Shown here: one piece after another, positions 1 through 56,476 of the stretch | How the letters are laid out: each line of letters starts with the position of its first letter | How positions within the stretch are numbered: position 1 is the first letter of the stretch | Source of the DNA: an uncultured Thermoleophilaceae bacterium | GTDB taxonomy: Bacteria > Actinomycetota > Thermoleophilia > Solirubrobacterales > JACPNS01 | Assembly: GCA_964597975.1 (NCBI GenBank) | Contig: CAZRAA010000002.1 | Coordinates: forward strand, 12,156 to 68,631 | Direction: 5' to 3' | DNA length: 56,476 nt | Program-made: the position numbers and the translations under genes | Notes under the pieces: generated by a model | Databases searched by the model: none | Told to the model about the DNA's origin: nothing | What the model saw: only the letters and a program-made list of their open reading frames with translations

Positions 1-528
1 CTTCACTGTCTTGAGCAGGATCTTCGCGTCGAGCCGGGCGCTGCGGTGGTCGACGTACCAGACGTCCAGATCGATGCGCTCGCTCCAGGGAAGCGCCGCG
101 CGGCCATTGACCTGAGCCCAGCCAGTGATCCCTGGCTTGACTTCCAGCCGTCTCAACTGATGCTCGTTGTACTTCTCGACCTGGCTTCGCACTGTCGGAC
201 GCGGTCCGATGATGCTCATGTCGCCGACGAGCACGTTGATCAGGTTCGGCAGTTCGTCGATCGAAAAGCGTCGTAGCAGCGCACCCGATTTCAGGATGCG
301 CGGATCGTCCTCATCTACCGCAAGGCCCGCCCCGATGCGTTCTGCGTTCTTGACCATCGTGCGCAGCTTCCAGAGCCTGAAGTCACGACCGCCCTTGCCG
401 ACGCGCGCCTGGCGGAAGAACGGCGATCCGGGCGATTCGACGACGATCCAGGCGATCGCGGCCAGCAGCAGAGGACTCGTCACGAGCAACGCAACTGCGG
501 AGACGAATATGTCGAACACCCGGCGCAT
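1..528 (-). CDS. Bacterial sugar transferase (initiating undecaprenyl-phosphate glycosyl-1-phosphate transferase family), 3' end runs off window
   Basis: Manual translation from ATG 528: MRRVFDIFVSAVALLVTSPLL...FFRQARVGKGG..F.LWKLRTM...DDPRI...LRRFSIDELPNLINVLVGDMSIIGPRP, the classic Bac_transf motifs. Absent from the ORF track because there is no stop in the window. Confidence 0.93.
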   Translation of the reverse strand, partial: MRRVFDIFVSAVALLVTSPLLLAAIAWIVVESPGSPFFRQARVGKGGRDFRLWKLRTMVKNAERIGAGLAVDEDDPRILKSGALLRRFSIDELPNLINVLVGDMSIIGPRPTVRSQVEKYNEHQLRRLEVKPGITGWAQVNGRAALPWSERIDLDVWYVDHRSARLDAKILLKTVK

Positions 529-537
529 CGTCGTCGA

Positions 538-1677
538 TCACCGTGTCCCCTCGGGCGGCGTCCACCCCTCATCGAGGATCTGCGCTGTCCCCTTGCGCAG
601 ATAGTCGATCAGGCCGAGCACGATCGCGGCATTGGTCAGCACGTAGTAGCGCGCGACCAGGAACGGCTTGAACTTGATCAACGGAGCCAGGAGCGCTGCG
701 GCGATCAGCGCGAGCTGGAGCATCAAGAGCGCCAGATAGAGCGTCGAGCCTGCCGCAAGCAGTGCGCTGGTGACCAGCGCGCCAAGATGCAGGAACGGCG
801 CCTTGTAGCGCAGCACGCGGTGAGAGAGCATCATCCAGCCGTACGCAAAACCGTAGCCGTGCGGGCTGAGCATTCCTCCGCCGAGCACGATCGGCCAAGC
901 GAAGCTCATCATCCGGCGCTTGCGCCGGAACTCGCCGCCGATACTCGGGACCATGGTCTCGCTGGCGCGGGCTGCCGGGGCGTCGATCGCGCGGCCGCCG
1001 AGCTTGACGACGTTGAACGGCAGCGTCAGATCGTGGCCCGTGACGGGCGCAATCTGCTTGTAGACCTGCGGATTGACGGCGTAGATCGCGCCATTGCCAG
1101 CAGTCACCGAGCGCAGCGCCGACTCGCGCGCGCGCACCCACATCTCGTAGCGCCAGTAAAGGCCCTCCTGATTGTCACCAGCCTCGTTGACGAACTCGAC
1201 GCGGCCGCATACATAATCCACACCGGGCTCCTCGAAGGCGTCGATCAGGCGCTTGAGCGCATCCGGCTCCCACATCGTGTTGGCGTCCGAGAAAGCGATG
1301 ATCTGGCCGCGGGCCTGTTCGACGGCTGCGTTCTGCGCTGCCATCTTGCCGCCGTGCGGCAACTCGAGCACGAGATCCGCGCCGGCCGCACGGGCGAGCT
1401 CAGGCGTCGCATCGGGAGATCCGTCGCAGGCGACGATGATCTCCAGGCGCTCGCGCGGGTAGTCGAGCGCGAGCGCATTCTTCACTTTCTCTTCGATCAC
1501 CGACTCTTCGGCGTAGGCGGCGATTATCAGCGTGACGTCGAAGTACTCGTCGTCGCTCATCTGCTGCGGGACGGGAGCTGGGCGCACGAAGATCGCGAGC
1601 AGCGCCGGGTATCCGAGCTGCGCGTAGAGCAGCGAGCCGGCGCAGAGCCAGAAGATGATTTCGAGCGCGGTGCTCAC
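538..1677 (-). CDS. GT2 family glycosyltransferase (CESA-like, membrane-bound)
   Basis: IIAAYAEE, DGSPD, FSDAN and EFRRKRR motifs; N- and C-terminal TM helices. Confidence 0.9.
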   Translation of the reverse strand: MSTALEIIFWLCAGSLLYAQLGYPALLAIFVRPAPVPQQMSDDEYFDVTLIIAAYAEESVIEEKVKNALALDYPRERLEIIVACDGSPDATPELARAAGADLVLELPHGGKMAAQNAAVEQARGQIIAFSDANTMWEPDALKRLIDAFEEPGVDYVCGRVEFVNEAGDNQEGLYWRYEMWVRARESALRSVTAGNGAIYAVNPQVYKQIAPVTGHDLTLPFNVVKLGGRAIDAPAARASETMVPSIGGEFRRKRRMMSFAWPIVLGGGMLSPHGYGFAYGWMMLSHRVLRYKAPFLHLGALVTSALLAAGSTLYLALLMLQLALIAAALLAPLIKFKPFLVARYYVLTNAAIVLGLIDYLRKGTAQILDEGWTPPEGTR

Positions 1678-1686
1678 GGGCGCGAA

Positions 1687-2787
1687 TTATCGCGCTTTCG
1701 GCGCGAGCGACTCGTAGAGTTCGATCGTTCGGGCGGCGATCTGGCTCCAGGCGAACTCGCCTGACGCAAGCTGCCGCGCGGCGCCAGCGAGGCGTTCGCG
1801 CTCGCCAGGGTTGTCGAGCAGGTGCGAAAGTCCGCGCGCGATCGCCGCAAGGTCGTCGGGTTCGACCGCAAGCGCCGCGCCGTGGTCCCCGGCGATCTCG
1901 GTGAATCCTCCCACGCTGGTGAGCAGCAACGGCTTGCCGAACGCCAGCGCTGTGAAGAGCACGCCCGACTGATCGATCTGCCGATAGGGCAGCGCGACGA
2001 CGTCGGCGCGCTCGAAAAACGCCCCGAGTTCGTCATCGCCGACGAAGCGTTCGATCCACCGCACTCGATCTGCGATCCCAAGGTCGCGCGCCAGCGACTT
2101 CAGCGGCGCGGTGTCCATCCGCGCGGCGCCGACGAGCCAGAGTTCGGCTTCCGGGTCGGCGGCGGCGAAGCCCTCGAGCATCAGATCGATTCCTTTATAC
2201 GGACGCATCAGGCCGAACTGCAGGACGACTGGCCGCTCCACCTCTGCAAACTCCGGCGGGAGCGGCTTTGCGCCCGGAACATCGACCAGATGCTCGAACA
2301 CGCCGTGCGGGATAACGTGGACCTTCTCCTGCGGCACGCTGAGCACTTCAGTCAGCACACCCTTGCCGTGCCTGCTGTGAACGACCACGGCGTCGACCGC
2401 GTTGTAAGTCTTGGAGAGCGCGCCGAGCTGTCCGGGTCGCGGTTCGCGCGGGATCACATCGTGAGCGGTCAGCACCTTCGGTCCGCGCGGCAGGAGATGG
2501 CGGTCGATCGCCTGGATCGGCAGCCACTGGAAGTGCGTGACGTCGACCGCCGGGAGCCGGCGCAGGCGCAGCATGTCGATTGGATGCTGCGCGAGCTTGG
2601 CCGGCAGCGATCCGCCGGCACGATAGAAGTGGTCACGCAGCGTGTAGCCCTCGGCCGCCGGGCGCGGCCCGTGGCGAAATTCCGAGGTGACCAGCTCCAC
2701 ATCTGCCCCTGCAGCCGCAAGCGCCGCGCACAGGGCGTGGTCGTAGGGCGGCGTGTAGGCAGGTGGGTCGACGACTCGGACGCGCAT
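1687..2787 (-). CDS. GT4 family glycosyltransferase
   Basis: GT-B motifs TAHD, VIPHG, FGLMRPYKGID, LPYRQIDQSGVL, VGGFTE. Confidence 0.9.
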   Translation of the reverse strand: MRVRVVDPPAYTPPYDHALCAALAAAGADVELVTSEFRHGPRPAAEGYTLRDHFYRAGGSLPAKLAQHPIDMLRLRRLPAVDVTHFQWLPIQAIDRHLLPRGPKVLTAHDVIPREPRPGQLGALSKTYNAVDAVVVHSRHGKGVLTEVLSVPQEKVHVIPHGVFEHLVDVPGAKPLPPEFAEVERPVVLQFGLMRPYKGIDLMLEGFAAADPEAELWLVGAARMDTAPLKSLARDLGIADRVRWIERFVGDDELGAFFERADVVALPYRQIDQSGVLFTALAFGKPLLLTSVGGFTEIAGDHGAALAVEPDDLAAIARGLSHLLDNPGERERLAGAARQLASGEFAWSQIAARTIELYESLAPKAR

Positions 2788-2831
2788 CGAACGGTGATTA
2801 TCGCGGCTCGCGGACCGGTACGCTCGCGCAG

Positions 2832-3770
2832 GTGAATGAGCGGGCTCTTGACCTCTCCTATTGCATCGTCAACACAAACGGCGGCGAACTGCTGGGGCGG
2901 TGCCTTGACGCGATCGACCAGTACACGCCGCAAGAGCTCACGTATGAGACCCTGCTGCTCGACAACGCCTCCGACGACGGCTCGCCGAAGTACGCCGAGG
3001 GGCGCGAAAAGCTGCGGCTTATCGAGCTCTCAGAGCGCACCGGCAAGGCGGCCAACGACTCAGCCCTCCTGCGCGAGGCGCGCGGCGAGTTCGCCTTGTT
3101 GCTCAACGAGGATTCGGAGATCACGGAGGGCGCAGTCGGTGAACTGCTCGCCGCGCTCAAAGCCGACCCCGAGGCCGCGGCTGCCGGCGCGCTGCTGATG
3201 AACGGCGAGGGCGCCGCCCAGCCGTGCGCGTGGCGTTTCACCAGTGTCACGACCGCACTCGCCGGCGTCTTCTGGCTACACCGCGTCTTCACCGTCCAGA
3301 GCAAGGGCGCCGCGACCCGGAGCGTCGACTGGGCGCAGTCGGCCGCGCTGCTGCTGCGCACAGAGCGTGCCAATGCAATCGGCAACCTCGACGAGGACTT
3401 CTTCGTCTACGGCGACGAGGTCGACCTCTGCAAACGTCTGGCCGACGCAGGCGGACACACGCTCTTCGTCCCTTCCGCGCGGGTCTACCACCGCGAGGGG
3501 CTCTCGCACGGCGACTCGGCCAAGCGGCGAATCGTCGAGTTCCATCGCGGCCGGGACCTCTACATGAGAAAGCATCACGGAGCAGCGCAGGCAGCGATTG
3601 TGCGCGTGCTTGTGAGCATCACCTACCTGGAGCGCGCGTTCGCTGCAGCGCTCACGCGCAAGCATCAGCCGCGCCGGTTCCTCTGGCACGCCCGCGCGGC
3701 GATCGATCCTGCCTGGGGCGAAGGACTGCGCGAGTCAGCGGCCGCGTGGAACGAAGCGCACCGGGGCTGA
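2832..3770 (+). CDS. GT2 family glycosyltransferase (WbbL/rhamnosyltransferase-like)
   Basis: LLDNASDDGS, LLNED, LDEDFFVYGDEVDLC motifs. Start moved to GTG 2832, 7 nt after a TACGCT -10 box. Confidence 0.88.
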   Translation: MNERALDLSYCIVNTNGGELLGRCLDAIDQYTPQELTYETLLLDNASDDGSPKYAEGREKLRLIELSERTGKAANDSALLREARGEFALLLNEDSEITEGAVGELLAALKADPEAAAAGALLMNGEGAAQPCAWRFTSVTTALAGVFWLHRVFTVQSKGAATRSVDWAQSAALLLRTERANAIGNLDEDFFVYGDEVDLCKRLADAGGHTLFVPSARVYHREGLSHGDSAKRRIVEFHRGRDLYMRKHHGAAQAAIVRVLVSITYLERAFAAALTRKHQPRRFLWHARAAIDPAWGEGLRESAAAWNEAHRG

Positions 3771-3774
3771 CGGA

Positions 3775-4125
3775 TCAGCTGACGGCACTGAATGCGAGCG
3801 CCACCGCGCCCGCGTAGAGCAGGCAGAAGATCGTCGTACCGGCCAGGGGCACCCAGAACGCCGTGCGGCTCTGCGCCAGCCGGACCAGGGTGAGCACCAG
3901 CGTGGCGAGAAATCCGATCGCTGGCACCGAGACCGATAGCACCCAGCCGACCACGAATAGCCCAGTGTCGCACTCGCCCACGGAGCCGCAGCTGTCAGTG
4001 GCCATAACGAGGAAGAAGCCGGCAAAGATCAGCGCGGCGGCCAGCAGCGCAGACGCGATCAACAGGACGATCGAGACGACCCGATCGCCGGTCGAATGCG
4101 TTTCAGTCCTAGCCTGCTGCTCCAT
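3775..4125 (-). CDS. Small 3-TM membrane protein with an extracellular Cys pair (MATDSCGSVGECD)
   Basis: Three hydrophobic segments; fills the gap between flanking genes. Confidence 0.7.
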   Translation of the reverse strand: MEQQARTETHSTGDRVVSIVLLIASALLAAALIFAGFFLVMATDSCGSVGECDTGLFVVGWVLSVSVPAIGFLATLVLTLVRLAQSRTAFWVPLAGTTIFCLLYAGAVALAFSAVS

Positions 4126-4145
4126 CCGGGTTTGAAGTATCAGCC

Positions 4146-4185
4146 ACAGGGCGGAGGTATGGATTGATCCATACCTCCGCCTTGT
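4146..4185 (-). terminator. Strong hairpin downstream of the giant gene (intrinsic terminator lacking a U-tract)
   Basis: Perfect inverted repeat GGCGGAGGTATGGAT-TG-ATCCATACCTCCGCC (4150-4181), extendable to 4146-4185, about 20 nt after the stop at 4204. Confidence 0.75.
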
Positions 4186-4203
4186 CCACCGGACTACAAA
4201 TCG

Positions 4204-7200
4204 CTACTTGAAGAACTTGCTACCAGCCGGCACCGTGTAGTCGTACCGGAAGGCCGTGCCGTCGGAATTCGTGACCTCAAAGGTGAAGGTGACGTTCTTC
4301 TTCTGGCACTTCTTCAGCTTCTTGCCCTTGAGGCCACCGCAGAAGGTCTTGAACGGCAGGGCGATCGCGCTGTTCTTGCTGGTGATCGAGAAGCCGCGCG
4401 TGCCGTCAGCGAACGGCGCCTTGAACTGCAGTCGGTTACCCGAGAACTTGAACGCGTCGGACTGGAGTTTCTTGGTTCCGGCCTTACCGGTCAGGTTCTT
4501 CAGGTTCTTCTTCGTGGCCTTCTTCTTCTTGTTGTAAGTGACCAGCTTCTTGTCGACCTTCGTGCCCTTCGGGTAGGAAACGCGCACCGACTTGATCGAC
4601 TTGCAGTTCTCGCCGGTCGTCATCGCGAGTGAGGTCGTCGCCTTCTTGTTGCCCTTCTTCTTGATTCCCTTGGTCGAGACCTTGACCGAGGGGTTGAGGC
4701 ACTGGCGCTGCTGCTCGGCGCAGAAGCCATCGATGCCGATGATCGGGCTCGCGACGCTGACCTGCTGGCCGCTGTGGCTTGTGAAGTTCGTGCTTGCCGA
4801 ACCGCAGACGCCGTTGCTGCGCAACATGACAAGTCCATTCGGTCCGCCGGCGATGCTCATCGTCAAGTCGGTGAAGATCAGGTCGGGCAGGTTCTGGAAT
4901 GTGCTCTGGACCTGGTTGAACTGCGCACCGACGAAGCGGTTCGCTCCACGGATCTGCAGGTTGATCGGCGCAGGGATGTCCATCAACAGATCCGGCAACG
5001 AGGATCCGGAGATGCTCCGGGCCATGTAGACGTTTCCTTCGACCGGAGTCGTCAGCAGCGGCGTGTTGACCGAGACCGTTCCGATCTTCGCGGTCCCCGG
5101 GCAGGCGCGGGCGGCGGCTTGCTCGGCGGTGCAGGCTTGCGCGATACCGGCGACGTTGATGGTCAGAGCCGTCGGCAGCACCACTGTCGTGCCTGCGAGC
5201 GTCGAGTCTCCGACGTTGCTGCCCATCTTGATCGTCCATGCCGGCGGGTTACCCACGCCACCACCGTGGGCGGTGAACGAGAGCGCCGGCGTGAAGGCTC
5301 GCACCGGGCAGCCGGTGGCCTGGTAGGGCATGTCCTGGGACGAAGTAGCCGCCGGCGAGCCCCAGGAGGTCATGCTGGCCGTGATCTGTTGCGCCTTGCA
5401 GTCAGATGCGTTGAAGAGGAACGGCTTGTTTGTGCTCTGCGCGGTGCCCTGCATGTTCACTTCCAGGCGGCTCATATGCGTCGGCACACCCTTGAAGAGC
5501 TTGGGCACGTCCTGGAAATCGACGTCGATTCCGTGGTCGCTTTCGCGGATCTGCACTCGACCCTGGGTGATGTAGTCGCCCAGGTCGTAGTCGCCGGCGA
5601 CGGCCGGGACCTTGATCGACATGCCGGCGATGTCGCCGCCCACGCCCTCGGTCAGGTAGATCGAACCGCTCATCGGCAGGATCTGTCCGTACTGGCCGAT
5701 CGAGACCTGCACGTCGCCGACCTTGCTGGCCGACGAGCAGTTGCCTGCGTTGGCGGTCGCGACCGGGCACTGCGGCACCGCGGCGGCGCTTCCGAGGAAG
5801 CCTTCCGGCAGATGCATCATCACGCGACGGATGTCCTGCTCTCCGTCAGCGCGCGTGAACTCGGTTGAGAAGTTCGGGTGCGCACCAGACTGCGTGGTGC
5901 TGATCGTGTAGCTCGAGGCGGGTGCAAATCCCTTGGCCGTGCCGGCAAGCACGCTGACCGGACTGGTCGAGCTCTTGGTCACCGGCGTCTGGCTGGGTCC
6001 GTCAGACCAGGCGCTCATCGATGCGCCGGCCGCGACCGTCAGCGGATCGGTCGTGCTCGGGTTTTCCGGGTTGAGCAGCAGCGGCTTGACGCCCGATCCG
6101 GCGTCAACTCCGGTGAGGTCCACTTCCATCTCGTCGAACGGAATGTCCGGCAGATCCTTGAACTCGGTGACCAGTTCGCCTTCGTTCACGCCGCTCTCAG
6201 CCACGATGGCGGTGCCACGGATCGTGATCGTCGTCTTGCCGGTCATCTGGATCGCAAGCTTGTAGCGGTCTCCAGCCGTGTTACCCGGGGTCAGCAGGTA
6301 GACCGAACCCCACAGCGAGTGCAGGTCGGGGTTGACGCTGTTCGGATCGGCGACGTTCTTTGGCAGCAGCGATGTGTCGAGCCACGCAGTACCCACGCGC
6401 GACTTGGCTGGGCAGTTCTTTGCTGCCAGCTGGATATTGCTGCAGGTCTCAGATCCATCGGCGGCCGCTGCGCTCAAGCGGAAGCCCGGAAGGCTCAGTG
6501 CCATGTCCTTCATGCCGGCCTGAGTCGCGGCGTCGCCCTGCGAGACCGTGACGCGCAGCTTGGTCGGTGCCTCGGGCACGCGGTCGAGGGGCTGTGAGTC
6601 GTAGGACTCGTCGTTGTAGTTCTCGATATCAACGCTGTTGTCATTGAGGTTGAGGCTCTCACAGCCGGTGAACGGTCCGACCGAGCCGGTCAGGTCGGCC
6701 GGCGAACCGGTTGTGAAGTTGACCGTCGCCTTGATGTCCAGCGCACTCGTGCAGCTGCGCGGATTGGACATGAACGGCTTGTCATCAGCGGTGGGGAGCG
6801 TGCCCTGCTTGGCCATCCCGAAGAGCTTCACGTGCAGTGCGCTGATGCGCACGGGGATCCCTTCAAAGCGCTGCGGCATGTCGCCGGTCTGCGCCCAGAG
6901 GAAGTAGTCGTCGGGGTCGATGTTGACCTCGATCGGGACGACGACGCGGCCAAGATCGAACGGTCCGACCACGACGTGCGAAGCGAAGACCAGCTTGGCC
7001 GGGTGATCGGCGTCGGCGACGACGTTGTAGATCTCGCCGGGCAGCGTGTAGACGTCCTCACTGCTGCCGATGCCGATCTCAACCTCTCCGACCTGCGTCG
7101 CCGCGTCGCAGTTGCCGATCTGGGCGTGGGTGGCGTCGTCAAGGCATGTGGGGGCCGCATCGGCCGATCCGACCAGACCCTTGGGCAGTTCGAACTTGGC

Positions 7201-10200
7201 GTTCAGAATGCTGCGGTTGCCGTCCGGACGCGTGAGGTTCATCGTCACGTCGGAATGCACACCAACGGCCAGAGAATCGACGCTCGCGGTGAGGCCAAGC
7301 GCACCTTCAGGGCCGTTGCAGTTGTTCACGGCGATCGTGTCGGCGGCCTCGACTGCCGGGTCGGTATCGCGGCTCCACGGAACCATCTGCGCGCGAACCA
7401 CGTGGCTGCCGCAAGTTTCAGGGTTGGTCAACAACGCGTGTTTGCCAGATCCCGTCGTGTTGAACTCGACAAGCAGGTTGGAGAACTGCAGGTCGGGCAG
7501 GTTGTCGAACTCGGCGATCACCTGTCCGTTGCCCTGGTTGACCGACCCCAGACCGTCGGCGAGGTCACTCGAGCCGTTGACCGTGGCGCGGCCGTGGACG
7601 ACAAGGCTGCTGCCCGGCAGGCTCACGTAGATGCCGATGCGGTAGCGGTTGGCGGATCCCGTGCCTGGGGTTTCCAGGAAGACGGTGCCGGTCCGCTGGG
7701 TCGGCAGCAGCGGCGTGTCCAGCTTGACGGTGCCGATGCGGCTGTTTGCCGGGCAGGCTGCCCCGCCGGCGTCGACGACCGCCGGGTCGCAGGCCATCTG
7801 CTGGCCGCCGCTGGCAAGGTTTCCGATGCCCGGGTTGATGCTCATTCCGACCGGCAGCGTCGTGCGGATCGACTTCGTCGAGCTGGAGGAGCCGGCGAAT
7901 GCGAAGCCAAGATCAAGGCCGACCGGCTTGCCCGCGTGGCCGTTCGGCTTGAGCGCCACGGAGAGGCTCGGGTTGTATGGCGCCTCATCGCAGCTGTCCG
8001 TCGTGTAGCTGTCGGTGCCGTCGTGCGTCGCGCCCTCACTGGACGTCATGTGCGCCGTGACCGTGTGCGTGTTGCAGCGACTCGGGTTGATCATGAACGG
8101 GTTGCCGTTGACGGTCCCGTCGAGCTTGATCTGCATCTGGCGCACGCGCACCGGGATGCCTTCATAGCGGCTCGGAAGCGTCGTGTGCGTAAGGATGCGC
8201 AGCGTGCTTGCGGTGTTGCCGACGATCTCCGTGGTCACTGGGACGCTCAGCTTGCCGAGGTTGTACGGACCAACCTTCACGCCGAGCACGGCGGCAAGTC
8301 GCGCGGGCTCGTCGTCACTGGAGGTCTCGACGTTGTAGATCCCGCCGGAGAGCGGCAGCGTCTCGTCGCCCGTACCGACGCGGGTGGTCACGTCGCCCAC
8401 ACGCGACGTCTCTGCGCAAGCGGCAAGATTTGCGTCGTCGAGGTCGCAGCGAGGCGTCGCGACTGTGTTGGCGACAAGTCCGGCCGGCAGCTCGATGTCG
8501 AGCTGCTCGAGCTGCTGCGTCTTGTCCTGGCGTGTGATGTCGATCGTCATGTCCGGGTTGCCGGCGGCCTTCGTGTCTGAGAACGACGCGTTGAAGGTCG
8601 GTGCGAAAGGCTCGGCCTCCGGGGCCGGACAAGGGGCGCCCTGGCCGTCGTAGGACGTGACGAACGAGGCCACCGGTTCGGCGGCGATCGTGCCGCTGGT
8701 CGGCATGATCGAGGCGGTGACGTTCTGAGCACCGCAGGTCTCCGGGTTGGTCAACAGCGAGCGCTCGCCGGTGTCAAAGGCGACCGTCATGTTCGTGAAG
8801 CCGAGGTCCGGAATGTCGTCGAACGTCGCCGTCATCTGTCCGGTCGCCGAGGCGTCGGTCGAACCGATGCCGTTGACCAGATCGGTCGAACCGTCGACAT
8901 CGACACTGCCGCGCACGATCAGCTTCTGGCCCGGGACGTTGACCACGATCGCCATCAGATAGCGAGTGGCCGCAGTGCCGCCAGGCGTCTCGAGGTAGAC
9001 CTTTCCGGTCTGCGTTCCCGGTAGCAGCGGAGTCGTCAGCGAGACCGATCCGATCTGGGCGCTGTCACAGTCCGAGAGATCCCCGGCGTCGATCGAGGCA
9101 GTCGGGCAGGTCGACATCGTGGTGCCGAAGCCGTTGCCGAAAGCCGGGTTGATCGTCATGCCCTCGGGCAACTCGGTAGCGATGCTGCCAAACGTCTGGT
9201 TGTCGGCGTCGGAGGTGACGCCGAGTGTGAAGTTGGTCGGCAGGGCGGTCTCGGACGGGTCGACCGAGGCCATGATCGAGGGAGCGGTGGCGAAGCCCGC
9301 CGCGCAGCTGTCGATCGTGAATGAGTCGGTGAGCGTCGAGCTTTCGCCGCCCTGGCCCTCGAGTTCGGCGGTCACGTCGTGGCTGCCGCACTTGCTCGGG
9401 TTGACGACGAAGCGGTTGCCGGAGATCTCGCCGTACATCGTCATGTCGATCGTGCGCATCTGGATAGCGACGCCCTCGAAACGGGTCGGGACGTCGGTCA
9501 CGGCGTCAATCCCGTAGCGCCGCTGCGGGTTGGCGTCGTTGCCGGATCGAATCTTCGTGGAGACCGGGATCACCAGCTTGCCAAGGTCGTACGGGCCGAC
9601 CTGGACGTCGACCGTCGCGGCCAGACGAGCCGGCTCGTCGGAATTCGGCACGACGTTGAATATCTCGCCGCTCATCGCCAGCGGGTCGCCGCCGGCTCCC
9701 ACCGTTGTCGAGAGCTCGCCGACCTTGCTGCCGGCGGCGCAGTTGCCTGCGGCGGCGTCGGCCTGTGAGCACTGGGTCACGGCCGTCGTGTTGGCGACCA
9801 GTCCGACCGGCAGACCGAGCGTCAGCTTCGAGAGCCGCTGGTCCTTCGCGCCTGCCGTGACCTTGAAGTTGAGGTCCGGGCTCGCAGCCTGGGTGTGGTC
9901 GCTCACATCGGCCTCGAACGTCGGCGCGAACGTGTTGTCGCAGCCGGTGCTGACGGCGTCGCTGTCCGTGCGCGTGACCGCCGCGTCCTGCGGCTGCTGG
10001 CCGTCGGCGATGCTCCAGGGGGTCAGCTGCGCGCTGGAGGTGAAGGTTCCACAGGTCTTCGGGCTCGTCAACATCGCGTGGTCGCCAGAGTCGAAGGTGA
10101 CTTCGAGCTTGCTGAACTGGAGGTCTGGCAGGTTGTCGAACACCGCGCTGACCTGACCGGTGCCGCCGCCAACGCCGGTGCCGGTGCCGTTGACCTGCGC

Positions 10201-13200
10201 CTGGCCGTGGACGATCAGGTCCGGGCCGGGCAGCGAAATCACGATCGCCAGCTTGTAGCGCGTGGACGGCGTGTTGCCGGGGGTTTCGAGGTAGACGTAG
10301 CCGGTGCGCTGCGTCGGCAGCAATGGCGTGTCGAGCTTGACCTCGCCGACGCGGCTGCTTGCCGGGCAGGCGCTGCCGCCGGCGTCAATGTCGGCCGTGC
10401 TGCAGGCCTCAAGCGCGTTGGCGCCGCCGCGGTTGGCGACACCCGGGTTGATCTCAAAGCCCTCGGGCAGGGTCGTGGTGACCGACCTGACGGAGCTGGA
10501 GTTGCCCGGGACCAGCACACCGAACGTGAAGCCGGTCGGAATCCCGGCCTCGGCAGTCGGGATGCTCGTCTCGATCGACGGGTTGAAGTTGGCCGGGCAG
10601 CCGTTGGTCGTGAAGTCAAAGCTGCCGTTCTTGACGGTGCCTTCCGTCGAGATCATCTCGGCGCCGATCGTGTGCGTGCCGCACTTGCTCGGGTTGATCA
10701 TGAAGGGCTTGCCCGCGACGGTGCCGGCCAGCTCGATCTCCAGCTGGCGCAAACGGATGGGGACGCCCTCGTACCGCTTGGGCACGGTCGTATGCGTGTC
10801 GATCGTGAGGTCGCTCGGCTCCGCGCCGGTGACGATCTCAGTGGTCACCGGGATGCTCAGCTTGCCGAGGTCGTACGGACCGACCACAACATCGAAGACG
10901 ACCGCAAAGCGCGCAGGCTCATTGTCCAAGTCGACCGGGACGACGTTGTGCAGCTTTCCGCTCATCGTCAGCAGATCGCTGCCTGTGCCGATCTGCGTGC
11001 TGACGTCTCCCACAACCGTGTCTGGGTCGCAGTCACCTGTCAGCGAATCATTCACCGGGCAGCGCGGTGTCTGGACGGTGTCTGCGACAAGCCCGGCAGG
11101 CAGGTGCAGGTTGAACTCGCGCAGCTGCTCGTTCTTGTCCTCGCGCGCGACGCGCAAGGTGACGTCGGGATTGTTGGCCGCAAGCGTCGAGGAGAACTCA
11201 CCGCTGAAGACCGGTTCGAAATCGCGCGTGGCCGGGCACGATGCGCCCTGGCCGTCCCACGAGAGGTCGAAACTGTCGCTGGCGGTGGTTGAAGCGCCAC
11301 CGGACTGCGGTGCGAACTCGGCCGAAACCGTCTGCGTGCCGCACTCGCTGGAGTTGGCGAACAGCGCACCCGGTCCGGAGTCGAACGCGATGCGCATGTG
11401 CGAGAAGTTGAGGTCGGGTAGGTCGTTGAAGTCTGCGACCACGCGACCGGTTGCCGACTCGTCGGTCGAGCCCATGCCGTCGACAAGGTCGCTGCTTCCG
11501 TCGACCTCGGTTACGCCGCGGACGATCACGTTTGTTCCCGGGAGGTCGACGATCACGGCGACCTTGTAGCGGTCTCCCGCCGTCGTGCCGGGCGTCTCGA
11601 GGTAGACCTTGCCCGGGTGCGTGCCGGCAAGCAGCGCAGTCTGCATCTGCGCCGTGCCGACGATGCTCGCGGCCGGGCAGTTCTCGCCGCCGGCATCGAT
11701 ATCGGCGGTGCTGCAGGCGTCGACCTTGTTGCCGACGGCCGGGTTGAGAGTCATGCCCTCGGGCATCGTCGTCTTGATGCTGCCGATCGTCGGGTTGTTG
11801 TCAGCCGTGTCGATGTCGAGCGTCATCCCAGTCGGCTTCTCGACCTCGGTCTCAACATTGCTGACGGTGATCGTCGGTGACGTGTCGAAGTCCAGTGGGC
11901 AACCGGTGACGGCGTAGTCCTCGGCGTCGGTCACGGTCTTTCCGGAAGCGCTGATCATCGTCGCTGAGATCGCGTCGCTGCCGGCGCTGCACTTGCTCGG
12001 GTTCTTGATGAAGCCATTGCCGCCGACGTTGCCCAGCATCTCCATTTGCATCTGACGGATGCGCACGAGAATGCCCTCGTACTTGGTCGGGATCTGGGCG
12101 TGGGCGTCCACTCCGTAGTCGCCCGGGCGCAGCACCGTCGGAACCTGAATGCTGAGGTTGCCGAGGTTGTACGGGCCGACAACGACCGGCATGATCGCTG
12201 CGAGCCGTGCCGGCTCGTCGCTGTTTGGCTCGACGTTGTAGATCGAACCGGAAAGGTCCAGCGTCTCGCTTCCAGTACCGAGCTTCGTCTGTACGGAGCC
12301 AACGAGAGAGCCTGCGCCGCAGTCGGCCGCCTCAGCGTCGATCTGCGCGCAGTGGTCGGTGGCGTCGGTGTCGGCGACTAGGCCGGCCGGCAGGTGCACG
12401 GTGAAGTCGCGCAGTTGCTGGTCCTTGGCACCGCTGTCGAGCGTCAGCGAAAGATCGGTGTTGGCACCGCTCATGTGGTCGGCGGCCGAGACCGAAAAGT
12501 CCGGCGCAAACGGCTGCTCGGTCGGGCAAGGCTCGCCCGCGCCGTCGAAGCTGGTGCTGAAGTTGGAGTTGACCACGGCGGCCTCACCGGCTCCGCCAGA
12601 GCTCGGCGTGATCGTCGTCTCGACCGTGTGGATGCCGCAGCTGTCCGCGTTGGTCAGCAGTGCGCGCGGTCCGGTGTCGAAGGCGATTGCCATGCGACTG
12701 AAGCTGAGGTCCGGGATCGCGTCAAAGTACGCGGTCACCTGTCCGGTGCCCTGGTCGATCGATCCGGTGCCGCCGCTGGCGCCCGAGGTCGAGCCATCGA
12801 TCTCGACGCGGCCGTGGACGACGATCTGCTTGCCCGGAAGATCGAGCACGATCGCCACCCGGTAGCGCGTCGACGCGTCGCTGCCGAACGGGTCCTCCAG
12901 GTAGACCGAACCGGTGTAGGTGTCGCCGAGCAGCGGAGTCTCTAGCTCGACGTCTCCCTGTCGCGAGGCGGCCGGGCAGCCTGACGGGTCGGAGTCGAGC
13001 TGAGCGGTCGCGCAGGTCGTGTCCTCGCCGTTGTTGCCGACCGCGGCGTTGACCGACATGCCGACCGGAAGCTTCATCGCGATCTTGCCGATCGTCGGGT
13101 TCGACGCAGCGGAGTTGATTTCTACCGCGAGGCTCGTTGGGACAGTGGTCTCGCTCGGGTCGACCGAAACGTCAACCGTCGGGGTGCTGGCAAAGCCGAG

Positions 13201-16200
13201 CGGACAACCGGTCGTGGTGTAACTCGACTGCTTGACGACCGTGTCGCTGCCCGAAGCGCTAGTGATGCGCGCGCGGATCGCGTTGCTCTGGCACTTGCTC
13301 GGGTTCTGCATGAACGGCTTGTCGTCGCTCGTGCTCGGGGTTCCCTGATCGGCCGTGCCGAAGAGCGTGATGTTCAGCTGCTTGATGCGCACGGCGATGC
13401 CCTCGTAGCGGACCGGCAGCGCCGTGGTTGTGTCGATGCCGGCGTCGGCGCGCAGCGCCGTCTCGATCGGGATCGCGAGCTTGCCGAGGTCGAACGGACC
13501 GACCAGCACGTTGACCATTGCGGAGAGACGAGCCGGCTCGTCGGCGTTTGGCAGCACGTTGAAAATGTCGCCCGAGAGCTGAAGATCCTCGGTGCTGGTC
13601 GCACCGTTTCCGAAGCGCGTCGTGAACGATCCAACCCGGCTGCTGGCCGGGCAGGTGCCCGCGTCGGCGCTCGCCTGCGCGCAGCGTGTCGATGCGACGG
13701 TGCTCGCGACCAGACCGACGGGGAGCTCGAGGTCGAGATCGCGGATCGTCTCGGAGTTGTTGTTGGCGCGGCTGACCTGCAGGTTCAGGTCAGGGTGCGC
13801 GCCGCTTGCGGTGTTGGTGACCGACGCCGAGAAACTCGGGTTGAAGAGCGCCGGCGTCGTGCCGCCGCTGGTCACGTACGACGGTGTGAGCTCCGCGTCG
13901 GCACCGCCAGAGTGTGGGGTCACGTCGACCTGGAACGTCTGGGTTCCGCCCTGCGGCGGGTTGATCAGCATCGGCCGGTTGGTGTTGAACGTCACCGAGA
14001 GGTAGGTGAAACCGAGGTCCGGAATCTCGTCGAACTCGGCGACGATCTTGCCCGGGCCGGCGTAGGACGTCGAACCGGTGCCACCGGTGATGTCGGTCGA
14101 TCCCGTCACCGTGACCTTGCCGCGCACGACGAGGTCGGCGCCAGGCAAGTGTGCAACTATCGCGATGCGGAAGCGGGTGGCCGCACTCGTGCCCGGAGTC
14201 TCGAGGTAGACGTCGCCTGGGTAGTCGTGCGCCGGGTCAAGCAGCTGCGTGCGCAGCGTCACAACGCCGATCTTCGAAGCCGATGGGCATCCCGCGCCGC
14301 CAGCGTCGATCGCTGAGGCGGAGCACGCCGCAAGACCCGATCCGAAGGCCGGGTTGATCTCCATGTCGTCCGGCATCTCGACGCGCAGTCTGCTGATAGT
14401 CGGGTTGTCGGCGTCGGAGGTGAGTGTGTAGTTGAGGTTGGCCGGAGCGTTGCGGACCGGCGGTGAGGCCGTGATCGTCATTGACGGGTTCGCGTCCCAC
14501 TCGCGTGCGCAACCATCGATCGTGAAGCCGAAGGAGTCGCTCGCCTCTTCGTCGAGGTTTGAGGTGAAGTCCGCGCTTATCGTGCCTGGTCCGCACTTGG
14601 AGGGCGCGACCATGAAGCGCCCGCCGCTCGGCGCGCCCTCGATCGTCATGTCGAGTTCGCGCACCCGCACGGCGATCCCCTCGTAGCGCTCAGGCAGAAT
14701 CGCCGAGGCGGTGACGGTGAGATCGGAGTTCAGCTTGGTCGGGACGTCGACCGTAAGGTTGCCGAGGTTGAACGGGCCCACAATCACCGGGACGATCGCC
14801 TGCAGGCGCGCCGGCTGGCCCGAGTCAGGCACGACGTTGACGATGTCTCCCGTGATCGAGAGCGTCTCGCCGGCTGAGCCGATCGTCGTGATCGCCTCAC
14901 CGACCGTGCTCGCCGAAGAGCAGTTGCCTAGCGCCGCGTCGCCCAGCGGGCACTGCGGCACGCCGGTGGTGCGCGCGACCAGTCCTTCCGGGAGGTGCAG
15001 ATCGAAACTCTTGAGCTCGTTCATGCCGTCGGCATTCGTGATGTCGAGGTGCAGATCGGGGTTGCCGCCGGTCGTGGTCGGCGAGAGCGAGCCGGTGATC
15101 TGCGGAGCAAAACTGTTCTGGCCGCAGGTGCCGCCTGTGGTGCTGAGCGAACCCGTGCGCTGCTTGGCCGCCGTGCCGGCGTGGGCCGTAAGTTCTGCCA
15201 GGACCGAGAAGGTGTCGCAGGTCTTGGGGTTGACGAAGAGTTTCTTCGCGCCGTCGAAGTCGACCTGCAGACCGGAGAAGCCGAGGTCCGGCAGGCCCGG
15301 GAACTCAGCCGTCACCTGGCCGGTTCCGGTGTCCTTGCTGCCCAGATCGTCGATCAGCTCGCTCGATCCATCGATCAGCGTTCCGCCGCGGACAATCAGG
15401 TTCTGGCCCGGGAGGTGGACGACCATCGCCAGGCGGTAGCGCGTGGCTGCCTGGTTGCCGATCGACGGCTCGAGGAAAAGCTCGCCGTCCTGCGGGTCCG
15501 AGAGCAGCGGCGTGGTGAGCGTGACGCTCGCCAGGCGCGAGGTGGCCGGGCAGGCACCACCGCCGGCATTGACGTCGCTCGGCGCACAGGCCAGCAATCC
15601 ATCACCAGCGCCCGGAGAGAGCTCAAAGCCCTCCGGGAAGATCACCTTCACGTTGCTTGTGGTCGAGCTGTCTGCCGGAATCGAAACGTTCATGCCGAGG
15701 TTGGTCGGCGCGCCGGCCGTGTTCGGGGTGTTGGAGAAGGAAACGCTGGGGTTGTAAGCGGCATCGACCGGCGCGCAGCCCGTCGTGGTGAACGTCGAGT
15801 CGTCGGTGTTGGTAAGGCCCGTGGCCGACTCCATGACGCCGCTGATTGTGTGCGCCGCGCAGCGGCTCGGGTTGACGATGAAGTTGTTCGCCCCGACGGT
15901 GCCGCGCAGGACCATGTCCATCTGGACGATCTTCACGTTGATGCCCTCGTAGCGCAGCGGGATCGTCGTGTCGGCGTCGACACTCATGTCGGCGTTGAGT
16001 TTGGTCGTGACCGGGATGCTCAGCTTGCCGAGGTCGAACGGTCCGACGAGCACCGGAATCACCGCCTGCATACGTGCAGGCTCATCAGCGTTTGGCTCGA
16101 CGTTGTAGATCTTGCCGCCCGACAGATCGACTGTGTCCGAGGTCGAGCCGATCTTTGTCGAGAACTCACCGACGGCCTGACCGGTGAGGCAGTCGCCGTT

Positions 16201-19200
16201 GGCGGCGTCGCTCTGGCTGCAGCGCGTGGTGGCGGTCGTGTTGGCGACCAGACCGACCGGCAGCTTCACCTTGAGCTTGCGCAGCTGCTCCTGCTGGTTT
16301 GGCGCATTAACGACCCTCAGTGTGAGGTCAGGGTGGCCGGCCGACTGACCGTTGCTCGGCGTGGCGGTGAACGTCGGGTTGAATGAGCCGACGCAGCCGG
16401 TCGGGGTGTAGCTGTCGGTCGAAGATGCCTTTGTCGCAACCGAGTTTGGCGTGAAGGTGCCGGTGAACTCGTGCGCGTTGCAGGTCGTTGGGTTGACGAC
16501 CATCGCCTTGGAGCCGGCGTTGAAGTCGAGGCGAAGTTGGGTGAACGCCAGGTCCGGAATGTCGTCGAAGTCGGCCTTCAGCTGTCCGGTGCCCTGGTCG
16601 ACCGAGCCGGTCGCGCCGGGCGGAATAGTCGTCGTGCCGTTGATGCTGATTGCGCCGCGCACGATCAACTTGCGGCCTGGCAGGTCGAGGATCAGGGCGA
16701 CCCGGTAACGGTCGTCCTTGGTGAGGCCCGGCGACTCGAGGTACATCTTGCCCTGCGGCGCGCTCGAGAGCAGCGGAGTGGTCAGGGTGACGTCGGCGAT
16801 CGTGGTGCGCCCGGTGCAGTCGCCGGCGTCAATGCTGGCCGTCGGGCACGGGTCAAGTGCCTTGCCGAAGGCCGGGTTGATCTCGAGACCCTCGGGGAAG
16901 GTGAACTCGGTGCGCTTGATCGAAGGGTTGCCCTCGGCAGAGTTGATGTCGATTCGCAGGCCGACCGGCGATCCCGCCTGTGTGGTCGAGGGCTCGACGT
17001 CGATCGACGGTGCTGAACCAAAGGCCGCGCAGCCCGTGGTGCTGAAGTTGAATGAACCGGCCACCGACTGCGGTGAGGGACCCTCGCTCGTCATATTCGC
17101 GGCGACCGTGTTGCTCTGGCACTTGCTCGGGTTGACAGCAAAGGGCTTGCCGCCGACATGATCCTCGATCGTGATCGCCATTGAGCGCATGCGCACGGCG
17201 ATGCCCTCGTAGCGAGTCGGCAGTGTGGCGTGGGTGGTGACTCCCCAATCGGAGCGCAGCTCGGCGGTGATCGGGATGGTGAGACGGCCTAGGTTGTACG
17301 GACCGACGATCACGTTGATGCCGGCAGAGAGCCGCGCGGGCTCGCCGGCCTGCGGCGCGACGTTGTAAAGATCGCCGTTGATCGTCAGGCCCTCCGCGCC
17401 GGTTCCGATCGTGGCCGTAACGTTTCCGACGTCGCTGCTCGCCCCACAGTTGCCCTGGGCAGCGGCGGTGATGCCGCAGAGCGGCACGTTGCCAGTCGAG
17501 GCGACGAGGCCGGTCGGTAGGTCGATGTCGAATCCGACGAGGTTGCGGTCCTTCGCCGGACGCTCAGCGGTGAGCGTGATGTCGGGATTGCCGGCAGAGC
17601 TCGTCGGCGTTACGCTGCCGCCGAAAGTCGGCGCGAAAGCGGGCGCCGAGCAGTCGCTGGTGGTCGAATAGCTGTCGCTCGATAGCGCGTCAGCGCCGCC
17701 GCCGTGCGGGGTGAACGCCGCGTCAAACTGGGCAGTCGAGCAGCTCCGCGGGTTGGTGAAGAGTGCCCGATTGCCGCTGTTGAAGACGACCGTCATGTTC
17801 GTGAAGCCGAGGTCCGGGATCGGCACCGAAGCTGACTCGCCGTAGAAGACCGTGCGGATCTTGCCGGTGCCGGTGTTGACCGATCCCGTGCCGCTGGTCG
17901 GAATCGTCGTTGAGCCGTCGAGCGTCACGCGACCGCGGACAATCAGGTCCTTGCCCGGCAGGTGTACGACGATTGCCACGCGGTAGCGGGTGTCCTTGTC
18001 GATACCGAGCGGCTGCTCGAGGAAGACGTGGCCCGACTGCTGAGCGGGTAGCAGCGGAGTGTCCAGCGTGACGGTTCCAAGGTTCGCCGTGGTGGCGAGA
18101 CAGTCGGCGCCGCCGGCGTCGATCTGTGCGGTCGAACAAGTTGCGAGGTTGTTGCCGGCCGCGGGGTTGAGTTCCATGCCGTCGGGCATGTCGATCGCGA
18201 TCTGCTTGAGCGTCGGGTTCTTGATCGAATTGGTGACCTGGAACGTCAGGCCAGTCGGCGCTGCGGTCTCGGTAGTAGAAGGAGTGACATCAATTGCCGG
18301 CTTGGGAATCTGCGGCGTGTCGGGGAATTCACGCGGGCAGCCGTTGATCGTGATGTTCTTCGAGGCGTTGACGACCGTGCCGCCGAGCGAAGTCAGCCTC
18401 GCGGCGATCGCCGTCGTCTGGCACGCGCTCGGGTTGATCATGAACGGCTTGTCGTCTGAGCTGTCACCAGGCGTACCCTGGTCGGCCGTTCCATTGACGA
18501 CGAGACCCATCGAGCGCAGCCGTACGTCGATGCCCTCGTAGCGGTACGGCAGCTGGACCTGCGTCGTGATGCCGTAGTCGCTGCGCATCGTGGTGATCAC
18601 TGGAATCGAAAGCTTGCCCAGGTTGAACGGTCCAACGACGACATTCAGAATCGCCTGCAGGCGAGCCGGCTGATTGTTGTTGTCGGGGACGACGTTGTGC
18701 AGTTTGCCGGCGAGTGAGAGAGTCTCCGCAGAGTTGCCGATTGTCGTCGTCACATTGCCGACCACCGTGTTTGCCGCGCAGTTGCCGGCCAGCGCATTGA
18801 CCTGGCTGCAGCGCGGGGTGGACACGGTGTCAGCGACGAGACCAGTCGGCAGATCCATGTCGAAGTTGCGCAGCTGCGGCGACTTGCCGGGGTTCGTGAC
18901 CGTCAGAGTGAGGTCAGCGTTTGCACCCGAAGTCGAGCTGGAGAGGCTGGCGTCAAAGGTCGGCGCGAAAGCCGGCGCGCAATTGCTCGCCGTAGTGCTG
19001 AATGTGCTGTCGGCGCTGACCGTCTGCGGCGAGATCGTCGTGCCGGTGTTGGGTGAGATGTAGCCCTTGGTCGTCTGCGTGCCGCAGGTCGGCGGGTTGA
19101 CCAGGAGAGCGCGGTTGCCCGAGTAGAGCGAGAGGTTCATCGACGAGAACGGCAGATCGATCAGATTGTCGAACTCGGCGCTCACCACCCCGGTGCCGCT

Positions 19201-22200
19201 GTCAACCGATCCGGTCGCGCCGGTGATGTCGCTGGCGCCGTTGATCAGCGTCTTACCGCGGATGATCAGTTTCTGTCCAGGCAGCTGGATGATCACGGCG
19301 AGGCGGAAGCGGTTGGCTGCGCCGCTGCCCGGCTCTTCGAGATACACGAATCCGTTGTAAGTGCCAGTTAGCAGCGGCGTCGTGATCTGCACGGTGCCAC
19401 GCTCGGACGCCGCCGGGCAGCCGCTGCCGCCGGCATCGATCAGCGCCGACGAGCAAACCGCGTTGTTGCCGTCGTTGCCGACTGCCGGGTTGACCGACAT
19501 GCCCTGCGGGAAGTCGATCTTGATCGTCTTGATCGATGGGTTGAAGCTCGCCTGTGTGCCGTTGGTGAGGTTGATGCCGACGCCGGTCGGAGACTCGGTG
19601 TCGGTCGTGGTCGGCGTCACCTGCATGGTGGGCAGCGTGGACGCCGGGAACGCGATCGCGCAGCCGGTCGTGTTGAAGCTGGCCGAAGGCGAGGGCGACG
19701 CCTGCGTGTTGTCAGCGGCCCAGACGTCGACCGTCGTTGTGTTGGTCTGACACTTACTCGGGTTGGTCATGAACGGCTTGTCGTCGGCGGTCGACGGCGT
19801 GCCCTGATCGGCGGTCGCGTTCATGGTCACGCTGAGCTTGCGGTAGCGCAGCTGAATGCCTTCGTAACGCTGCGGCAGCTGGACGTCGGCGTCGAGGCCG
19901 TAGTCACCCGAACGCAGGGCAACGCTGACCGGCAAGCTCATCTTGCCAAGGTTGAATGGCCCAAGGTTGACCGGAACGATCGCGGTCAGTCGCGCCGGCT
20001 CGTTGCCGTTCGCGGTTGTCGTGTTGTGCAGCTTGCCGCCGGAGACTGTCGCGACGGCGGCGCCGGAGCCGATCTCGACCGACACGCCGCCGACGACGCT
20101 CGCGTCGGTGCAGTTGCCCGCCGCAGAGTTCGCGATCGAGCATGTCTGCGCAGAGGCGGGCGCGCCGGTGAGGCCAGTCGGCAGGTGGAAGAGCACGCGC
20201 TTGAGGTTCTTCTGGAAGTCCGGCCGGGTGATCGCCATCGTCACGTTTGAGTGCGCGTTTGCGGTCGTGTCGGGAATCGTCTGCGTGTAGGTCGGGGCGA
20301 AAGTCTGCGTCGTGCACCCGGTGGTGGTAAAGCCCTGCGCATTGTCTGTGTATGGCGTGCCGGTGGCCGACGAGTTGGAGGCGTCGACGCGAATCTGGAA
20401 GTTGTTGGTGCTGCAAGTGTCGGGCGTGACGAACAGCGGGACGGTGCTGTTGAACGTGAGTCGCATCCAGTTGTAGGCGACATCCGGCAGGCCACTGAAG
20501 TCAGCTTCGATCTGGCCTGGCTGCAGCGCTTGGCCGGTCGAGGCGGTTGCACCGGCGGTTTCGCTCGTGCTGCCAAGACCCGCGGTCGGGCCATTGGTCG
20601 AACCCGCGACGCGCGCGCCGCCGCGCACGATCTGCATTCCACCCGGCATCGCCAGGTAGAGCACGAAGCGGTAGCGGTTGTCCTTGTCTGAGCCCTGCTG
20701 CTCGAGGTACATCGATCCGGAGACCTGGGTGGGAAGCAGCGGCGTGTCGACCAGTACATCGCCGATCTTGCTGGTGGCGTAGCTCGTACCGCAGGTGTCT
20801 GTGTCGGCGTTGGCATTGGCGATGTCAGCGTCGATCGCCGATGTCGGGCAGGCCGCGACAGAGCTCGCAAAGCCCGGGTTCATTTCCATGCCGGCCGGGA
20901 AGACCATCCGCACGCGGTTGATCGTCGACTGCTGGACGGTGGACGTTGTCACGCCAGACGCGGTCTGCGGGACGTTGACCTGAACCTGCATCCCGGTCGG
21001 AGTTGCAGGGGCTGTGCCGAGGTTGCTGATTGCCACGGTCGGGGTGAAGGTCTGGGCCGCGCAACCAGTGGTGACGGCCGATGCCGGCGCATTCGGGTTG
21101 ACGTTGCGGACGATCGTGGATGGTCCGGTGGCCGGTGCCATACCGGCCGAAGTGAAGGTGCCCTGAAATTGCAGGCTCGCGCCGCACTTGGAGGGGTTCT
21201 GCAGGAAGGGCTTGTCGTCGGCGGTGCTGACGGTGCCCTGGTCGATGATGCCCTTGAGCTTGAGCTTGATCCCGCGATAGAGCACTGGGATCCCCTTGAT
21301 CGACTGCTGCAGGTCGAGCGTCTCGGAGATCAGCGCGAACTTGTCGGCGTTGGCGAGGCGCATGTACGAGTAGTTGGTCACCGACCCGAGGTCGAATGGT
21401 CCGACGACCGCGGGCGTGATGATCGCCAGCTTGGCGACGTACTTGGTCAGCTCCTGACCGGTGCGCTCCATGATGTAGACGTCGCCGTTGAGCGTGATCG
21501 GCAGGGTCCCGGCACCGGTCTTGACCTCCACAGTGCCGACCTTCGAGTCATTGCCGCAGTTACGCGCGAGCACGTTGGCGACGGTGCACTGGGTCGTGAC
21601 GGCCTTGATCGAACCGCCGAAGCCGTCGGGTAGGCGAAAGACGAGATCCTCAAGGTTGTCGCGCCGGTCGGGACGGTCGACGTTGAGGTCAAGGTCGGGG
21701 TGCTTGCCGACGTCGGTCGTGCTCAGGGTGACGTCGAAAGTCGGGTCGAAGGAGGCGAAGTCGCAGGAGCCGTTGGTGCCGGCAGTGACCGTCAGCGTCT
21801 TGTCCTGGTTCACGATCGCCTGGTTTGAATACGTCCAAGGCGTGAGTCCGACGCTGGCGGTGTAGCTGCCGCAGACCTGCGGGTTCATCAGCATCTGCTG
21901 CTGTGCGTTGGGATTGCTCACCGGGTTGCTGACCGGGTTACCGCTCTCGTCAAATCCAACGCCGGCAGAAGCCGTGTTGAAGTCCATCGTGAACTTCGAG
22001 TAGTTGAACTGCGGCAGGCCGCTCGTGTAAGGGGTGACGTTCTTGATCGACACCACCACCTGGCCGGTGGCCGCATTGACAATCGCCTCGCCCTCAAACT
22101 TGACGGCGAGGCCCCCTCGCTTGGCGAAGACGTAGAGCCGGTAGCGGCCGTCGTCCATGTCGGTGCCCTGAGGTTGGCCGAGATAGAGCTTGCCGATCAG

Positions 22201-23487
22201 ATCACCGGTGATCTCCGGCGCAGCCACGGCGACGGTCCCGATCTCGCTGCTGGTCGGACAGGTTGGGTTCTGATCGCTGATCTGGAAGGTCGCCGTTGGC
22301 GCGATCGGCTTTCGGAACTGCGCCTCGGTGCACCCGACGCTGCCGAGGCGTTCAGCAACCGAGGGATTGATCTTGAATCCGGTCGGCAAAGTCATCGCGA
22401 ATTCCTTCGCGTACGACGGCTGCAGGCTGTTGTTTGTGACGACGGGGTTGTCGAGCACCGCCTTCAATCCGACGGGTGCGCCGGCGGCGGTTGTGCTCTG
22501 GGTCAGGGTGAAGGTGGGGTTGTAGTTCGCAATCCCTGAACATGATGCGTTCTGGCTTGAGGAGGCAGATTTGAAGTCGGAACCAACCGCCGGCGGCGCA
22601 TAGGTGCCGTCGGCGAAGGTGACGCCGGTCGGATAAAGGTCGACATCGGCGTTGCTGTTGGAGCCGGAGTCTTTCGGGTAGGCGCGGCTGTAGACCTTGG
22701 ACACCCACGAGGAGCAGCGAACCGGGTTGGTCAGGAACGGCTTGGTGCTCGGGGACGGAGCCATGCCGTTGATCGTCTGCGACATCGCCTTCAGGGTGAT
22801 CTCGTTGTTCAGCAGCGGGTCCTTGGCTGGGAGGTTGTCGAGCACCTCGATGCGCAGGCCGGCGTCGTCCGGACGCAAACTGATCTTCGCCGTCAGCTCG
22901 ATGTTGATCGTCAGGTTGATGACGAACAGGATCGAGCAGGTCCCGCGCAGGTGGATACCGAGGTGCGTCGGGACCTCCGGGTTCGCGCTGGGCCTGTTCT
23001 TGAGCAGGAAGATGCCGTTTGATGAGTCGTTGAGAGAAACGTCTCCGCAGACAGCGGAGACGCCGGAGGTGCCCGCGGTCGCCGAGACGGTTCCGACCTT
23101 CGAAGACGATGGACAGCCGGAGTAGTCCGGGCTGGCACCGCTCGGGGTACCGTCGGCGTTCATGCTCGGGTAGGCGCGATCGCAGCGGTTGTTCGGGAGG
23201 ATCGCGTTGGGATCGCCGAGCATGCCGGCCGGGAAGTCGATCACAAGACGCTTCGCGTCGTCATCGCTAGTCGACGTGAAGCCGATCGTCTGCGTGACAT
23301 TCGGGTGAGCGCCGGCGGTTGCAGTGGAGTAGCTCGCGCTCAGCGTCGGGGTGACGGTGGCCGAGGCGGAATGAGCGAGCAGAGCGGCGAGGACGAGTGC
23401 GGCCACGATTGTGGCCAAGAAGGTCGTCACTCCACGCAAAGGGAGCGTCAACGCGCACCCATCACCACCACCTGCAGTCGAATCCAT
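4204..23487 (-). CDS. Giant secreted repeat protein (~6,400 aa): signal peptide, 14 tandem A+B Cys-containing modules, Lys-rich C-terminal domain
   Basis: Uninterrupted ORF. Signal peptide ...LATIVAALVLAALLAHSASA|TVTP. Recurrent motifs LPxGLVA/GP(F/Y)(D/N)LG/RYEG/NPSKC (A) and PxGxxxNP/TPLL/LExPG/PDLxF (B). Start uncertain (ATG 23487, GTG 23430 or TTG 23538). Confidence 0.93.
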   Translation of the reverse strand: MDSTAGGGDGCALTLPLRGVTTFLATIVAALVLAALLAHSASATVTPTLSASYSTATAGAHPNVTQTIGFTSTSDDDAKRLVIDFPAGMLGDPNAILPNNRCDRAYPSMNADGTPSGASPDYSGCPSSSKVGTVSATAGTSGVSAVCGDVSLNDSSNGIFLLKNRPSANPEVPTHLGIHLRGTCSILFVINLTINIELTAKISLRPDDAGLRIEVLDNLPAKDPLLNNEITLKAMSQTINGMAPSPSTKPFLTNPVRCSSWVSKVYSRAYPKDSGSNSNADVDLYPTGVTFADGTYAPPAVGSDFKSASSSQNASCSGIANYNPTFTLTQSTTAAGAPVGLKAVLDNPVVTNNSLQPSYAKEFAMTLPTGFKINPSVAERLGSVGCTEAQFRKPIAPTATFQISDQNPTCPTSSEIGTVAVAAPEITGDLIGKLYLGQPQGTDMDDGRYRLYVFAKRGGLAVKFEGEAIVNAATGQVVVSIKNVTPYTSGLPQFNYSKFTMDFNTASAGVGFDESGNPVSNPVSNPNAQQQMLMNPQVCGSYTASVGLTPWTYSNQAIVNQDKTLTVTAGTNGSCDFASFDPTFDVTLSTTDVGKHPDLDLNVDRPDRRDNLEDLVFRLPDGFGGSIKAVTTQCTVANVLARNCGNDSKVGTVEVKTGAGTLPITLNGDVYIMERTGQELTKYVAKLAIITPAVVGPFDLGSVTNYSYMRLANADKFALISETLDLQQSIKGIPVLYRGIKLKLKGIIDQGTVSTADDKPFLQNPSKCGASLQFQGTFTSAGMAPATGPSTIVRNVNPNAPASAVTTGCAAQTFTPTVAISNLGTAPATPTGMQVQVNVPQTASGVTTSTVQQSTINRVRMVFPAGMEMNPGFASSVAACPTSAIDADIANANADTDTCGTSYATSKIGDVLVDTPLLPTQVSGSMYLEQQGSDKDNRYRFVLYLAMPGGMQIVRGGARVAGSTNGPTAGLGSTSETAGATASTGQALQPGQIEADFSGLPDVAYNWMRLTFNSTVPLFVTPDTCSTNNFQIRVDASNSSATGTPYTDNAQGFTTTGCTTQTFAPTYTQTIPDTTANAHSNVTMAITRPDFQKNLKRVLFHLPTGLTGAPASAQTCSIANSAAGNCTDASVVGGVSVEIGSGAAVATVSGGKLHNTTTANGNEPARLTAIVPVNLGPFNLGKMSLPVSVALRSGDYGLDADVQLPQRYEGIQLRYRKLSVTMNATADQGTPSTADDKPFMTNPSKCQTNTTTVDVWAADNTQASPSPSASFNTTGCAIAFPASTLPTMQVTPTTTDTESPTGVGINLTNGTQASFNPSIKTIKIDFPQGMSVNPAVGNDGNNAVCSSALIDAGGSGCPAASERGTVQITTPLLTGTYNGFVYLEEPGSGAANRFRLAVIIQLPGQKLIIRGKTLINGASDITGATGSVDSGTGVVSAEFDNLIDLPFSSMNLSLYSGNRALLVNPPTCGTQTTKGYISPNTGTTISPQTVSADSTFSTTASNCAPAFAPTFDASLSSSTSGANADLTLTVTNPGKSPQLRNFDMDLPTGLVADTVSTPRCSQVNALAGNCAANTVVGNVTTTIGNSAETLSLAGKLHNVVPDNNNQPARLQAILNVVVGPFNLGKLSIPVITTMRSDYGITTQVQLPYRYEGIDVRLRSMGLVVNGTADQGTPGDSSDDKPFMINPSACQTTAIAARLTSLGGTVVNASKNITINGCPREFPDTPQIPKPAIDVTPSTTETAAPTGLTFQVTNSIKNPTLKQIAIDMPDGMELNPAAGNNLATCSTAQIDAGGADCLATTANLGTVTLDTPLLPAQQSGHVFLEQPLGIDKDTRYRVAIVVHLPGKDLIVRGRVTLDGSTTIPTSGTGSVNTGTGKIRTVFYGESASVPIPDLGFTNMTVVFNSGNRALFTNPRSCSTAQFDAAFTPHGGGADALSSDSYSTTSDCSAPAFAPTFGGSVTPTSSAGNPDITLTAERPAKDRNLVGFDIDLPTGLVASTGNVPLCGITAAAQGNCGASSDVGNVTATIGTGAEGLTINGDLYNVAPQAGEPARLSAGINVIVGPYNLGRLTIPITAELRSDWGVTTHATLPTRYEGIAVRMRSMAITIEDHVGGKPFAVNPSKCQSNTVAANMTSEGPSPQSVAGSFNFSTTGCAAFGSAPSIDVEPSTTQAGSPVGLRIDINSAEGNPSIKRTEFTFPEGLEINPAFGKALDPCPTASIDAGDCTGRTTIADVTLTTPLLSSAPQGKMYLESPGLTKDDRYRVALILDLPGRKLIVRGAISINGTTTIPPGATGSVDQGTGQLKADFDDIPDLAFTQLRLDFNAGSKAMVVNPTTCNAHEFTGTFTPNSVATKASSTDSYTPTGCVGSFNPTFTATPSNGQSAGHPDLTLRVVNAPNQQEQLRKLKVKLPVGLVANTTATTRCSQSDAANGDCLTGQAVGEFSTKIGSTSDTVDLSGGKIYNVEPNADEPARMQAVIPVLVGPFDLGKLSIPVTTKLNADMSVDADTTIPLRYEGINVKIVQMDMVLRGTVGANNFIVNPSRCAAHTISGVMESATGLTNTDDSTFTTTGCAPVDAAYNPSVSFSNTPNTAGAPTNLGMNVSIPADSSTTSNVKVIFPEGFELSPGAGDGLLACAPSDVNAGGGACPATSRLASVTLTTPLLSDPQDGELFLEPSIGNQAATRYRLAMVVHLPGQNLIVRGGTLIDGSSELIDDLGSKDTGTGQVTAEFPGLPDLGFSGLQVDFDGAKKLFVNPKTCDTFSVLAELTAHAGTAAKQRTGSLSTTGGTCGQNSFAPQITGSLSPTTTGGNPDLHLDITNADGMNELKSFDLHLPEGLVARTTGVPQCPLGDAALGNCSSASTVGEAITTIGSAGETLSITGDIVNVVPDSGQPARLQAIVPVIVGPFNLGNLTVDVPTKLNSDLTVTASAILPERYEGIAVRVRELDMTIEGAPSGGRFMVAPSKCGPGTISADFTSNLDEEASDSFGFTIDGCAREWDANPSMTITASPPVRNAPANLNYTLTSDADNPTISRLRVEMPDDMEINPAFGSGLAACSASAIDAGGAGCPSASKIGVVTLRTQLLDPAHDYPGDVYLETPGTSAATRFRIAIVAHLPGADLVVRGKVTVTGSTDITGGTGSTSYAGPGKIVAEFDEIPDLGFTYLSVTFNTNRPMLINPPQGGTQTFQVDVTPHSGGADAELTPSYVTSGGTTPALFNPSFSASVTNTASGAHPDLNLQVSRANNNSETIRDLDLELPVGLVASTVASTRCAQASADAGTCPASSRVGSFTTRFGNGATSTEDLQLSGDIFNVLPNADEPARLSAMVNVLVGPFDLGKLAIPIETALRADAGIDTTTALPVRYEGIAVRIKQLNITLFGTADQGTPSTSDDKPFMQNPSKCQSNAIRARITSASGSDTVVKQSSYTTTGCPLGFASTPTVDVSVDPSETTVPTSLAVEINSAASNPTIGKIAMKLPVGMSVNAAVGNNGEDTTCATAQLDSDPSGCPAASRQGDVELETPLLGDTYTGSVYLEDPFGSDASTRYRVAIVLDLPGKQIVVHGRVEIDGSTSGASGGTGSIDQGTGQVTAYFDAIPDLSFSRMAIAFDTGPRALLTNADSCGIHTVETTITPSSGGAGEAAVVNSNFSTSFDGAGEPCPTEQPFAPDFSVSAADHMSGANTDLSLTLDSGAKDQQLRDFTVHLPAGLVADTDATDHCAQIDAEAADCGAGSLVGSVQTKLGTGSETLDLSGSIYNVEPNSDEPARLAAIMPVVVGPYNLGNLSIQVPTVLRPGDYGVDAHAQIPTKYEGILVRIRQMQMEMLGNVGGNGFIKNPSKCSAGSDAISATMISASGKTVTDAEDYAVTGCPLDFDTSPTITVSNVETEVEKPTGMTLDIDTADNNPTIGSIKTTMPEGMTLNPAVGNKVDACSTADIDAGGENCPAASIVGTAQMQTALLAGTHPGKVYLETPGTTAGDRYKVAVIVDLPGTNVIVRGVTEVDGSSDLVDGMGSTDESATGRVVADFNDLPDLNFSHMRIAFDSGPGALFANSSECGTQTVSAEFAPQSGGASTTASDSFDLSWDGQGASCPATRDFEPVFSGEFSSTLAANNPDVTLRVAREDKNEQLREFNLHLPAGLVADTVQTPRCPVNDSLTGDCDPDTVVGDVSTQIGTGSDLLTMSGKLHNVVPVDLDNEPARFAVVFDVVVGPYDLGKLSIPVTTEIVTGAEPSDLTIDTHTTVPKRYEGVPIRLRQLEIELAGTVAGKPFMINPSKCGTHTIGAEMISTEGTVKNGSFDFTTNGCPANFNPSIETSIPTAEAGIPTGFTFGVLVPGNSSSVRSVTTTLPEGFEINPGVANRGGANALEACSTADIDAGGSACPASSRVGEVKLDTPLLPTQRTGYVYLETPGNTPSTRYKLAIVISLPGPDLIVHGQAQVNGTGTGVGGGTGQVSAVFDNLPDLQFSKLEVTFDSGDHAMLTSPKTCGTFTSSAQLTPWSIADGQQPQDAAVTRTDSDAVSTGCDNTFAPTFEADVSDHTQAASPDLNFKVTAGAKDQRLSKLTLGLPVGLVANTTAVTQCSQADAAAGNCAAGSKVGELSTTVGAGGDPLAMSGEIFNVVPNSDEPARLAATVDVQVGPYDLGKLVIPVSTKIRSGNDANPQRRYGIDAVTDVPTRFEGVAIQMRTIDMTMYGEISGNRFVVNPSKCGSHDVTAELEGQGGESSTLTDSFTIDSCAAGFATAPSIMASVDPSETALPTNFTLGVTSDADNQTFGSIATELPEGMTINPAFGNGFGTTMSTCPTASIDAGDLSDCDSAQIGSVSLTTPLLPGTQTGKVYLETPGGTAATRYLMAIVVNVPGQKLIVRGSVDVDGSTDLVNGIGSTDASATGQMTATFDDIPDLGFTNMTVAFDTGERSLLTNPETCGAQNVTASIMPTSGTIAAEPVASFVTSYDGQGAPCPAPEAEPFAPTFNASFSDTKAAGNPDMTIDITRQDKTQQLEQLDIELPAGLVANTVATPRCDLDDANLAACAETSRVGDVTTRVGTGDETLPLSGGIYNVETSSDDEPARLAAVLGVKVGPYNLGKLSVPVTTEIVGNTASTLRILTHTTLPSRYEGIPVRVRQMQIKLDGTVNGNPFMINPSRCNTHTVTAHMTSSEGATHDGTDSYTTDSCDEAPYNPSLSVALKPNGHAGKPVGLDLGFAFAGSSSSTKSIRTTLPVGMSINPGIGNLASGGQQMACDPAVVDAGGAACPANSRIGTVKLDTPLLPTQRTGTVFLETPGTGSANRYRIGIYVSLPGSSLVVHGRATVNGSSDLADGLGSVNQGNGQVIAEFDNLPDLQFSNLLVEFNTTGSGKHALLTNPETCGSHVVRAQMVPWSRDTDPAVEAADTIAVNNCNGPEGALGLTASVDSLAVGVHSDVTMNLTRPDGNRSILNAKFELPKGLVGSADAAPTCLDDATHAQIGNCDAATQVGEVEIGIGSSEDVYTLPGEIYNVVADADHPAKLVFASHVVVGPFDLGRVVVPIEVNIDPDDYFLWAQTGDMPQRFEGIPVRISALHVKLFGMAKQGTLPTADDKPFMSNPRSCTSALDIKATVNFTTGSPADLTGSVGPFTGCESLNLNDNSVDIENYNDESYDSQPLDRVPEAPTKLRVTVSQGDAATQAGMKDMALSLPGFRLSAAAADGSETCSNIQLAAKNCPAKSRVGTAWLDTSLLPKNVADPNSVNPDLHSLWGSVYLLTPGNTAGDRYKLAIQMTGKTTITIRGTAIVAESGVNEGELVTEFKDLPDIPFDEMEVDLTGVDAGSGVKPLLLNPENPSTTDPLTVAAGASMSAWSDGPSQTPVTKSSTSPVSVLAGTAKGFAPASSYTISTTQSGAHPNFSTEFTRADGEQDIRRVMMHLPEGFLGSAAAVPQCPVATANAGNCSSASKVGDVQVSIGQYGQILPMSGSIYLTEGVGGDIAGMSIKVPAVAGDYDLGDYITQGRVQIRESDHGIDVDFQDVPKLFKGVPTHMSRLEVNMQGTAQSTNKPFLFNASDCKAQQITASMTSWGSPAATSSQDMPYQATGCPVRAFTPALSFTAHGGGVGNPPAWTIKMGSNVGDSTLAGTTVVLPTALTINVAGIAQACTAEQAAARACPGTAKIGTVSVNTPLLTTPVEGNVYMARSISGSSLPDLLMDIPAPINLQIRGANRFVGAQFNQVQSTFQNLPDLIFTDLTMSIAGGPNGLVMLRSNGVCGSASTNFTSHSGQQVSVASPIIGIDGFCAEQQRQCLNPSVKVSTKGIKKKGNKKATTSLAMTTGENCKSIKSVRVSYPKGTKVDKKLVTYNKKKKATKKNLKNLTGKAGTKKLQSDAFKFSGNRLQFKAPFADGTRGFSITSKNSAIALPFKTFCGGLKGKKLKKCQKKNVTFTFEVTNSDGTAFRYDYTVPAGSKFFK
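4700..23358 (-). repeat. Degenerate intragenic tandem repeat, period ~1.3 kb (14 units)
   Basis: NPSxC-type codons recur near 22715, 21185, 19751, 18421, 17121, 15861, 14595, 13291, 11991, 10681, 9391, 8081, 6755 and 5400. Confidence 0.92.
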
Positions 23488-23555
23488 TCGTCCCCGCTTC
23501 AGTTTTCTCTCATCTGCACAGCCCGCAATACCGGGCAAAGTCCGTTACTTGGTAG

Positions 23556-23583
23556 ATGTCGGCCTCCTAAACCGAATCCTTGA
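23556..23583 (-). promoter_or_regulatory. Putative sigma28-family (FliA/WhiG-like) promoter of the giant gene
   Basis: Minus strand reads TCAAG-GATTCGGTTTAGGAG (15 nt)-GCCGACAT, resembling TAAA-N15-GCCGATAA. Confidence 0.6.
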
Positions 23584-23754
23584 ACGCGCTGATACTCAGT
23601 TGCAGGCGCTCTTACACATCGGTCGGTCGCAGTTGGCAACAGGCCCCCCTCCGTGGTGGCCGAACGTACGACGGACTCTGATGTGAGAACACCAGGCTAG
23701 GACCGTCGATGCGGCTTGAACAAGAGGAAAACTGCGTATTTGCGCGCCGCTAGA

Positions 23755-24831
23755 TCAGGCGATGAGCGAGGCAATCAGCTCGCGCAGCTCGGCCGCCGGC
23801 GGGCGCCCTTGATCGAGCACCGTGTACCTGCCGGGGCGCGTGGCCGGACCGTAGGCAACGATCTCCGTCAGTCTCGCCGGAGAAAGGCCAAATCCGTTCA
23901 ATGCAGCGCGCATCCCGATCGACTCGAGTTCGTTGCGCACGCGTGCCACGTCTCCACCCTGGAGGGCGGTGGCAACGAGTGTTCCGAAGGCCACCTGCTC
24001 GCCGTGCGGTGCCGTCCCTGGCTCGAGCGCGTCGAGCGCGTGGCTGATCAGGTGCTCCGATCCAGAGCAGGGCCGCGACGAGCCGGCGATCTCCATCGCG
24101 AGACCAGAGAGCACGAGTCCGTCGAGCAGGCGCTGGGCAAGCTCGTGGGTGAGGTTGCCGGCGGAGAGCGGCGAGAGGTCAAGCCCTTCCACAAGCAGAT
24201 GCGCGCAGGCGGAGAGCAGCGCGGCGAAATCATCGACCGTCTCTTCTCCTGCTTCCGCGGCGAGGCGCCAATCGACCAGGGCGGTGCGGTTGGAGAGCAG
24301 GTCGCCGACCCCTGCGCGCGCGAAGGCGATCGGTGCCGAACTGAGAGTCTCAAGGTCGGCGATCACCGCAGCGGGGAGCGCCGAGCGCTCGCTGACGACG
24401 TGACCGGGCCCTTCGGAGATGACGGAGATTGGCGAGGCGATGCCGTCGGCCGAGAGTTGGGTGGGGACCACCACGACCGGGAGCGCCGCCGCAAGCGCCG
24501 CCGACTTGGCGACGTCGATCGGCCGACCACCGCCGATCGCGACGATCGCGTCGTGGCCAGCGGCCAGCTCGGCCACTCGCGCCACCTCGCTGCGGGTGTT
24601 GTCGCCCACGGTGGTGCGCTCGGCGCCGTCGATCTGGAGGTCGTTGCAGATCGCGACCGACTGCGAGCTGCCGGATACGAGCAACGGATTCTGCGAGCTG
24701 AGTTTCGCCAGCACCTCGGTGAGTTCGGCCGAGAGCGCCTCGCCACCGACGACGCTGCGCAGGAAGTGCGGCAGCTCGATCTGGCGCTTCGCGCTGAGCG
24801 CCTCGACCAGATGATCGAGTCCGTCAGACAT
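23755..24831 (-). CDS. Glycerol-1-phosphate dehydrogenase-like (EgsA/AraM type; iron-containing ADH/DHQS superfamily)
   Basis: AIGGGRPIDVAK, VPTQLSADGIASP, SSRPCSGSEHLISHALD and HGEQV motifs. ATG 24831 with RBS AGGAG overlaps the upstream stop. Confidence 0.85.
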   Translation of the reverse strand: MSDGLDHLVEALSAKRQIELPHFLRSVVGGEALSAELTEVLAKLSSQNPLLVSGSSQSVAICNDLQIDGAERTTVGDNTRSEVARVAELAAGHDAIVAIGGGRPIDVAKSAALAAALPVVVVPTQLSADGIASPISVISEGPGHVVSERSALPAAVIADLETLSSAPIAFARAGVGDLLSNRTALVDWRLAAEAGEETVDDFAALLSACAHLLVEGLDLSPLSAGNLTHELAQRLLDGLVLSGLAMEIAGSSRPCSGSEHLISHALDALEPGTAPHGEQVAFGTLVATALQGGDVARVRNELESIGMRAALNGFGLSPARLTEIVAYGPATRPGRYTVLDQGRPPAAELRELIASLIA

Positions 24832-25546
24832 GGCTCTCCTGCTTGTCGATCGCCGGCGCGATTTCTTCGCGCGCGCGCAGGAGATCGTCGTGGTCGTCGA
24901 TCTCGACCCACTTGAGTCCGCCGATGCGCTCCAGCTTGACCGGGCGTTCGCGGCCGAGTGCTTCGAGTGCGTCTTCGTAGTAGACCTGCACATTGCAGGC
25001 ATCGATGAATTCTTGGAGGATCTCGGCCAGGCGCGGGCCGTCCTGCGGGTCGATCCGGGTCAGGCCGATGTACTCGCCGACAGCCGAGCCCAGTGGGAGC
25101 GATTTGTGCAGGCGGCCTAGCGCGCCGTCTGTTTCGGTCGCCTTCATCGACTCCTCGTCCACGGCGAGCTCGTCGTCGACGAGAATCGCCGTGCCTTGGG
25201 TCGCCGCCAGACGCCGCGCCAGCTCCGGTTCGAAGAGCAGATCGCAGTTGACGATCACGCAGCCCCCTTTAACGATTTCGCGCGCCTGCCAGAGCGAGGT
25301 GATGTTGTTCTCGCTCTCCCAGCGCTCGTTGAAGACCTGGTCGACGTCGTAGCCGTCAAACGCGTCGGCGGCGTGACCGGTGACCGCGACGATCCGGTCG
25401 AAGCCCGCGGCGCGCAGGTATTCGAGCGACCGGTCAGCCAACGGGCGGCCGCCGACCTCCACCATCGCCTTGGGTTGATCGGCCGTCAGCTCGCCCAGCC
25501 GGGAGCCGCGCCCGGCGGCCAGATAGATCACGGGCAGCTGCGCCAT
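24824..25546 (-). CDS. Phosphocholine/polyol-phosphate cytidylyltransferase family (LicC/IPCT-like NTP transferase)
   Basis: LAAGRGSRL..LT...PK, GEYIGL, YYEDA and WVEIDDHDDL motifs; start MAQLPV at 25546. Confidence 0.87.
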   Translation of the reverse strand: MAQLPVIYLAAGRGSRLGELTADQPKAMVEVGGRPLADRSLEYLRAAGFDRIVAVTGHAADAFDGYDVDQVFNERWESENNITSLWQAREIVKGGCVIVNCDLLFEPELARRLAATQGTAILVDDELAVDEESMKATETDGALGRLHKSLPLGSAVGEYIGLTRIDPQDGPRLAEILQEFIDACNVQVYYEDALEALGRERPVKLERIGGLKWVEIDDHDDLLRAREEIAPAIDKQESHV

Positions 25547-25554
25547 CGCAGTCA

Positions 25555-25564
25555 ACAGTAATGT
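25555..25564. promoter_or_regulatory. Overlapping divergent -10 hexamers (bidirectional leaderless promoter)
   Basis: + strand TAATGT 25559-25564 lies 7 nt before GTG 25572; - strand TACTGT 25560-25555 lies 8 nt before ATG 25546. Confidence 0.55.
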
Positions 25565-25571
25565 GCGCGAC

Positions 25572-26486
25572 GTGAGCGAAGGCATTTCCCGCAAGAACCT
25601 GCCCCCGATCGCGCAGCTCGTGGAGATCTGCGGCGGCGAGGGAACTGCTGGCCGCAACGAGCCGCGTGATCTGCGGCGGATCTATGCGCGCGGCGTGCGC
25701 AAGCTGTCGATCCGCATCACGCGCGTGCTGCTGCCCACCGGGATCAGCGCAAACCAAACCACCGTGATCGGCATCCTCGTAGGAATCGCCGGCGGTTTGC
25801 TGCTGGCGGTCAACGAGTACTGGGCGCAGATCCTCGCGATCGTGCTGATGCAGCTGGCGTTCGTGCTCGACTTCTGCGACGGCGAGATCGCGCGCTTCGA
25901 GCGCGAGATCGAGGGCCAGAGTTCCGGAGCGGGTGGCGCCTACCTCGACTGGGTCGGGCACTACTACATGCCTGCGGCGATCACGGCCGGGCTCACATGG
26001 GGCGTCTTTCGCGAAACCGGCGACTGGTGGTGGCCCGCGCTCGGCCTGATCGTGATCCTCTCGCTGGTGCGGGTTCCCTACAGCGCCCGCGACCACATCT
26101 TGTGGGGCGTCTACCGCGACAAGCCCGAGCTGCGCGATTCTGAGCCGATGGTACGCGCGGCGATGGCGCGGATGGGCGGCGATCCGGAGGGTTTGAATCT
26201 TGAAGCGCAGGGCGCCGAAGCGATGGCCGGCGGCGAAGGACGCGGGCTGCTCTGGAGCCGCTACACAAACCTCGGACAGCTGATCGTCTTCCCCGGGTTC
26301 ATCAACCTCGTAGCTGCGGTCAGCGTGATCGACATGTTGATCTCAGCGTTTTCAGAGCCCGGCGCCTGGCCGGTCTCGAGTGTCTGGGCGCGCGGCGTGC
26401 TGCTGGCGCTACTCGGGGCCGTGCACCTCTTGCATCAGATCCGGGCGATCGCCCAGGGATTTCGAGTCACGCGCGCGCTGGAGTAG
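25572..26486 (+). CDS. CDP-alcohol phosphotransferase family protein (variant motif)
   Basis: ISANQTT and DFCDGEIAR...GAYLDWVGH (DxxDGxxAR...GxxxDxxx[D>H]); multiple TM helices. Confidence 0.87.
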   Translation: MSEGISRKNLPPIAQLVEICGGEGTAGRNEPRDLRRIYARGVRKLSIRITRVLLPTGISANQTTVIGILVGIAGGLLLAVNEYWAQILAIVLMQLAFVLDFCDGEIARFEREIEGQSSGAGGAYLDWVGHYYMPAAITAGLTWGVFRETGDWWWPALGLIVILSLVRVPYSARDHILWGVYRDKPELRDSEPMVRAAMARMGGDPEGLNLEAQGAEAMAGGEGRGLLWSRYTNLGQLIVFPGFINLVAAVSVIDMLISAFSEPGAWPVSSVWARGVLLALLGAVHLLHQIRAIAQGFRVTRALE

Positions 26487-27944
26487 CGAGCGCACGTCGC
26501 GGATCTGTGCGAGTTCGGCGCGGCTGAAGAAGCCGGTCGCGAGCAGCAGTACGGGATAGAAGCCCCACCAGAGGATCCGCTCGATCACGGCGAGTGTTCC
26601 GAACTCGGCGAGCACGTACTCGCCCGAGACCGCAACCACGGCGGCAACCGCGACGATCTGCGTCACGCGCCGCCATTCAACAATCAGGCCGAGCGTCTGG
26701 CGGGCACGCAGATACATAAGCCCGAGCAGCACGAGGTACGCCGCGACCAGCGCGATTCCGGCGCCGACGATGTCGTAGTCGGGGATCAGCAGCAGCCCGA
26801 CGATCACGTTGACGACAAGCCCAGCCGCCGCCACCGGAAACAGCGAGCCGGTCTTGCCCATCCGTGCCACTGCCGAGACGAGCACGAGGTACGCGCCGTA
26901 AAACACAACGCCCGTAGCGACCAGCGGCACGACCTTGTGCGCCTCGTAGAAGCTCGGCTGACTGGTGAGCAGCCGGACGAGCGGTCCCGCCAGCAGCGTA
27001 AGGCCGGTCACCACACCGCCGGTTACGAGCAGGTAGTAGGTCAGCACGCGTCCGTAGACAACCTTCGCCTCGGCGTCCGACTTGATCGAGTAGGCAAGCG
27101 GCGGCCAGGCGAGCTGAAAGGCGCGCACGAAGATCGTCACGCCCTGCGCGAGCTTGTAGGCGATCGAGTAGACACCGGCGGCGGCTAGGCCCGCCGCGCG
27201 CGAGGCCGGGATGTTGATCAGCAAAATGCGGTCGACCCAGTTGAGCGCGTAGAGCGAGATCTCGCCGGGCACCGTCGGCAGCCCGAAGCGCAGCATCGGT
27301 GAGGCCAGCGGGACGCCGGGCTTGGCGATCCGCCCCGCCGAGATGTGCACCACAAAGAGCGTCACGACGATGATCGCGGTGCCGATCGCGTTGCCGAGCA
27401 CGAGTCCCTGTGCTCCCTCCTCGCGTCCGATCACGAGGTAGAGCGTGAGGCCGACCGTGATCACGACGTTGCTGACCGTAGCCAGCGCATAAGCCCCGGC
27501 TTTCTCGTCCACCCGGAAGAGCGCAAGCAGCAGCTCGTAGAAAGTGGAGAACCAGAACCAGACGATCCCGATGCTCACCAGCGTTTGCGCGCCCGGAACA
27601 TCACGCAGAAGCACCGTCGCCAGGACTCCCGAAAACGCAAAGCAGATCGCGACACCCAGCGTTGTCGTGGCGAGCAATCCCCAGAAGGCCGTGCGCGTGA
27701 CCTGACGCGGGTCGTAGTCGTCGGTCAGGTAGTAGAAGCGCAGAAACGCCTCGATCGCGCCCAGGCGAAAGAAGATGCTCAGCACGATCACCGTGGTCGC
27801 GATGATCTCCGCCTGGCCAAAACCCTCCGGCGCGACGTACTTCGTGTAGATCGGCAGCGTGAAGAGCGCGATCAACTTGGCCAGCACGCTCGACGCCGTG
27901 TAGGCCGAGCCGGTCTTGGCCAGGCGCCGCAGGTAGCCGATCAC
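26409..27944 (-). CDS. wzx: Oligosaccharide flippase (Wzx/PST family)
   Basis: 12-14 hydrophobic helices; LPIYTKY...FG, LRFGLP, DRILL, GVYSIAYKL motifs. GTG start overlaps the upstream TGA. Confidence 0.85.
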   Translation of the reverse strand: MIGYLRRLAKTGSAYTASSVLAKLIALFTLPIYTKYVAPEGFGQAEIIATTVIVLSIFFRLGAIEAFLRFYYLTDDYDPRQVTRTAFWGLLATTTLGVAICFAFSGVLATVLLRDVPGAQTLVSIGIVWFWFSTFYELLLALFRVDEKAGAYALATVSNVVITVGLTLYLVIGREEGAQGLVLGNAIGTAIIVVTLFVVHISAGRIAKPGVPLASPMLRFGLPTVPGEISLYALNWVDRILLINIPASRAAGLAAAGVYSIAYKLAQGVTIFVRAFQLAWPPLAYSIKSDAEAKVVYGRVLTYYLLVTGGVVTGLTLLAGPLVRLLTSQPSFYEAHKVVPLVATGVVFYGAYLVLVSAVARMGKTGSLFPVAAAGLVVNVIVGLLLIPDYDIVGAGIALVAAYLVLLGLMYLRARQTLGLIVEWRRVTQIVAVAAVVAVSGEYVLAEFGTLAVIERILWWGFYPVLLLATGFFSRAELAQIRDVRSLLQRARDSKSLGDRPDLMQEVHGPE

Positions 27945-29494
27945 GTCGGCTGCTCCGAGGCTGAGTCGTCTTCTGACACGTCGGAGCCAACGCGCGGGAT
28001 GCCCGCAAGCGAGACGGCGCAACCGAGCAGCACCCAAGTCAGCGGGTCCTCAAGGAAGGCGGCGTAGGCGAGCGTGTGCACGAAGATCGCGGTGAACGCC
28101 GCGGCCACCGCCACGCGCGCAACCAGCCCCGGCCTGCCATGCGGTCCGTCCTCTTGCTTTACGCGTCGGAAGACCGCGCCAAAGCCGGCGTAAAGCAACA
28201 GCAGAAAAGCGGCAAGGCCGACGATTCCCTGCTCAGAGGCCACGGTCAGCGGCGCGGTGTGCGACTTGGTGGTGACCGCGGGGCCGTACGCGGTGTGCTT
28301 GGCGAGGTTGTTGGCGCGGTAGGCACTGGAGAAATCGCCCGAGCCCTGGCCGAAGATCGGCTTCTGCGACCAAAGAGTTGCTCCGCCGGTGACGAGGTCG
28401 AAGCGTCCGCTCGTGGAAGTCTCCGCGCCCTTGCTGCTGGTGAGATCGACACCGGTCACGGACGGGAACGCCAGCGCGAAGATCAACCCTGCGAGCAGGA
28501 CTCCGCCGGTCAGGTAGAGCACCGGACGCGTCTTCCAGCGCAGCGCGGCGAGCACGATCAAGCCTGCGAGCAGCGCCGCGATGCTCGATTGGCTCAGCGA
28601 AAGCACGAGCCCCGCCCAGAGCACTGCCAGCACCCCGGCCGCGCCGAACACGCGTCGGGTCTTCTCGGTGTAGAGCATCACGGCGGTTACGACGAGCATC
28701 ACCATCGCCAGGAAACGGCCGTAGATGTTGGGGTCGAAGAAGAACGACTGCACACGGAAGTAGGGGTCAAAGTCCGAGGGCTGAGCGCCGCCGATCGTGA
28801 TCAGGTAGCGGCCGCGCGCGAACTCGACGAATCCGCCGACCACCAGCACGAGCGCGACCGTCACAAGCGTGGCAACGCAGGCGCGCAGCAGGCGCGCGTC
28901 CCACTTCTGGCGCGCCGCCAGGCCGTAGAGCAGCGCGAACGGTGCGTAGAAGAAGCAGAAGTTCTGCGTGGCCACGTCGATGTCGTTGGCGTAGAGGCTC
29001 TGCAATGCGTAGAGCGCGAGGTAGAGCACGATCGCGACATCGAGCAGCTTCGGAGCGCGAGGCTCGGCGAGGGCGCGCCCGCGCCAGTGATCCCAGGCAC
29101 GGGCAACCACCGCGCCGCCGATTACCAGGTAGAGCGGGAGCAGGAGCTTGATCGAGTCCCCGCCGATCTCAAGTGGAACGCGGAAGGCGAGCGTTGCGAG
29201 CGCCGCCGGCACCACCGCGCGCGGCCAGCGCACGAACACAGCTGCCATCGCCGCCAGCACCGCGGCGCCGCCGAGGATCGCCACGAGGATCAAGGCCGGC
29301 GAGAGTGTCGGCAGGCTTGACGTTTCGTCGCCCACCACCGATCCCGCGAGCACCAGCGGGCTCAGGAGCAGCACGAGCAGAGCGCTGATCCATCGCAGGC
29401 GCTCGGCGGTCGAGAGCAGCCAACCGGCGATCAGCACGGCAAGCAGCACGAGGCCAATCGATTCGACAGCGGGTGCAATCGCGAGCAGCGTCAT
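27941..29494 (-). CDS. O-antigen ligase/polymerase (Wzy_C) family membrane protein
   Basis: RVQSFFFDPN.YG, LSLSQS, SGRF...W..KPIFGQGSGDF, conserved SHT...SEQGIVG; many TM helices. Confidence 0.85.
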   Translation of the reverse strand: MTLLAIAPAVESIGLVLLAVLIAGWLLSTAERLRWISALLVLLLSPLVLAGSVVGDETSSLPTLSPALILVAILGGAAVLAAMAAVFVRWPRAVVPAALATLAFRVPLEIGGDSIKLLLPLYLVIGGAVVARAWDHWRGRALAEPRAPKLLDVAIVLYLALYALQSLYANDIDVATQNFCFFYAPFALLYGLAARQKWDARLLRACVATLVTVALVLVVGGFVEFARGRYLITIGGAQPSDFDPYFRVQSFFFDPNIYGRFLAMVMLVVTAVMLYTEKTRRVFGAAGVLAVLWAGLVLSLSQSSIAALLAGLIVLAALRWKTRPVLYLTGGVLLAGLIFALAFPSVTGVDLTSSKGAETSTSGRFDLVTGGATLWSQKPIFGQGSGDFSSAYRANNLAKHTAYGPAVTTKSHTAPLTVASEQGIVGLAAFLLLLYAGFGAVFRRVKQEDGPHGRPGLVARVAVAAAFTAIFVHTLAYAAFLEDPLTWVLLGCAVSLAGIPRVGSDVSEDDSASEQPT

Positions 29495-31374
29495 CGCGTG
29501 AGCACCTCCACAATCGCAGCGGTCGTCCAGGCGACGTTGGGCTGGTTTCCGGTGGCGAGCTCCGCACTCCAGCCGCGCACGCCGACGCGAATCACTTCGC
29601 CTTCGCCGAGCTTGTAGCCGATCAGCGCCGGAGAGCCGGCTTCGCGGCCGGCCGACGTGAGAATCTGCGCGCCGCGCACAAGCTGGCGAGACTGCTCGAA
29701 ACCGGTGAAGAGGCCGGTCGCTCCGCGCAAAAGGCCGAGTTCGTCCTTGAACGGCACGACCGGCGCCGGAGCCTCGGTGACGAGATTGAAGGACTCGCCG
29801 AAGATGTTGCGCCCGCGCGGATCGGAGGGTCCTGAGAGCTCGCCGGCCCCGAGCGTGGCGGTGCGGCGGAAGGCGTCGAGCGAGAAGAAGGCGACCTTGC
29901 CACCGCGCTGGACGAAACGGCGCAGCTCAGTGCCGAGCGTCGCCGTAATCCAGCGCTCATCTCCGGTGAAGAGCACCGCGTCGTGTCCGCGCAGCGCGGC
30001 GGCTGGGTCTGCCGTCATCGCGGCGTCGGTCGTGGTCTGGGCGGTCAGATCGGACTGCGCGGTCTGGAGATACTCGGTGAGCGCGCCTTCCTCGGCGGCG
30101 AAGGCCGGTGGTCCGGCTGCACGGGCGAGGAAACGATCGAGCGGCACGCGAAGTCGCTTGCCCGGCGGGAGCGACTGGAATGGGTCGGGGAAGCCGTCGC
30201 CGTTGACGTCAACCGGGTTGGTCGCCTGCCAGGCGATCGCCGGCTGCACGATCAGTAGCCGCGCGCGGCCACCCGAGATCGGCAACGGCGTGTGCGCTAC
30301 CCCGGGGTCGCCGGCCACCGGTCTGAGCGCCTTGATGCGCAGATCGAAGAGGCCGCTCTTGGTGCGCGGGATCTCGACCTTGAGCACCGGGCCGCGCGCG
30401 CGTCCTGAGGCGAGCTTCTGGCCGCCGATGCGCTTGATGCTCCAGCTGTAGCCGCCGAGCGGCGGCGCGACGCGGAAGCTCGCCCGGGTGCCGACCACGG
30501 CCGGGCGGGTGGGCGGCGCGATCTGTACGCCGGTCAGGGTGATCCCCGAAGCTCCGCGCGTGCTGCCCTTCTTCGGCGGAGTCGCACTGCTGCTCGAGCC
30601 GACATTGCCTGCGGCGTCGCAGGCGCGAGCGACGATCACATAGCTGCCAACCGGTGCCGGTCGCGCGCGGCCGGTCCGCTTGACGCCTTGGCACTGGCTC
30701 TGCCAGCGGTCGAACGAACCGACGGTCTGTTTCCAGAGGCCGCGGTCGCTGCCGCGGGTGCTGAGGAAGCTCGCGACGGGCTTTGCGGCGGCCCGTTGCC
30801 CGCGCACGCGGTAGACGAGGAACTCGGCGCGCAGGCCAGTGCCGGCGCCGCTGAACGTGACCGGGATCGACTTGCGCGAACGCAGCACGGAAACCGAGTG
30901 ACTTCCCTGCACCTCGGCCGAGATCGCCGGAGGGGCGGTGTCGACGACAAAGAACTGGTCAGGCACGAACGTGCGACCGTTGTTTCGCAGCGTGATGCGC
31001 ACGCGATAGGCGCCGTCGGGGACGGGCTGGCCGCGCTGGCTCTGGCCGTTTGCCCTCACCACCCCACGGAAGCGTCCGTTCCAATAGAAGGTGTGCGGTC
31101 CGACGCTGAGCTTCTCGTCGTCAGCGAGCACGCGAACCGGCGAGCCGGTGCGGTCGACGACCTCGACGGTGACGCGATCGCGCTTCTTGATGCGAAAACG
31201 CACGCGGCCCTTCTCGCGCAGGCCGTCGTCGTTTGGCGAGATGTAGCGCTTGAAGCTGACCGAGTAGACCAGCGGATCGGTGTTCTTGAGCCGCTGGGCC
31301 GCAAAGAACGCAAAGAACGTCGCGAGCACCAGAAGCCCAAAGACAACTCGCGAAATCTGCGTCGCCCGGGTCAC
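29491..31374 (-). CDS. Membrane-anchored exported protein with a FlgD-like Ig domain and a C-terminal DMFase-beta/glutamine-amidotransferase-like domain
   Basis: N-terminal TM; ISPNDDG...F.WNGR...PDGAYRV (FlgD Ig); WQA.N...DGDG and LRRFVQRGGKVAFF in the C-terminal part. Confidence 0.65.
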   Translation of the reverse strand: MTRATQISRVVFGLLVLATFFAFFAAQRLKNTDPLVYSVSFKRYISPNDDGLREKGRVRFRIKKRDRVTVEVVDRTGSPVRVLADDEKLSVGPHTFYWNGRFRGVVRANGQSQRGQPVPDGAYRVRITLRNNGRTFVPDQFFVVDTAPPAISAEVQGSHSVSVLRSRKSIPVTFSGAGTGLRAEFLVYRVRGQRAAAKPVASFLSTRGSDRGLWKQTVGSFDRWQSQCQGVKRTGRARPAPVGSYVIVARACDAAGNVGSSSSATPPKKGSTRGASGITLTGVQIAPPTRPAVVGTRASFRVAPPLGGYSWSIKRIGGQKLASGRARGPVLKVEIPRTKSGLFDLRIKALRPVAGDPGVAHTPLPISGGRARLLIVQPAIAWQATNPVDVNGDGFPDPFQSLPPGKRLRVPLDRFLARAAGPPAFAAEEGALTEYLQTAQSDLTAQTTTDAAMTADPAAALRGHDAVLFTGDERWITATLGTELRRFVQRGGKVAFFSLDAFRRTATLGAGELSGPSDPRGRNIFGESFNLVTEAPAPVVPFKDELGLLRGATGLFTGFEQSRQLVRGAQILTSAGREAGSPALIGYKLGEGEVIRVGVRGWSAELATGNQPNVAWTTAAIVEVLTR

Positions 31375-31401
31375 GCGGGAGAGGCTAACGGCGCTGGGGC
31401 G

Positions 31402-32616
31402 CTACTGCTGAAAATCTGCTCCAAGCACAACAATCACCGGCACTGATCCGCCCTGGGCGAGGATCTCGTTGGTTGCCGGTTTGATGTCTTTGACTGCCAG
31501 CTCTTTTGCCACCTCTTCGGCCTCGGCTTTGCTGCCTGGCGCGTAGTAGACCACCGTTGTCGCCTGGTTGTCCGGCACGTTGCCGGTGGTGGTGTCGGTG
31601 AAGCCGGCCTTGTTCAGACCATCTGAGGCGGCGCGTGCAAGGCCCTGGGTGTCGGTGCCGTTGAGCACGGAGACCGTGACCGCGGCGCGATTGATGCGCT
31701 GGCTGCGGTCGGCCGTGTTTTGCGAAGGCCGGTTGGCGGCGCTTCCGCCGGTGCCGCTCTTGCCTGTCTCGTCGCCACCACCGAGCAGTTGCGTGGCGAT
31801 CAAGATCACGGCGAAGACGGCCACCAGCACGCCGGCCACGGCGAACGGCACGCGGCTGCGGTGGTCTGACGGCGGGTCGACGGCCTCGAAATGGCCCGAT
31901 CCAGTTGAGCCCGTGGAGAGGTAGTAGTCCGGGATCGGCGGGGAACTCGGCGTGCGCACGGCCGTGAATTCGGAAGTGTCGAGCGGGGGCAGCGGCGGGA
32001 GCGGGCCGGCGGCGCGGGCGGCGGCCGGTGTTGACGGTGTCAGGCGGCTTTGCTCGTCGGACGATTCTTCAGGCTCGTCTGCCTCGTCATTCGGCGCGGG
32101 CTGCGCGACCGTCGCGTCGCCTGCTGCGGCCTCCGCGGCGACCTCGTACTCGGGCGATTCCGAGTCAGACTCCTCGCCTGGCTGCTCGTCGCCTGGGGCA
32201 GCTTCGACGCCGCCGAATTCTTCCGAGACGACGTCATGCGCCTGCGTCTCCTGCGAAACCGGCGGTGCGTCTTCCTCGGGCGATTCGCTGCCGACCACCG
32301 CTTCGGGCGGCGGCACCGTCGCCGGAGGCGGCGTGACCGCGACTCCGGCATCCGCCGCGATTTCGGCGGCGGCATCGGCCTCGCCCTGGCGGTATGCCAT
32401 CGACTCATAGGCCTGGGCGATCGCCTGACTTGCAATCTGCTGGGCGCGCAGCTCCACCTCGGCGGCGCGCTCGGGCTCGCGTCCGGCCCACTCGCGCAGG
32501 CGGCGCACGTCGCGCGCCTGGCTGAAATAGAGCATCGCCAGCACGGCAAGGCCGATGATCCCGGCAAAGCCGGCGATCGCGCCGAAGTTCAGAAGTATGT
32601 CTTTGAGTTCGCCCAA
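31402..32616 (-). CDS. LytR C-terminal (LytR_C) domain protein with two TM helices and an acidic disordered linker
   Basis: VTVSVLNGTDTQGLA...GF...GN...T.VYY.PG...VIVVLGAD at the C-terminus; no LCP catalytic domain. Confidence 0.8.
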   Translation of the reverse strand: MGELKDILLNFGAIAGFAGIIGLAVLAMLYFSQARDVRRLREWAGREPERAAEVELRAQQIASQAIAQAYESMAYRQGEADAAAEIAADAGVAVTPPPATVPPPEAVVGSESPEEDAPPVSQETQAHDVVSEEFGGVEAAPGDEQPGEESDSESPEYEVAAEAAAGDATVAQPAPNDEADEPEESSDEQSRLTPSTPAAARAAGPLPPLPPLDTSEFTAVRTPSSPPIPDYYLSTGSTGSGHFEAVDPPSDHRSRVPFAVAGVLVAVFAVILIATQLLGGGDETGKSGTGGSAANRPSQNTADRSQRINRAAVTVSVLNGTDTQGLARAASDGLNKAGFTDTTTGNVPDNQATTVVYYAPGSKAEAEEVAKELAVKDIKPATNEILAQGGSVPVIVVLGADFQQ

Positions 32617-32668
32617 ATCGGAGAGACCGTGGGCGTTTCAAGCCAGCCCACAGGGGAATCCGAGCAGT

Positions 32669-34585
32669 CTAGGCGTCCGGCAACGCGGATTCCGCCGTCA
32701 ATCCCGCCGCGGCCTGCACCAGCTCGGCCAGCGCCTGCGGCTTGCCGTTCATCATCAGTCGCTCGACCTCGTCAAAGATCTCATCGACGCGCGCGGGATC
32801 CATGTTCTCGCGCTCGGCGCGCACAATCTTCTCGGCCGGGGTGGCCTGCGGGCGCTCGTCCGGATTGAACAGATCCTCGTGCAGCTTCTCGCCAGGCGAC
32901 GGCGCGGTGACGACGATCGGAATGTCGACGTCTGGCTCGAGACCGGCCAGACGAATCATGTTGCGCGCCAGGTCGACGATCTTCACCGGCTCGCCCATCT
33001 CCAAGACAAACACTTCGCCCCCGCGCCCCAGATCGCCGGCGCGGATGATCAGCTGCACGGCCTCCGGGATCGTCATGAAGTAGCGCGACATCTCCGGGTG
33101 GGTCACAGTGACCGGGCCGCCGCCCGTGATCTGACGGCGGAAGATCGGCACGACGCTGCCGCTCGAACCGAGCACGTTGCCGAATCGCACCGAGCAATAG
33201 GTGGTGTCTTCGTGACGCGCCTGCGCCGATTCGATCGCCCACTCGGCGAGCGCCTTGCTCGCGCCCATCGTGGTCTTGGGCTTGACGGCTTTGTCGGTCG
33301 AGACGAGCACGAAGCGGCGCACGCCGTGCTGACCGGCGAGCTCCGCGACTGTGCGCGTGGCGATCGCGTTGTTCCTGATCGCCTCGGTTGGGTTTTCTTG
33401 AACGAGCTGGACGTGCTTGTAGGCGGCGGCGTGGAAGACGATCTCGGGTTTGAACTGTTCGAAGATCTCCTGCATGCGCGGGAGCTCCTTGCAGTCACCA
33501 AGCACCGCTTCAACGCTTCCGAAGTGACGGTCCTCTTCTAGCTCACGGCGGATGTTGAAGAGGTTGTCTTCGGCGTGATCGACGAGGATGATCTTTCGCG
33601 GCCTGACGCGCGCGATCTGGCGGCAGAGCTCCGAGCCGATCGAGCCGCCGGCGCCGGTCACCATCACGACGCCCCCGGCGAGATACGCGCCAACGCGGTC
33701 GAGCTGCATGATCACGGGGTCGCGGCCGAGAATGTCCTCGACCTGCACTTCGCGGAGCTGCTTGACGAGGTCGACGTCGCCGCGCAGCAATTCGAAGACG
33801 GTCGGCAGCGTGCGCACCGGGATGTTGCGCTCACGGCAGGAGGAGACGACCTGCTCGCGCAGCGTTCCCGGCGCGGACGGGATCGCGATGATCACTTCGT
33901 CGGGTTCCGTGTCCTCAAGGATCTTCGGCAGATCGCGGGTGCGTCCGAGGACTTTGAGGCCGAGCATGCGCGAGCCGCCCTTGCGCGGGTCGTCGTCGAC
34001 AAATCCGATCGGGGCTTCGCCAAGCTCAGGGTTCTTGAGCATCTCGCGCGCGACCATCTGACCGCCGTCGCCGGCGCCGATGATCAGGATCTCGCGGCCC
34101 TTGGGCAGGCGGTATCCGCGCGTGGGCTTCTCGACGATCGCGCGCACGGCAAAGCGCGAGCCGGCAACGAGCAGCAGCGTGAGCAGGAAGTCGAATGCGG
34201 CGACCGAGCGCGGGAGCGTGAGGCCATTGGGCTGCACGATGTAGATGCCGCCGATCAGCAACAGGCTCGAGAGCACGACCGCCTGGACGATGCGCGAGAA
34301 GTCATGTGAGTCGGTGTAGCGCCACCACTTCTGGTAGCTGCCAAAGAGCGCGAAGACGGCGACTTTGCCGATCACGGCGAACGGCAAGACGGTCCAGAAG
34401 AGATCCTCGTAGCGGGTCGGGATCCCGCCGATCGCGTCGTAGCGCGCGGGGATCGAGCTGTTGAAGACGAGCCAGAACGCGCCGTAGAAGGCGATCGAAA
34501 CAAGGACGGCGTCGGTCAGGACCTGCTGCGTACGGTGAAGCATCACCGAACGCCGCATCCTGCGGGTCAGGCTGCTGGCGGGCAT
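32669..34585 (-). CDS. Nucleoside-diphosphate sugar 4,6-dehydratase, PglF/CapD family
   Basis: N-terminal TMs; IGAGDGG, TGAGGSIGSELCRQI, FHAAAYKHV, STDKAV, VRFGNVLGSSGSV, RYFMTIPEA motifs. ATG 34585 lies 7 nt after TAGACT. Confidence 0.93.
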   Translation of the reverse strand: MPASSLTRRMRRSVMLHRTQQVLTDAVLVSIAFYGAFWLVFNSSIPARYDAIGGIPTRYEDLFWTVLPFAVIGKVAVFALFGSYQKWWRYTDSHDFSRIVQAVVLSSLLLIGGIYIVQPNGLTLPRSVAAFDFLLTLLLVAGSRFAVRAIVEKPTRGYRLPKGREILIIGAGDGGQMVAREMLKNPELGEAPIGFVDDDPRKGGSRMLGLKVLGRTRDLPKILEDTEPDEVIIAIPSAPGTLREQVVSSCRERNIPVRTLPTVFELLRGDVDLVKQLREVQVEDILGRDPVIMQLDRVGAYLAGGVVMVTGAGGSIGSELCRQIARVRPRKIILVDHAEDNLFNIRRELEEDRHFGSVEAVLGDCKELPRMQEIFEQFKPEIVFHAAAYKHVQLVQENPTEAIRNNAIATRTVAELAGQHGVRRFVLVSTDKAVKPKTTMGASKALAEWAIESAQARHEDTTYCSVRFGNVLGSSGSVVPIFRRQITGGGPVTVTHPEMSRYFMTIPEAVQLIIRAGDLGRGGEVFVLEMGEPVKIVDLARNMIRLAGLEPDVDIPIVVTAPSPGEKLHEDLFNPDERPQATPAEKIVRAERENMDPARVDEIFDEVERLMMNGKPQALAELVQAAAGLTAESALPDA

Positions 34586-34647
34586 GGGGATGAGTCTAAA
34601 GGCGAGCGCGCGGATCTGCCCAAACCCGCACCATCCCATGCGCGGTA

Positions 34648-34669
34648 CTACAAAGATGCATCTTTGTAG
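34648..34669. repeat. Perfect 22-bp AT-rich palindrome CTACAAAGATGCATCTTTGTAG
   Basis: Self-complementary; overlaps the DUF354 stop codon and lies ~50 bp upstream of the dehydratase -10 box. Confidence 0.85.
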
Positions 34670-35670
34670 GTTGCGCCGAGGGCTAGGTTGGCTAGTAGGT
34701 GGGGGTCGCGGCGGATTCGGTCGGTTCCGGGGGCGCCGCGTTTTTCGATCTTTAGGGCGTCTAGGTCTTCGAGGCGGTTGAGGCGGCCTTCTGAGAGGAG
34801 CTGCTCATCCACCGCGCCGATCCGTCCGGCGAAGGTTGTCCAGACCGGCGTCCCCAGGGCCACGGCCTCGCGGTTCATCGTGCCGCCGGCGCCGATCACC
34901 GCGTCGACCAGCGCCACGAGCGAGGGCCCGTCGATCACTCCGCCGGGAATCACGATGTTCGCGTGGGCGAGCTTTGTCAGCTCGGCTCGCTGCTCGGGCG
35001 TCCGCGGCAGCGCCACCACCTGCGCGTCCGGGTCGGCGGCCAGCCGCTCGATCAGCTTGGGGAAAAGCTCGTTCTCGTGGCGGTGGTAGAGCGAGACGTC
35101 GGGCGGTGTGCGCAGCAGCACGAGCTTCTTCGCGCGATCGAGCCCCAACTGGTCGAGCACCCTCTCGTCGGGTTCGAAGTCCGCGAGGTAGTACTCCTCT
35201 TTGAGCCCCGGATACTGAAACACCTTGCCGTGCGCGCCGTACTGATCCAAGACTGCTGGATCGATCGCGTCGGGCACGATCGTCCGCGCCGCCCAGCGGC
35301 AGTTGATCGAGTGCTGCTCGCGCGCCCACTCGTAATCGAACATCGTCACCGAAGGGATCCCGCGCAGCTTCGCCGCGATCGTGATGTCGTTGGAGCCGTG
35401 GCCGATCGCAAGGTCGAAGTCGCGCCCGCGCGACCAGCGCCAGAGCGCAAAGGATCGACTCACCAGCCCCAGTCCCTTGGCCAGCTTCTTCTCGCCGCGA
35501 TGCCGACCGATCGCCGTGTGCGGCATCTCGTATTGATCAAGCAACGCCAGCGTCTGGGCGAAGTCGCGCGCCGTCACCTCGACCTCATGGCCGTCCGCTC
35601 GCAGCACGTCGATCACCGGCCGCAGCACCAAGACGTGCGGGCTGTTGGTGAGGTCAACCCAGATCTTCAA
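34648..35670 (-). CDS. DUF354 family protein (GT-B-like, putative glycosyltransferase/epimerase)
   Basis: MKIWVDLTNSPHV...VTARD...GLKEEYYL..F.PD...GAGGTMNREAVALGTP. Confidence 0.85.
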   Translation of the reverse strand: MKIWVDLTNSPHVLVLRPVIDVLRADGHEVEVTARDFAQTLALLDQYEMPHTAIGRHRGEKKLAKGLGLVSRSFALWRWSRGRDFDLAIGHGSNDITIAAKLRGIPSVTMFDYEWAREQHSINCRWAARTIVPDAIDPAVLDQYGAHGKVFQYPGLKEEYYLADFEPDERVLDQLGLDRAKKLVLLRTPPDVSLYHRHENELFPKLIERLAADPDAQVVALPRTPEQRAELTKLAHANIVIPGGVIDGPSLVALVDAVIGAGGTMNREAVALGTPVWTTFAGRIGAVDEQLLSEGRLNRLEDLDALKIEKRGAPGTDRIRRDPHLLANLALGATYKDASL

Positions 35671-35682
35671 CGCGCACAGCCC

Positions 35683-36774
35683 TCACGCAGTCGCACGCGC
35701 CGCAGAGAGCGCCGCAACGACCGCCTGCACATCTTCCTCGCGCAGCGTCGGACTCATCGGCAGCGCGAGGTTGCGCGCGGAGGCGAGATCCGTGACCGGC
35801 AGATCCGCGTCCTGCTCGGTCGCCGGCTGACGGTGGATCGGCGTGCGGTAGTAGCCGCGCGCCTCGACGCCGGCCTCGGCCAACTGCGCCGCGACTGCGT
35901 CGGGCTCATCGAGCTGCACCACATAAAGGTGGTAGACCGACTCGGCGCCCTCGATGACAACTTGCGGCGCGGCCAGCTCGGCAATACCCGCGGCGGCGTA
36001 GGCGGCAGCCGCCTCCTGGCGACCCGCATTCCAGCGGTCGATCTGCGGCAGCAGCACGCGCAGCAGCGCTGCCTGCATCGCGTCGAGTCGCGAGTTGTAG
36101 CCGACCAGCGTGTGTAGCTGCTTGTTGGTTGTGCCGTGGTGACGCAGCAATCGGGCGGTCTCGGCGATCTCAGCGCTCCCGGTCGTGATGATCCCGGCAT
36201 CGCCGAAGGCACCGAGGTTCTTCGACGGGAAGAAGCTGAAGGTCGCAACGTCGCCAAGCGCCCCCGCGCGCACGCCGTGCAGCGTCGCGCCGACCGCCTG
36301 CGCGGCATCCTCGACGATCTTGAAGCCGTGCTCGTCGGCCAGCGGCCGCAGCGCTCCGACCGGCGCGGGCAATCCGAACAGGTGCACGGCGATCACGGCC
36401 GTCGTGTTCTCGGTGATCGCTGCAGCGACGGTCTCCGCGGTGACGTTCATCGTCTCGGGGTCGATGTCGCAGTAGACGACGTTGGCGCCGATCGTCAGCG
36501 CCGCCTCGGCGCTCGCATAGAAGGTGAATGACGGCACGACGACATCGTCGCCCGGCTGCACGCCGGCTGCGCGCAAAGCAATCGAGAGCGCGTCCGTGCC
36601 ATTGCCGACGCCGATCGCGTGGTCGACGCCGACGTACTCGGCGAACTCGGCCTCGAACGCGGCGACCTCCGGGCCGAGGATGTAGCGGCCGCTGTCCATC
36701 ACGCGCGCGATGGCGGCGTCGAGCTCGGGGCGCAGGCCCTCGAGTTGGGAGGCGGTGTCAAACAGCGGAATCAT
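35683..36774 (-). CDS. DegT/DnrJ/EryC1/StrS sugar aminotransferase
   Basis: NGTDAL, VHLFG, VEDAAQA, FSFFPSKNLGAFGDAG and GYNSRLD motifs. Confidence 0.93.
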   Translation of the reverse strand: MIPLFDTASQLEGLRPELDAAIARVMDSGRYILGPEVAAFEAEFAEYVGVDHAIGVGNGTDALSIALRAAGVQPGDDVVVPSFTFYASAEAALTIGANVVYCDIDPETMNVTAETVAAAITENTTAVIAVHLFGLPAPVGALRPLADEHGFKIVEDAAQAVGATLHGVRAGALGDVATFSFFPSKNLGAFGDAGIITTGSAEIAETARLLRHHGTTNKQLHTLVGYNSRLDAMQAALLRVLLPQIDRWNAGRQEAAAAYAAAGIAELAAPQVVIEGAESVYHLYVVQLDEPDAVAAQLAEAGVEARGYYRTPIHRQPATEQDADLPVTDLASARNLALPMSPTLREEDVQAVVAALSAARATA

Positions 36775-37412
36775 CAATCTGTTTCTCTCAGCCGGACGTA
36801 CGTGATCCGCGCCAAGAAGACGATGATCGCAAACAGCACGACGGTCGAAAACAGCTCGGCGTACTGCTCGACGATCTCCCAGCGCTCGCCGAGTTGGTAC
36901 CCGGCTCCGATCAGCACCGAATTCCAGACGAGCGCGCCGGCGAAAGTCAGCGGAATGAAGCGCACGAGCGGCATGCGCTCAACGCCGGCCGGCAGCGAGA
37001 CCAGGCTGCGGAAGATCGGCAGCATGCGGCCGAAGAACACCGCCAGCTGGCCGTGCCGAGCAAACCATTCCATCGTGCGATCGATGTCGGAGACCTTGGC
37101 CAGCGGCATCCGCTCGGCGATCGCGCGGGTGCGCTCGAGTCCGACCACCGCGCCTGCCCAGTAGAGCACCAGAGCCCCCACGAGAGATCCGAGCGAACTC
37201 CATCCGATCGCCCCGATCAGCGAGAATGCAGCATCCGGGCTGCTCGCCGTGAACCCGGCAAGCGGCAGCACGAGTTCGCTGGGGATCGGCGGGAAGACGT
37301 TCTCGAGAGCGATCGCCAGCGCCAGGCCGACGCCGCCGAGCTCGTTCATCAGATCCACGAGGAATCCGGTGACTCCACCGAGTTGATTGGGGTCTGTGAT
37401 CGCGTGCAGCAA
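36774..37412 (-). CDS. DedA family membrane protein
   Basis: LENVFPPIPSELVLPLAGF, FFGRMLPIFRSLVSLPAG. Probable TTG start at 37412. Confidence 0.9.
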   Translation of the reverse strand: MLHAITDPNQLGGVTGFLVDLMNELGGVGLALAIALENVFPPIPSELVLPLAGFTASSPDAAFSLIGAIGWSSLGSLVGALVLYWAGAVVGLERTRAIAERMPLAKVSDIDRTMEWFARHGQLAVFFGRMLPIFRSLVSLPAGVERMPLVRFIPLTFAGALVWNSVLIGAGYQLGERWEIVEQYAELFSTVVLFAIIVFLARITYVRLRETD

Positions 37413-37441
37413 GGCGCACAAGATGCCATACTCGCGCGCCG

Positions 37442-38137
37442 ATGTACGCATACCTGCAAGTGCAAGCGGCCTCGATCACCGAGCCGATCGTCAACTTCGC
37501 CGTTGACGTCACCGAGAAACTCGGCCTCTGGGGCATCTTCATCCTGATGGTGCCCGAGAGCGCGCTGATTCCGATTCCCAGCGAGGCGACGATGCTGTTC
37601 GCCGGCTTCAACGTCTCGGAGGGCACCTATCCGTTCTGGGCGGCGGTACTGGTCGGCTCGGTCGCAAACGTCGTCGGCTCCTGGATCGCCTACGCGATCG
37701 GCTACTACGGCCGCATGGACCTGATCGAGAAGCACGGCCACAAGTTGCACATCAAGCCTTCCCACCTGCAGTGGACCGACCAGTGGTTCGAGCGCCACGG
37801 AAACGCGACCGTCTTCTGGGCGCGCATGATGCCGATCGTGCGCACCTTCATCTCACTGCCGGCCGGCGTCGCGCGGATGCCGTTCTGGAAGTTCACGCTC
37901 TACACGTTCGCCGGCTGCGTTCCGTGGATGATGCTGCTGACCGGGATCGGCTACTACGCCGGAGAGAACTGGGAGCAGTGGAAGGACTACCTCCACTACA
38001 TCGACTACGCCGTCGCGCTTGTGATCGTCGGCTCTGCGGTTTGGCTGTTCATGCGCTGGCGCAAGAATCGCAACGACGGATCGCCTGAAGTCGAAGCCGC
38101 GGTCCAGGCGGTCAACGAGGACAACCCGGACATCTAG
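37442..38137 (+). CDS. DedA family membrane protein
   Basis: ESALIPIPSEATMLFAG, WARMMPIVRTFISLPAG. Confidence 0.92.
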   Translation: MYAYLQVQAASITEPIVNFAVDVTEKLGLWGIFILMVPESALIPIPSEATMLFAGFNVSEGTYPFWAAVLVGSVANVVGSWIAYAIGYYGRMDLIEKHGHKLHIKPSHLQWTDQWFERHGNATVFWARMMPIVRTFISLPAGVARMPFWKFTLYTFAGCVPWMMLLTGIGYYAGENWEQWKDYLHYIDYAVALVIVGSAVWLFMRWRKNRNDGSPEVEAAVQAVNEDNPDI

Positions 38138-38146
38138 GCTCGCGGC

Positions 38147-38974
38147 ATGAGCGAGCCCGCCGCAAAGCTCCCGGTGCTCGAGGCGCTGGCCTACGGCGTG
38201 ATCCAGGGTCCGACCGAGCTGCTGCCGATCTCAAGCTCCGGCCACCTAGTGCTTGCGCCGCACCTGCTTGGCAGCGACTACGTCGACCTTGATCCTGCGC
38301 TGCGCAAAACGTTTGAGGTGGCGCTGCACGCCGGCACCGCAGCAGCGCTGGTGATCGTGCTGCGCGACGAGGTGCTCGAGGCCGTGCGCGAGGTCGACGG
38401 ACGGCGCATCGGAATGGTGGTGAGCTCGATGGCGCCCGCCGCTGTTGCCGCGCTCGGGCTGGAGAAGGTGATCGAGGAGAAACTCAGCCGCCCGGAGATC
38501 GTCGTCGTTGGTCTTGTTGCCGGTTCGGCCGCGATGGCCTGGGCCGACGGGCTCGCCGGGACGCGTGAGCGCGCCGATGCCGACTGGCGTGACGGGCTGG
38601 CGCTCGGCTTTGCGCAGGCGGTGGCGCTGATCCCGGGGGTCTCGCGCAGCGGCTCGACGATCGTGGCAGCGCGTGCCCGCGGGTTTGATCCGCTGAGCGC
38701 GACGGAACTATCGATGCATGTTGCGCTGCCGGTGATCGCCGGGGCCACTGCACTCAAAGCTGCGCGTGCTCGACAACAGGGCCTGCCGCGCGAGTTGCGT
38801 GCGCCACTGGCCGCGGGAGTTGCCGGAGCGTTCGTCAGCTCGCTCTTGAGCGCGCGGCTACTCGCAAGCAAAAACCGCGGCAGGGGTCTGATGAAGTACG
38901 TGATCTACCGGCTGGCGCTAGCGGCCGGGGTCACGCTGTTCGCTCGTCGCCGTCGTCTAGATTCAGCGCAGTGA
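38147..38974 (+). CDS. uppP: Undecaprenyl-diphosphate phosphatase (BacA/UppP)
   Basis: QGPTELLPISSSGHL and ALIPGVSRSGST signature motifs. Confidence 0.93.
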   Translation: MSEPAAKLPVLEALAYGVIQGPTELLPISSSGHLVLAPHLLGSDYVDLDPALRKTFEVALHAGTAAALVIVLRDEVLEAVREVDGRRIGMVVSSMAPAAVAALGLEKVIEEKLSRPEIVVVGLVAGSAAMAWADGLAGTRERADADWRDGLALGFAQAVALIPGVSRSGSTIVAARARGFDPLSATELSMHVALPVIAGATALKAARARQQGLPRELRAPLAAGVAGAFVSSLLSARLLASKNRGRGLMKYVIYRLALAAGVTLFARRRRLDSAQ

Positions 38975-40053
38975 GCGAGCAGGACGCATACGCGCAGGCG
39001 GGCGTTAGTACCACCGAGGCCGAGTCGGCCACTGGTGCGCTTGTCTCGATCCTGGGCACGATCGACCCCGGGCGCGAATCGCTCCAACAACTCAGGAACG
39101 GCCACTACGCCAACGTCCTGAAAGTCGCCGAGAACCTCGGTATCGCGATCAGCACCGACGGCGTAGGCAGCAAGGTGATCGTCGCCGAGCAGATGGGCAA
39201 GTTCGACACGGTCGGCATCGACTGCATGGCGATGTCCGTCAACGACTTGATCTGCGTCGGCGCGACTCCGATCGCGCTGGTCGACTACATCGCGGTCGAG
39301 AAGGCCGACGCCGACATGCTCGGCCAGATCGCCACCGGCTTGAAAGTCGGCGCCGAGGCGGCGGGCGTGGAGATCCCTGGCGGAGAGCTCGCGCAACTCC
39401 CAGAACTGATCAAGGGTCACCCGAGCCCCAGCGGCTTCGACCTCGTAGGCGCCGCGTTCGGAACGATCGCGCTCGATCAGATCGTTGAGGGCGACAAGAT
39501 CTCGGCCGGCGACGTGATCATCGGTCTGCCCAGCAGCGGGATTCATTCGAACGGCCTCACACTTGCACGAAAAGCGCTGATCGAAGATGCCGGCTATGCG
39601 CTGACCGACACTCCGGACGAACTCGGCGGCAAGTCCGTCGGCGAGGAATTGCTCACCCCGACCGAGATCTACGTGAAGCCGATCCTCGAGTTGCTGAAGA
39701 GCCCCGTCGAGGTCCGCGGCCTCGCGCACCTCACAAGTGGCGGCGTGCTCAATCTGCTGCGCCTCAACAAGAACGTCGGCTACGTCTTCGAGACGCCGCT
39801 CAAGCCACACCCCGTCTTCAACATGATCCAGAAGGCGGCAAGCGTCCCCGACGCCGAGATGGCCGAAGTCTTCAACATGGGTTGCGGCTTCTGTGTCGTC
39901 GTGCCCCCTGAGCACGCCGACGCCGCAGACAGCCTTTTGCGCACGCGCTACGACGGCGCGCATCTGATCGGGCATGTCACCGACGAAGCTGGCCAGGTAG
40001 CCGTGACGCCGCTCGGGCTCGTCGGCGACAAGCACGGCCTTCGCCCCGCCTGA
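38971..40053 (+). CDS. purM: Phosphoribosylformylglycinamidine cyclo-ligase (AIR synthetase)
   Basis: YAQAGV, STDGVGSK, GIDC.AM.VND, GGE.A, SSGIHSNG, LLTPTEIY, VFNMG motifs. Confidence 0.93.
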   Translation: MSEQDAYAQAGVSTTEAESATGALVSILGTIDPGRESLQQLRNGHYANVLKVAENLGIAISTDGVGSKVIVAEQMGKFDTVGIDCMAMSVNDLICVGATPIALVDYIAVEKADADMLGQIATGLKVGAEAAGVEIPGGELAQLPELIKGHPSPSGFDLVGAAFGTIALDQIVEGDKISAGDVIIGLPSSGIHSNGLTLARKALIEDAGYALTDTPDELGGKSVGEELLTPTEIYVKPILELLKSPVEVRGLAHLTSGGVLNLLRLNKNVGYVFETPLKPHPVFNMIQKAASVPDAEMAEVFNMGCGFCVVVPPEHADAADSLLRTRYDGAHLIGHVTDEAGQVAVTPLGLVGDKHGLRPA

Positions 40054-40159
40054 TCACCCACGCGCAACTTCCGCCCGTCAGCGTAGGTTTGGACAATTGA
40101 TTGCCGATCGCGCTGCAATTAGGGCAAACCGCGAGCAATCGGCGTAACTTCTCTTCACG

Positions 40160-41680
40160 ATGGCGATATCGGCTACACAGGATGGGCCCGAGCTCGTAGG
40201 CGAGATCGTCGGCGAGCGCTATCGAATCGAGGAAGTCGTCGGCGCCGGCGGGATGGCGACCGTCTACAAGGCCTTCGACCAGACGCTCGAGCGCCCGGTC
40301 GCGGTCAAGGTGATGCGGCGCGAAGTCGTCAAGGAAGCCGACCAGCTCGAGCGTTTTCGCCGCGAGGCGCGCGCAGCCGCGAAGCTAAGTCACGCCCACA
40401 TCGTCACGGTGATCGACGCCGGCGAAGAGAACTCGCGGCCCTACATCGTCTTTGAGTACGTTCCGGGCGAAACACTCAAGCAGCGCATCAAGAGCGAGGG
40501 TCCGCTGCCGATCCCGGAGGCGATTGCCTATGCGATCGAGATCGGCAGCGCGCTGGTGGCCGCGCATGCGGCCGGCCTCGTGCACCGCGATGTCAAACCG
40601 CAGAACGTCTTGCTCGATCCCCACGGTCACGCCAAGGTCGCCGACTTCGGTATCGCCCGCGAACTCGACGCGAGCGATGGTCTCACCAAGACCGGCCGCG
40701 TGCTGGGCACCACCGACTACGTCAGCCCCGAGCAGGCGATGGGCGAAGACGTCACCGGCCAGAGCGATGTCTACTCGCTGGGGATCGTGCTCTACGAGAT
40801 GCTCGCCGGCGACGTTCCCTTCAAGGGCGAGAACCACGTCGCCGTCGCGATGAAGCACGTCAAGGATCAACTCCCGGACATCCAGGAAACCCGGCCCGAA
40901 GTCTCCAATGCGCTTGCCGCCGTAATCGAGAAGATGACGGCCAAGGAGCCGGTCGATCGCTACCTCACCGCGGCCTCGGCGGTCTCGGACCTTGAGGACG
41001 TGCTGGCGATGGAGTCGGCCCGCGCCGGAGGGATCACTGGCGAGGCGACGATCGTCTTCGATTCGCTGCCCAAGCGGTCGCGTCGCCTTGCGCCTGAAGG
41101 CGTCTCCCACCCCACCCGTACCCGGGTTGCCTGGCTCGTCGCGGCGCTCGCGGCAGTCGGCATCGTGCTGCTGCTGGTCAGTCAACTCGAGCGCGGCACC
41201 GGCGGAGAGACACCCGGCTCGACATCCGCCTCCGGATCGGTGATCCGCTTCAAGTCAACCGGGAGCTTTGACCCGTTCTCAACCGGCGGTGGCTTTGAGG
41301 AGCACAACGAAGAGGCGCACAACGCCAACGACGGCAATCCCCAGACCGACTGGACGACCGAGCAGTACCAGGGCGGCGTGCTCGGCAAGCCCGGCGTCGG
41401 CCTATGGGGACGCACCTACGTACCGGCGACGGCCGCAACCGCGACGATTCGAACCCCCAACAGCTCGCTCGGCGTGACGTTCTACGGGGCCAAGAGCCTG
41501 CCGAAGGATCTCGCCGGGTGGACGCTCCTGGGCGACGCCTCGGGCAACGTCAATGGCAAGCGCATCCCGCTCAAGAAGGTGCCGGGCCTGCGCTACTACA
41601 TGGTGTGGATAACGGCCCTGCCACCGGTCGTCAACGGCCGAAGCCAGGCACGCATCTCCGAGTTCATCGTCCGCCGGTAG
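40160..41680 (+). CDS. Transmembrane Ser/Thr protein kinase with an extracellular beta-sandwich (discoidin-like) domain
   Basis: GAGGMA, VAVK, HRDVKPQN, DFGIA, SPE; one TM; C-terminal FDP...DGNPQTDWTTE.Y. Confidence 0.9.
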   Translation: MAISATQDGPELVGEIVGERYRIEEVVGAGGMATVYKAFDQTLERPVAVKVMRREVVKEADQLERFRREARAAAKLSHAHIVTVIDAGEENSRPYIVFEYVPGETLKQRIKSEGPLPIPEAIAYAIEIGSALVAAHAAGLVHRDVKPQNVLLDPHGHAKVADFGIARELDASDGLTKTGRVLGTTDYVSPEQAMGEDVTGQSDVYSLGIVLYEMLAGDVPFKGENHVAVAMKHVKDQLPDIQETRPEVSNALAAVIEKMTAKEPVDRYLTAASAVSDLEDVLAMESARAGGITGEATIVFDSLPKRSRRLAPEGVSHPTRTRVAWLVAALAAVGIVLLLVSQLERGTGGETPGSTSASGSVIRFKSTGSFDPFSTGGGFEEHNEEAHNANDGNPQTDWTTEQYQGGVLGKPGVGLWGRTYVPATAATATIRTPNSSLGVTFYGAKSLPKDLAGWTLLGDASGNVNGKRIPLKKVPGLRYYMVWITALPPVVNGRSQARISEFIVRR

Positions 41681-41802
41681 GCGGCTAGGCAAGTTGAAGT
41701 GCGCGTTAAGCGCACCCGGGGAATCGACTGCTGGGCGGCGAATCCCGTTATCTTCAACACACTTTTAGGGGAATCAACGATCTTCCAAGGGGATATCTGA
41801 AC

Positions 41803-42588
41803 GTGAGTTCGCGTAAGGAGCAGAAGGAGCAGGCGCGCGCCGCGCGCGAGGCCAAAGAGCAGGAGATGGCAGCGTCGGCAGCCAAGAAGCGCCGACTCTC
41901 GATCATTGGCGGGATCATTGGCCTTGCGCTGATCGCCGCGGTCGTCGCGGTTGTGGTCAGCTCGAGTGGATCCTCTGGCACGAGCGATTCATCTGACGCC
42001 GCAGAGGTCAACGCGCGCTACGAAGGGATCCCCCAGAAGGGCGTCGTGCTGGGCGAGCCGGCCGCCAAGGCCACGATCGTCGAGTTTGCGGACCTTCGCT
42101 GCCCGTTCTGCAAGGACTTCGAAGAGGGCAGCATGCCGACAATTGTCGACGAGCTGATCAAGACCGGCAAGGCGAAGTTCATCTTCCGCAACCTGACGAT
42201 CCTCGACCAGGCAAGCCCCTCGGGCGAAGACTCCACCAACGCGGCCACATACGCGGCCGCGACCAGCCTGCAGAACAAGATGTTCCCGTTCATCAACCTC
42301 TTCTACCTCAACCAGGGTCAGGAGAACCAGGACTACGTCACCGAGGACTTCCTGCTGGGGCTGGCCAACCAGGTCACTGGTCTGAACGGCCAAGAGGCAT
42401 GGGACAACCGCAGCAACCCGAAGGTCGGCAACGAGCTGACCGCCGCTTCAGACCAGGCCAACGAGCTCGGCGTGACCGGTACGCCGACGATCTATGTCGG
42501 CAAGGATGAGAAGTCGCTGCGCAAGATCACGGTCGACGACCTGGCCGATCCGCAAGCGATCATCGACGCGGTCGAAGCGCTGCAGTAG
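41803..42588 (+). CDS. dsbA: Membrane-anchored DsbA-family thiol:disulfide oxidoreductase
   Basis: N-terminal TM, CPFC active site, GTPT cis-Pro loop. Confidence 0.88.
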   Translation: MSSRKEQKEQARAAREAKEQEMAASAAKKRRLSIIGGIIGLALIAAVVAVVVSSSGSSGTSDSSDAAEVNARYEGIPQKGVVLGEPAAKATIVEFADLRCPFCKDFEEGSMPTIVDELIKTGKAKFIFRNLTILDQASPSGEDSTNAATYAAATSLQNKMFPFINLFYLNQGQENQDYVTEDFLLGLANQVTGLNGQEAWDNRSNPKVGNELTAASDQANELGVTGTPTIYVGKDEKSLRKITVDDLADPQAIIDAVEALQ

Positions 42589-42595
42589 GGACCAG

Positions 42596-43048
42596 ATGAA
42601 GGCCGACCGTCGCCTCGGGATCGCGATCGCCGCGATCTGCGTGCTGGGACTCTGCGTCGCCGGTTACCTCAGCTACACCAAGCTGTTCGGGACCACGGTG
42701 CAGTGCGTATCCGGCCACGGTTGTCAGATCGTGCAGAAGTCGAAGTACGCCGAATTCGTTGGGATCCCGGTGCCCTACATCGGGTTCCTCGGGTGGATCG
42801 GCGTGCTCGCGACCCTGCTGATCCCAGGCGACATCGGACGCGGCGTGACTGCGCTTTTCACGGTCTTCGGCTTCTTCTTCACGCTGTACCTGACCTACCT
42901 TGAGATCTGGGTGATCGAGGCGATCTGTCAGTGGTGCGTCGCCAACGGCGTGCTGATGACGATCGCGGCGGTGCTGGCCGTGTGGAGGCTTGTGATCTAC
43001 ACGCCGCCGGGGCTGATGCCGGCGACCGCCGACGATCAGAACGAGTAG
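42596..43048 (+). CDS. Vitamin K epoxide reductase (VKOR) family protein
   Basis: Loop Cys pair CVSGHGC plus ICQWC; four TMs; directly follows dsbA. Confidence 0.9.
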   Translation: MKADRRLGIAIAAICVLGLCVAGYLSYTKLFGTTVQCVSGHGCQIVQKSKYAEFVGIPVPYIGFLGWIGVLATLLIPGDIGRGVTALFTVFGFFFTLYLTYLEIWVIEAICQWCVANGVLMTIAAVLAVWRLVIYTPPGLMPATADDQNE

Positions 43049-44091
43049 CCGCGCTCGGTCCGGAAGCGCTCGACCGCGAGGTCGAGCAGGCGTTCGAGCA
43101 GTTCGCCATAAGGCAGGCCGCTGACTTCGAAGAGCTTGGCGTAAACACTGGTGCTGGTAAATCCCGGGATCGTGTTGATCTCGTTGACCAGCACGACTGG
43201 CGTGCCGGAATCGTCCTGCTCGACGAAGAAGTCGACGCGTGCCATGCCGGCACAGCCGGCCAGCTTGAAGACGCGGGCCGCCGCGCTCGCGAGTTCGATC
43301 TCCAGCGCCTCGTCGATCGGGGCGGGTGCGATCAGCTTCATCCCGCCCGCTTCGTACTTGGCGTCGAAGTCGTACCAGTCGTTTTCAAACTCGAGTTTGC
43401 CGGGTTGTGAGAGTTCGAGTTCTTGGTTGCCGAGCACGGAGATCTCGATCTCATCTCCACTCGAACCCGCTTCGACGATCACGCGCGGGTCGAACTTCAG
43501 CGCTTCATCGATTGCAGAGGCCAGCTGGCTCTGATCCGTGACCCGCGAGATTCCAACTGACGATCCAAGCCGCGCAGGCTTCACGAAACAAGGAAAGCCG
43601 AGCGCGATCGTCTCCTCAAGCAGCCGCGCGCGTCTGTTTTCATCGCCGTGCCAATCGCCGGCGAGGATCGCTTGGTAGCGAACCTGCGGGATTCCTGCGC
43701 GACCGGCGACCTCTTTGAAGAGCAGCTTGTCCAGGCAGACGGCAGAGGCGGCGACGCCGGATCCGACGTAGGGGATCTCCAGCGAGTCGAGCGTGCCCTG
43801 GATCACCCCGTCCTCGCCGAAGGGACCGTGCAGCGCCGGGAAGACGACGTCGGCGCCGAGCAGGCCCTCGCCGGGAGTGATCGCGAGCGGCTCGCCGGTG
43901 GGCATTTCTTCCGGGCCAAAGCGCACGACTTGAAACCAGCGGCCGTCACGCCCGATCTCGACGCGCACGACGTCGTGGCCTTGTCCGTGGAGGCCCTTGG
44001 CTACGGCCTCACCGGAGGCGAGCGAAACCTCGCGTTCACTGGAGCGACCGCCGGCCAGCAGGACGACGCGCTTGCGTTCGGGGGATGCCAT
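43036..44091 (-). CDS. ddl: D-alanine--D-alanine ligase
   Basis: GGRSSEREVS, LHGPFGEDG, KPARLGSSVGI, YDFDAKY, NEINTIPGFT motifs. Confidence 0.95.
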   Translation of the reverse strand: MASPERKRVVLLAGGRSSEREVSLASGEAVAKGLHGQGHDVVRVEIGRDGRWFQVVRFGPEEMPTGEPLAITPGEGLLGADVVFPALHGPFGEDGVIQGTLDSLEIPYVGSGVAASAVCLDKLLFKEVAGRAGIPQVRYQAILAGDWHGDENRRARLLEETIALGFPCFVKPARLGSSVGISRVTDQSQLASAIDEALKFDPRVIVEAGSSGDEIEISVLGNQELELSQPGKLEFENDWYDFDAKYEAGGMKLIAPAPIDEALEIELASAAARVFKLAGCAGMARVDFFVEQDDSGTPVVLVNEINTIPGFTSTSVYAKLFEVSGLPYGELLERLLDLAVERFRTERGYSF

Positions 44092-44137
44092 GCGCGGACA
44101 TTAATGGCTGGCGAGTGGCAGTTGGTTGTACGGGCGT

Positions 44138-45934
44138 CTAAGGAACGCTGCCGTCGTCAACAAACTTGCCGACTTCGATCGTCACCGTTGAGCCGACCTC
44201 GGCGATCGAGCCCGGTTCGGGATCAGTCGTCTGCACGACGCCGTTTTCGTCCTGGCTCGAGGTGTCGACGTACTTGATCTCGACTTCGAAACCGGCCGAC
44301 TTCAGCTGCGCCCGTGCGTCGGAGGTTTTCAACCCCTCGACATTGGGAATCTTGTTCTGGCCTGACGAGACCGTGAGCTTGATCTTCGCGCCGTCGTCGG
44401 CCTTCGCGCCGCCGGACGGGGACTGCTTGGTGACCTCGTCCTTGGGCTTGCTGCTGTCTACCTCGGTCGTCGTCACATCGAACCCTGCGTCTTCCAGCGT
44501 CTTGGTCGCATCGTCCACGTTCTCGCCAACCACATTCGGCACCGTCACCTGTTTGGCGCCGCGGCTCACATAGAGCTCAACCTCGCTGCCCTTGTCGGCC
44601 TTCTCTCCGGCGTCTGGAACCGTACGCGTGGCCTTGCCCGACGCGATATCGCTGTTGTATTCCTTGACGACATTCACGGTCAGCCCCAGCTCTTCTAGTT
44701 CCTTGGTGGCCGTCGCCTGAGTCAGCCCCTCAACCTCCGGCATCGTCACCTGCCCCGGGCCTGAGCTGACGTTGAGGATCACCGTTGAGCCCTTCTTCGC
44801 CTTCTGCCCGCCGGGCGGGCTTTGGCTGATCACTTCGCCGGCCGGAGCCTTGTCGGGCTTTGAGAAGACCTGGCTCTTGAAGCCGGCCTGGGCGATCCGC
44901 GACTGGGCGTCGCCGGACGCCCGGCCAACGACATTGGGCACGGTCGCCTGATTGCCGATCAGCAGGAAGTAGAGGAGCGCCGCGAGCAGCAGCGCGGCCG
45001 CTACGCATCCAGCAATGATCCAGTTGCGCTTGCGGTTGTCCTTCACAGCCGCAGGGGTCGCCGCGACGGCACCGCGCACCTCGGTCTGCCCGGGAGCCGC
45101 ACCAAGGTTGTCGCGCGCACGCTCGAGCGCCTGCGAGAACTCCTCAGCCGAGGCGTAGCGCTCAACCGGCGACTTTGCCATCGCCTTCATCACCACCGCA
45201 TCCAGTGCCGGCGGCACGCCGGGTTTGACCGCGGACGGCCTGGGCGCCGGTTGGTTGATGTGCTGTAGCGCGATCGCAACCGACGACTCGCCGTCGAACG
45301 GCACCTTGCCGGTGAGTAGCTCAAACAGCACAACGCCCACGGAGTAGAGGTCGCTGGCGTTTGACACCGGTTTGCCCTGCGCCTGCTCGGGCGAGATGTA
45401 CTGCGCCGTGCCGACCATCTGGCCGGTCTGCGTGATGTCGCCGTCGACCGGGTTATGGGCGATGCCGAAGTCGGTGACCTTGACGTTCCACTCGTCGTCG
45501 ATCATCACGTTCTGCGGCTTGAGGTCGCGGTGAATCAGCCCCTTGCTGTGGGCGAACTTTGCGGCGGCGAGGATCTGCAGCGTAATGTGAATCGCCAGCT
45601 TGGGATCAAGCGCGCCCATCGCGTTTACGACGTCCTTGAGCGTTCGCCCGGGCAGGTACTCCATCGCGATGTAGTAGGTGCTGCCGAACTGACCGCGATC
45701 GAAGACGTTGACGACGTTCTTGTGCTGGAGCGCGGCGGCCGCTTGGGCCTCGCGCTCAAAGCGTTGGATGAACGACTGGTCGGCGGCGAAACGCTCGTGC
45801 ATCACCTTCAGCGCAACCGGGCGACCCAGGTGCTGGTCGTCGCAGAGGTAGACATCCGCCATCCCACCCGAGCCAATTCGGCTCCGCACGGTGTAGCGGT
45901 TGTCGATCAGGGTTCCGTTTGCAAGCACGCTCAT
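44138..45934 (-). CDS. pknB: Stk1/PknB family Ser/Thr kinase with four PASTA domains
   Basis: GSGGMA, HRDLKPQN, DFGIA, GTAQYISPEQ; one TM; four (V/M/I)P(N/E)VxG PASTA repeats. Confidence 0.94.
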   Translation of the reverse strand: MSVLANGTLIDNRYTVRSRIGSGGMADVYLCDDQHLGRPVALKVMHERFAADQSFIQRFEREAQAAAALQHKNVVNVFDRGQFGSTYYIAMEYLPGRTLKDVVNAMGALDPKLAIHITLQILAAAKFAHSKGLIHRDLKPQNVMIDDEWNVKVTDFGIAHNPVDGDITQTGQMVGTAQYISPEQAQGKPVSNASDLYSVGVVLFELLTGKVPFDGESSVAIALQHINQPAPRPSAVKPGVPPALDAVVMKAMAKSPVERYASAEEFSQALERARDNLGAAPGQTEVRGAVAATPAAVKDNRKRNWIIAGCVAAALLLAALLYFLLIGNQATVPNVVGRASGDAQSRIAQAGFKSQVFSKPDKAPAGEVISQSPPGGQKAKKGSTVILNVSSGPGQVTMPEVEGLTQATATKELEELGLTVNVVKEYNSDIASGKATRTVPDAGEKADKGSEVELYVSRGAKQVTVPNVVGENVDDATKTLEDAGFDVTTTEVDSSKPKDEVTKQSPSGGAKADDGAKIKLTVSSGQNKIPNVEGLKTSDARAQLKSAGFEVEIKYVDTSSQDENGVVQTTDPEPGSIAEVGSTVTIEVGKFVDDGSVP

Positions 45935-45951
45935 CTTCAGTTTTCCTATTT

Positions 45952-45982
45952 GCGGGAGAGCTCCCGCTCCCTTCCGGGGAGC
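45952..45982 (-). terminator. Two adjacent GC-rich hairpins between pbpA and pknB
   Basis: + strand GCGGGAG-AG-CTCCCGC (45952-45967) and GCTCCC-TTCCG-GGGAGC (45966-45982). Confidence 0.4.
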
Positions 45983-45989
45983 AGACCGC

Positions 45990-47432
45990 TCATTGATTTC
46001 GAAGCAAATACTGCAACACGGTCGCAGCTATCGGAGCTGCGACGGCGCCGCCAAATTCGGGCGTGCTCTCGATCGACACGGCAACGGCGTACTTCGGATT
46101 GTCATAAGGGGCAAAGCCGATGAACCACGCTTGGTTGAGTCCGTCGCCGAGCTCGGCCGTGCCGGTCTTCCCGGCCATCCGCAGGTCACCGACGTTGGCC
46201 GCGCCGCCGGTTCCCTCCTCAACCACCTTGCGCATCATTCTGTTGAGCTCTTCGGCAGTTGAACGCTTCATCACGCGCGTCGCCTTCTTTGGCGAGACCT
46301 TCTGCGTCGTGCGGCCGTATTCGTCGCGGAAGAGCCGCGCCAGGCGCGGTTCCATGCGCACGCCGCGGTTTGCCACCGTCGCGGCGACTTCGGCCATCTG
46401 AATCGGCGTCACCGCAAGTCGCTCCTGGCCGATCGCCGTTCGCGCGAGGTCGATGTTGGCGTCGGGGGGAAGCAGGTTGCCGCGCCGGTCGCGCAGACCG
46501 CTGGCAAGGAGTTGCCCACGAGGCAGGTCGATCGGCGGCGGCGCGTAAAAGCCAAAGCGCTTCATGTACTCGAGCAGCGTCTCCTTGCCGAGCTTGACTC
46601 CGATGTTGCCGAACGCGGTGTTGACGGAAAACGTCAGCGCCGTCTGCAGATTGGTCGGTCCGTATTGCTGATTGAAGTCATTGCGCAACGGCTTGGAAGC
46701 GAATGTCTGCGGTGAGTTGCCGTCGACCGTGCTCGAGGTCGTCATCACGCCCGAGTCGAGCGCAGCGGCAGCGGTCACGACTTTGAATGTCGAACCCGGT
46801 GGATAGGTGGAGTCCGAAACGCGATCGACCAGGGGCGAGCGACGGGCGCTGTTTAGCTCCCGCACCCCGGCCGACGTGCCCATCAGTTCCGGGTTGTAGC
46901 TCGGCCGGCTCACGTAGACCGGCACGCGCCCGGTGCGCGGATCAAGCACCACAACGGCGCCGCGATGCGTCGCCATCTGCTGCTGGGCGAGCTGCTGGCC
47001 GCCGAGGTCGAGGTTCGTGACCATGTTCTGCTGGTCGCCGCCGCGACCGAGCAACTGGTCGAGCACTGAAAAGGTTGATCGGCTCTCGCCGGTCAGCTGC
47101 GGATCCCAGAACTTCTCAAGCCCGGATTGGCCGTAGAAGGCGTACGAGTAACCAACCGGGTGTGCAAAGAGCTCGCCTGTCGGATAGCTGCGCACGTACT
47201 CACCGCTTGCGCGCTTGGTGCTGCGCGCGAGGGTCCTGCCTGAGGCTGTGTAGATCGCGCCGCGCGGCTTCTTGGCGTTCTTCTGCGCCGGAATCTTGTT
47301 CAGCGCGTTCTGGTTCAGCGAGCGCGCCTCAAACACGGTCCAGCGCGCGGTGTAGAACGCCAGGAGCGCGAAGAGGAAGACCACGACGAAGAACACGCGC
47401 CGGATCGGCTTGTTCATCTGCTGAGTGCCCAT
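45990..47432 (-). CDS. pbpA: Class B penicillin-binding protein PbpA
   Basis: PGSTFK (SxxK), SVN (SxN) and GKTGT motifs; N-terminal TM; syntenic with rodA. Confidence 0.92.
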   Translation of the reverse strand: MGTQQMNKPIRRVFFVVVFLFALLAFYTARWTVFEARSLNQNALNKIPAQKNAKKPRGAIYTASGRTLARSTKRASGEYVRSYPTGELFAHPVGYSYAFYGQSGLEKFWDPQLTGESRSTFSVLDQLLGRGGDQQNMVTNLDLGGQQLAQQQMATHRGAVVVLDPRTGRVPVYVSRPSYNPELMGTSAGVRELNSARRSPLVDRVSDSTYPPGSTFKVVTAAAALDSGVMTTSSTVDGNSPQTFASKPLRNDFNQQYGPTNLQTALTFSVNTAFGNIGVKLGKETLLEYMKRFGFYAPPPIDLPRGQLLASGLRDRRGNLLPPDANIDLARTAIGQERLAVTPIQMAEVAATVANRGVRMEPRLARLFRDEYGRTTQKVSPKKATRVMKRSTAEELNRMMRKVVEEGTGGAANVGDLRMAGKTGTAELGDGLNQAWFIGFAPYDNPKYAVAVSIESTPEFGGAVAAPIAATVLQYLLRNQ

Positions 47433-47435
47433 GCG

Positions 47436-48749
47436 TCAGATCACCCCGCCGGCCATCGTCTCATCGCGCCGAGCGTCGCTCGAGATCTTCATCAGCAGCG
47501 CCACGAGGATGAAGTTGGCGACGATGCTGCTTCCGCCGTAGGAGACAAACGGCAGCGTGACGCCGGTCAGCGGGATGACCGTCGTCACCCCGCCGACGAT
47601 CACGAAGACCTGCAGCGCGAAGACAAATGTGAGTCCGGTCGCCAGCAATTTGGAGAACGCGTCGCGCGCGATGATCGCCGTCTTCAGGCCGCGTTCGATG
47701 AAGACGAGGTAGAGCACGAGCAGGCCGATCGCGCCGACCAGTCCGGTCTCGCCGGTGAAGAGCGCGTAGATCGAGTCGGTCTGCACCGCCGGCAGAATCG
47801 GCGTGCCCTGCGAACTGATCAGCGATTGACCGAAGCCGCTGCCGAGCGTCCCGCCGTCGGCCATCGTGAAGAGGCCTTGGGCGATCTGGTAGCTGCCGCC
47901 CTCAGCGTTGAAGAGCGCCGGATCGAACGGGTGATGCCAGATGTCGGCACGCGCCTGCACGTGCCCCACGGTGTTGCTGAAGAACTCAAAACCGAAAATG
48001 AACATCGCTACGCCAAGCACCACGTACGAGAGTCGCCCGGTCGCCACGTAGAGCAGCGCCAGGAATCCACCGAAGAACATCACCGCACTGCCCAAATCGC
48101 GGATGAACACGAGCATGAACATCGCGAACGCCCAGACCACGACCATCGGCCCGAAGAACCCGAGCGGCGGGAAGCTGATCCCCAAGAAGCGTTTCTCCTG
48201 CGTGACCAGAATCTCGCGCGTCTCAGCGAGGTAGGCGGCGACGAACACGACGATCGCCAGCTTGGCGAGTTCGGTCGGCTGGAAGGCGAGTGGACCGAGC
48301 TTGATCTGCAGGTATGCGCCGTTCACGACGCCGCCGGTCAAGCGCGGAAGCAGGAGCAGGACAAACGCGCCGATCGCGATCGTGTAGCGATAGCGCTCAA
48401 GAATCGAGAGGTCGCGAACGAAGATCACGGTCGCCGCAAACGCGATCAGCGCGATCACGAACCACTGCGCCTGCTCGCGCGCAAGTTCCGGGCTGATTCG
48501 GTAGATCGTGACGATGCCAACGCCGGCGAGCGCAGCGGTCAGTGGGTAGATGTACGGATCGGCGTTCGGCAGGAAGACCCGGATGAACACATGTCCGAGC
48601 AGACACAGCGCAAGGAAGATCGCGCCATAGGTGATCGTCAGGTCATTGACCTGCGCCTCGCGCGCAATCAGCACGCCGGCAAAGCCCGCCGCCGTCGCCA
48701 GCGCGACGGGAACCAGGCCGAAGAGTTCGCGGTTGCGCGCGCTCAGCAT
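47436..48749 (-). CDS. rodA: SEDS family peptidoglycan glycosyltransferase RodA/FtsW
   Basis: FQPTELAK, RDLGS, IPLTGVTLPFVSYGGSS motifs. Confidence 0.92.
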   Translation of the reverse strand: MLSARNRELFGLVPVALATAAGFAGVLIAREAQVNDLTITYGAIFLALCLLGHVFIRVFLPNADPYIYPLTAALAGVGIVTIYRISPELAREQAQWFVIALIAFAATVIFVRDLSILERYRYTIAIGAFVLLLLPRLTGGVVNGAYLQIKLGPLAFQPTELAKLAIVVFVAAYLAETREILVTQEKRFLGISFPPLGFFGPMVVVWAFAMFMLVFIRDLGSAVMFFGGFLALLYVATGRLSYVVLGVAMFIFGFEFFSNTVGHVQARADIWHHPFDPALFNAEGGSYQIAQGLFTMADGGTLGSGFGQSLISSQGTPILPAVQTDSIYALFTGETGLVGAIGLLVLYLVFIERGLKTAIIARDAFSKLLATGLTFVFALQVFVIVGGVTTVIPLTGVTLPFVSYGGSSIVANFILVALLMKISSDARRDETMAGGVI

Positions 48750-48765
48750 CCTTGCCGCCGGGTCG

Positions 48766-50046
48766 CTAGGGCGCCGTCGCGCCGTCGCCGGAACTTACGC
48801 CGACATCGTTCACGTCGATCTTCTGAAGCTCGATCTGCCGCGCAAGGTCCAGCGCGTCGGCGCGCGAGCGCAGCTTGTGGTCGAGGATGTGCGCACGCAG
48901 ATCCTCGGGAAGCTCGCTGACCGGTGTCGAGGTGACATAGTCGCGCGTGTAGAGCTGGATGCTCAGCGGAAGTTCATAGGGCAACCCGCGGTAGACGGTC
49001 ACCAGGCCCTTCTCGTTGCCGCCGATGAAATAGACGTTCAGCGAACCGACGATCGCACCGCCGATTGCGATCACGAGAACGCCCGCGACAATCACCGCGC
49101 CGACCCAGCGGCGCGAGCGTTTGGAGACGTCGCGACGCCGCTGGAACTCCTCGCGCGATCCGGTCTCGCGAATCACTTCGCCAGTGCCGCCTGCGGCAGC
49201 GGTTTGGGGCACCGGTGCGGGCACTGCTTGCGGCTCCTCGGCGCTTGGCGGTGGGGGAACGACCACCGGAGCGACGATCGTCTGATCGCCGGTGTCCAGC
49301 GTCGGCTCGGCGTGGTCGGCATCACCGGCGCTTGCGCCGTCCAGCCGGAAGGCCACCACAGTGATGTTGTCGACCCCTCCGTTCTCGTTGGCACGGCGGA
49401 TCAAGTTGTCGGCGATCTCCTTCATCGGAGCGCCCGAGCCCATCTCTTCGGCGATCGTCGTCTCATCGACCATCCCGGTCAGGCCGTCGCTGCAGATCAG
49501 GTAGACGTCGCCGTTCCTCACAGGATGACTCAGCGTGTCGATCTCCACGTCGTCCTCGGGGCCCAGCGCCCGCGTGAGGATCGAGCGCTGTGGATGCACC
49601 TCGGCTTCGGCCTCGGTGATCGCACCGCGTCGGACCATCTCACCGACCAGTGAGTGGTCGCGCGTCAGGCGCGTCAGCTGGCCATCGCGAAGTCGATATG
49701 CGCGGCTGTCGCCGACGTGGGCGATCGTCACCTCGTCGTCGCCGATCAGCAGGGCGGTGATCGTCGTGCCCATTCCCTGAAACTCGTCGCCGCTGACCGA
49801 TTTGGCGTGGATCGCGCGATTCGCGCGCCGCACCGCGTCGGCCATGCGCGGTTCCGGCGGAGCGGTTTCGTCGAGTGGCTCCTTGAAGGCTTCGACAGCG
49901 ATACCGGAAGCGACCTCGCCGGCCTGCGCGCCGCCCATACCGTCGGCGACCACGAACAGCGGCGAGCGCACGAAGTACGAGTCCTCGTTGGCTTTGCGCA
50001 CGCGTCCGACGTCGGACGCCGCGGCGAAATCGACTACGCGGAGCAT
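48766..50046 (-). CDS. pstP: PP2C-type Ser/Thr phosphatase (PstP/Stp1) with TM and extracellular domain
   Basis: GRVRKANED, VADGMGG, HVGDSRAY, CSDGL, GGVDNIT motifs. Confidence 0.93.
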   Translation of the reverse strand: MLRVVDFAAASDVGRVRKANEDSYFVRSPLFVVADGMGGAQAGEVASGIAVEAFKEPLDETAPPEPRMADAVRRANRAIHAKSVSGDEFQGMGTTITALLIGDDEVTIAHVGDSRAYRLRDGQLTRLTRDHSLVGEMVRRGAITEAEAEVHPQRSILTRALGPEDDVEIDTLSHPVRNGDVYLICSDGLTGMVDETTIAEEMGSGAPMKEIADNLIRRANENGGVDNITVVAFRLDGASAGDADHAEPTLDTGDQTIVAPVVVPPPPSAEEPQAVPAPVPQTAAAGGTGEVIRETGSREEFQRRRDVSKRSRRWVGAVIVAGVLVIAIGGAIVGSLNVYFIGGNEKGLVTVYRGLPYELPLSIQLYTRDYVTSTPVSELPEDLRAHILDHKLRSRADALDLARQIELQKIDVNDVGVSSGDGATAP

Positions 50047-50049
50047 CGA

Positions 50050-50517
50050 CTACTCCTCATACCTGAACTCGGTGTCGCCAATCGTGATCTTGTCGCCTGG
50101 GTTGAGCTGCTGCGGTCCATCGACGCGCGCGCCGTTCAAGTAGGTGCCGTTTGTCGAGCCGAGGTCCTCAAGATAGTTGTGCGGCCCACGGGGAGTGATC
50201 CGCGCGTGACGGGCCGACGCAAATACGTCGTCGACGATCACTTCCGCCGGCTTGTCGCGGCCGAGCAGCAATCCGCCCAAGAGATCGAACGAACTGCCCG
50301 TCTCGTACTTGTTGGCGGCCACCACCACCAGGCGCGGGCGCACCCCGGCCTTCAGGTCGATCGGCGCCTGGCCTTCGCCGGAGCCGAGCAGCGGATCGAA
50401 GTCAGCCTGATCGCTGCCGACGAGATCGCGCGACGAACTGCGCACCACCCAGACGATGAATACGAAGAGCAGGGCGAGGAACGCGAACTTGAGCGCGACT
50501 GCGATCGGGTCATCCAT
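50050..50517 (-). CDS. fhaB: FHA domain protein FhaB/FipA
   Basis: N-terminal TM; GR...SARHA...DLGSTNGT; synteny. Confidence 0.88.
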   Translation of the reverse strand: MDDPIAVALKFAFLALLFVFIVWVVRSSSRDLVGSDQADFDPLLGSGEGQAPIDLKAGVRPRLVVVAANKYETGSSFDLLGGLLLGRDKPAEVIVDDVFASARHARITPRGPHNYLEDLGSTNGTYLNGARVDGPQQLNPGDKITIGDTEFRYEE

Positions 50518-50523
50518 CGCAGA

Positions 50524-51291
50524 TCACTCCAGCACGAACTTCAGGACGGTGTTTCCAAGTTCGACGACGTCCCCGCCGCGCAACACGGCGGGGCCTGCCA
50601 GCGCGCCGCCGTTCAGCCGGGTGCCGTTGGTTGAGCCCATGTCGCTGACTACCCAATCCGAACCTTGAGCGCGGAACTCCACATGTCGGCGCGAGATGTT
50701 CGGGTCGTCGAGCTTGATGTCCGAGTCGCGTCCGCGGCCGACGACAGTTGCCGGAGAGCTGAGCGCAAAGCGCCGGTCGCCAGACTCGAGCACTGCTCGC
50801 AGCGCCACCGCCGGCGCGGCGGCTTCGAGTTCCTGCGGCGGAGCCTGCAGATCGCGCACGTTATAGACCTGCGTGTGACCAGACGGAGCCTGCGGCTCGA
50901 CCGGCTGCACGTCCTCTTCGGGCGCATCGGCCAGGCGCGCCTGGATGCCGAAGAGCCCGAGCTCGAGTCGATCTTCGGTCTCGAATGAAACGGTCGGGCG
51001 CGAGAGCAGGGAATAGCCGCGCTTCCTCGCGTGTTCAAGCAGGTAGAGCGAGAGCTCGCGCTGGAGGCCGTCCTCGTAGTGCGAGAACTGCTCGCGATCC
51101 TGCGGGGAGAGAAAGACGGTGTACTCGTTGGGCGCGTAGGTGCGCGAGATCGACGCGGCGCGGTGGGCGTCCATCTCGCGCGCGAGTTTGCGTGCCAGCT
51201 CGATCGGCTGGACCTCGGATTTGAACGCCGACTTGAAGCCGCCTTCGATCAGGCGTTCGAGTTTGGATTCGAAGTTCTTGAGAAAATTCAC
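50524..51291 (-). CDS. fhaA: DUF3662 + FHA domain protein FhaA
   Basis: VQPIELARKL.REM...APNEY (DUF3662); GR...SRRH...MGSTNGT (FHA). Confidence 0.92.
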   Translation of the reverse strand: MNFLKNFESKLERLIEGGFKSAFKSEVQPIELARKLAREMDAHRAASISRTYAPNEYTVFLSPQDREQFSHYEDGLQRELSLYLLEHARKRGYSLLSRPTVSFETEDRLELGLFGIQARLADAPEEDVQPVEPQAPSGHTQVYNVRDLQAPPQELEAAAPAVALRAVLESGDRRFALSSPATVVGRGRDSDIKLDDPNISRRHVEFRAQGSDWVVSDMGSTNGTRLNGGALAGPAVLRGGDVVELGNTVLKFVLE

Positions 51292-53024
51292 GCTCTCACA
51301 TGCCCGCCTGAGCGCCCAGCGCGCGCACGGGCCCGTTGGGGTTCAAAAACCCTACCCTTCCCGGCCCTCAGGAAGGCCGCGCAGGCCAGGCCCAGTACGG
51401 CCACGACGCCGGTCGCGATAAACACCGCCGAGGCCGGCTGCTCAAACACCTGACCGACCGCGATCTGTCCTGCAACAAATGCTCCGGCGAGCAGCGCCCA
51501 GCTCCAGAGCGGTGCCCAGTGATCGTGCAACAACACCGCGATCGCCCCGGCCAGCGCCCAGACGCCGAGCGAGGCAAGGTAGGCAGGCTCTGCAAACGCG
51601 CCGAGCGAGTGCAGAGCCACATCGGCGAATTGCCTGACTTCTTCGGGCTTATCGGCCCCCGGAGGCAGACTGAGCGCGAGTGAGGCGCCAGACATCGCCT
51701 GCGCTGCGACCACCCAGGCAAACGCCCCGGCGCCCGCCAGGGCCCCGTCGAGCACGCGCGGCAGAGGGGTCATCGCGGCAAGCGCAGCAACCAGCGCCGG
51801 GAGCACCAGAAACATCGCCGAGCCGACCTGCCCGGTGGCCGCGAGCGCAACCGCGCCTGCCGTGGCGGCCAGCGCCCAGCCAGCGCGTGGCATCAGGAAG
51901 ACGAGAGCCGCAGCGATCGCCGGCTCGATTGGCGAGAGTTTGATCTCGGCGGCGAGCATGGTCGTAAGGCAAAGTCCCGCCGCAGCGGCGGCGAGCACGA
52001 ATCTTGAGAGCCGCCCTCCGCTCTCATTCCACTCGGCGGCTTGGTGCGACGCGCGGATCGCCGGTCGGTCGTGCGTGTAGCTGTCAGAGCGCGTGGCCGG
52101 CGCTCGGCCGAAGAGTCCGCGCAACCGCGAGCTCATTGTGGGGGCGGCGAGCTGGTGGGAGAGCTCGGGCAGCGCGTCGTAGATCGCCGCGCCCAGCTCG
52201 ACGATGTCCGGGCGCAGGTGCGGGTCGGGCTCCAGGCAGCAGTCGATCGTCCAGCTCAGATCCGGCGGCAGATCGCGCCGGGCGCGCGCCAGCCGCGAGC
52301 GGCGGCCTTTGCCGGGGCCGGCGCCGGTGAAGCACTCAAAAAGCACAAGCGCCAGCGAGTACACGTCGCTTGCCGGAGTCGCCGGCTCGCCGGCCTCCTG
52401 CTCGGGCGCCACATAGCCGCGCGACCCCGCGTGCGGTCCGGCGTGTTCGCGACCGCCATGCTCGCTGGGGTCGACAATGCTGGCGATCCCGAAGTCCATC
52501 AGCTTGGCCGGCTGCACGCGCCATCCGCCAGAACCCTCAAGCCAAGCGCTTGTGACCATTACGTTGGCGGGCTTGACGTCACGATGCACGACGCCCTGCT
52601 TGTGTGCGTGAGCGAGCGCCTCGCAGAGGGCGTAGCCAATACGACCGGCGTCGTTGTCGGAGAGCAAGCCCTCGTCGATCATCTGTCCGAGCGTGTGTCC
52701 GTGCACCAGCTCGTTGATCATGTAGATGCAGTCGTCTTCGCTGACCACCTCATACAGGGAAACGATCGCCGGGTGATTCAGCCGCGCGGTGGCGCGCGCT
52801 TCGCGCAAGGCGTCGGCGGCGTCGGTCAGTTCGGTGTCGAGTTGCAGCTCCTTGATCGCCACCGGGCGCTCGAGCAGCATGTCAAAGCCCTCCCAGACCG
52901 TGCCAAAGCCGCCACTGCCGAGCGGAACGAGCAGCTCGAAGCGATCGCGCAGACGCACCACGCGGTCGCGTGGCCGAAGGGCGCGGGTGGTGCGCTCGCG
53001 CAACGTCTGGGTGCGGAATCCCAT
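51288..53024 (-). CDS. Ser/Thr protein kinase fused to a multi-pass membrane domain
   Basis: GSGGFG, VAIK, HRDVKPAN, DFGIA, APE, DVYSL; about 8 hydrophobic segments at the C-terminus; GTGA overlap with fhaA. Confidence 0.87.
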   Translation of the reverse strand: MGFRTQTLRERTTRALRPRDRVVRLRDRFELLVPLGSGGFGTVWEGFDMLLERPVAIKELQLDTELTDAADALREARATARLNHPAIVSLYEVVSEDDCIYMINELVHGHTLGQMIDEGLLSDNDAGRIGYALCEALAHAHKQGVVHRDVKPANVMVTSAWLEGSGGWRVQPAKLMDFGIASIVDPSEHGGREHAGPHAGSRGYVAPEQEAGEPATPASDVYSLALVLFECFTGAGPGKGRRSRLARARRDLPPDLSWTIDCCLEPDPHLRPDIVELGAAIYDALPELSHQLAAPTMSSRLRGLFGRAPATRSDSYTHDRPAIRASHQAAEWNESGGRLSRFVLAAAAAGLCLTTMLAAEIKLSPIEPAIAAALVFLMPRAGWALAATAGAVALAATGQVGSAMFLVLPALVAALAAMTPLPRVLDGALAGAGAFAWVVAAQAMSGASLALSLPPGADKPEEVRQFADVALHSLGAFAEPAYLASLGVWALAGAIAVLLHDHWAPLWSWALLAGAFVAGQIAVGQVFEQPASAVFIATGVVAVLGLACAAFLRAGKGRVFEPQRARARAGRSGGHVRA

Positions 53025-53157
53025 AGCTTGGTCTTTCGCTGACGCTTGCGGGGTGCCTGCAAGCTGACTCGCGCAATCGCCGCTGGGAAGGGGGAATCCG
53101 CCCGGTCGGCGGTGAATACTTCGTTACGATCCTCGCGCTCTTCCCGGAGCACTCGCA

Positions 53158-54228
53158 ATGGCATCCTTCTCAGGCGACGAAAACGACGGGCCCGGCCGTT
53201 TCCAGCGTCCGCGTCAGCCCGACTCAGAGCACCAGCAGGTGATGCAGCGCCGTGCCGTCGCGGCCGGCTTGATCGTGCTCTTCCTGATCGTCATCTTGTT
53301 CCTTGCCAAGGGCTGCCAGAGCACTCGTCAGACGAACGCCGTCAAGGACTTCGTCAAGCAGACCAACTCGATCATCACCCAGTCCAATCAGACTTCGAAG
53401 GACTTCTTCGATCTGCTCAAGGACCCGGGCGACGCCTCGGCGACCGACATCGAGACTTCCGTCAACGTCCAGCGCTCACAAGCCTCGGAGCTGGTGCGCC
53501 AGGCCGCCGACCTGGACGCATCGGGCGACGACCTGACTGCCGCTAGGCAGTATCTCGTCGAGACGCTGGAGTTCCGCCGCGACGGACTGACGCAGATTTC
53601 GAAAGAGATTGGCCAGGCGCTGGGCGACCAGGACCCCGAGGCGGCAACCGAGAAGATCGCCGCCAACATGCAGCAGTTCCTGACCAGCGACGTGATCTAC
53701 TCGCAGCGCGCCTACGCCTACATGAACGCGGCGATTGAGGATCGCGACATCAAGGGTGAAGAGATTCCCGCCAGCCAGTTCCTCCCGAGCCTTGAGTGGC
53801 TCGACCCGGCGCAGGTTGAAGACGTCTTCGCGCGGGCACGCGGCGGGGGCAGTGACACGGCCGCGACGCCCGGCACGCACGGCACCGGCATCACGGGTGT
53901 CACAGTGCAGCCCTCGGGCACGGCGCTTGCCGAAGGCCAGACCAACGATTTGAAGGGCGCGTCGTCAATTGAAGTCGACGTGCAGAACCAGGGCGAGAAC
54001 GACGAGACCAGCGTGATCGTCTCCTACACAATCACCGGATCGGGCGCGGCCATTCGCCAGAACAAGACGATTCCTTCGATCAAGGCCGGTGAGACGGTCA
54101 AGGTCACGCTCCCACTGTCGAAGATCCCCGCTTCGGGCGCCACGGCGACGATGAAAGTCACCGTCAAGAAGGTGCCCGGCGAAGAGAACCTCGACAACAA
54201 CACGCAGACCTTCGACGTCACCTTCTGA
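53158..54228 (+). CDS. Membrane-anchored protein with a helical region and C-terminal CARDB-like Ig domain
   Basis: One TM; C-terminal VDVQNQGENDE...IKAGET...VPGEENLDNN. Confidence 0.75.
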   Translation: MASFSGDENDGPGRFQRPRQPDSEHQQVMQRRAVAAGLIVLFLIVILFLAKGCQSTRQTNAVKDFVKQTNSIITQSNQTSKDFFDLLKDPGDASATDIETSVNVQRSQASELVRQAADLDASGDDLTAARQYLVETLEFRRDGLTQISKEIGQALGDQDPEAATEKIAANMQQFLTSDVIYSQRAYAYMNAAIEDRDIKGEEIPASQFLPSLEWLDPAQVEDVFARARGGGSDTAATPGTHGTGITGVTVQPSGTALAEGQTNDLKGASSIEVDVQNQGENDETSVIVSYTITGSGAAIRQNKTIPSIKAGETVKVTLPLSKIPASGATATMKVTVKKVPGEENLDNNTQTFDVTF

Positions 54229-54260
54229 GCCCCGGCCAGACGGGCAGTAGGCTGAGGTTG

Positions 54261-54890
54261 ATGAGCACTCCGCAGGGTCTGTATCAGTGGCTGGCGCTCG
54301 CCGGGGCGGCGATCGCGGTTCTCTGCCTGTTGCTGTTGATCTGGAACGCTCTCGCGCTCAGGCGGGTGCGCCGCGCACAGAAGGTCATCCTCGCCGGAGG
54401 GCAGCGCGATGTGGTCGCGCACGCCGAGGCATTGCAGCGGGAGTTCGTGACGCTGCGTGACTGGCTCGATGATGTCTCGGTCGTGCTTGACAAGCGCATG
54501 TCGCGGCTTGAGACGCGGCTCGACGGCGCCGTCACCCACACGGCAATGGTCCGCTACGACGCCTTCGGCGCGAAGTCCGGAAAGCAGTCGAGCAGCGTTG
54601 CCCTGCTCGACGAGCACAAGACCGGCGTCGTGCTGACGGCGATCGTCAGTCGCAACTTCTCCCACCTCTACGTCAAGAACCTCACAGCTGGCATATCTGA
54701 CATCGATCTCTCGCCGGAGGAGCGCCACGCAGTCGAGCTGGCGTTCGCCGCGCCCGGTGAGCCACCGGCGCCGCCGGCCCCGCCGGCACCGACCCGGGTT
54801 GTCAGCGCCTCGCCGGCCAAACCACCGGAGCCGCCGGGAACTCCCGAGGTGCGCCAAAACGATCAGCAGCAGGCGGGCATTGACCGCTGA
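54261..54890 (+). CDS. DUF4446 family protein
   Basis: TM plus coiled coil, then VRYDAF...GKQSSSVALLDEH..GVVLT...LSPEE. Confidence 0.82.
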   Translation: MSTPQGLYQWLALAGAAIAVLCLLLLIWNALALRRVRRAQKVILAGGQRDVVAHAEALQREFVTLRDWLDDVSVVLDKRMSRLETRLDGAVTHTAMVRYDAFGAKSGKQSSSVALLDEHKTGVVLTAIVSRNFSHLYVKNLTAGISDIDLSPEERHAVELAFAAPGEPPAPPAPPAPTRVVSASPAKPPEPPGTPEVRQNDQQQAGIDR

Positions 54891-55770
54891 GGGTCAGTCA
54901 GGACCCCGCCGGATCGGCCACCTCGGACCGCCGGGCACCCACGGCGAGGAAGCATTGCGCGCTGCGCTCGGCGAGCAGGTCGAGGGAGTCACCCTGGTTG
55001 CGCTCGAATCGAACGGCGACGTCGTGCGCGCCGTCGAACGCGGGGACGTCGAAGCCGGGTTCGTGCCGATTGAGAACTCAATCGAGGGTGCCGTCACCGA
55101 GACGCTCGACGCGCTGGTGCACGACGCGCCGGGCGTTCAGATCGTCGGTGAAGTCGTCTGGCCGGCGCACCATTGCTTGATCGCCGCTGAAGATATGCCT
55201 CTGGAGGCGATCGGAATTGTCACCTCGCACCCGCAGGCGCTCGCGCAGTGCGCACGCTTCATCGCGGAGAACATGCCGCGTGCCGAGAAGCTCGCGCAGG
55301 TCTCCACGGCCGGCGCGGTGCGTCACGCAATCGTCAACGCCGACGGATACGCGGCGATCGGTTCGTCGATTGCCGCCGAGATCTATGGCGGAGTCGTCCT
55401 GCGTTCGAACATAGAAGACGTCGCCGGTAACAAGACCCGCTTCGTCTGGCTGGCGAAGCAGCCGCTGGATTCGCCCTGGGCCGGCAACCCGGGCGACGCC
55501 GCGACGAAGACGTCCCTGGTCTTCTCGGGTTTCAACGACACCTCTCCGGGCGGCCTCGTGAGCATCCTTAGCGAGTTTGCTGAACGTGACGTGAATATGA
55601 GCAAGATCGAATCGCGACCGGAGCGCACGTCGCTCGGGCACTATCTCTTCTTCGTGGATCTCGACGGAGCGACAGATGACGCGCCCGTGACCGACGCGAT
55701 CGAAGGTGTGCGCTCGAAGGTGAAGTCCCTGCGCGTACTCGGCTCCTTCAACGCGTTCGAGGCCGAGTAG
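54880..55770 (+). CDS. pheA: Prephenate dehydratase
   Basis: LGPPGT, VPIENSIEG, SHPQALAQC, NKTRF and ACT-domain KIESRP; TTG start at 54880. Confidence 0.94.
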   Translation: MTAEGQSGPRRIGHLGPPGTHGEEALRAALGEQVEGVTLVALESNGDVVRAVERGDVEAGFVPIENSIEGAVTETLDALVHDAPGVQIVGEVVWPAHHCLIAAEDMPLEAIGIVTSHPQALAQCARFIAENMPRAEKLAQVSTAGAVRHAIVNADGYAAIGSSIAAEIYGGVVLRSNIEDVAGNKTRFVWLAKQPLDSPWAGNPGDAATKTSLVFSGFNDTSPGGLVSILSEFAERDVNMSKIESRPERTSLGHYLFFVDLDGATDDAPVTDAIEGVRSKVKSLRVLGSFNAFEAE

Positions 55771-55814
55771 CGCTCGCGCCGCCCGCGGCGCCCTCTAGAC
55801 TGCCAAGCAATCCG

Positions 55815-56476
55815 ATGGCCAGCAAGGCGGCGCCACGCTCGAGCAGTGACTGCTCTGAGCCCGGCGAGGTAACCGGGCTCACCCGGCCGGAGATTCTCGA
55901 CTCTCCGGCTGCTGGTTCTCTTGCGCCGCAAACGCCCGCCGGAGCCCGATTCTCATCGCTGACCGGCCCGCCGCCTTCGCTCCACGTGCACCAAGAGGGC
56001 AGCGCCCTTCGCGGTCGAGTGCTGGTGCTGAACGCCTCGTTCGAGCCGATCAACGTCTGCACCGTACGCCGGGCGATCGTGCTGATTTTGAAGGAAAAGG
56101 CCGAGGTGCTTGACGAACACGACATCGAACTGCACTCGGAGCGCAGCTCGATGACGCGACCGGCCGTGATCCGCCTGCGCACCTACGTGCGGATTCCGTA
56201 CCAGTCATTCCGCCGCAAGATCACGCGTCGTGCAGTCTTCGCTCGCGACGGCTGGGAGTGTCAATACTGCGGCCGCAAGGGTTCGTTGACGATGGACCAT
56301 GTCGTGCCGCGCAGCAAGGGCGGTGACACCTCATGGGAGAACGTCGTCGCTTGCTGCGCGACGTGCAATCGCCGCAAGGGCGACCGCAGCGTCTCGCAGA
56401 GCGGCATGAAACTCCGCACGCGTCCGCTGCCGCCGCACCCGACGATCTTCATTCATGTGGCCTCGCCGACGATTCC
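55815..56476 (+). CDS. HNH endonuclease (McrA-like, conserved actinobacterial type), 3' end runs off window
   Basis: RVLVLNASFEP...PAVIRL...RRAVFARDGWECQYCG...TMDHVVPRSKGG...WENVVACCATCNRRKG. The true start may be downstream (about 55986-56019). Confidence 0.88.
   Translation, partial: MASKAAPRSSSDCSEPGEVTGLTRPEILDSPAAGSLAPQTPAGARFSSLTGPPPSLHVHQEGSALRGRVLVLNASFEPINVCTVRRAIVLILKEKAEVLDEHDIELHSERSSMTRPAVIRLRTYVRIPYQSFRRKITRRAVFARDGWECQYCGRKGSLTMDHVVPRSKGGDTSWENVVACCATCNRRKGDRSVSQSGMKLRTRPLPPHPTIFIHVASPTI

Follow-up and report, generated by a model that had tools for sequence, protein, structure and literature searches.

A giant repeat-protein gene embedded in a probable wall-glycopolymer locus of Solirubrobacterales

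Giant surface proteins built of tandem Ig-like domains, such as SiiE and LapA, are well known among bacteria. The pneumococcal Gtp1 and Gtp2 represent a glycerol-2-phosphate route, and the CDP-alcohol transferase family usually generates lipids or solutes. In Lactobacillus SlpA, the TAB domain at the C-terminus is cationic and is reported to bind teichoic acid (PMC11181022). The WbpA-B-E-D-I pathway is described as leading to UDP-ManNAc3NAcA (PMC10622841), and 2,3-diacetamido uronic acids are reported in wall polymers of Streptomyces (10.1101/2025.04.24.650519), a genus in which araM, a nucleotidyltransferase gene and a CDP-alcohol transferase gene are reported to adjoin tagGH (PMC13118837). 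No paper on the protein family or the locus presented here was found in the literature searched, which takes in few subscription journals.

The window analysed is a stretch of 56,476 nucleotides from the genome of an uncultured Thermoleophilaceae bacterium (labelled G000, 93% complete). The 19.3-kb gene pointed out in a preliminary description is genuine, consisting of a stop-free open reading frame of 6,444 aa on the minus strand (4204..23538), with a likely start at ATG 23487 or GTG 23430. An assembly artefact was considered and rejected, since no two of the repeated units exceed 53% identity and the relative G004 carries the same 28 units in identical order at 90-100% identity. The encoded protein is made of 28 units of types A and B in strict alternation (4699..23361, minus strand), of about 205-275 aa each and with exactly four cysteines in 24 of them, and ends with a Lys-rich domain of 175 aa (4207..4731, minus strand). 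It begins with a signal-peptide-like hydrophobic segment, read by eye, with an A-x-A site at its end (23362..23430, minus strand), which makes export likely. The (AB)n-plus-tail layout is strict in eight complete relatives (10, 20, 24, 24, 28, 28, 28 and 32 units), the end units of which match those of the G000 giant, variation being confined to the middle. Two DNA motifs upstream of the gene (23558..23662, minus strand), kept in several relatives of the genus and unique within the G000 genome, likely constitute its own promoter region; no Rfam match, tRNA, sigma-70 promoter or terminator was found in the stretch. The giant, its units and its tail had no sequence match in Pfam, NCBIfam or the PDB, and the ESM Atlas returned solely unnamed Actinomycetota clusters, with recognition values under the reliable range of the tool.

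The A and B units are predicted to fold as Ig-like beta-sandwiches. The AF2 model of an A-B-A segment (pLDDT 95.1, pTM 0.88) is nearly all beta and has YcnI as its top structural match (Z 10.8, rmsd 2.4 over 115 residues), followed by pilin and MSCRAMM Ig-like domains (Z 7-9). With Z no higher than 10.8 and Foldseek TM no higher than 0.28, these similarities of fold are modest, and they indicate no function. PrgB, Bap and AgI/II also turned up in the structural searches with the models of the giant. The protein shares with the giant-adhesin class (SiiE, LapA, Bap, PrgB, antigen I/II) a very long, likely exported chain of repeated beta-sandwich domains, predicted here in tandem over thousands of residues (28 units, pLDDT 95.1, Z 7-10.8), as well as a variable repeat number between conserved ends. 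It differs from this class by the absence of sequence similarity to any PDB chain and by its larger units (~215 aa), strictly alternating and with four cysteines. It also displays neither an LPXTG motif nor a T1SS signal, a cationic terminal domain standing in their place, and has no recognisable adhesin tip: its first unit is the ordinary first unit of the family, and no separate tip domain for ligand binding can be seen.

The cationic character of the tail, previously noted, was confirmed, the final 175 aa containing 41 K+R vs 9 D+E (net charge +32); the body is acidic, with 360 K+R vs 600 D+E. Cationic C-terminal ends are found in 90 of 102 homologues and, in G000, in 24 of the 193 proteins with a signal-peptide-like start against 17 of the 1,164 others. 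They are a genome-wide feature, common among the secreted proteins of G000. The tail profile matched only the giant and a paralogue on contig C12, so the other cationic tails of the genome resemble it in charge, not in detectable sequence. The tail is itself predicted to be an Ig-like beta-sandwich, its model (pLDDT 90) matching an Ig-like domain of SpaD over 126 residues (Z 7.5, rmsd 3.6). Homology of the tail with the repeats is not established, since HHalign gave probabilities of only 8% and 29% against the A and B units. Neither an LPXTG motif nor a transmembrane anchor is visible in the giant, no SLH, SlpA/TAB or CWB2 domain was matched on it or its tail in Pfam and NCBIfam, and no sortase was matched in the 93% complete genome. 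The cationic tail would be its likely anchor to the wall.

Pfam domains bear out the gene list of the preliminary description on both sides of the giant. On the left, on the minus strand unless indicated, are found a PglC-like sugar-phosphate transferase (Bac_transf, 1..528), cut at its 3' end by a 100-N scaffold gap that begins at window base 1, a GT2 glycosyltransferase of the order-wide core locus (538..1677), a GT4 glycosyltransferase (1687..2787) and a second GT2 convergent with the giant (2763..3770, plus strand, likely start ~2832). On the right follow a glycerol-1-phosphate dehydrogenase-like (G1PDH-like) Fe-ADH (23755..24831), a LicC/IPCT-like nucleotidyltransferase (NTP_transf_3, 24824..25546), a CDP-alcohol phosphotransferase (CDP-OH_P_transf, 25563..26486, plus strand), a Wzx-like flippase (Polysacc_synt, 26409..27944), a Wzy_C family membrane protein that may be a polymerase, a ligase or an oligosaccharyltransferase (27941..29494), a LytR_C-only membrane protein without the LCP catalytic domain (31402..32616) and a PglF/CapD-like 4,6-dehydratase (Polysacc_synt_2, 32669..34639). 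The row ends with a DUF354 protein (34648..35670), the gene of which is not part of the core locus in families f2 and f5, a DegT aminotransferase (35683..36777), two DedA (VTT) proteins (36774..37451, and 37442..38137 on the plus strand) and a UppP/BacA undecaprenyl-diphosphatase (38147..38974, plus strand). Two further genes, absent from the earlier list, encode a small DUF6264 membrane protein, in the slot of variable content that follows the giant (3775..4125, minus strand), and a FlgD_ig/DMFA2_C-like exported protein of 627 aa, kept in the locus across the order (29491..31374, minus strand), both assigned by Pfam. Genes for DsbA and VKOR follow 3 kb past UppP.

What was proposed, a Wzx/Wzy-type locus for an Und-P-linked glycopolymer, equipped with a trio for G1P activation, is supported by this gene content: Pfam identifies an initiating phosphoglycosyltransferase, glycosyltransferases, Wzx and a Wzy-like protein. 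Its core (PglC-like, GT2/GT4/GT2, Wzx, Wzy_C, FlgD-like, LytR_C, PglF and UppP) would build an Und-PP-linked repeat. No Wzz or LCP ligase gene occurs in the window; G000 carries one Wzz gene on contig C8 and two LCP genes, on contigs C67 and C96. Among the other glycan loci of this genome are two further Wzy_C loci, which could be an alternative source of a tail-binding polymer.

The giant belongs, as one of the long members, to an unnamed family of 5,613 clusters that is confined to Solirubrobacterales among the samples examined. The giant gene follows the G1PDH gene in 13/13 readable relatives of the genus and is therefore not a sporadic insertion, an eventuality raised at the outset; selection, beyond inheritance alone, could account for this linkage. 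Outside the genus, the repeat gene is found inside the core locus in 0 of 22 cases, 8 of these repeat-free loci holding the full G1P trio. Nine of the 22 belong to genomes without any family match and 13 to genomes with the family elsewhere. This count leaves out four genomes whose core locus was not in the stretches covered (G018, G019, G026 and G027), one partial locus (G028) and one cut by a contig end (G029), all six without a repeat match in their stretches. For the divergent G1PDH loci, 18 of 20 were covered (G254 and G266 being left out), and a search of genome contigs with G1PDH gave only 7 loci. Elsewhere, family members seldom adjoin the locus (0 of 5 long members, 1 of 16 ordinary regions and 0 of 4 G000 paralogues), and those lengthened independently, up to 22 units, sit away from it. 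The idea of a system dedicated to the giant is not supported by these distributions: since related families carry the locus without the giant, it is probably general cell-wall machinery of Solirubrobacterales.

We favour, with moderate confidence, the reading of the giant as a fibrillar surface protein held electrostatically on a general anionic wall polymer produced by this order-wide locus. The 28-repeat chain of Ig-like beta-sandwiches, putatively stapled by disulfides and exported through its signal peptide, would be tethered noncovalently by its Lys-rich C-terminal domain to the anionic polymer made by the surrounding locus, and its acidic body would project outward as a fibre with a role in adhesion or spacing. 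A repeat-family gene was probably inserted between the G1PDH and GT2 genes in the ancestor of the genus and then lengthened by internal AB pairs. The neighbourhood could instead be purely positional, the giant anchoring to another polyanion (polysaccharide, lipid, peptidoglycan or extracellular DNA) with no tie to the locus product. Consistent with this are the surroundings of long members elsewhere, which adjoin an oligopeptide ABC transporter (G127) or carboxylase and PhoD genes (G175) or stand between maf and mreB (G235 and G124), together with the RHS debris and unrelated genes also gathered in the slot of the giant, a genus-wide synteny that extends onward through pknB-pbpA-rodA regardless, the giant's own conserved upstream motifs and the other glycan loci of G000. 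We nevertheless judge a purely positional association to be somewhat unlikely, the locus being conserved order-wide (GT4 matched in 39/41 genomes, DUF354 in 40/41) and carrying Und-P recycling genes, so that its product would be the likeliest candidate for an abundant wall polyanion.

The charge of this polymer would come from two optional modules. In the first, the G1PDH/nucleotidyltransferase/CDP-alcohol transferase trio would provide glycerophosphate. The best PDB match of the G1PDH-like protein is 5FB3 (E 3e-41), with aligned metal-site motifs, its NCBIfam score being 237 vs a cut-off of 413 bits, and it would reduce DHAP to sn-G1P. As in TagD/TagF teichoic acid synthesis and the Streptomyces araM-tagGH region, as the latter is described in PMC13118837, CDP-glycerol would be supplied by genes that adjoin those for a wall polymer. 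In contrast to the TagD/TagF system, an archaeal-type G1PDH and a LicC-like transferase replace TagD, no TagGH occurs in the locus, where Wzx would be the exporter, and no TagB/TagF polymerase (PF04464) was matched in the 93% complete G000 (0 matches; controls matched in 3/14). That the product of the trio is rather a compatible solute or the head group of a lipid is unlikely: the usual products of the CDP-alcohol transferase family point that way, as do the nearest NCBIfam models of its last two enzymes, namely IPCT/DIPPS and inositol-lipid synthases, all far under cut-off, but in families f1 and f2 the genes of the trio stand between those for Wzx and the glycosyltransferases, their Streptomyces counterparts adjoin tagGH, and G000 offers no TagF-family gene as another user of CDP-glycerol.

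The second module concerns DegT. Its pairing with PglF in the synthesis of an amino-deoxysugar, as first proposed, is cast into doubt by its grouping with C3 aminotransferases and by its occurrence, which follows that of a WbpA/B/D/I-like cluster. In comparisons with PDB chains, WbpE and QdtB come closer to it than the C4 enzymes do; its best NCBIfam match is the C4 enzyme PseC, at 226 bits under a cut-off of 423. DegT and WbpB-like genes are both unfound in all six f5 genomes and in G034, the DegT orthologue adjoins wbpA-wbpB-like genes in G029, and three genomes of 40 are discordant. In G021 and G025, the DegT orthologue is present without a WbpB match. Contig C6 of G000 carries a row of epimerase, 6-dehydrogenase, Gfo/Idh/MocA oxidoreductase and hexapeptide acetyltransferase genes. 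DegT, likely of WbpE type (C3), looks more like the enzyme completing a di-N-acetyl-uronic-acid pathway on that other contig than like a partner of PglF, and as the missing WbpE of the WbpI/A/B/D-like C6 cluster it would provide the di-N-acetyl uronic acid. Compared with the WbpA-B-E-D-I pathway, as outlined in PMC10622841, the corresponding predicted activities are found, but the genes are split over two loci and, at E 1e-20, the oxidoreductase had no match among the named structures of WbpB and WlbA.

The AB units might alternatively self-assemble into a surface array anchored by the tail, as in Lactobacillus SlpA, with which the giant shares a signal-peptide-like start, a beta-rich (here Ig-like) body and a positively charged C-terminal domain of the kind proposed to bind an anionic polymer (PMC11181022). 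The abundance of the family in the order (134/301 genomes) and a codon adaptation near the 92nd percentile, against a weak reference of four genes, one falsely picked, would suit such an S-layer. We consider it quite unlikely, as a unit number varying freely from 2 to 32 between fixed ends fits a stalk better, S-layer structures had low ranks in Foldseek, with TM no higher than 0.17, and more than half of the sampled order genomes have no family match. The giant further differs from SlpA by the absence of an SlpA Pfam match, by a tail predicted as an Ig-like sandwich and by a length more than 10 times greater.

The preliminary description called the giant Ser/Thr-rich and suggested its glycosylation. 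At 19.7% S+T, which places it 22nd among the 869 proteins with 300 aa or more, the composition is only moderately so, four paralogues outside the locus ranging from 16.6 to 20.1%. Some protein-glycosylation loci likewise lack Wzz and catalytic LCP genes, and the Wzy_C-family protein, accompanied by Wzx, PglC-like and PglF-like genes, recalls the PglL/TfpM systems. That Wzy_C would be a dedicated O-oligosaccharyltransferase moving the Und-PP glycan onto the Ser/Thr of the giant, in line with this gene set, the S+T content and the perfect linkage within the genus, is nonetheless very unlikely, as the analyses gave no positive evidence for it, the TfpM match reaching 21.1 bits vs a cut-off of 600, Pfam giving only Wzy_C with no PglL-specific domain, long S/T linkers being absent, S+T not exceeding that of the unlinked paralogues, and the distribution of the locus being independent of its proposed acceptor. 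A general oligosaccharyltransferase may act on many secreted proteins, the giant among them.

Thermoleophilia are common actinobacteria of soil and freshwater, and no description of their surface proteins and wall polymer genes was found in the literature searched. The stronger claim of a glycosylation system dedicated to the giant failed to hold up. More tentatively than for the electrostatically held fibre, we suggest a sortase-free display in Solirubrobacterales, in which dozens of exported proteins per genome, with Lys-rich Ig-like ends, might dock on a single Wzx/Wzy polymer common to the order. Its negative charge would come from di-N-acetyl uronic acid, joined in some families by archaeal-type sn-glycerol-1-phosphate, and the genus would have placed the largest client of the system, a putatively disulfide-stapled fibre of 20-32 domains whose unnamed fold family numbers over 5,000 clusters, within the locus of the polymer. 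Direct expression and assay are feasible for the 175-aa tail and for the three G1P enzymes, all of small size. The window supplies a concrete model for these bacteria, in which a conserved locus makes the polymer and takes up charge modules as options, a large Ig-like family without a name contributes surface proteins, and the cationic anchor is a generic one.

In the 6,444-aa repeat protein encoded at 4204-23538 (hereafter the giant), a signal-peptide-like segment recognised by eye precedes 28 units, each about 205-275 aa long, and the protein closes with a tail of 175 aa. Two unit types, A and B, alternate strictly along the protein, with a mean identity of 36% between A units, 34% between B units and 19% between types, and are homologous to each other according to HHalign (99.4%). 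The tail is cationic (41 K+R vs 9 D+E), whereas the body is acidic (360 K+R vs 600 D+E). Searches of Pfam, NCBIfam and PDB sequences returned no match. An A-B-A piece modelled with AlphaFold on an 84-row alignment (pLDDT 95.1, pTM 0.88) was nearly all beta, and each modelled unit aligned to Ig-like sandwiches, with YcnI at the top (Z 10.8, rmsd 2.4 over 115 residues), followed by pilin and MSCRAMM domains (Z 7-9); against multi-Ig chains, Foldseek gave TM-scores of at most 0.28. A fold was also predicted for the tail, its alignment to an Ig-like domain (Z 7.5) being within the range of common arrangements. If extended, the 28 modelled domains would measure roughly 100 nm or more, as reckoned from usual domain sizes. 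Exactly four cysteines occur in 24 of the 28 units, and a DsbA + VKOR pair located 3 kb away from the locus (41803-43048) is a likely source of disulfides for this Cys-rich protein.

The profile of this unnamed family recovered 5,613 clusters (50% identity clustering, E up to 0.001). Within the order, 134 of 301 genomes gave a match, but none of the 385 searched in a sample of the phylum outside it. The typical member is an ABAB arrangement plus tail of about 1,000 aa (67/102 homologue matches), and homologues are labelled Solirubrobacterales. Four paralogues of 2 to 8 units lie in the source genome, beside SPFH/ffh, smpB and fumarase genes. Within the genus, where eight complete giant genes have 10 to 32 units, the end units are positional orthologues and the middle differs by whole AB pairs. 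One further giant (G009:C11:1-17378, stretch L019) is spread over three frames, through either real frameshifts or assembly errors. None of the five long family frames outside the genus adjoins the core glycan locus; a 22-unit, 4,872-aa frame from a genome of another taxonomic family, beside an oligopeptide ABC transporter (G127:C8, L124-L125), was lengthened independently. Elsewhere, five tandem members have 6, 8, 4, 4 and 4 units (G175:C63, L129-L130), and 12-unit and 6-unit genes occupy the maf/mreB interval (L127:15753-16796 with L128:5118-5609 in G235; L131 in G124) and are co-directional with the mreBCD-pbp-rodA operon. The source genome also encodes other large exported Ser/Thr-rich proteins of 1,400-2,800 aa (C3:20993-31324, C7:14608-34667, C20:5041-12555, C9:37510-44403), some with cationic C-termini, which are unrelated to the family of the giant or match it weakly.

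ORF reading and domain search of the window (C2:12156-68631 of a 2.2 Mb genome, 93% complete) recovered all the genes named in the preliminary description, in the same order. Two had been overlooked, encoding a DUF6264 membrane protein (3775-4125) and an exported FlgD_ig/DMFA2_C-like protein (29491-31374), the latter found between Wzy_C and LytR_C order-wide and frequently truncated in one family (f5). The left-edge sugar transferase gene ends in a 100-N gap, past which the genes, judged by eye, are apparently non-glycan. A PknB-pbpA-rodA-PP2C-FHA-FHA cluster with two additional Ser/Thr kinases and a D-Ala-D-Ala ligase occupies 40160-53024.

The family is present in all 14 genus relatives, and a repeat gene directly follows the G1PDH-like gene in the 13 where the latter was found (in G013 the first such gene is a 4-unit paralogue), so that within the genus the giant is stably linked to the locus and is not the sporadic insertion that would have refuted the first proposal. 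Its C-terminal end adjoins the GT2 gene or lies within 11 kb of it in 11/14; in two relatives, the slot between the giant and GT2 holds a 2,236-aa RHS protein (L014:11935-18645, G012) or RHS fragments (L010:2141-4334, G002). Upstream of the giant gene lie two short DNA motifs (23558-23662) that occur once each in the source genome and are kept in several genus relatives. Gene order is however conserved far past the locus, through pknB-pbpA-rodA, and the genus-wide linkage thus represents one ancestral event rather than independent evidence.

Orthologues of GT4 and DUF354 occur in 39/41 and 40/41 genomes, respectively. A dedicated envelope system built around the giant, as first proposed, finds no support outside the genus, where none of the 22 core loci read from four other families (8 f2, 5 f3, 5 f4, 4 f5) contains a repeat gene; the family is located elsewhere in 13 of these genomes and gave no match in 9. 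The full gene order, including the trio of G1PDH-like, nucleotidyltransferase and CDP-alcohol transferase genes, is kept in 8/8 f2 loci, where G1PDH and GT2 are 0.5-3.8 kb apart. One of the 16 regions surrounding ordinary family members, that of G103, is situated some 5 kb from UppP and occupies another slot. Eighteen further, divergent G1PDH loci all contain the nucleotidyltransferase, 10 of them a CDP-alcohol transferase match and none a repeat gene. Core loci devoid of repeat genes, family members elsewhere and trio loci without repeats indicate that the giant, the trio and the core locus are three separable modules.

The core locus would assemble an Und-PP-linked repeat, which would be flipped and handed to the Wzy_C protein as polymerase or ligase. 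The best PDB matches of DegT include WbpE (E 5e-78) and QdtB, before perosamine synthase and ArnB. On another contig (C6:18000-22050; L092:8000-12050), genes for an epimerase, a UDP-sugar 6-dehydrogenase, a Gfo/Idh/MocA oxidoreductase (matched in 31/40 relatives) and a QdtC-like hexapeptide acetyltransferase stand in a row with no DegT gene among them, and by sequence they appear to form the WbpA-B-E-D-I pathway, as outlined in PMC10622841, minus WbpE. In G029, the DegT orthologue abuts a wbpA-wbpB-like pair on the opposite strand; DegT and WbpB-like genes are both unfound in 7/40 relatives and discordant in 3/40, these kin not being independent. Against this reading, the best NCBIfam model of DegT is PseC, and no named WbpB is among the structure matches of the oxidoreductase. 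In Streptomyces, 2,3-diacetamido uronic acids, the kind of sugar to which this pathway leads, are known constituents of wall polymers (10.1101/2025.04.24.650519). The G1PDH-like protein has motifs aligned with 5FB3 and scores under the NCBIfam cut-off, and the nucleotidyltransferase is closest to LicC-type enzymes; a trio of this composition is found next to tagGH in Streptomyces (PMC13118837), and no TagF was found in the 93% complete source genome. Both the DegT/Wbp module and the trio would give an anionic polymer. Two further Wzy_C glycan loci are present (C8:22146-34822, with the only Wzz match of the genome, and C58:6404-11034).

The suggestion that Wzy_C glycosylates Ser/Thr residues of the giant finds no support here: at 19.7% S+T, the giant matches its unlinked paralogues, long S/T linkers are absent, and the Wzy_C protein received neither a TfpM nor a PglL assignment in Pfam and NCBIfam scoring. 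Putative electrostatic anchoring through the cationic tail is the most economical reading. Cationic C-termini characterize 90/102 homologues of the giant and, with crude gene and signal calls, 24/193 signal-peptide-like proteins of the source genome vs 17/1,164 others; no sortase match was found in this 93% complete genome. Such anchoring would parallel that of the Lactobacillus TAB domain (PMC11181022).

A literature search covering papers without their supplements found none on the family or locus, and the main text of a giant-gene preprint (10.1101/2023.11.21.568195) mentions neither Thermoleophilia nor Solirubrobacter. The giant and its locus seem to combine known kinds of components, namely a repeat Ig-like surface fibre, a cationic wall anchor and a Wzx/Wzy polymer, rather than to form a dedicated envelope system. 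The giant is a real, unnamed and probably surface-located protein, lodged genus-wide in a putative wall-glycopolymer locus that occurs across the order, and its electrostatic anchoring, if it takes place, would be a trait shared across the genome rather than a property specific to it.
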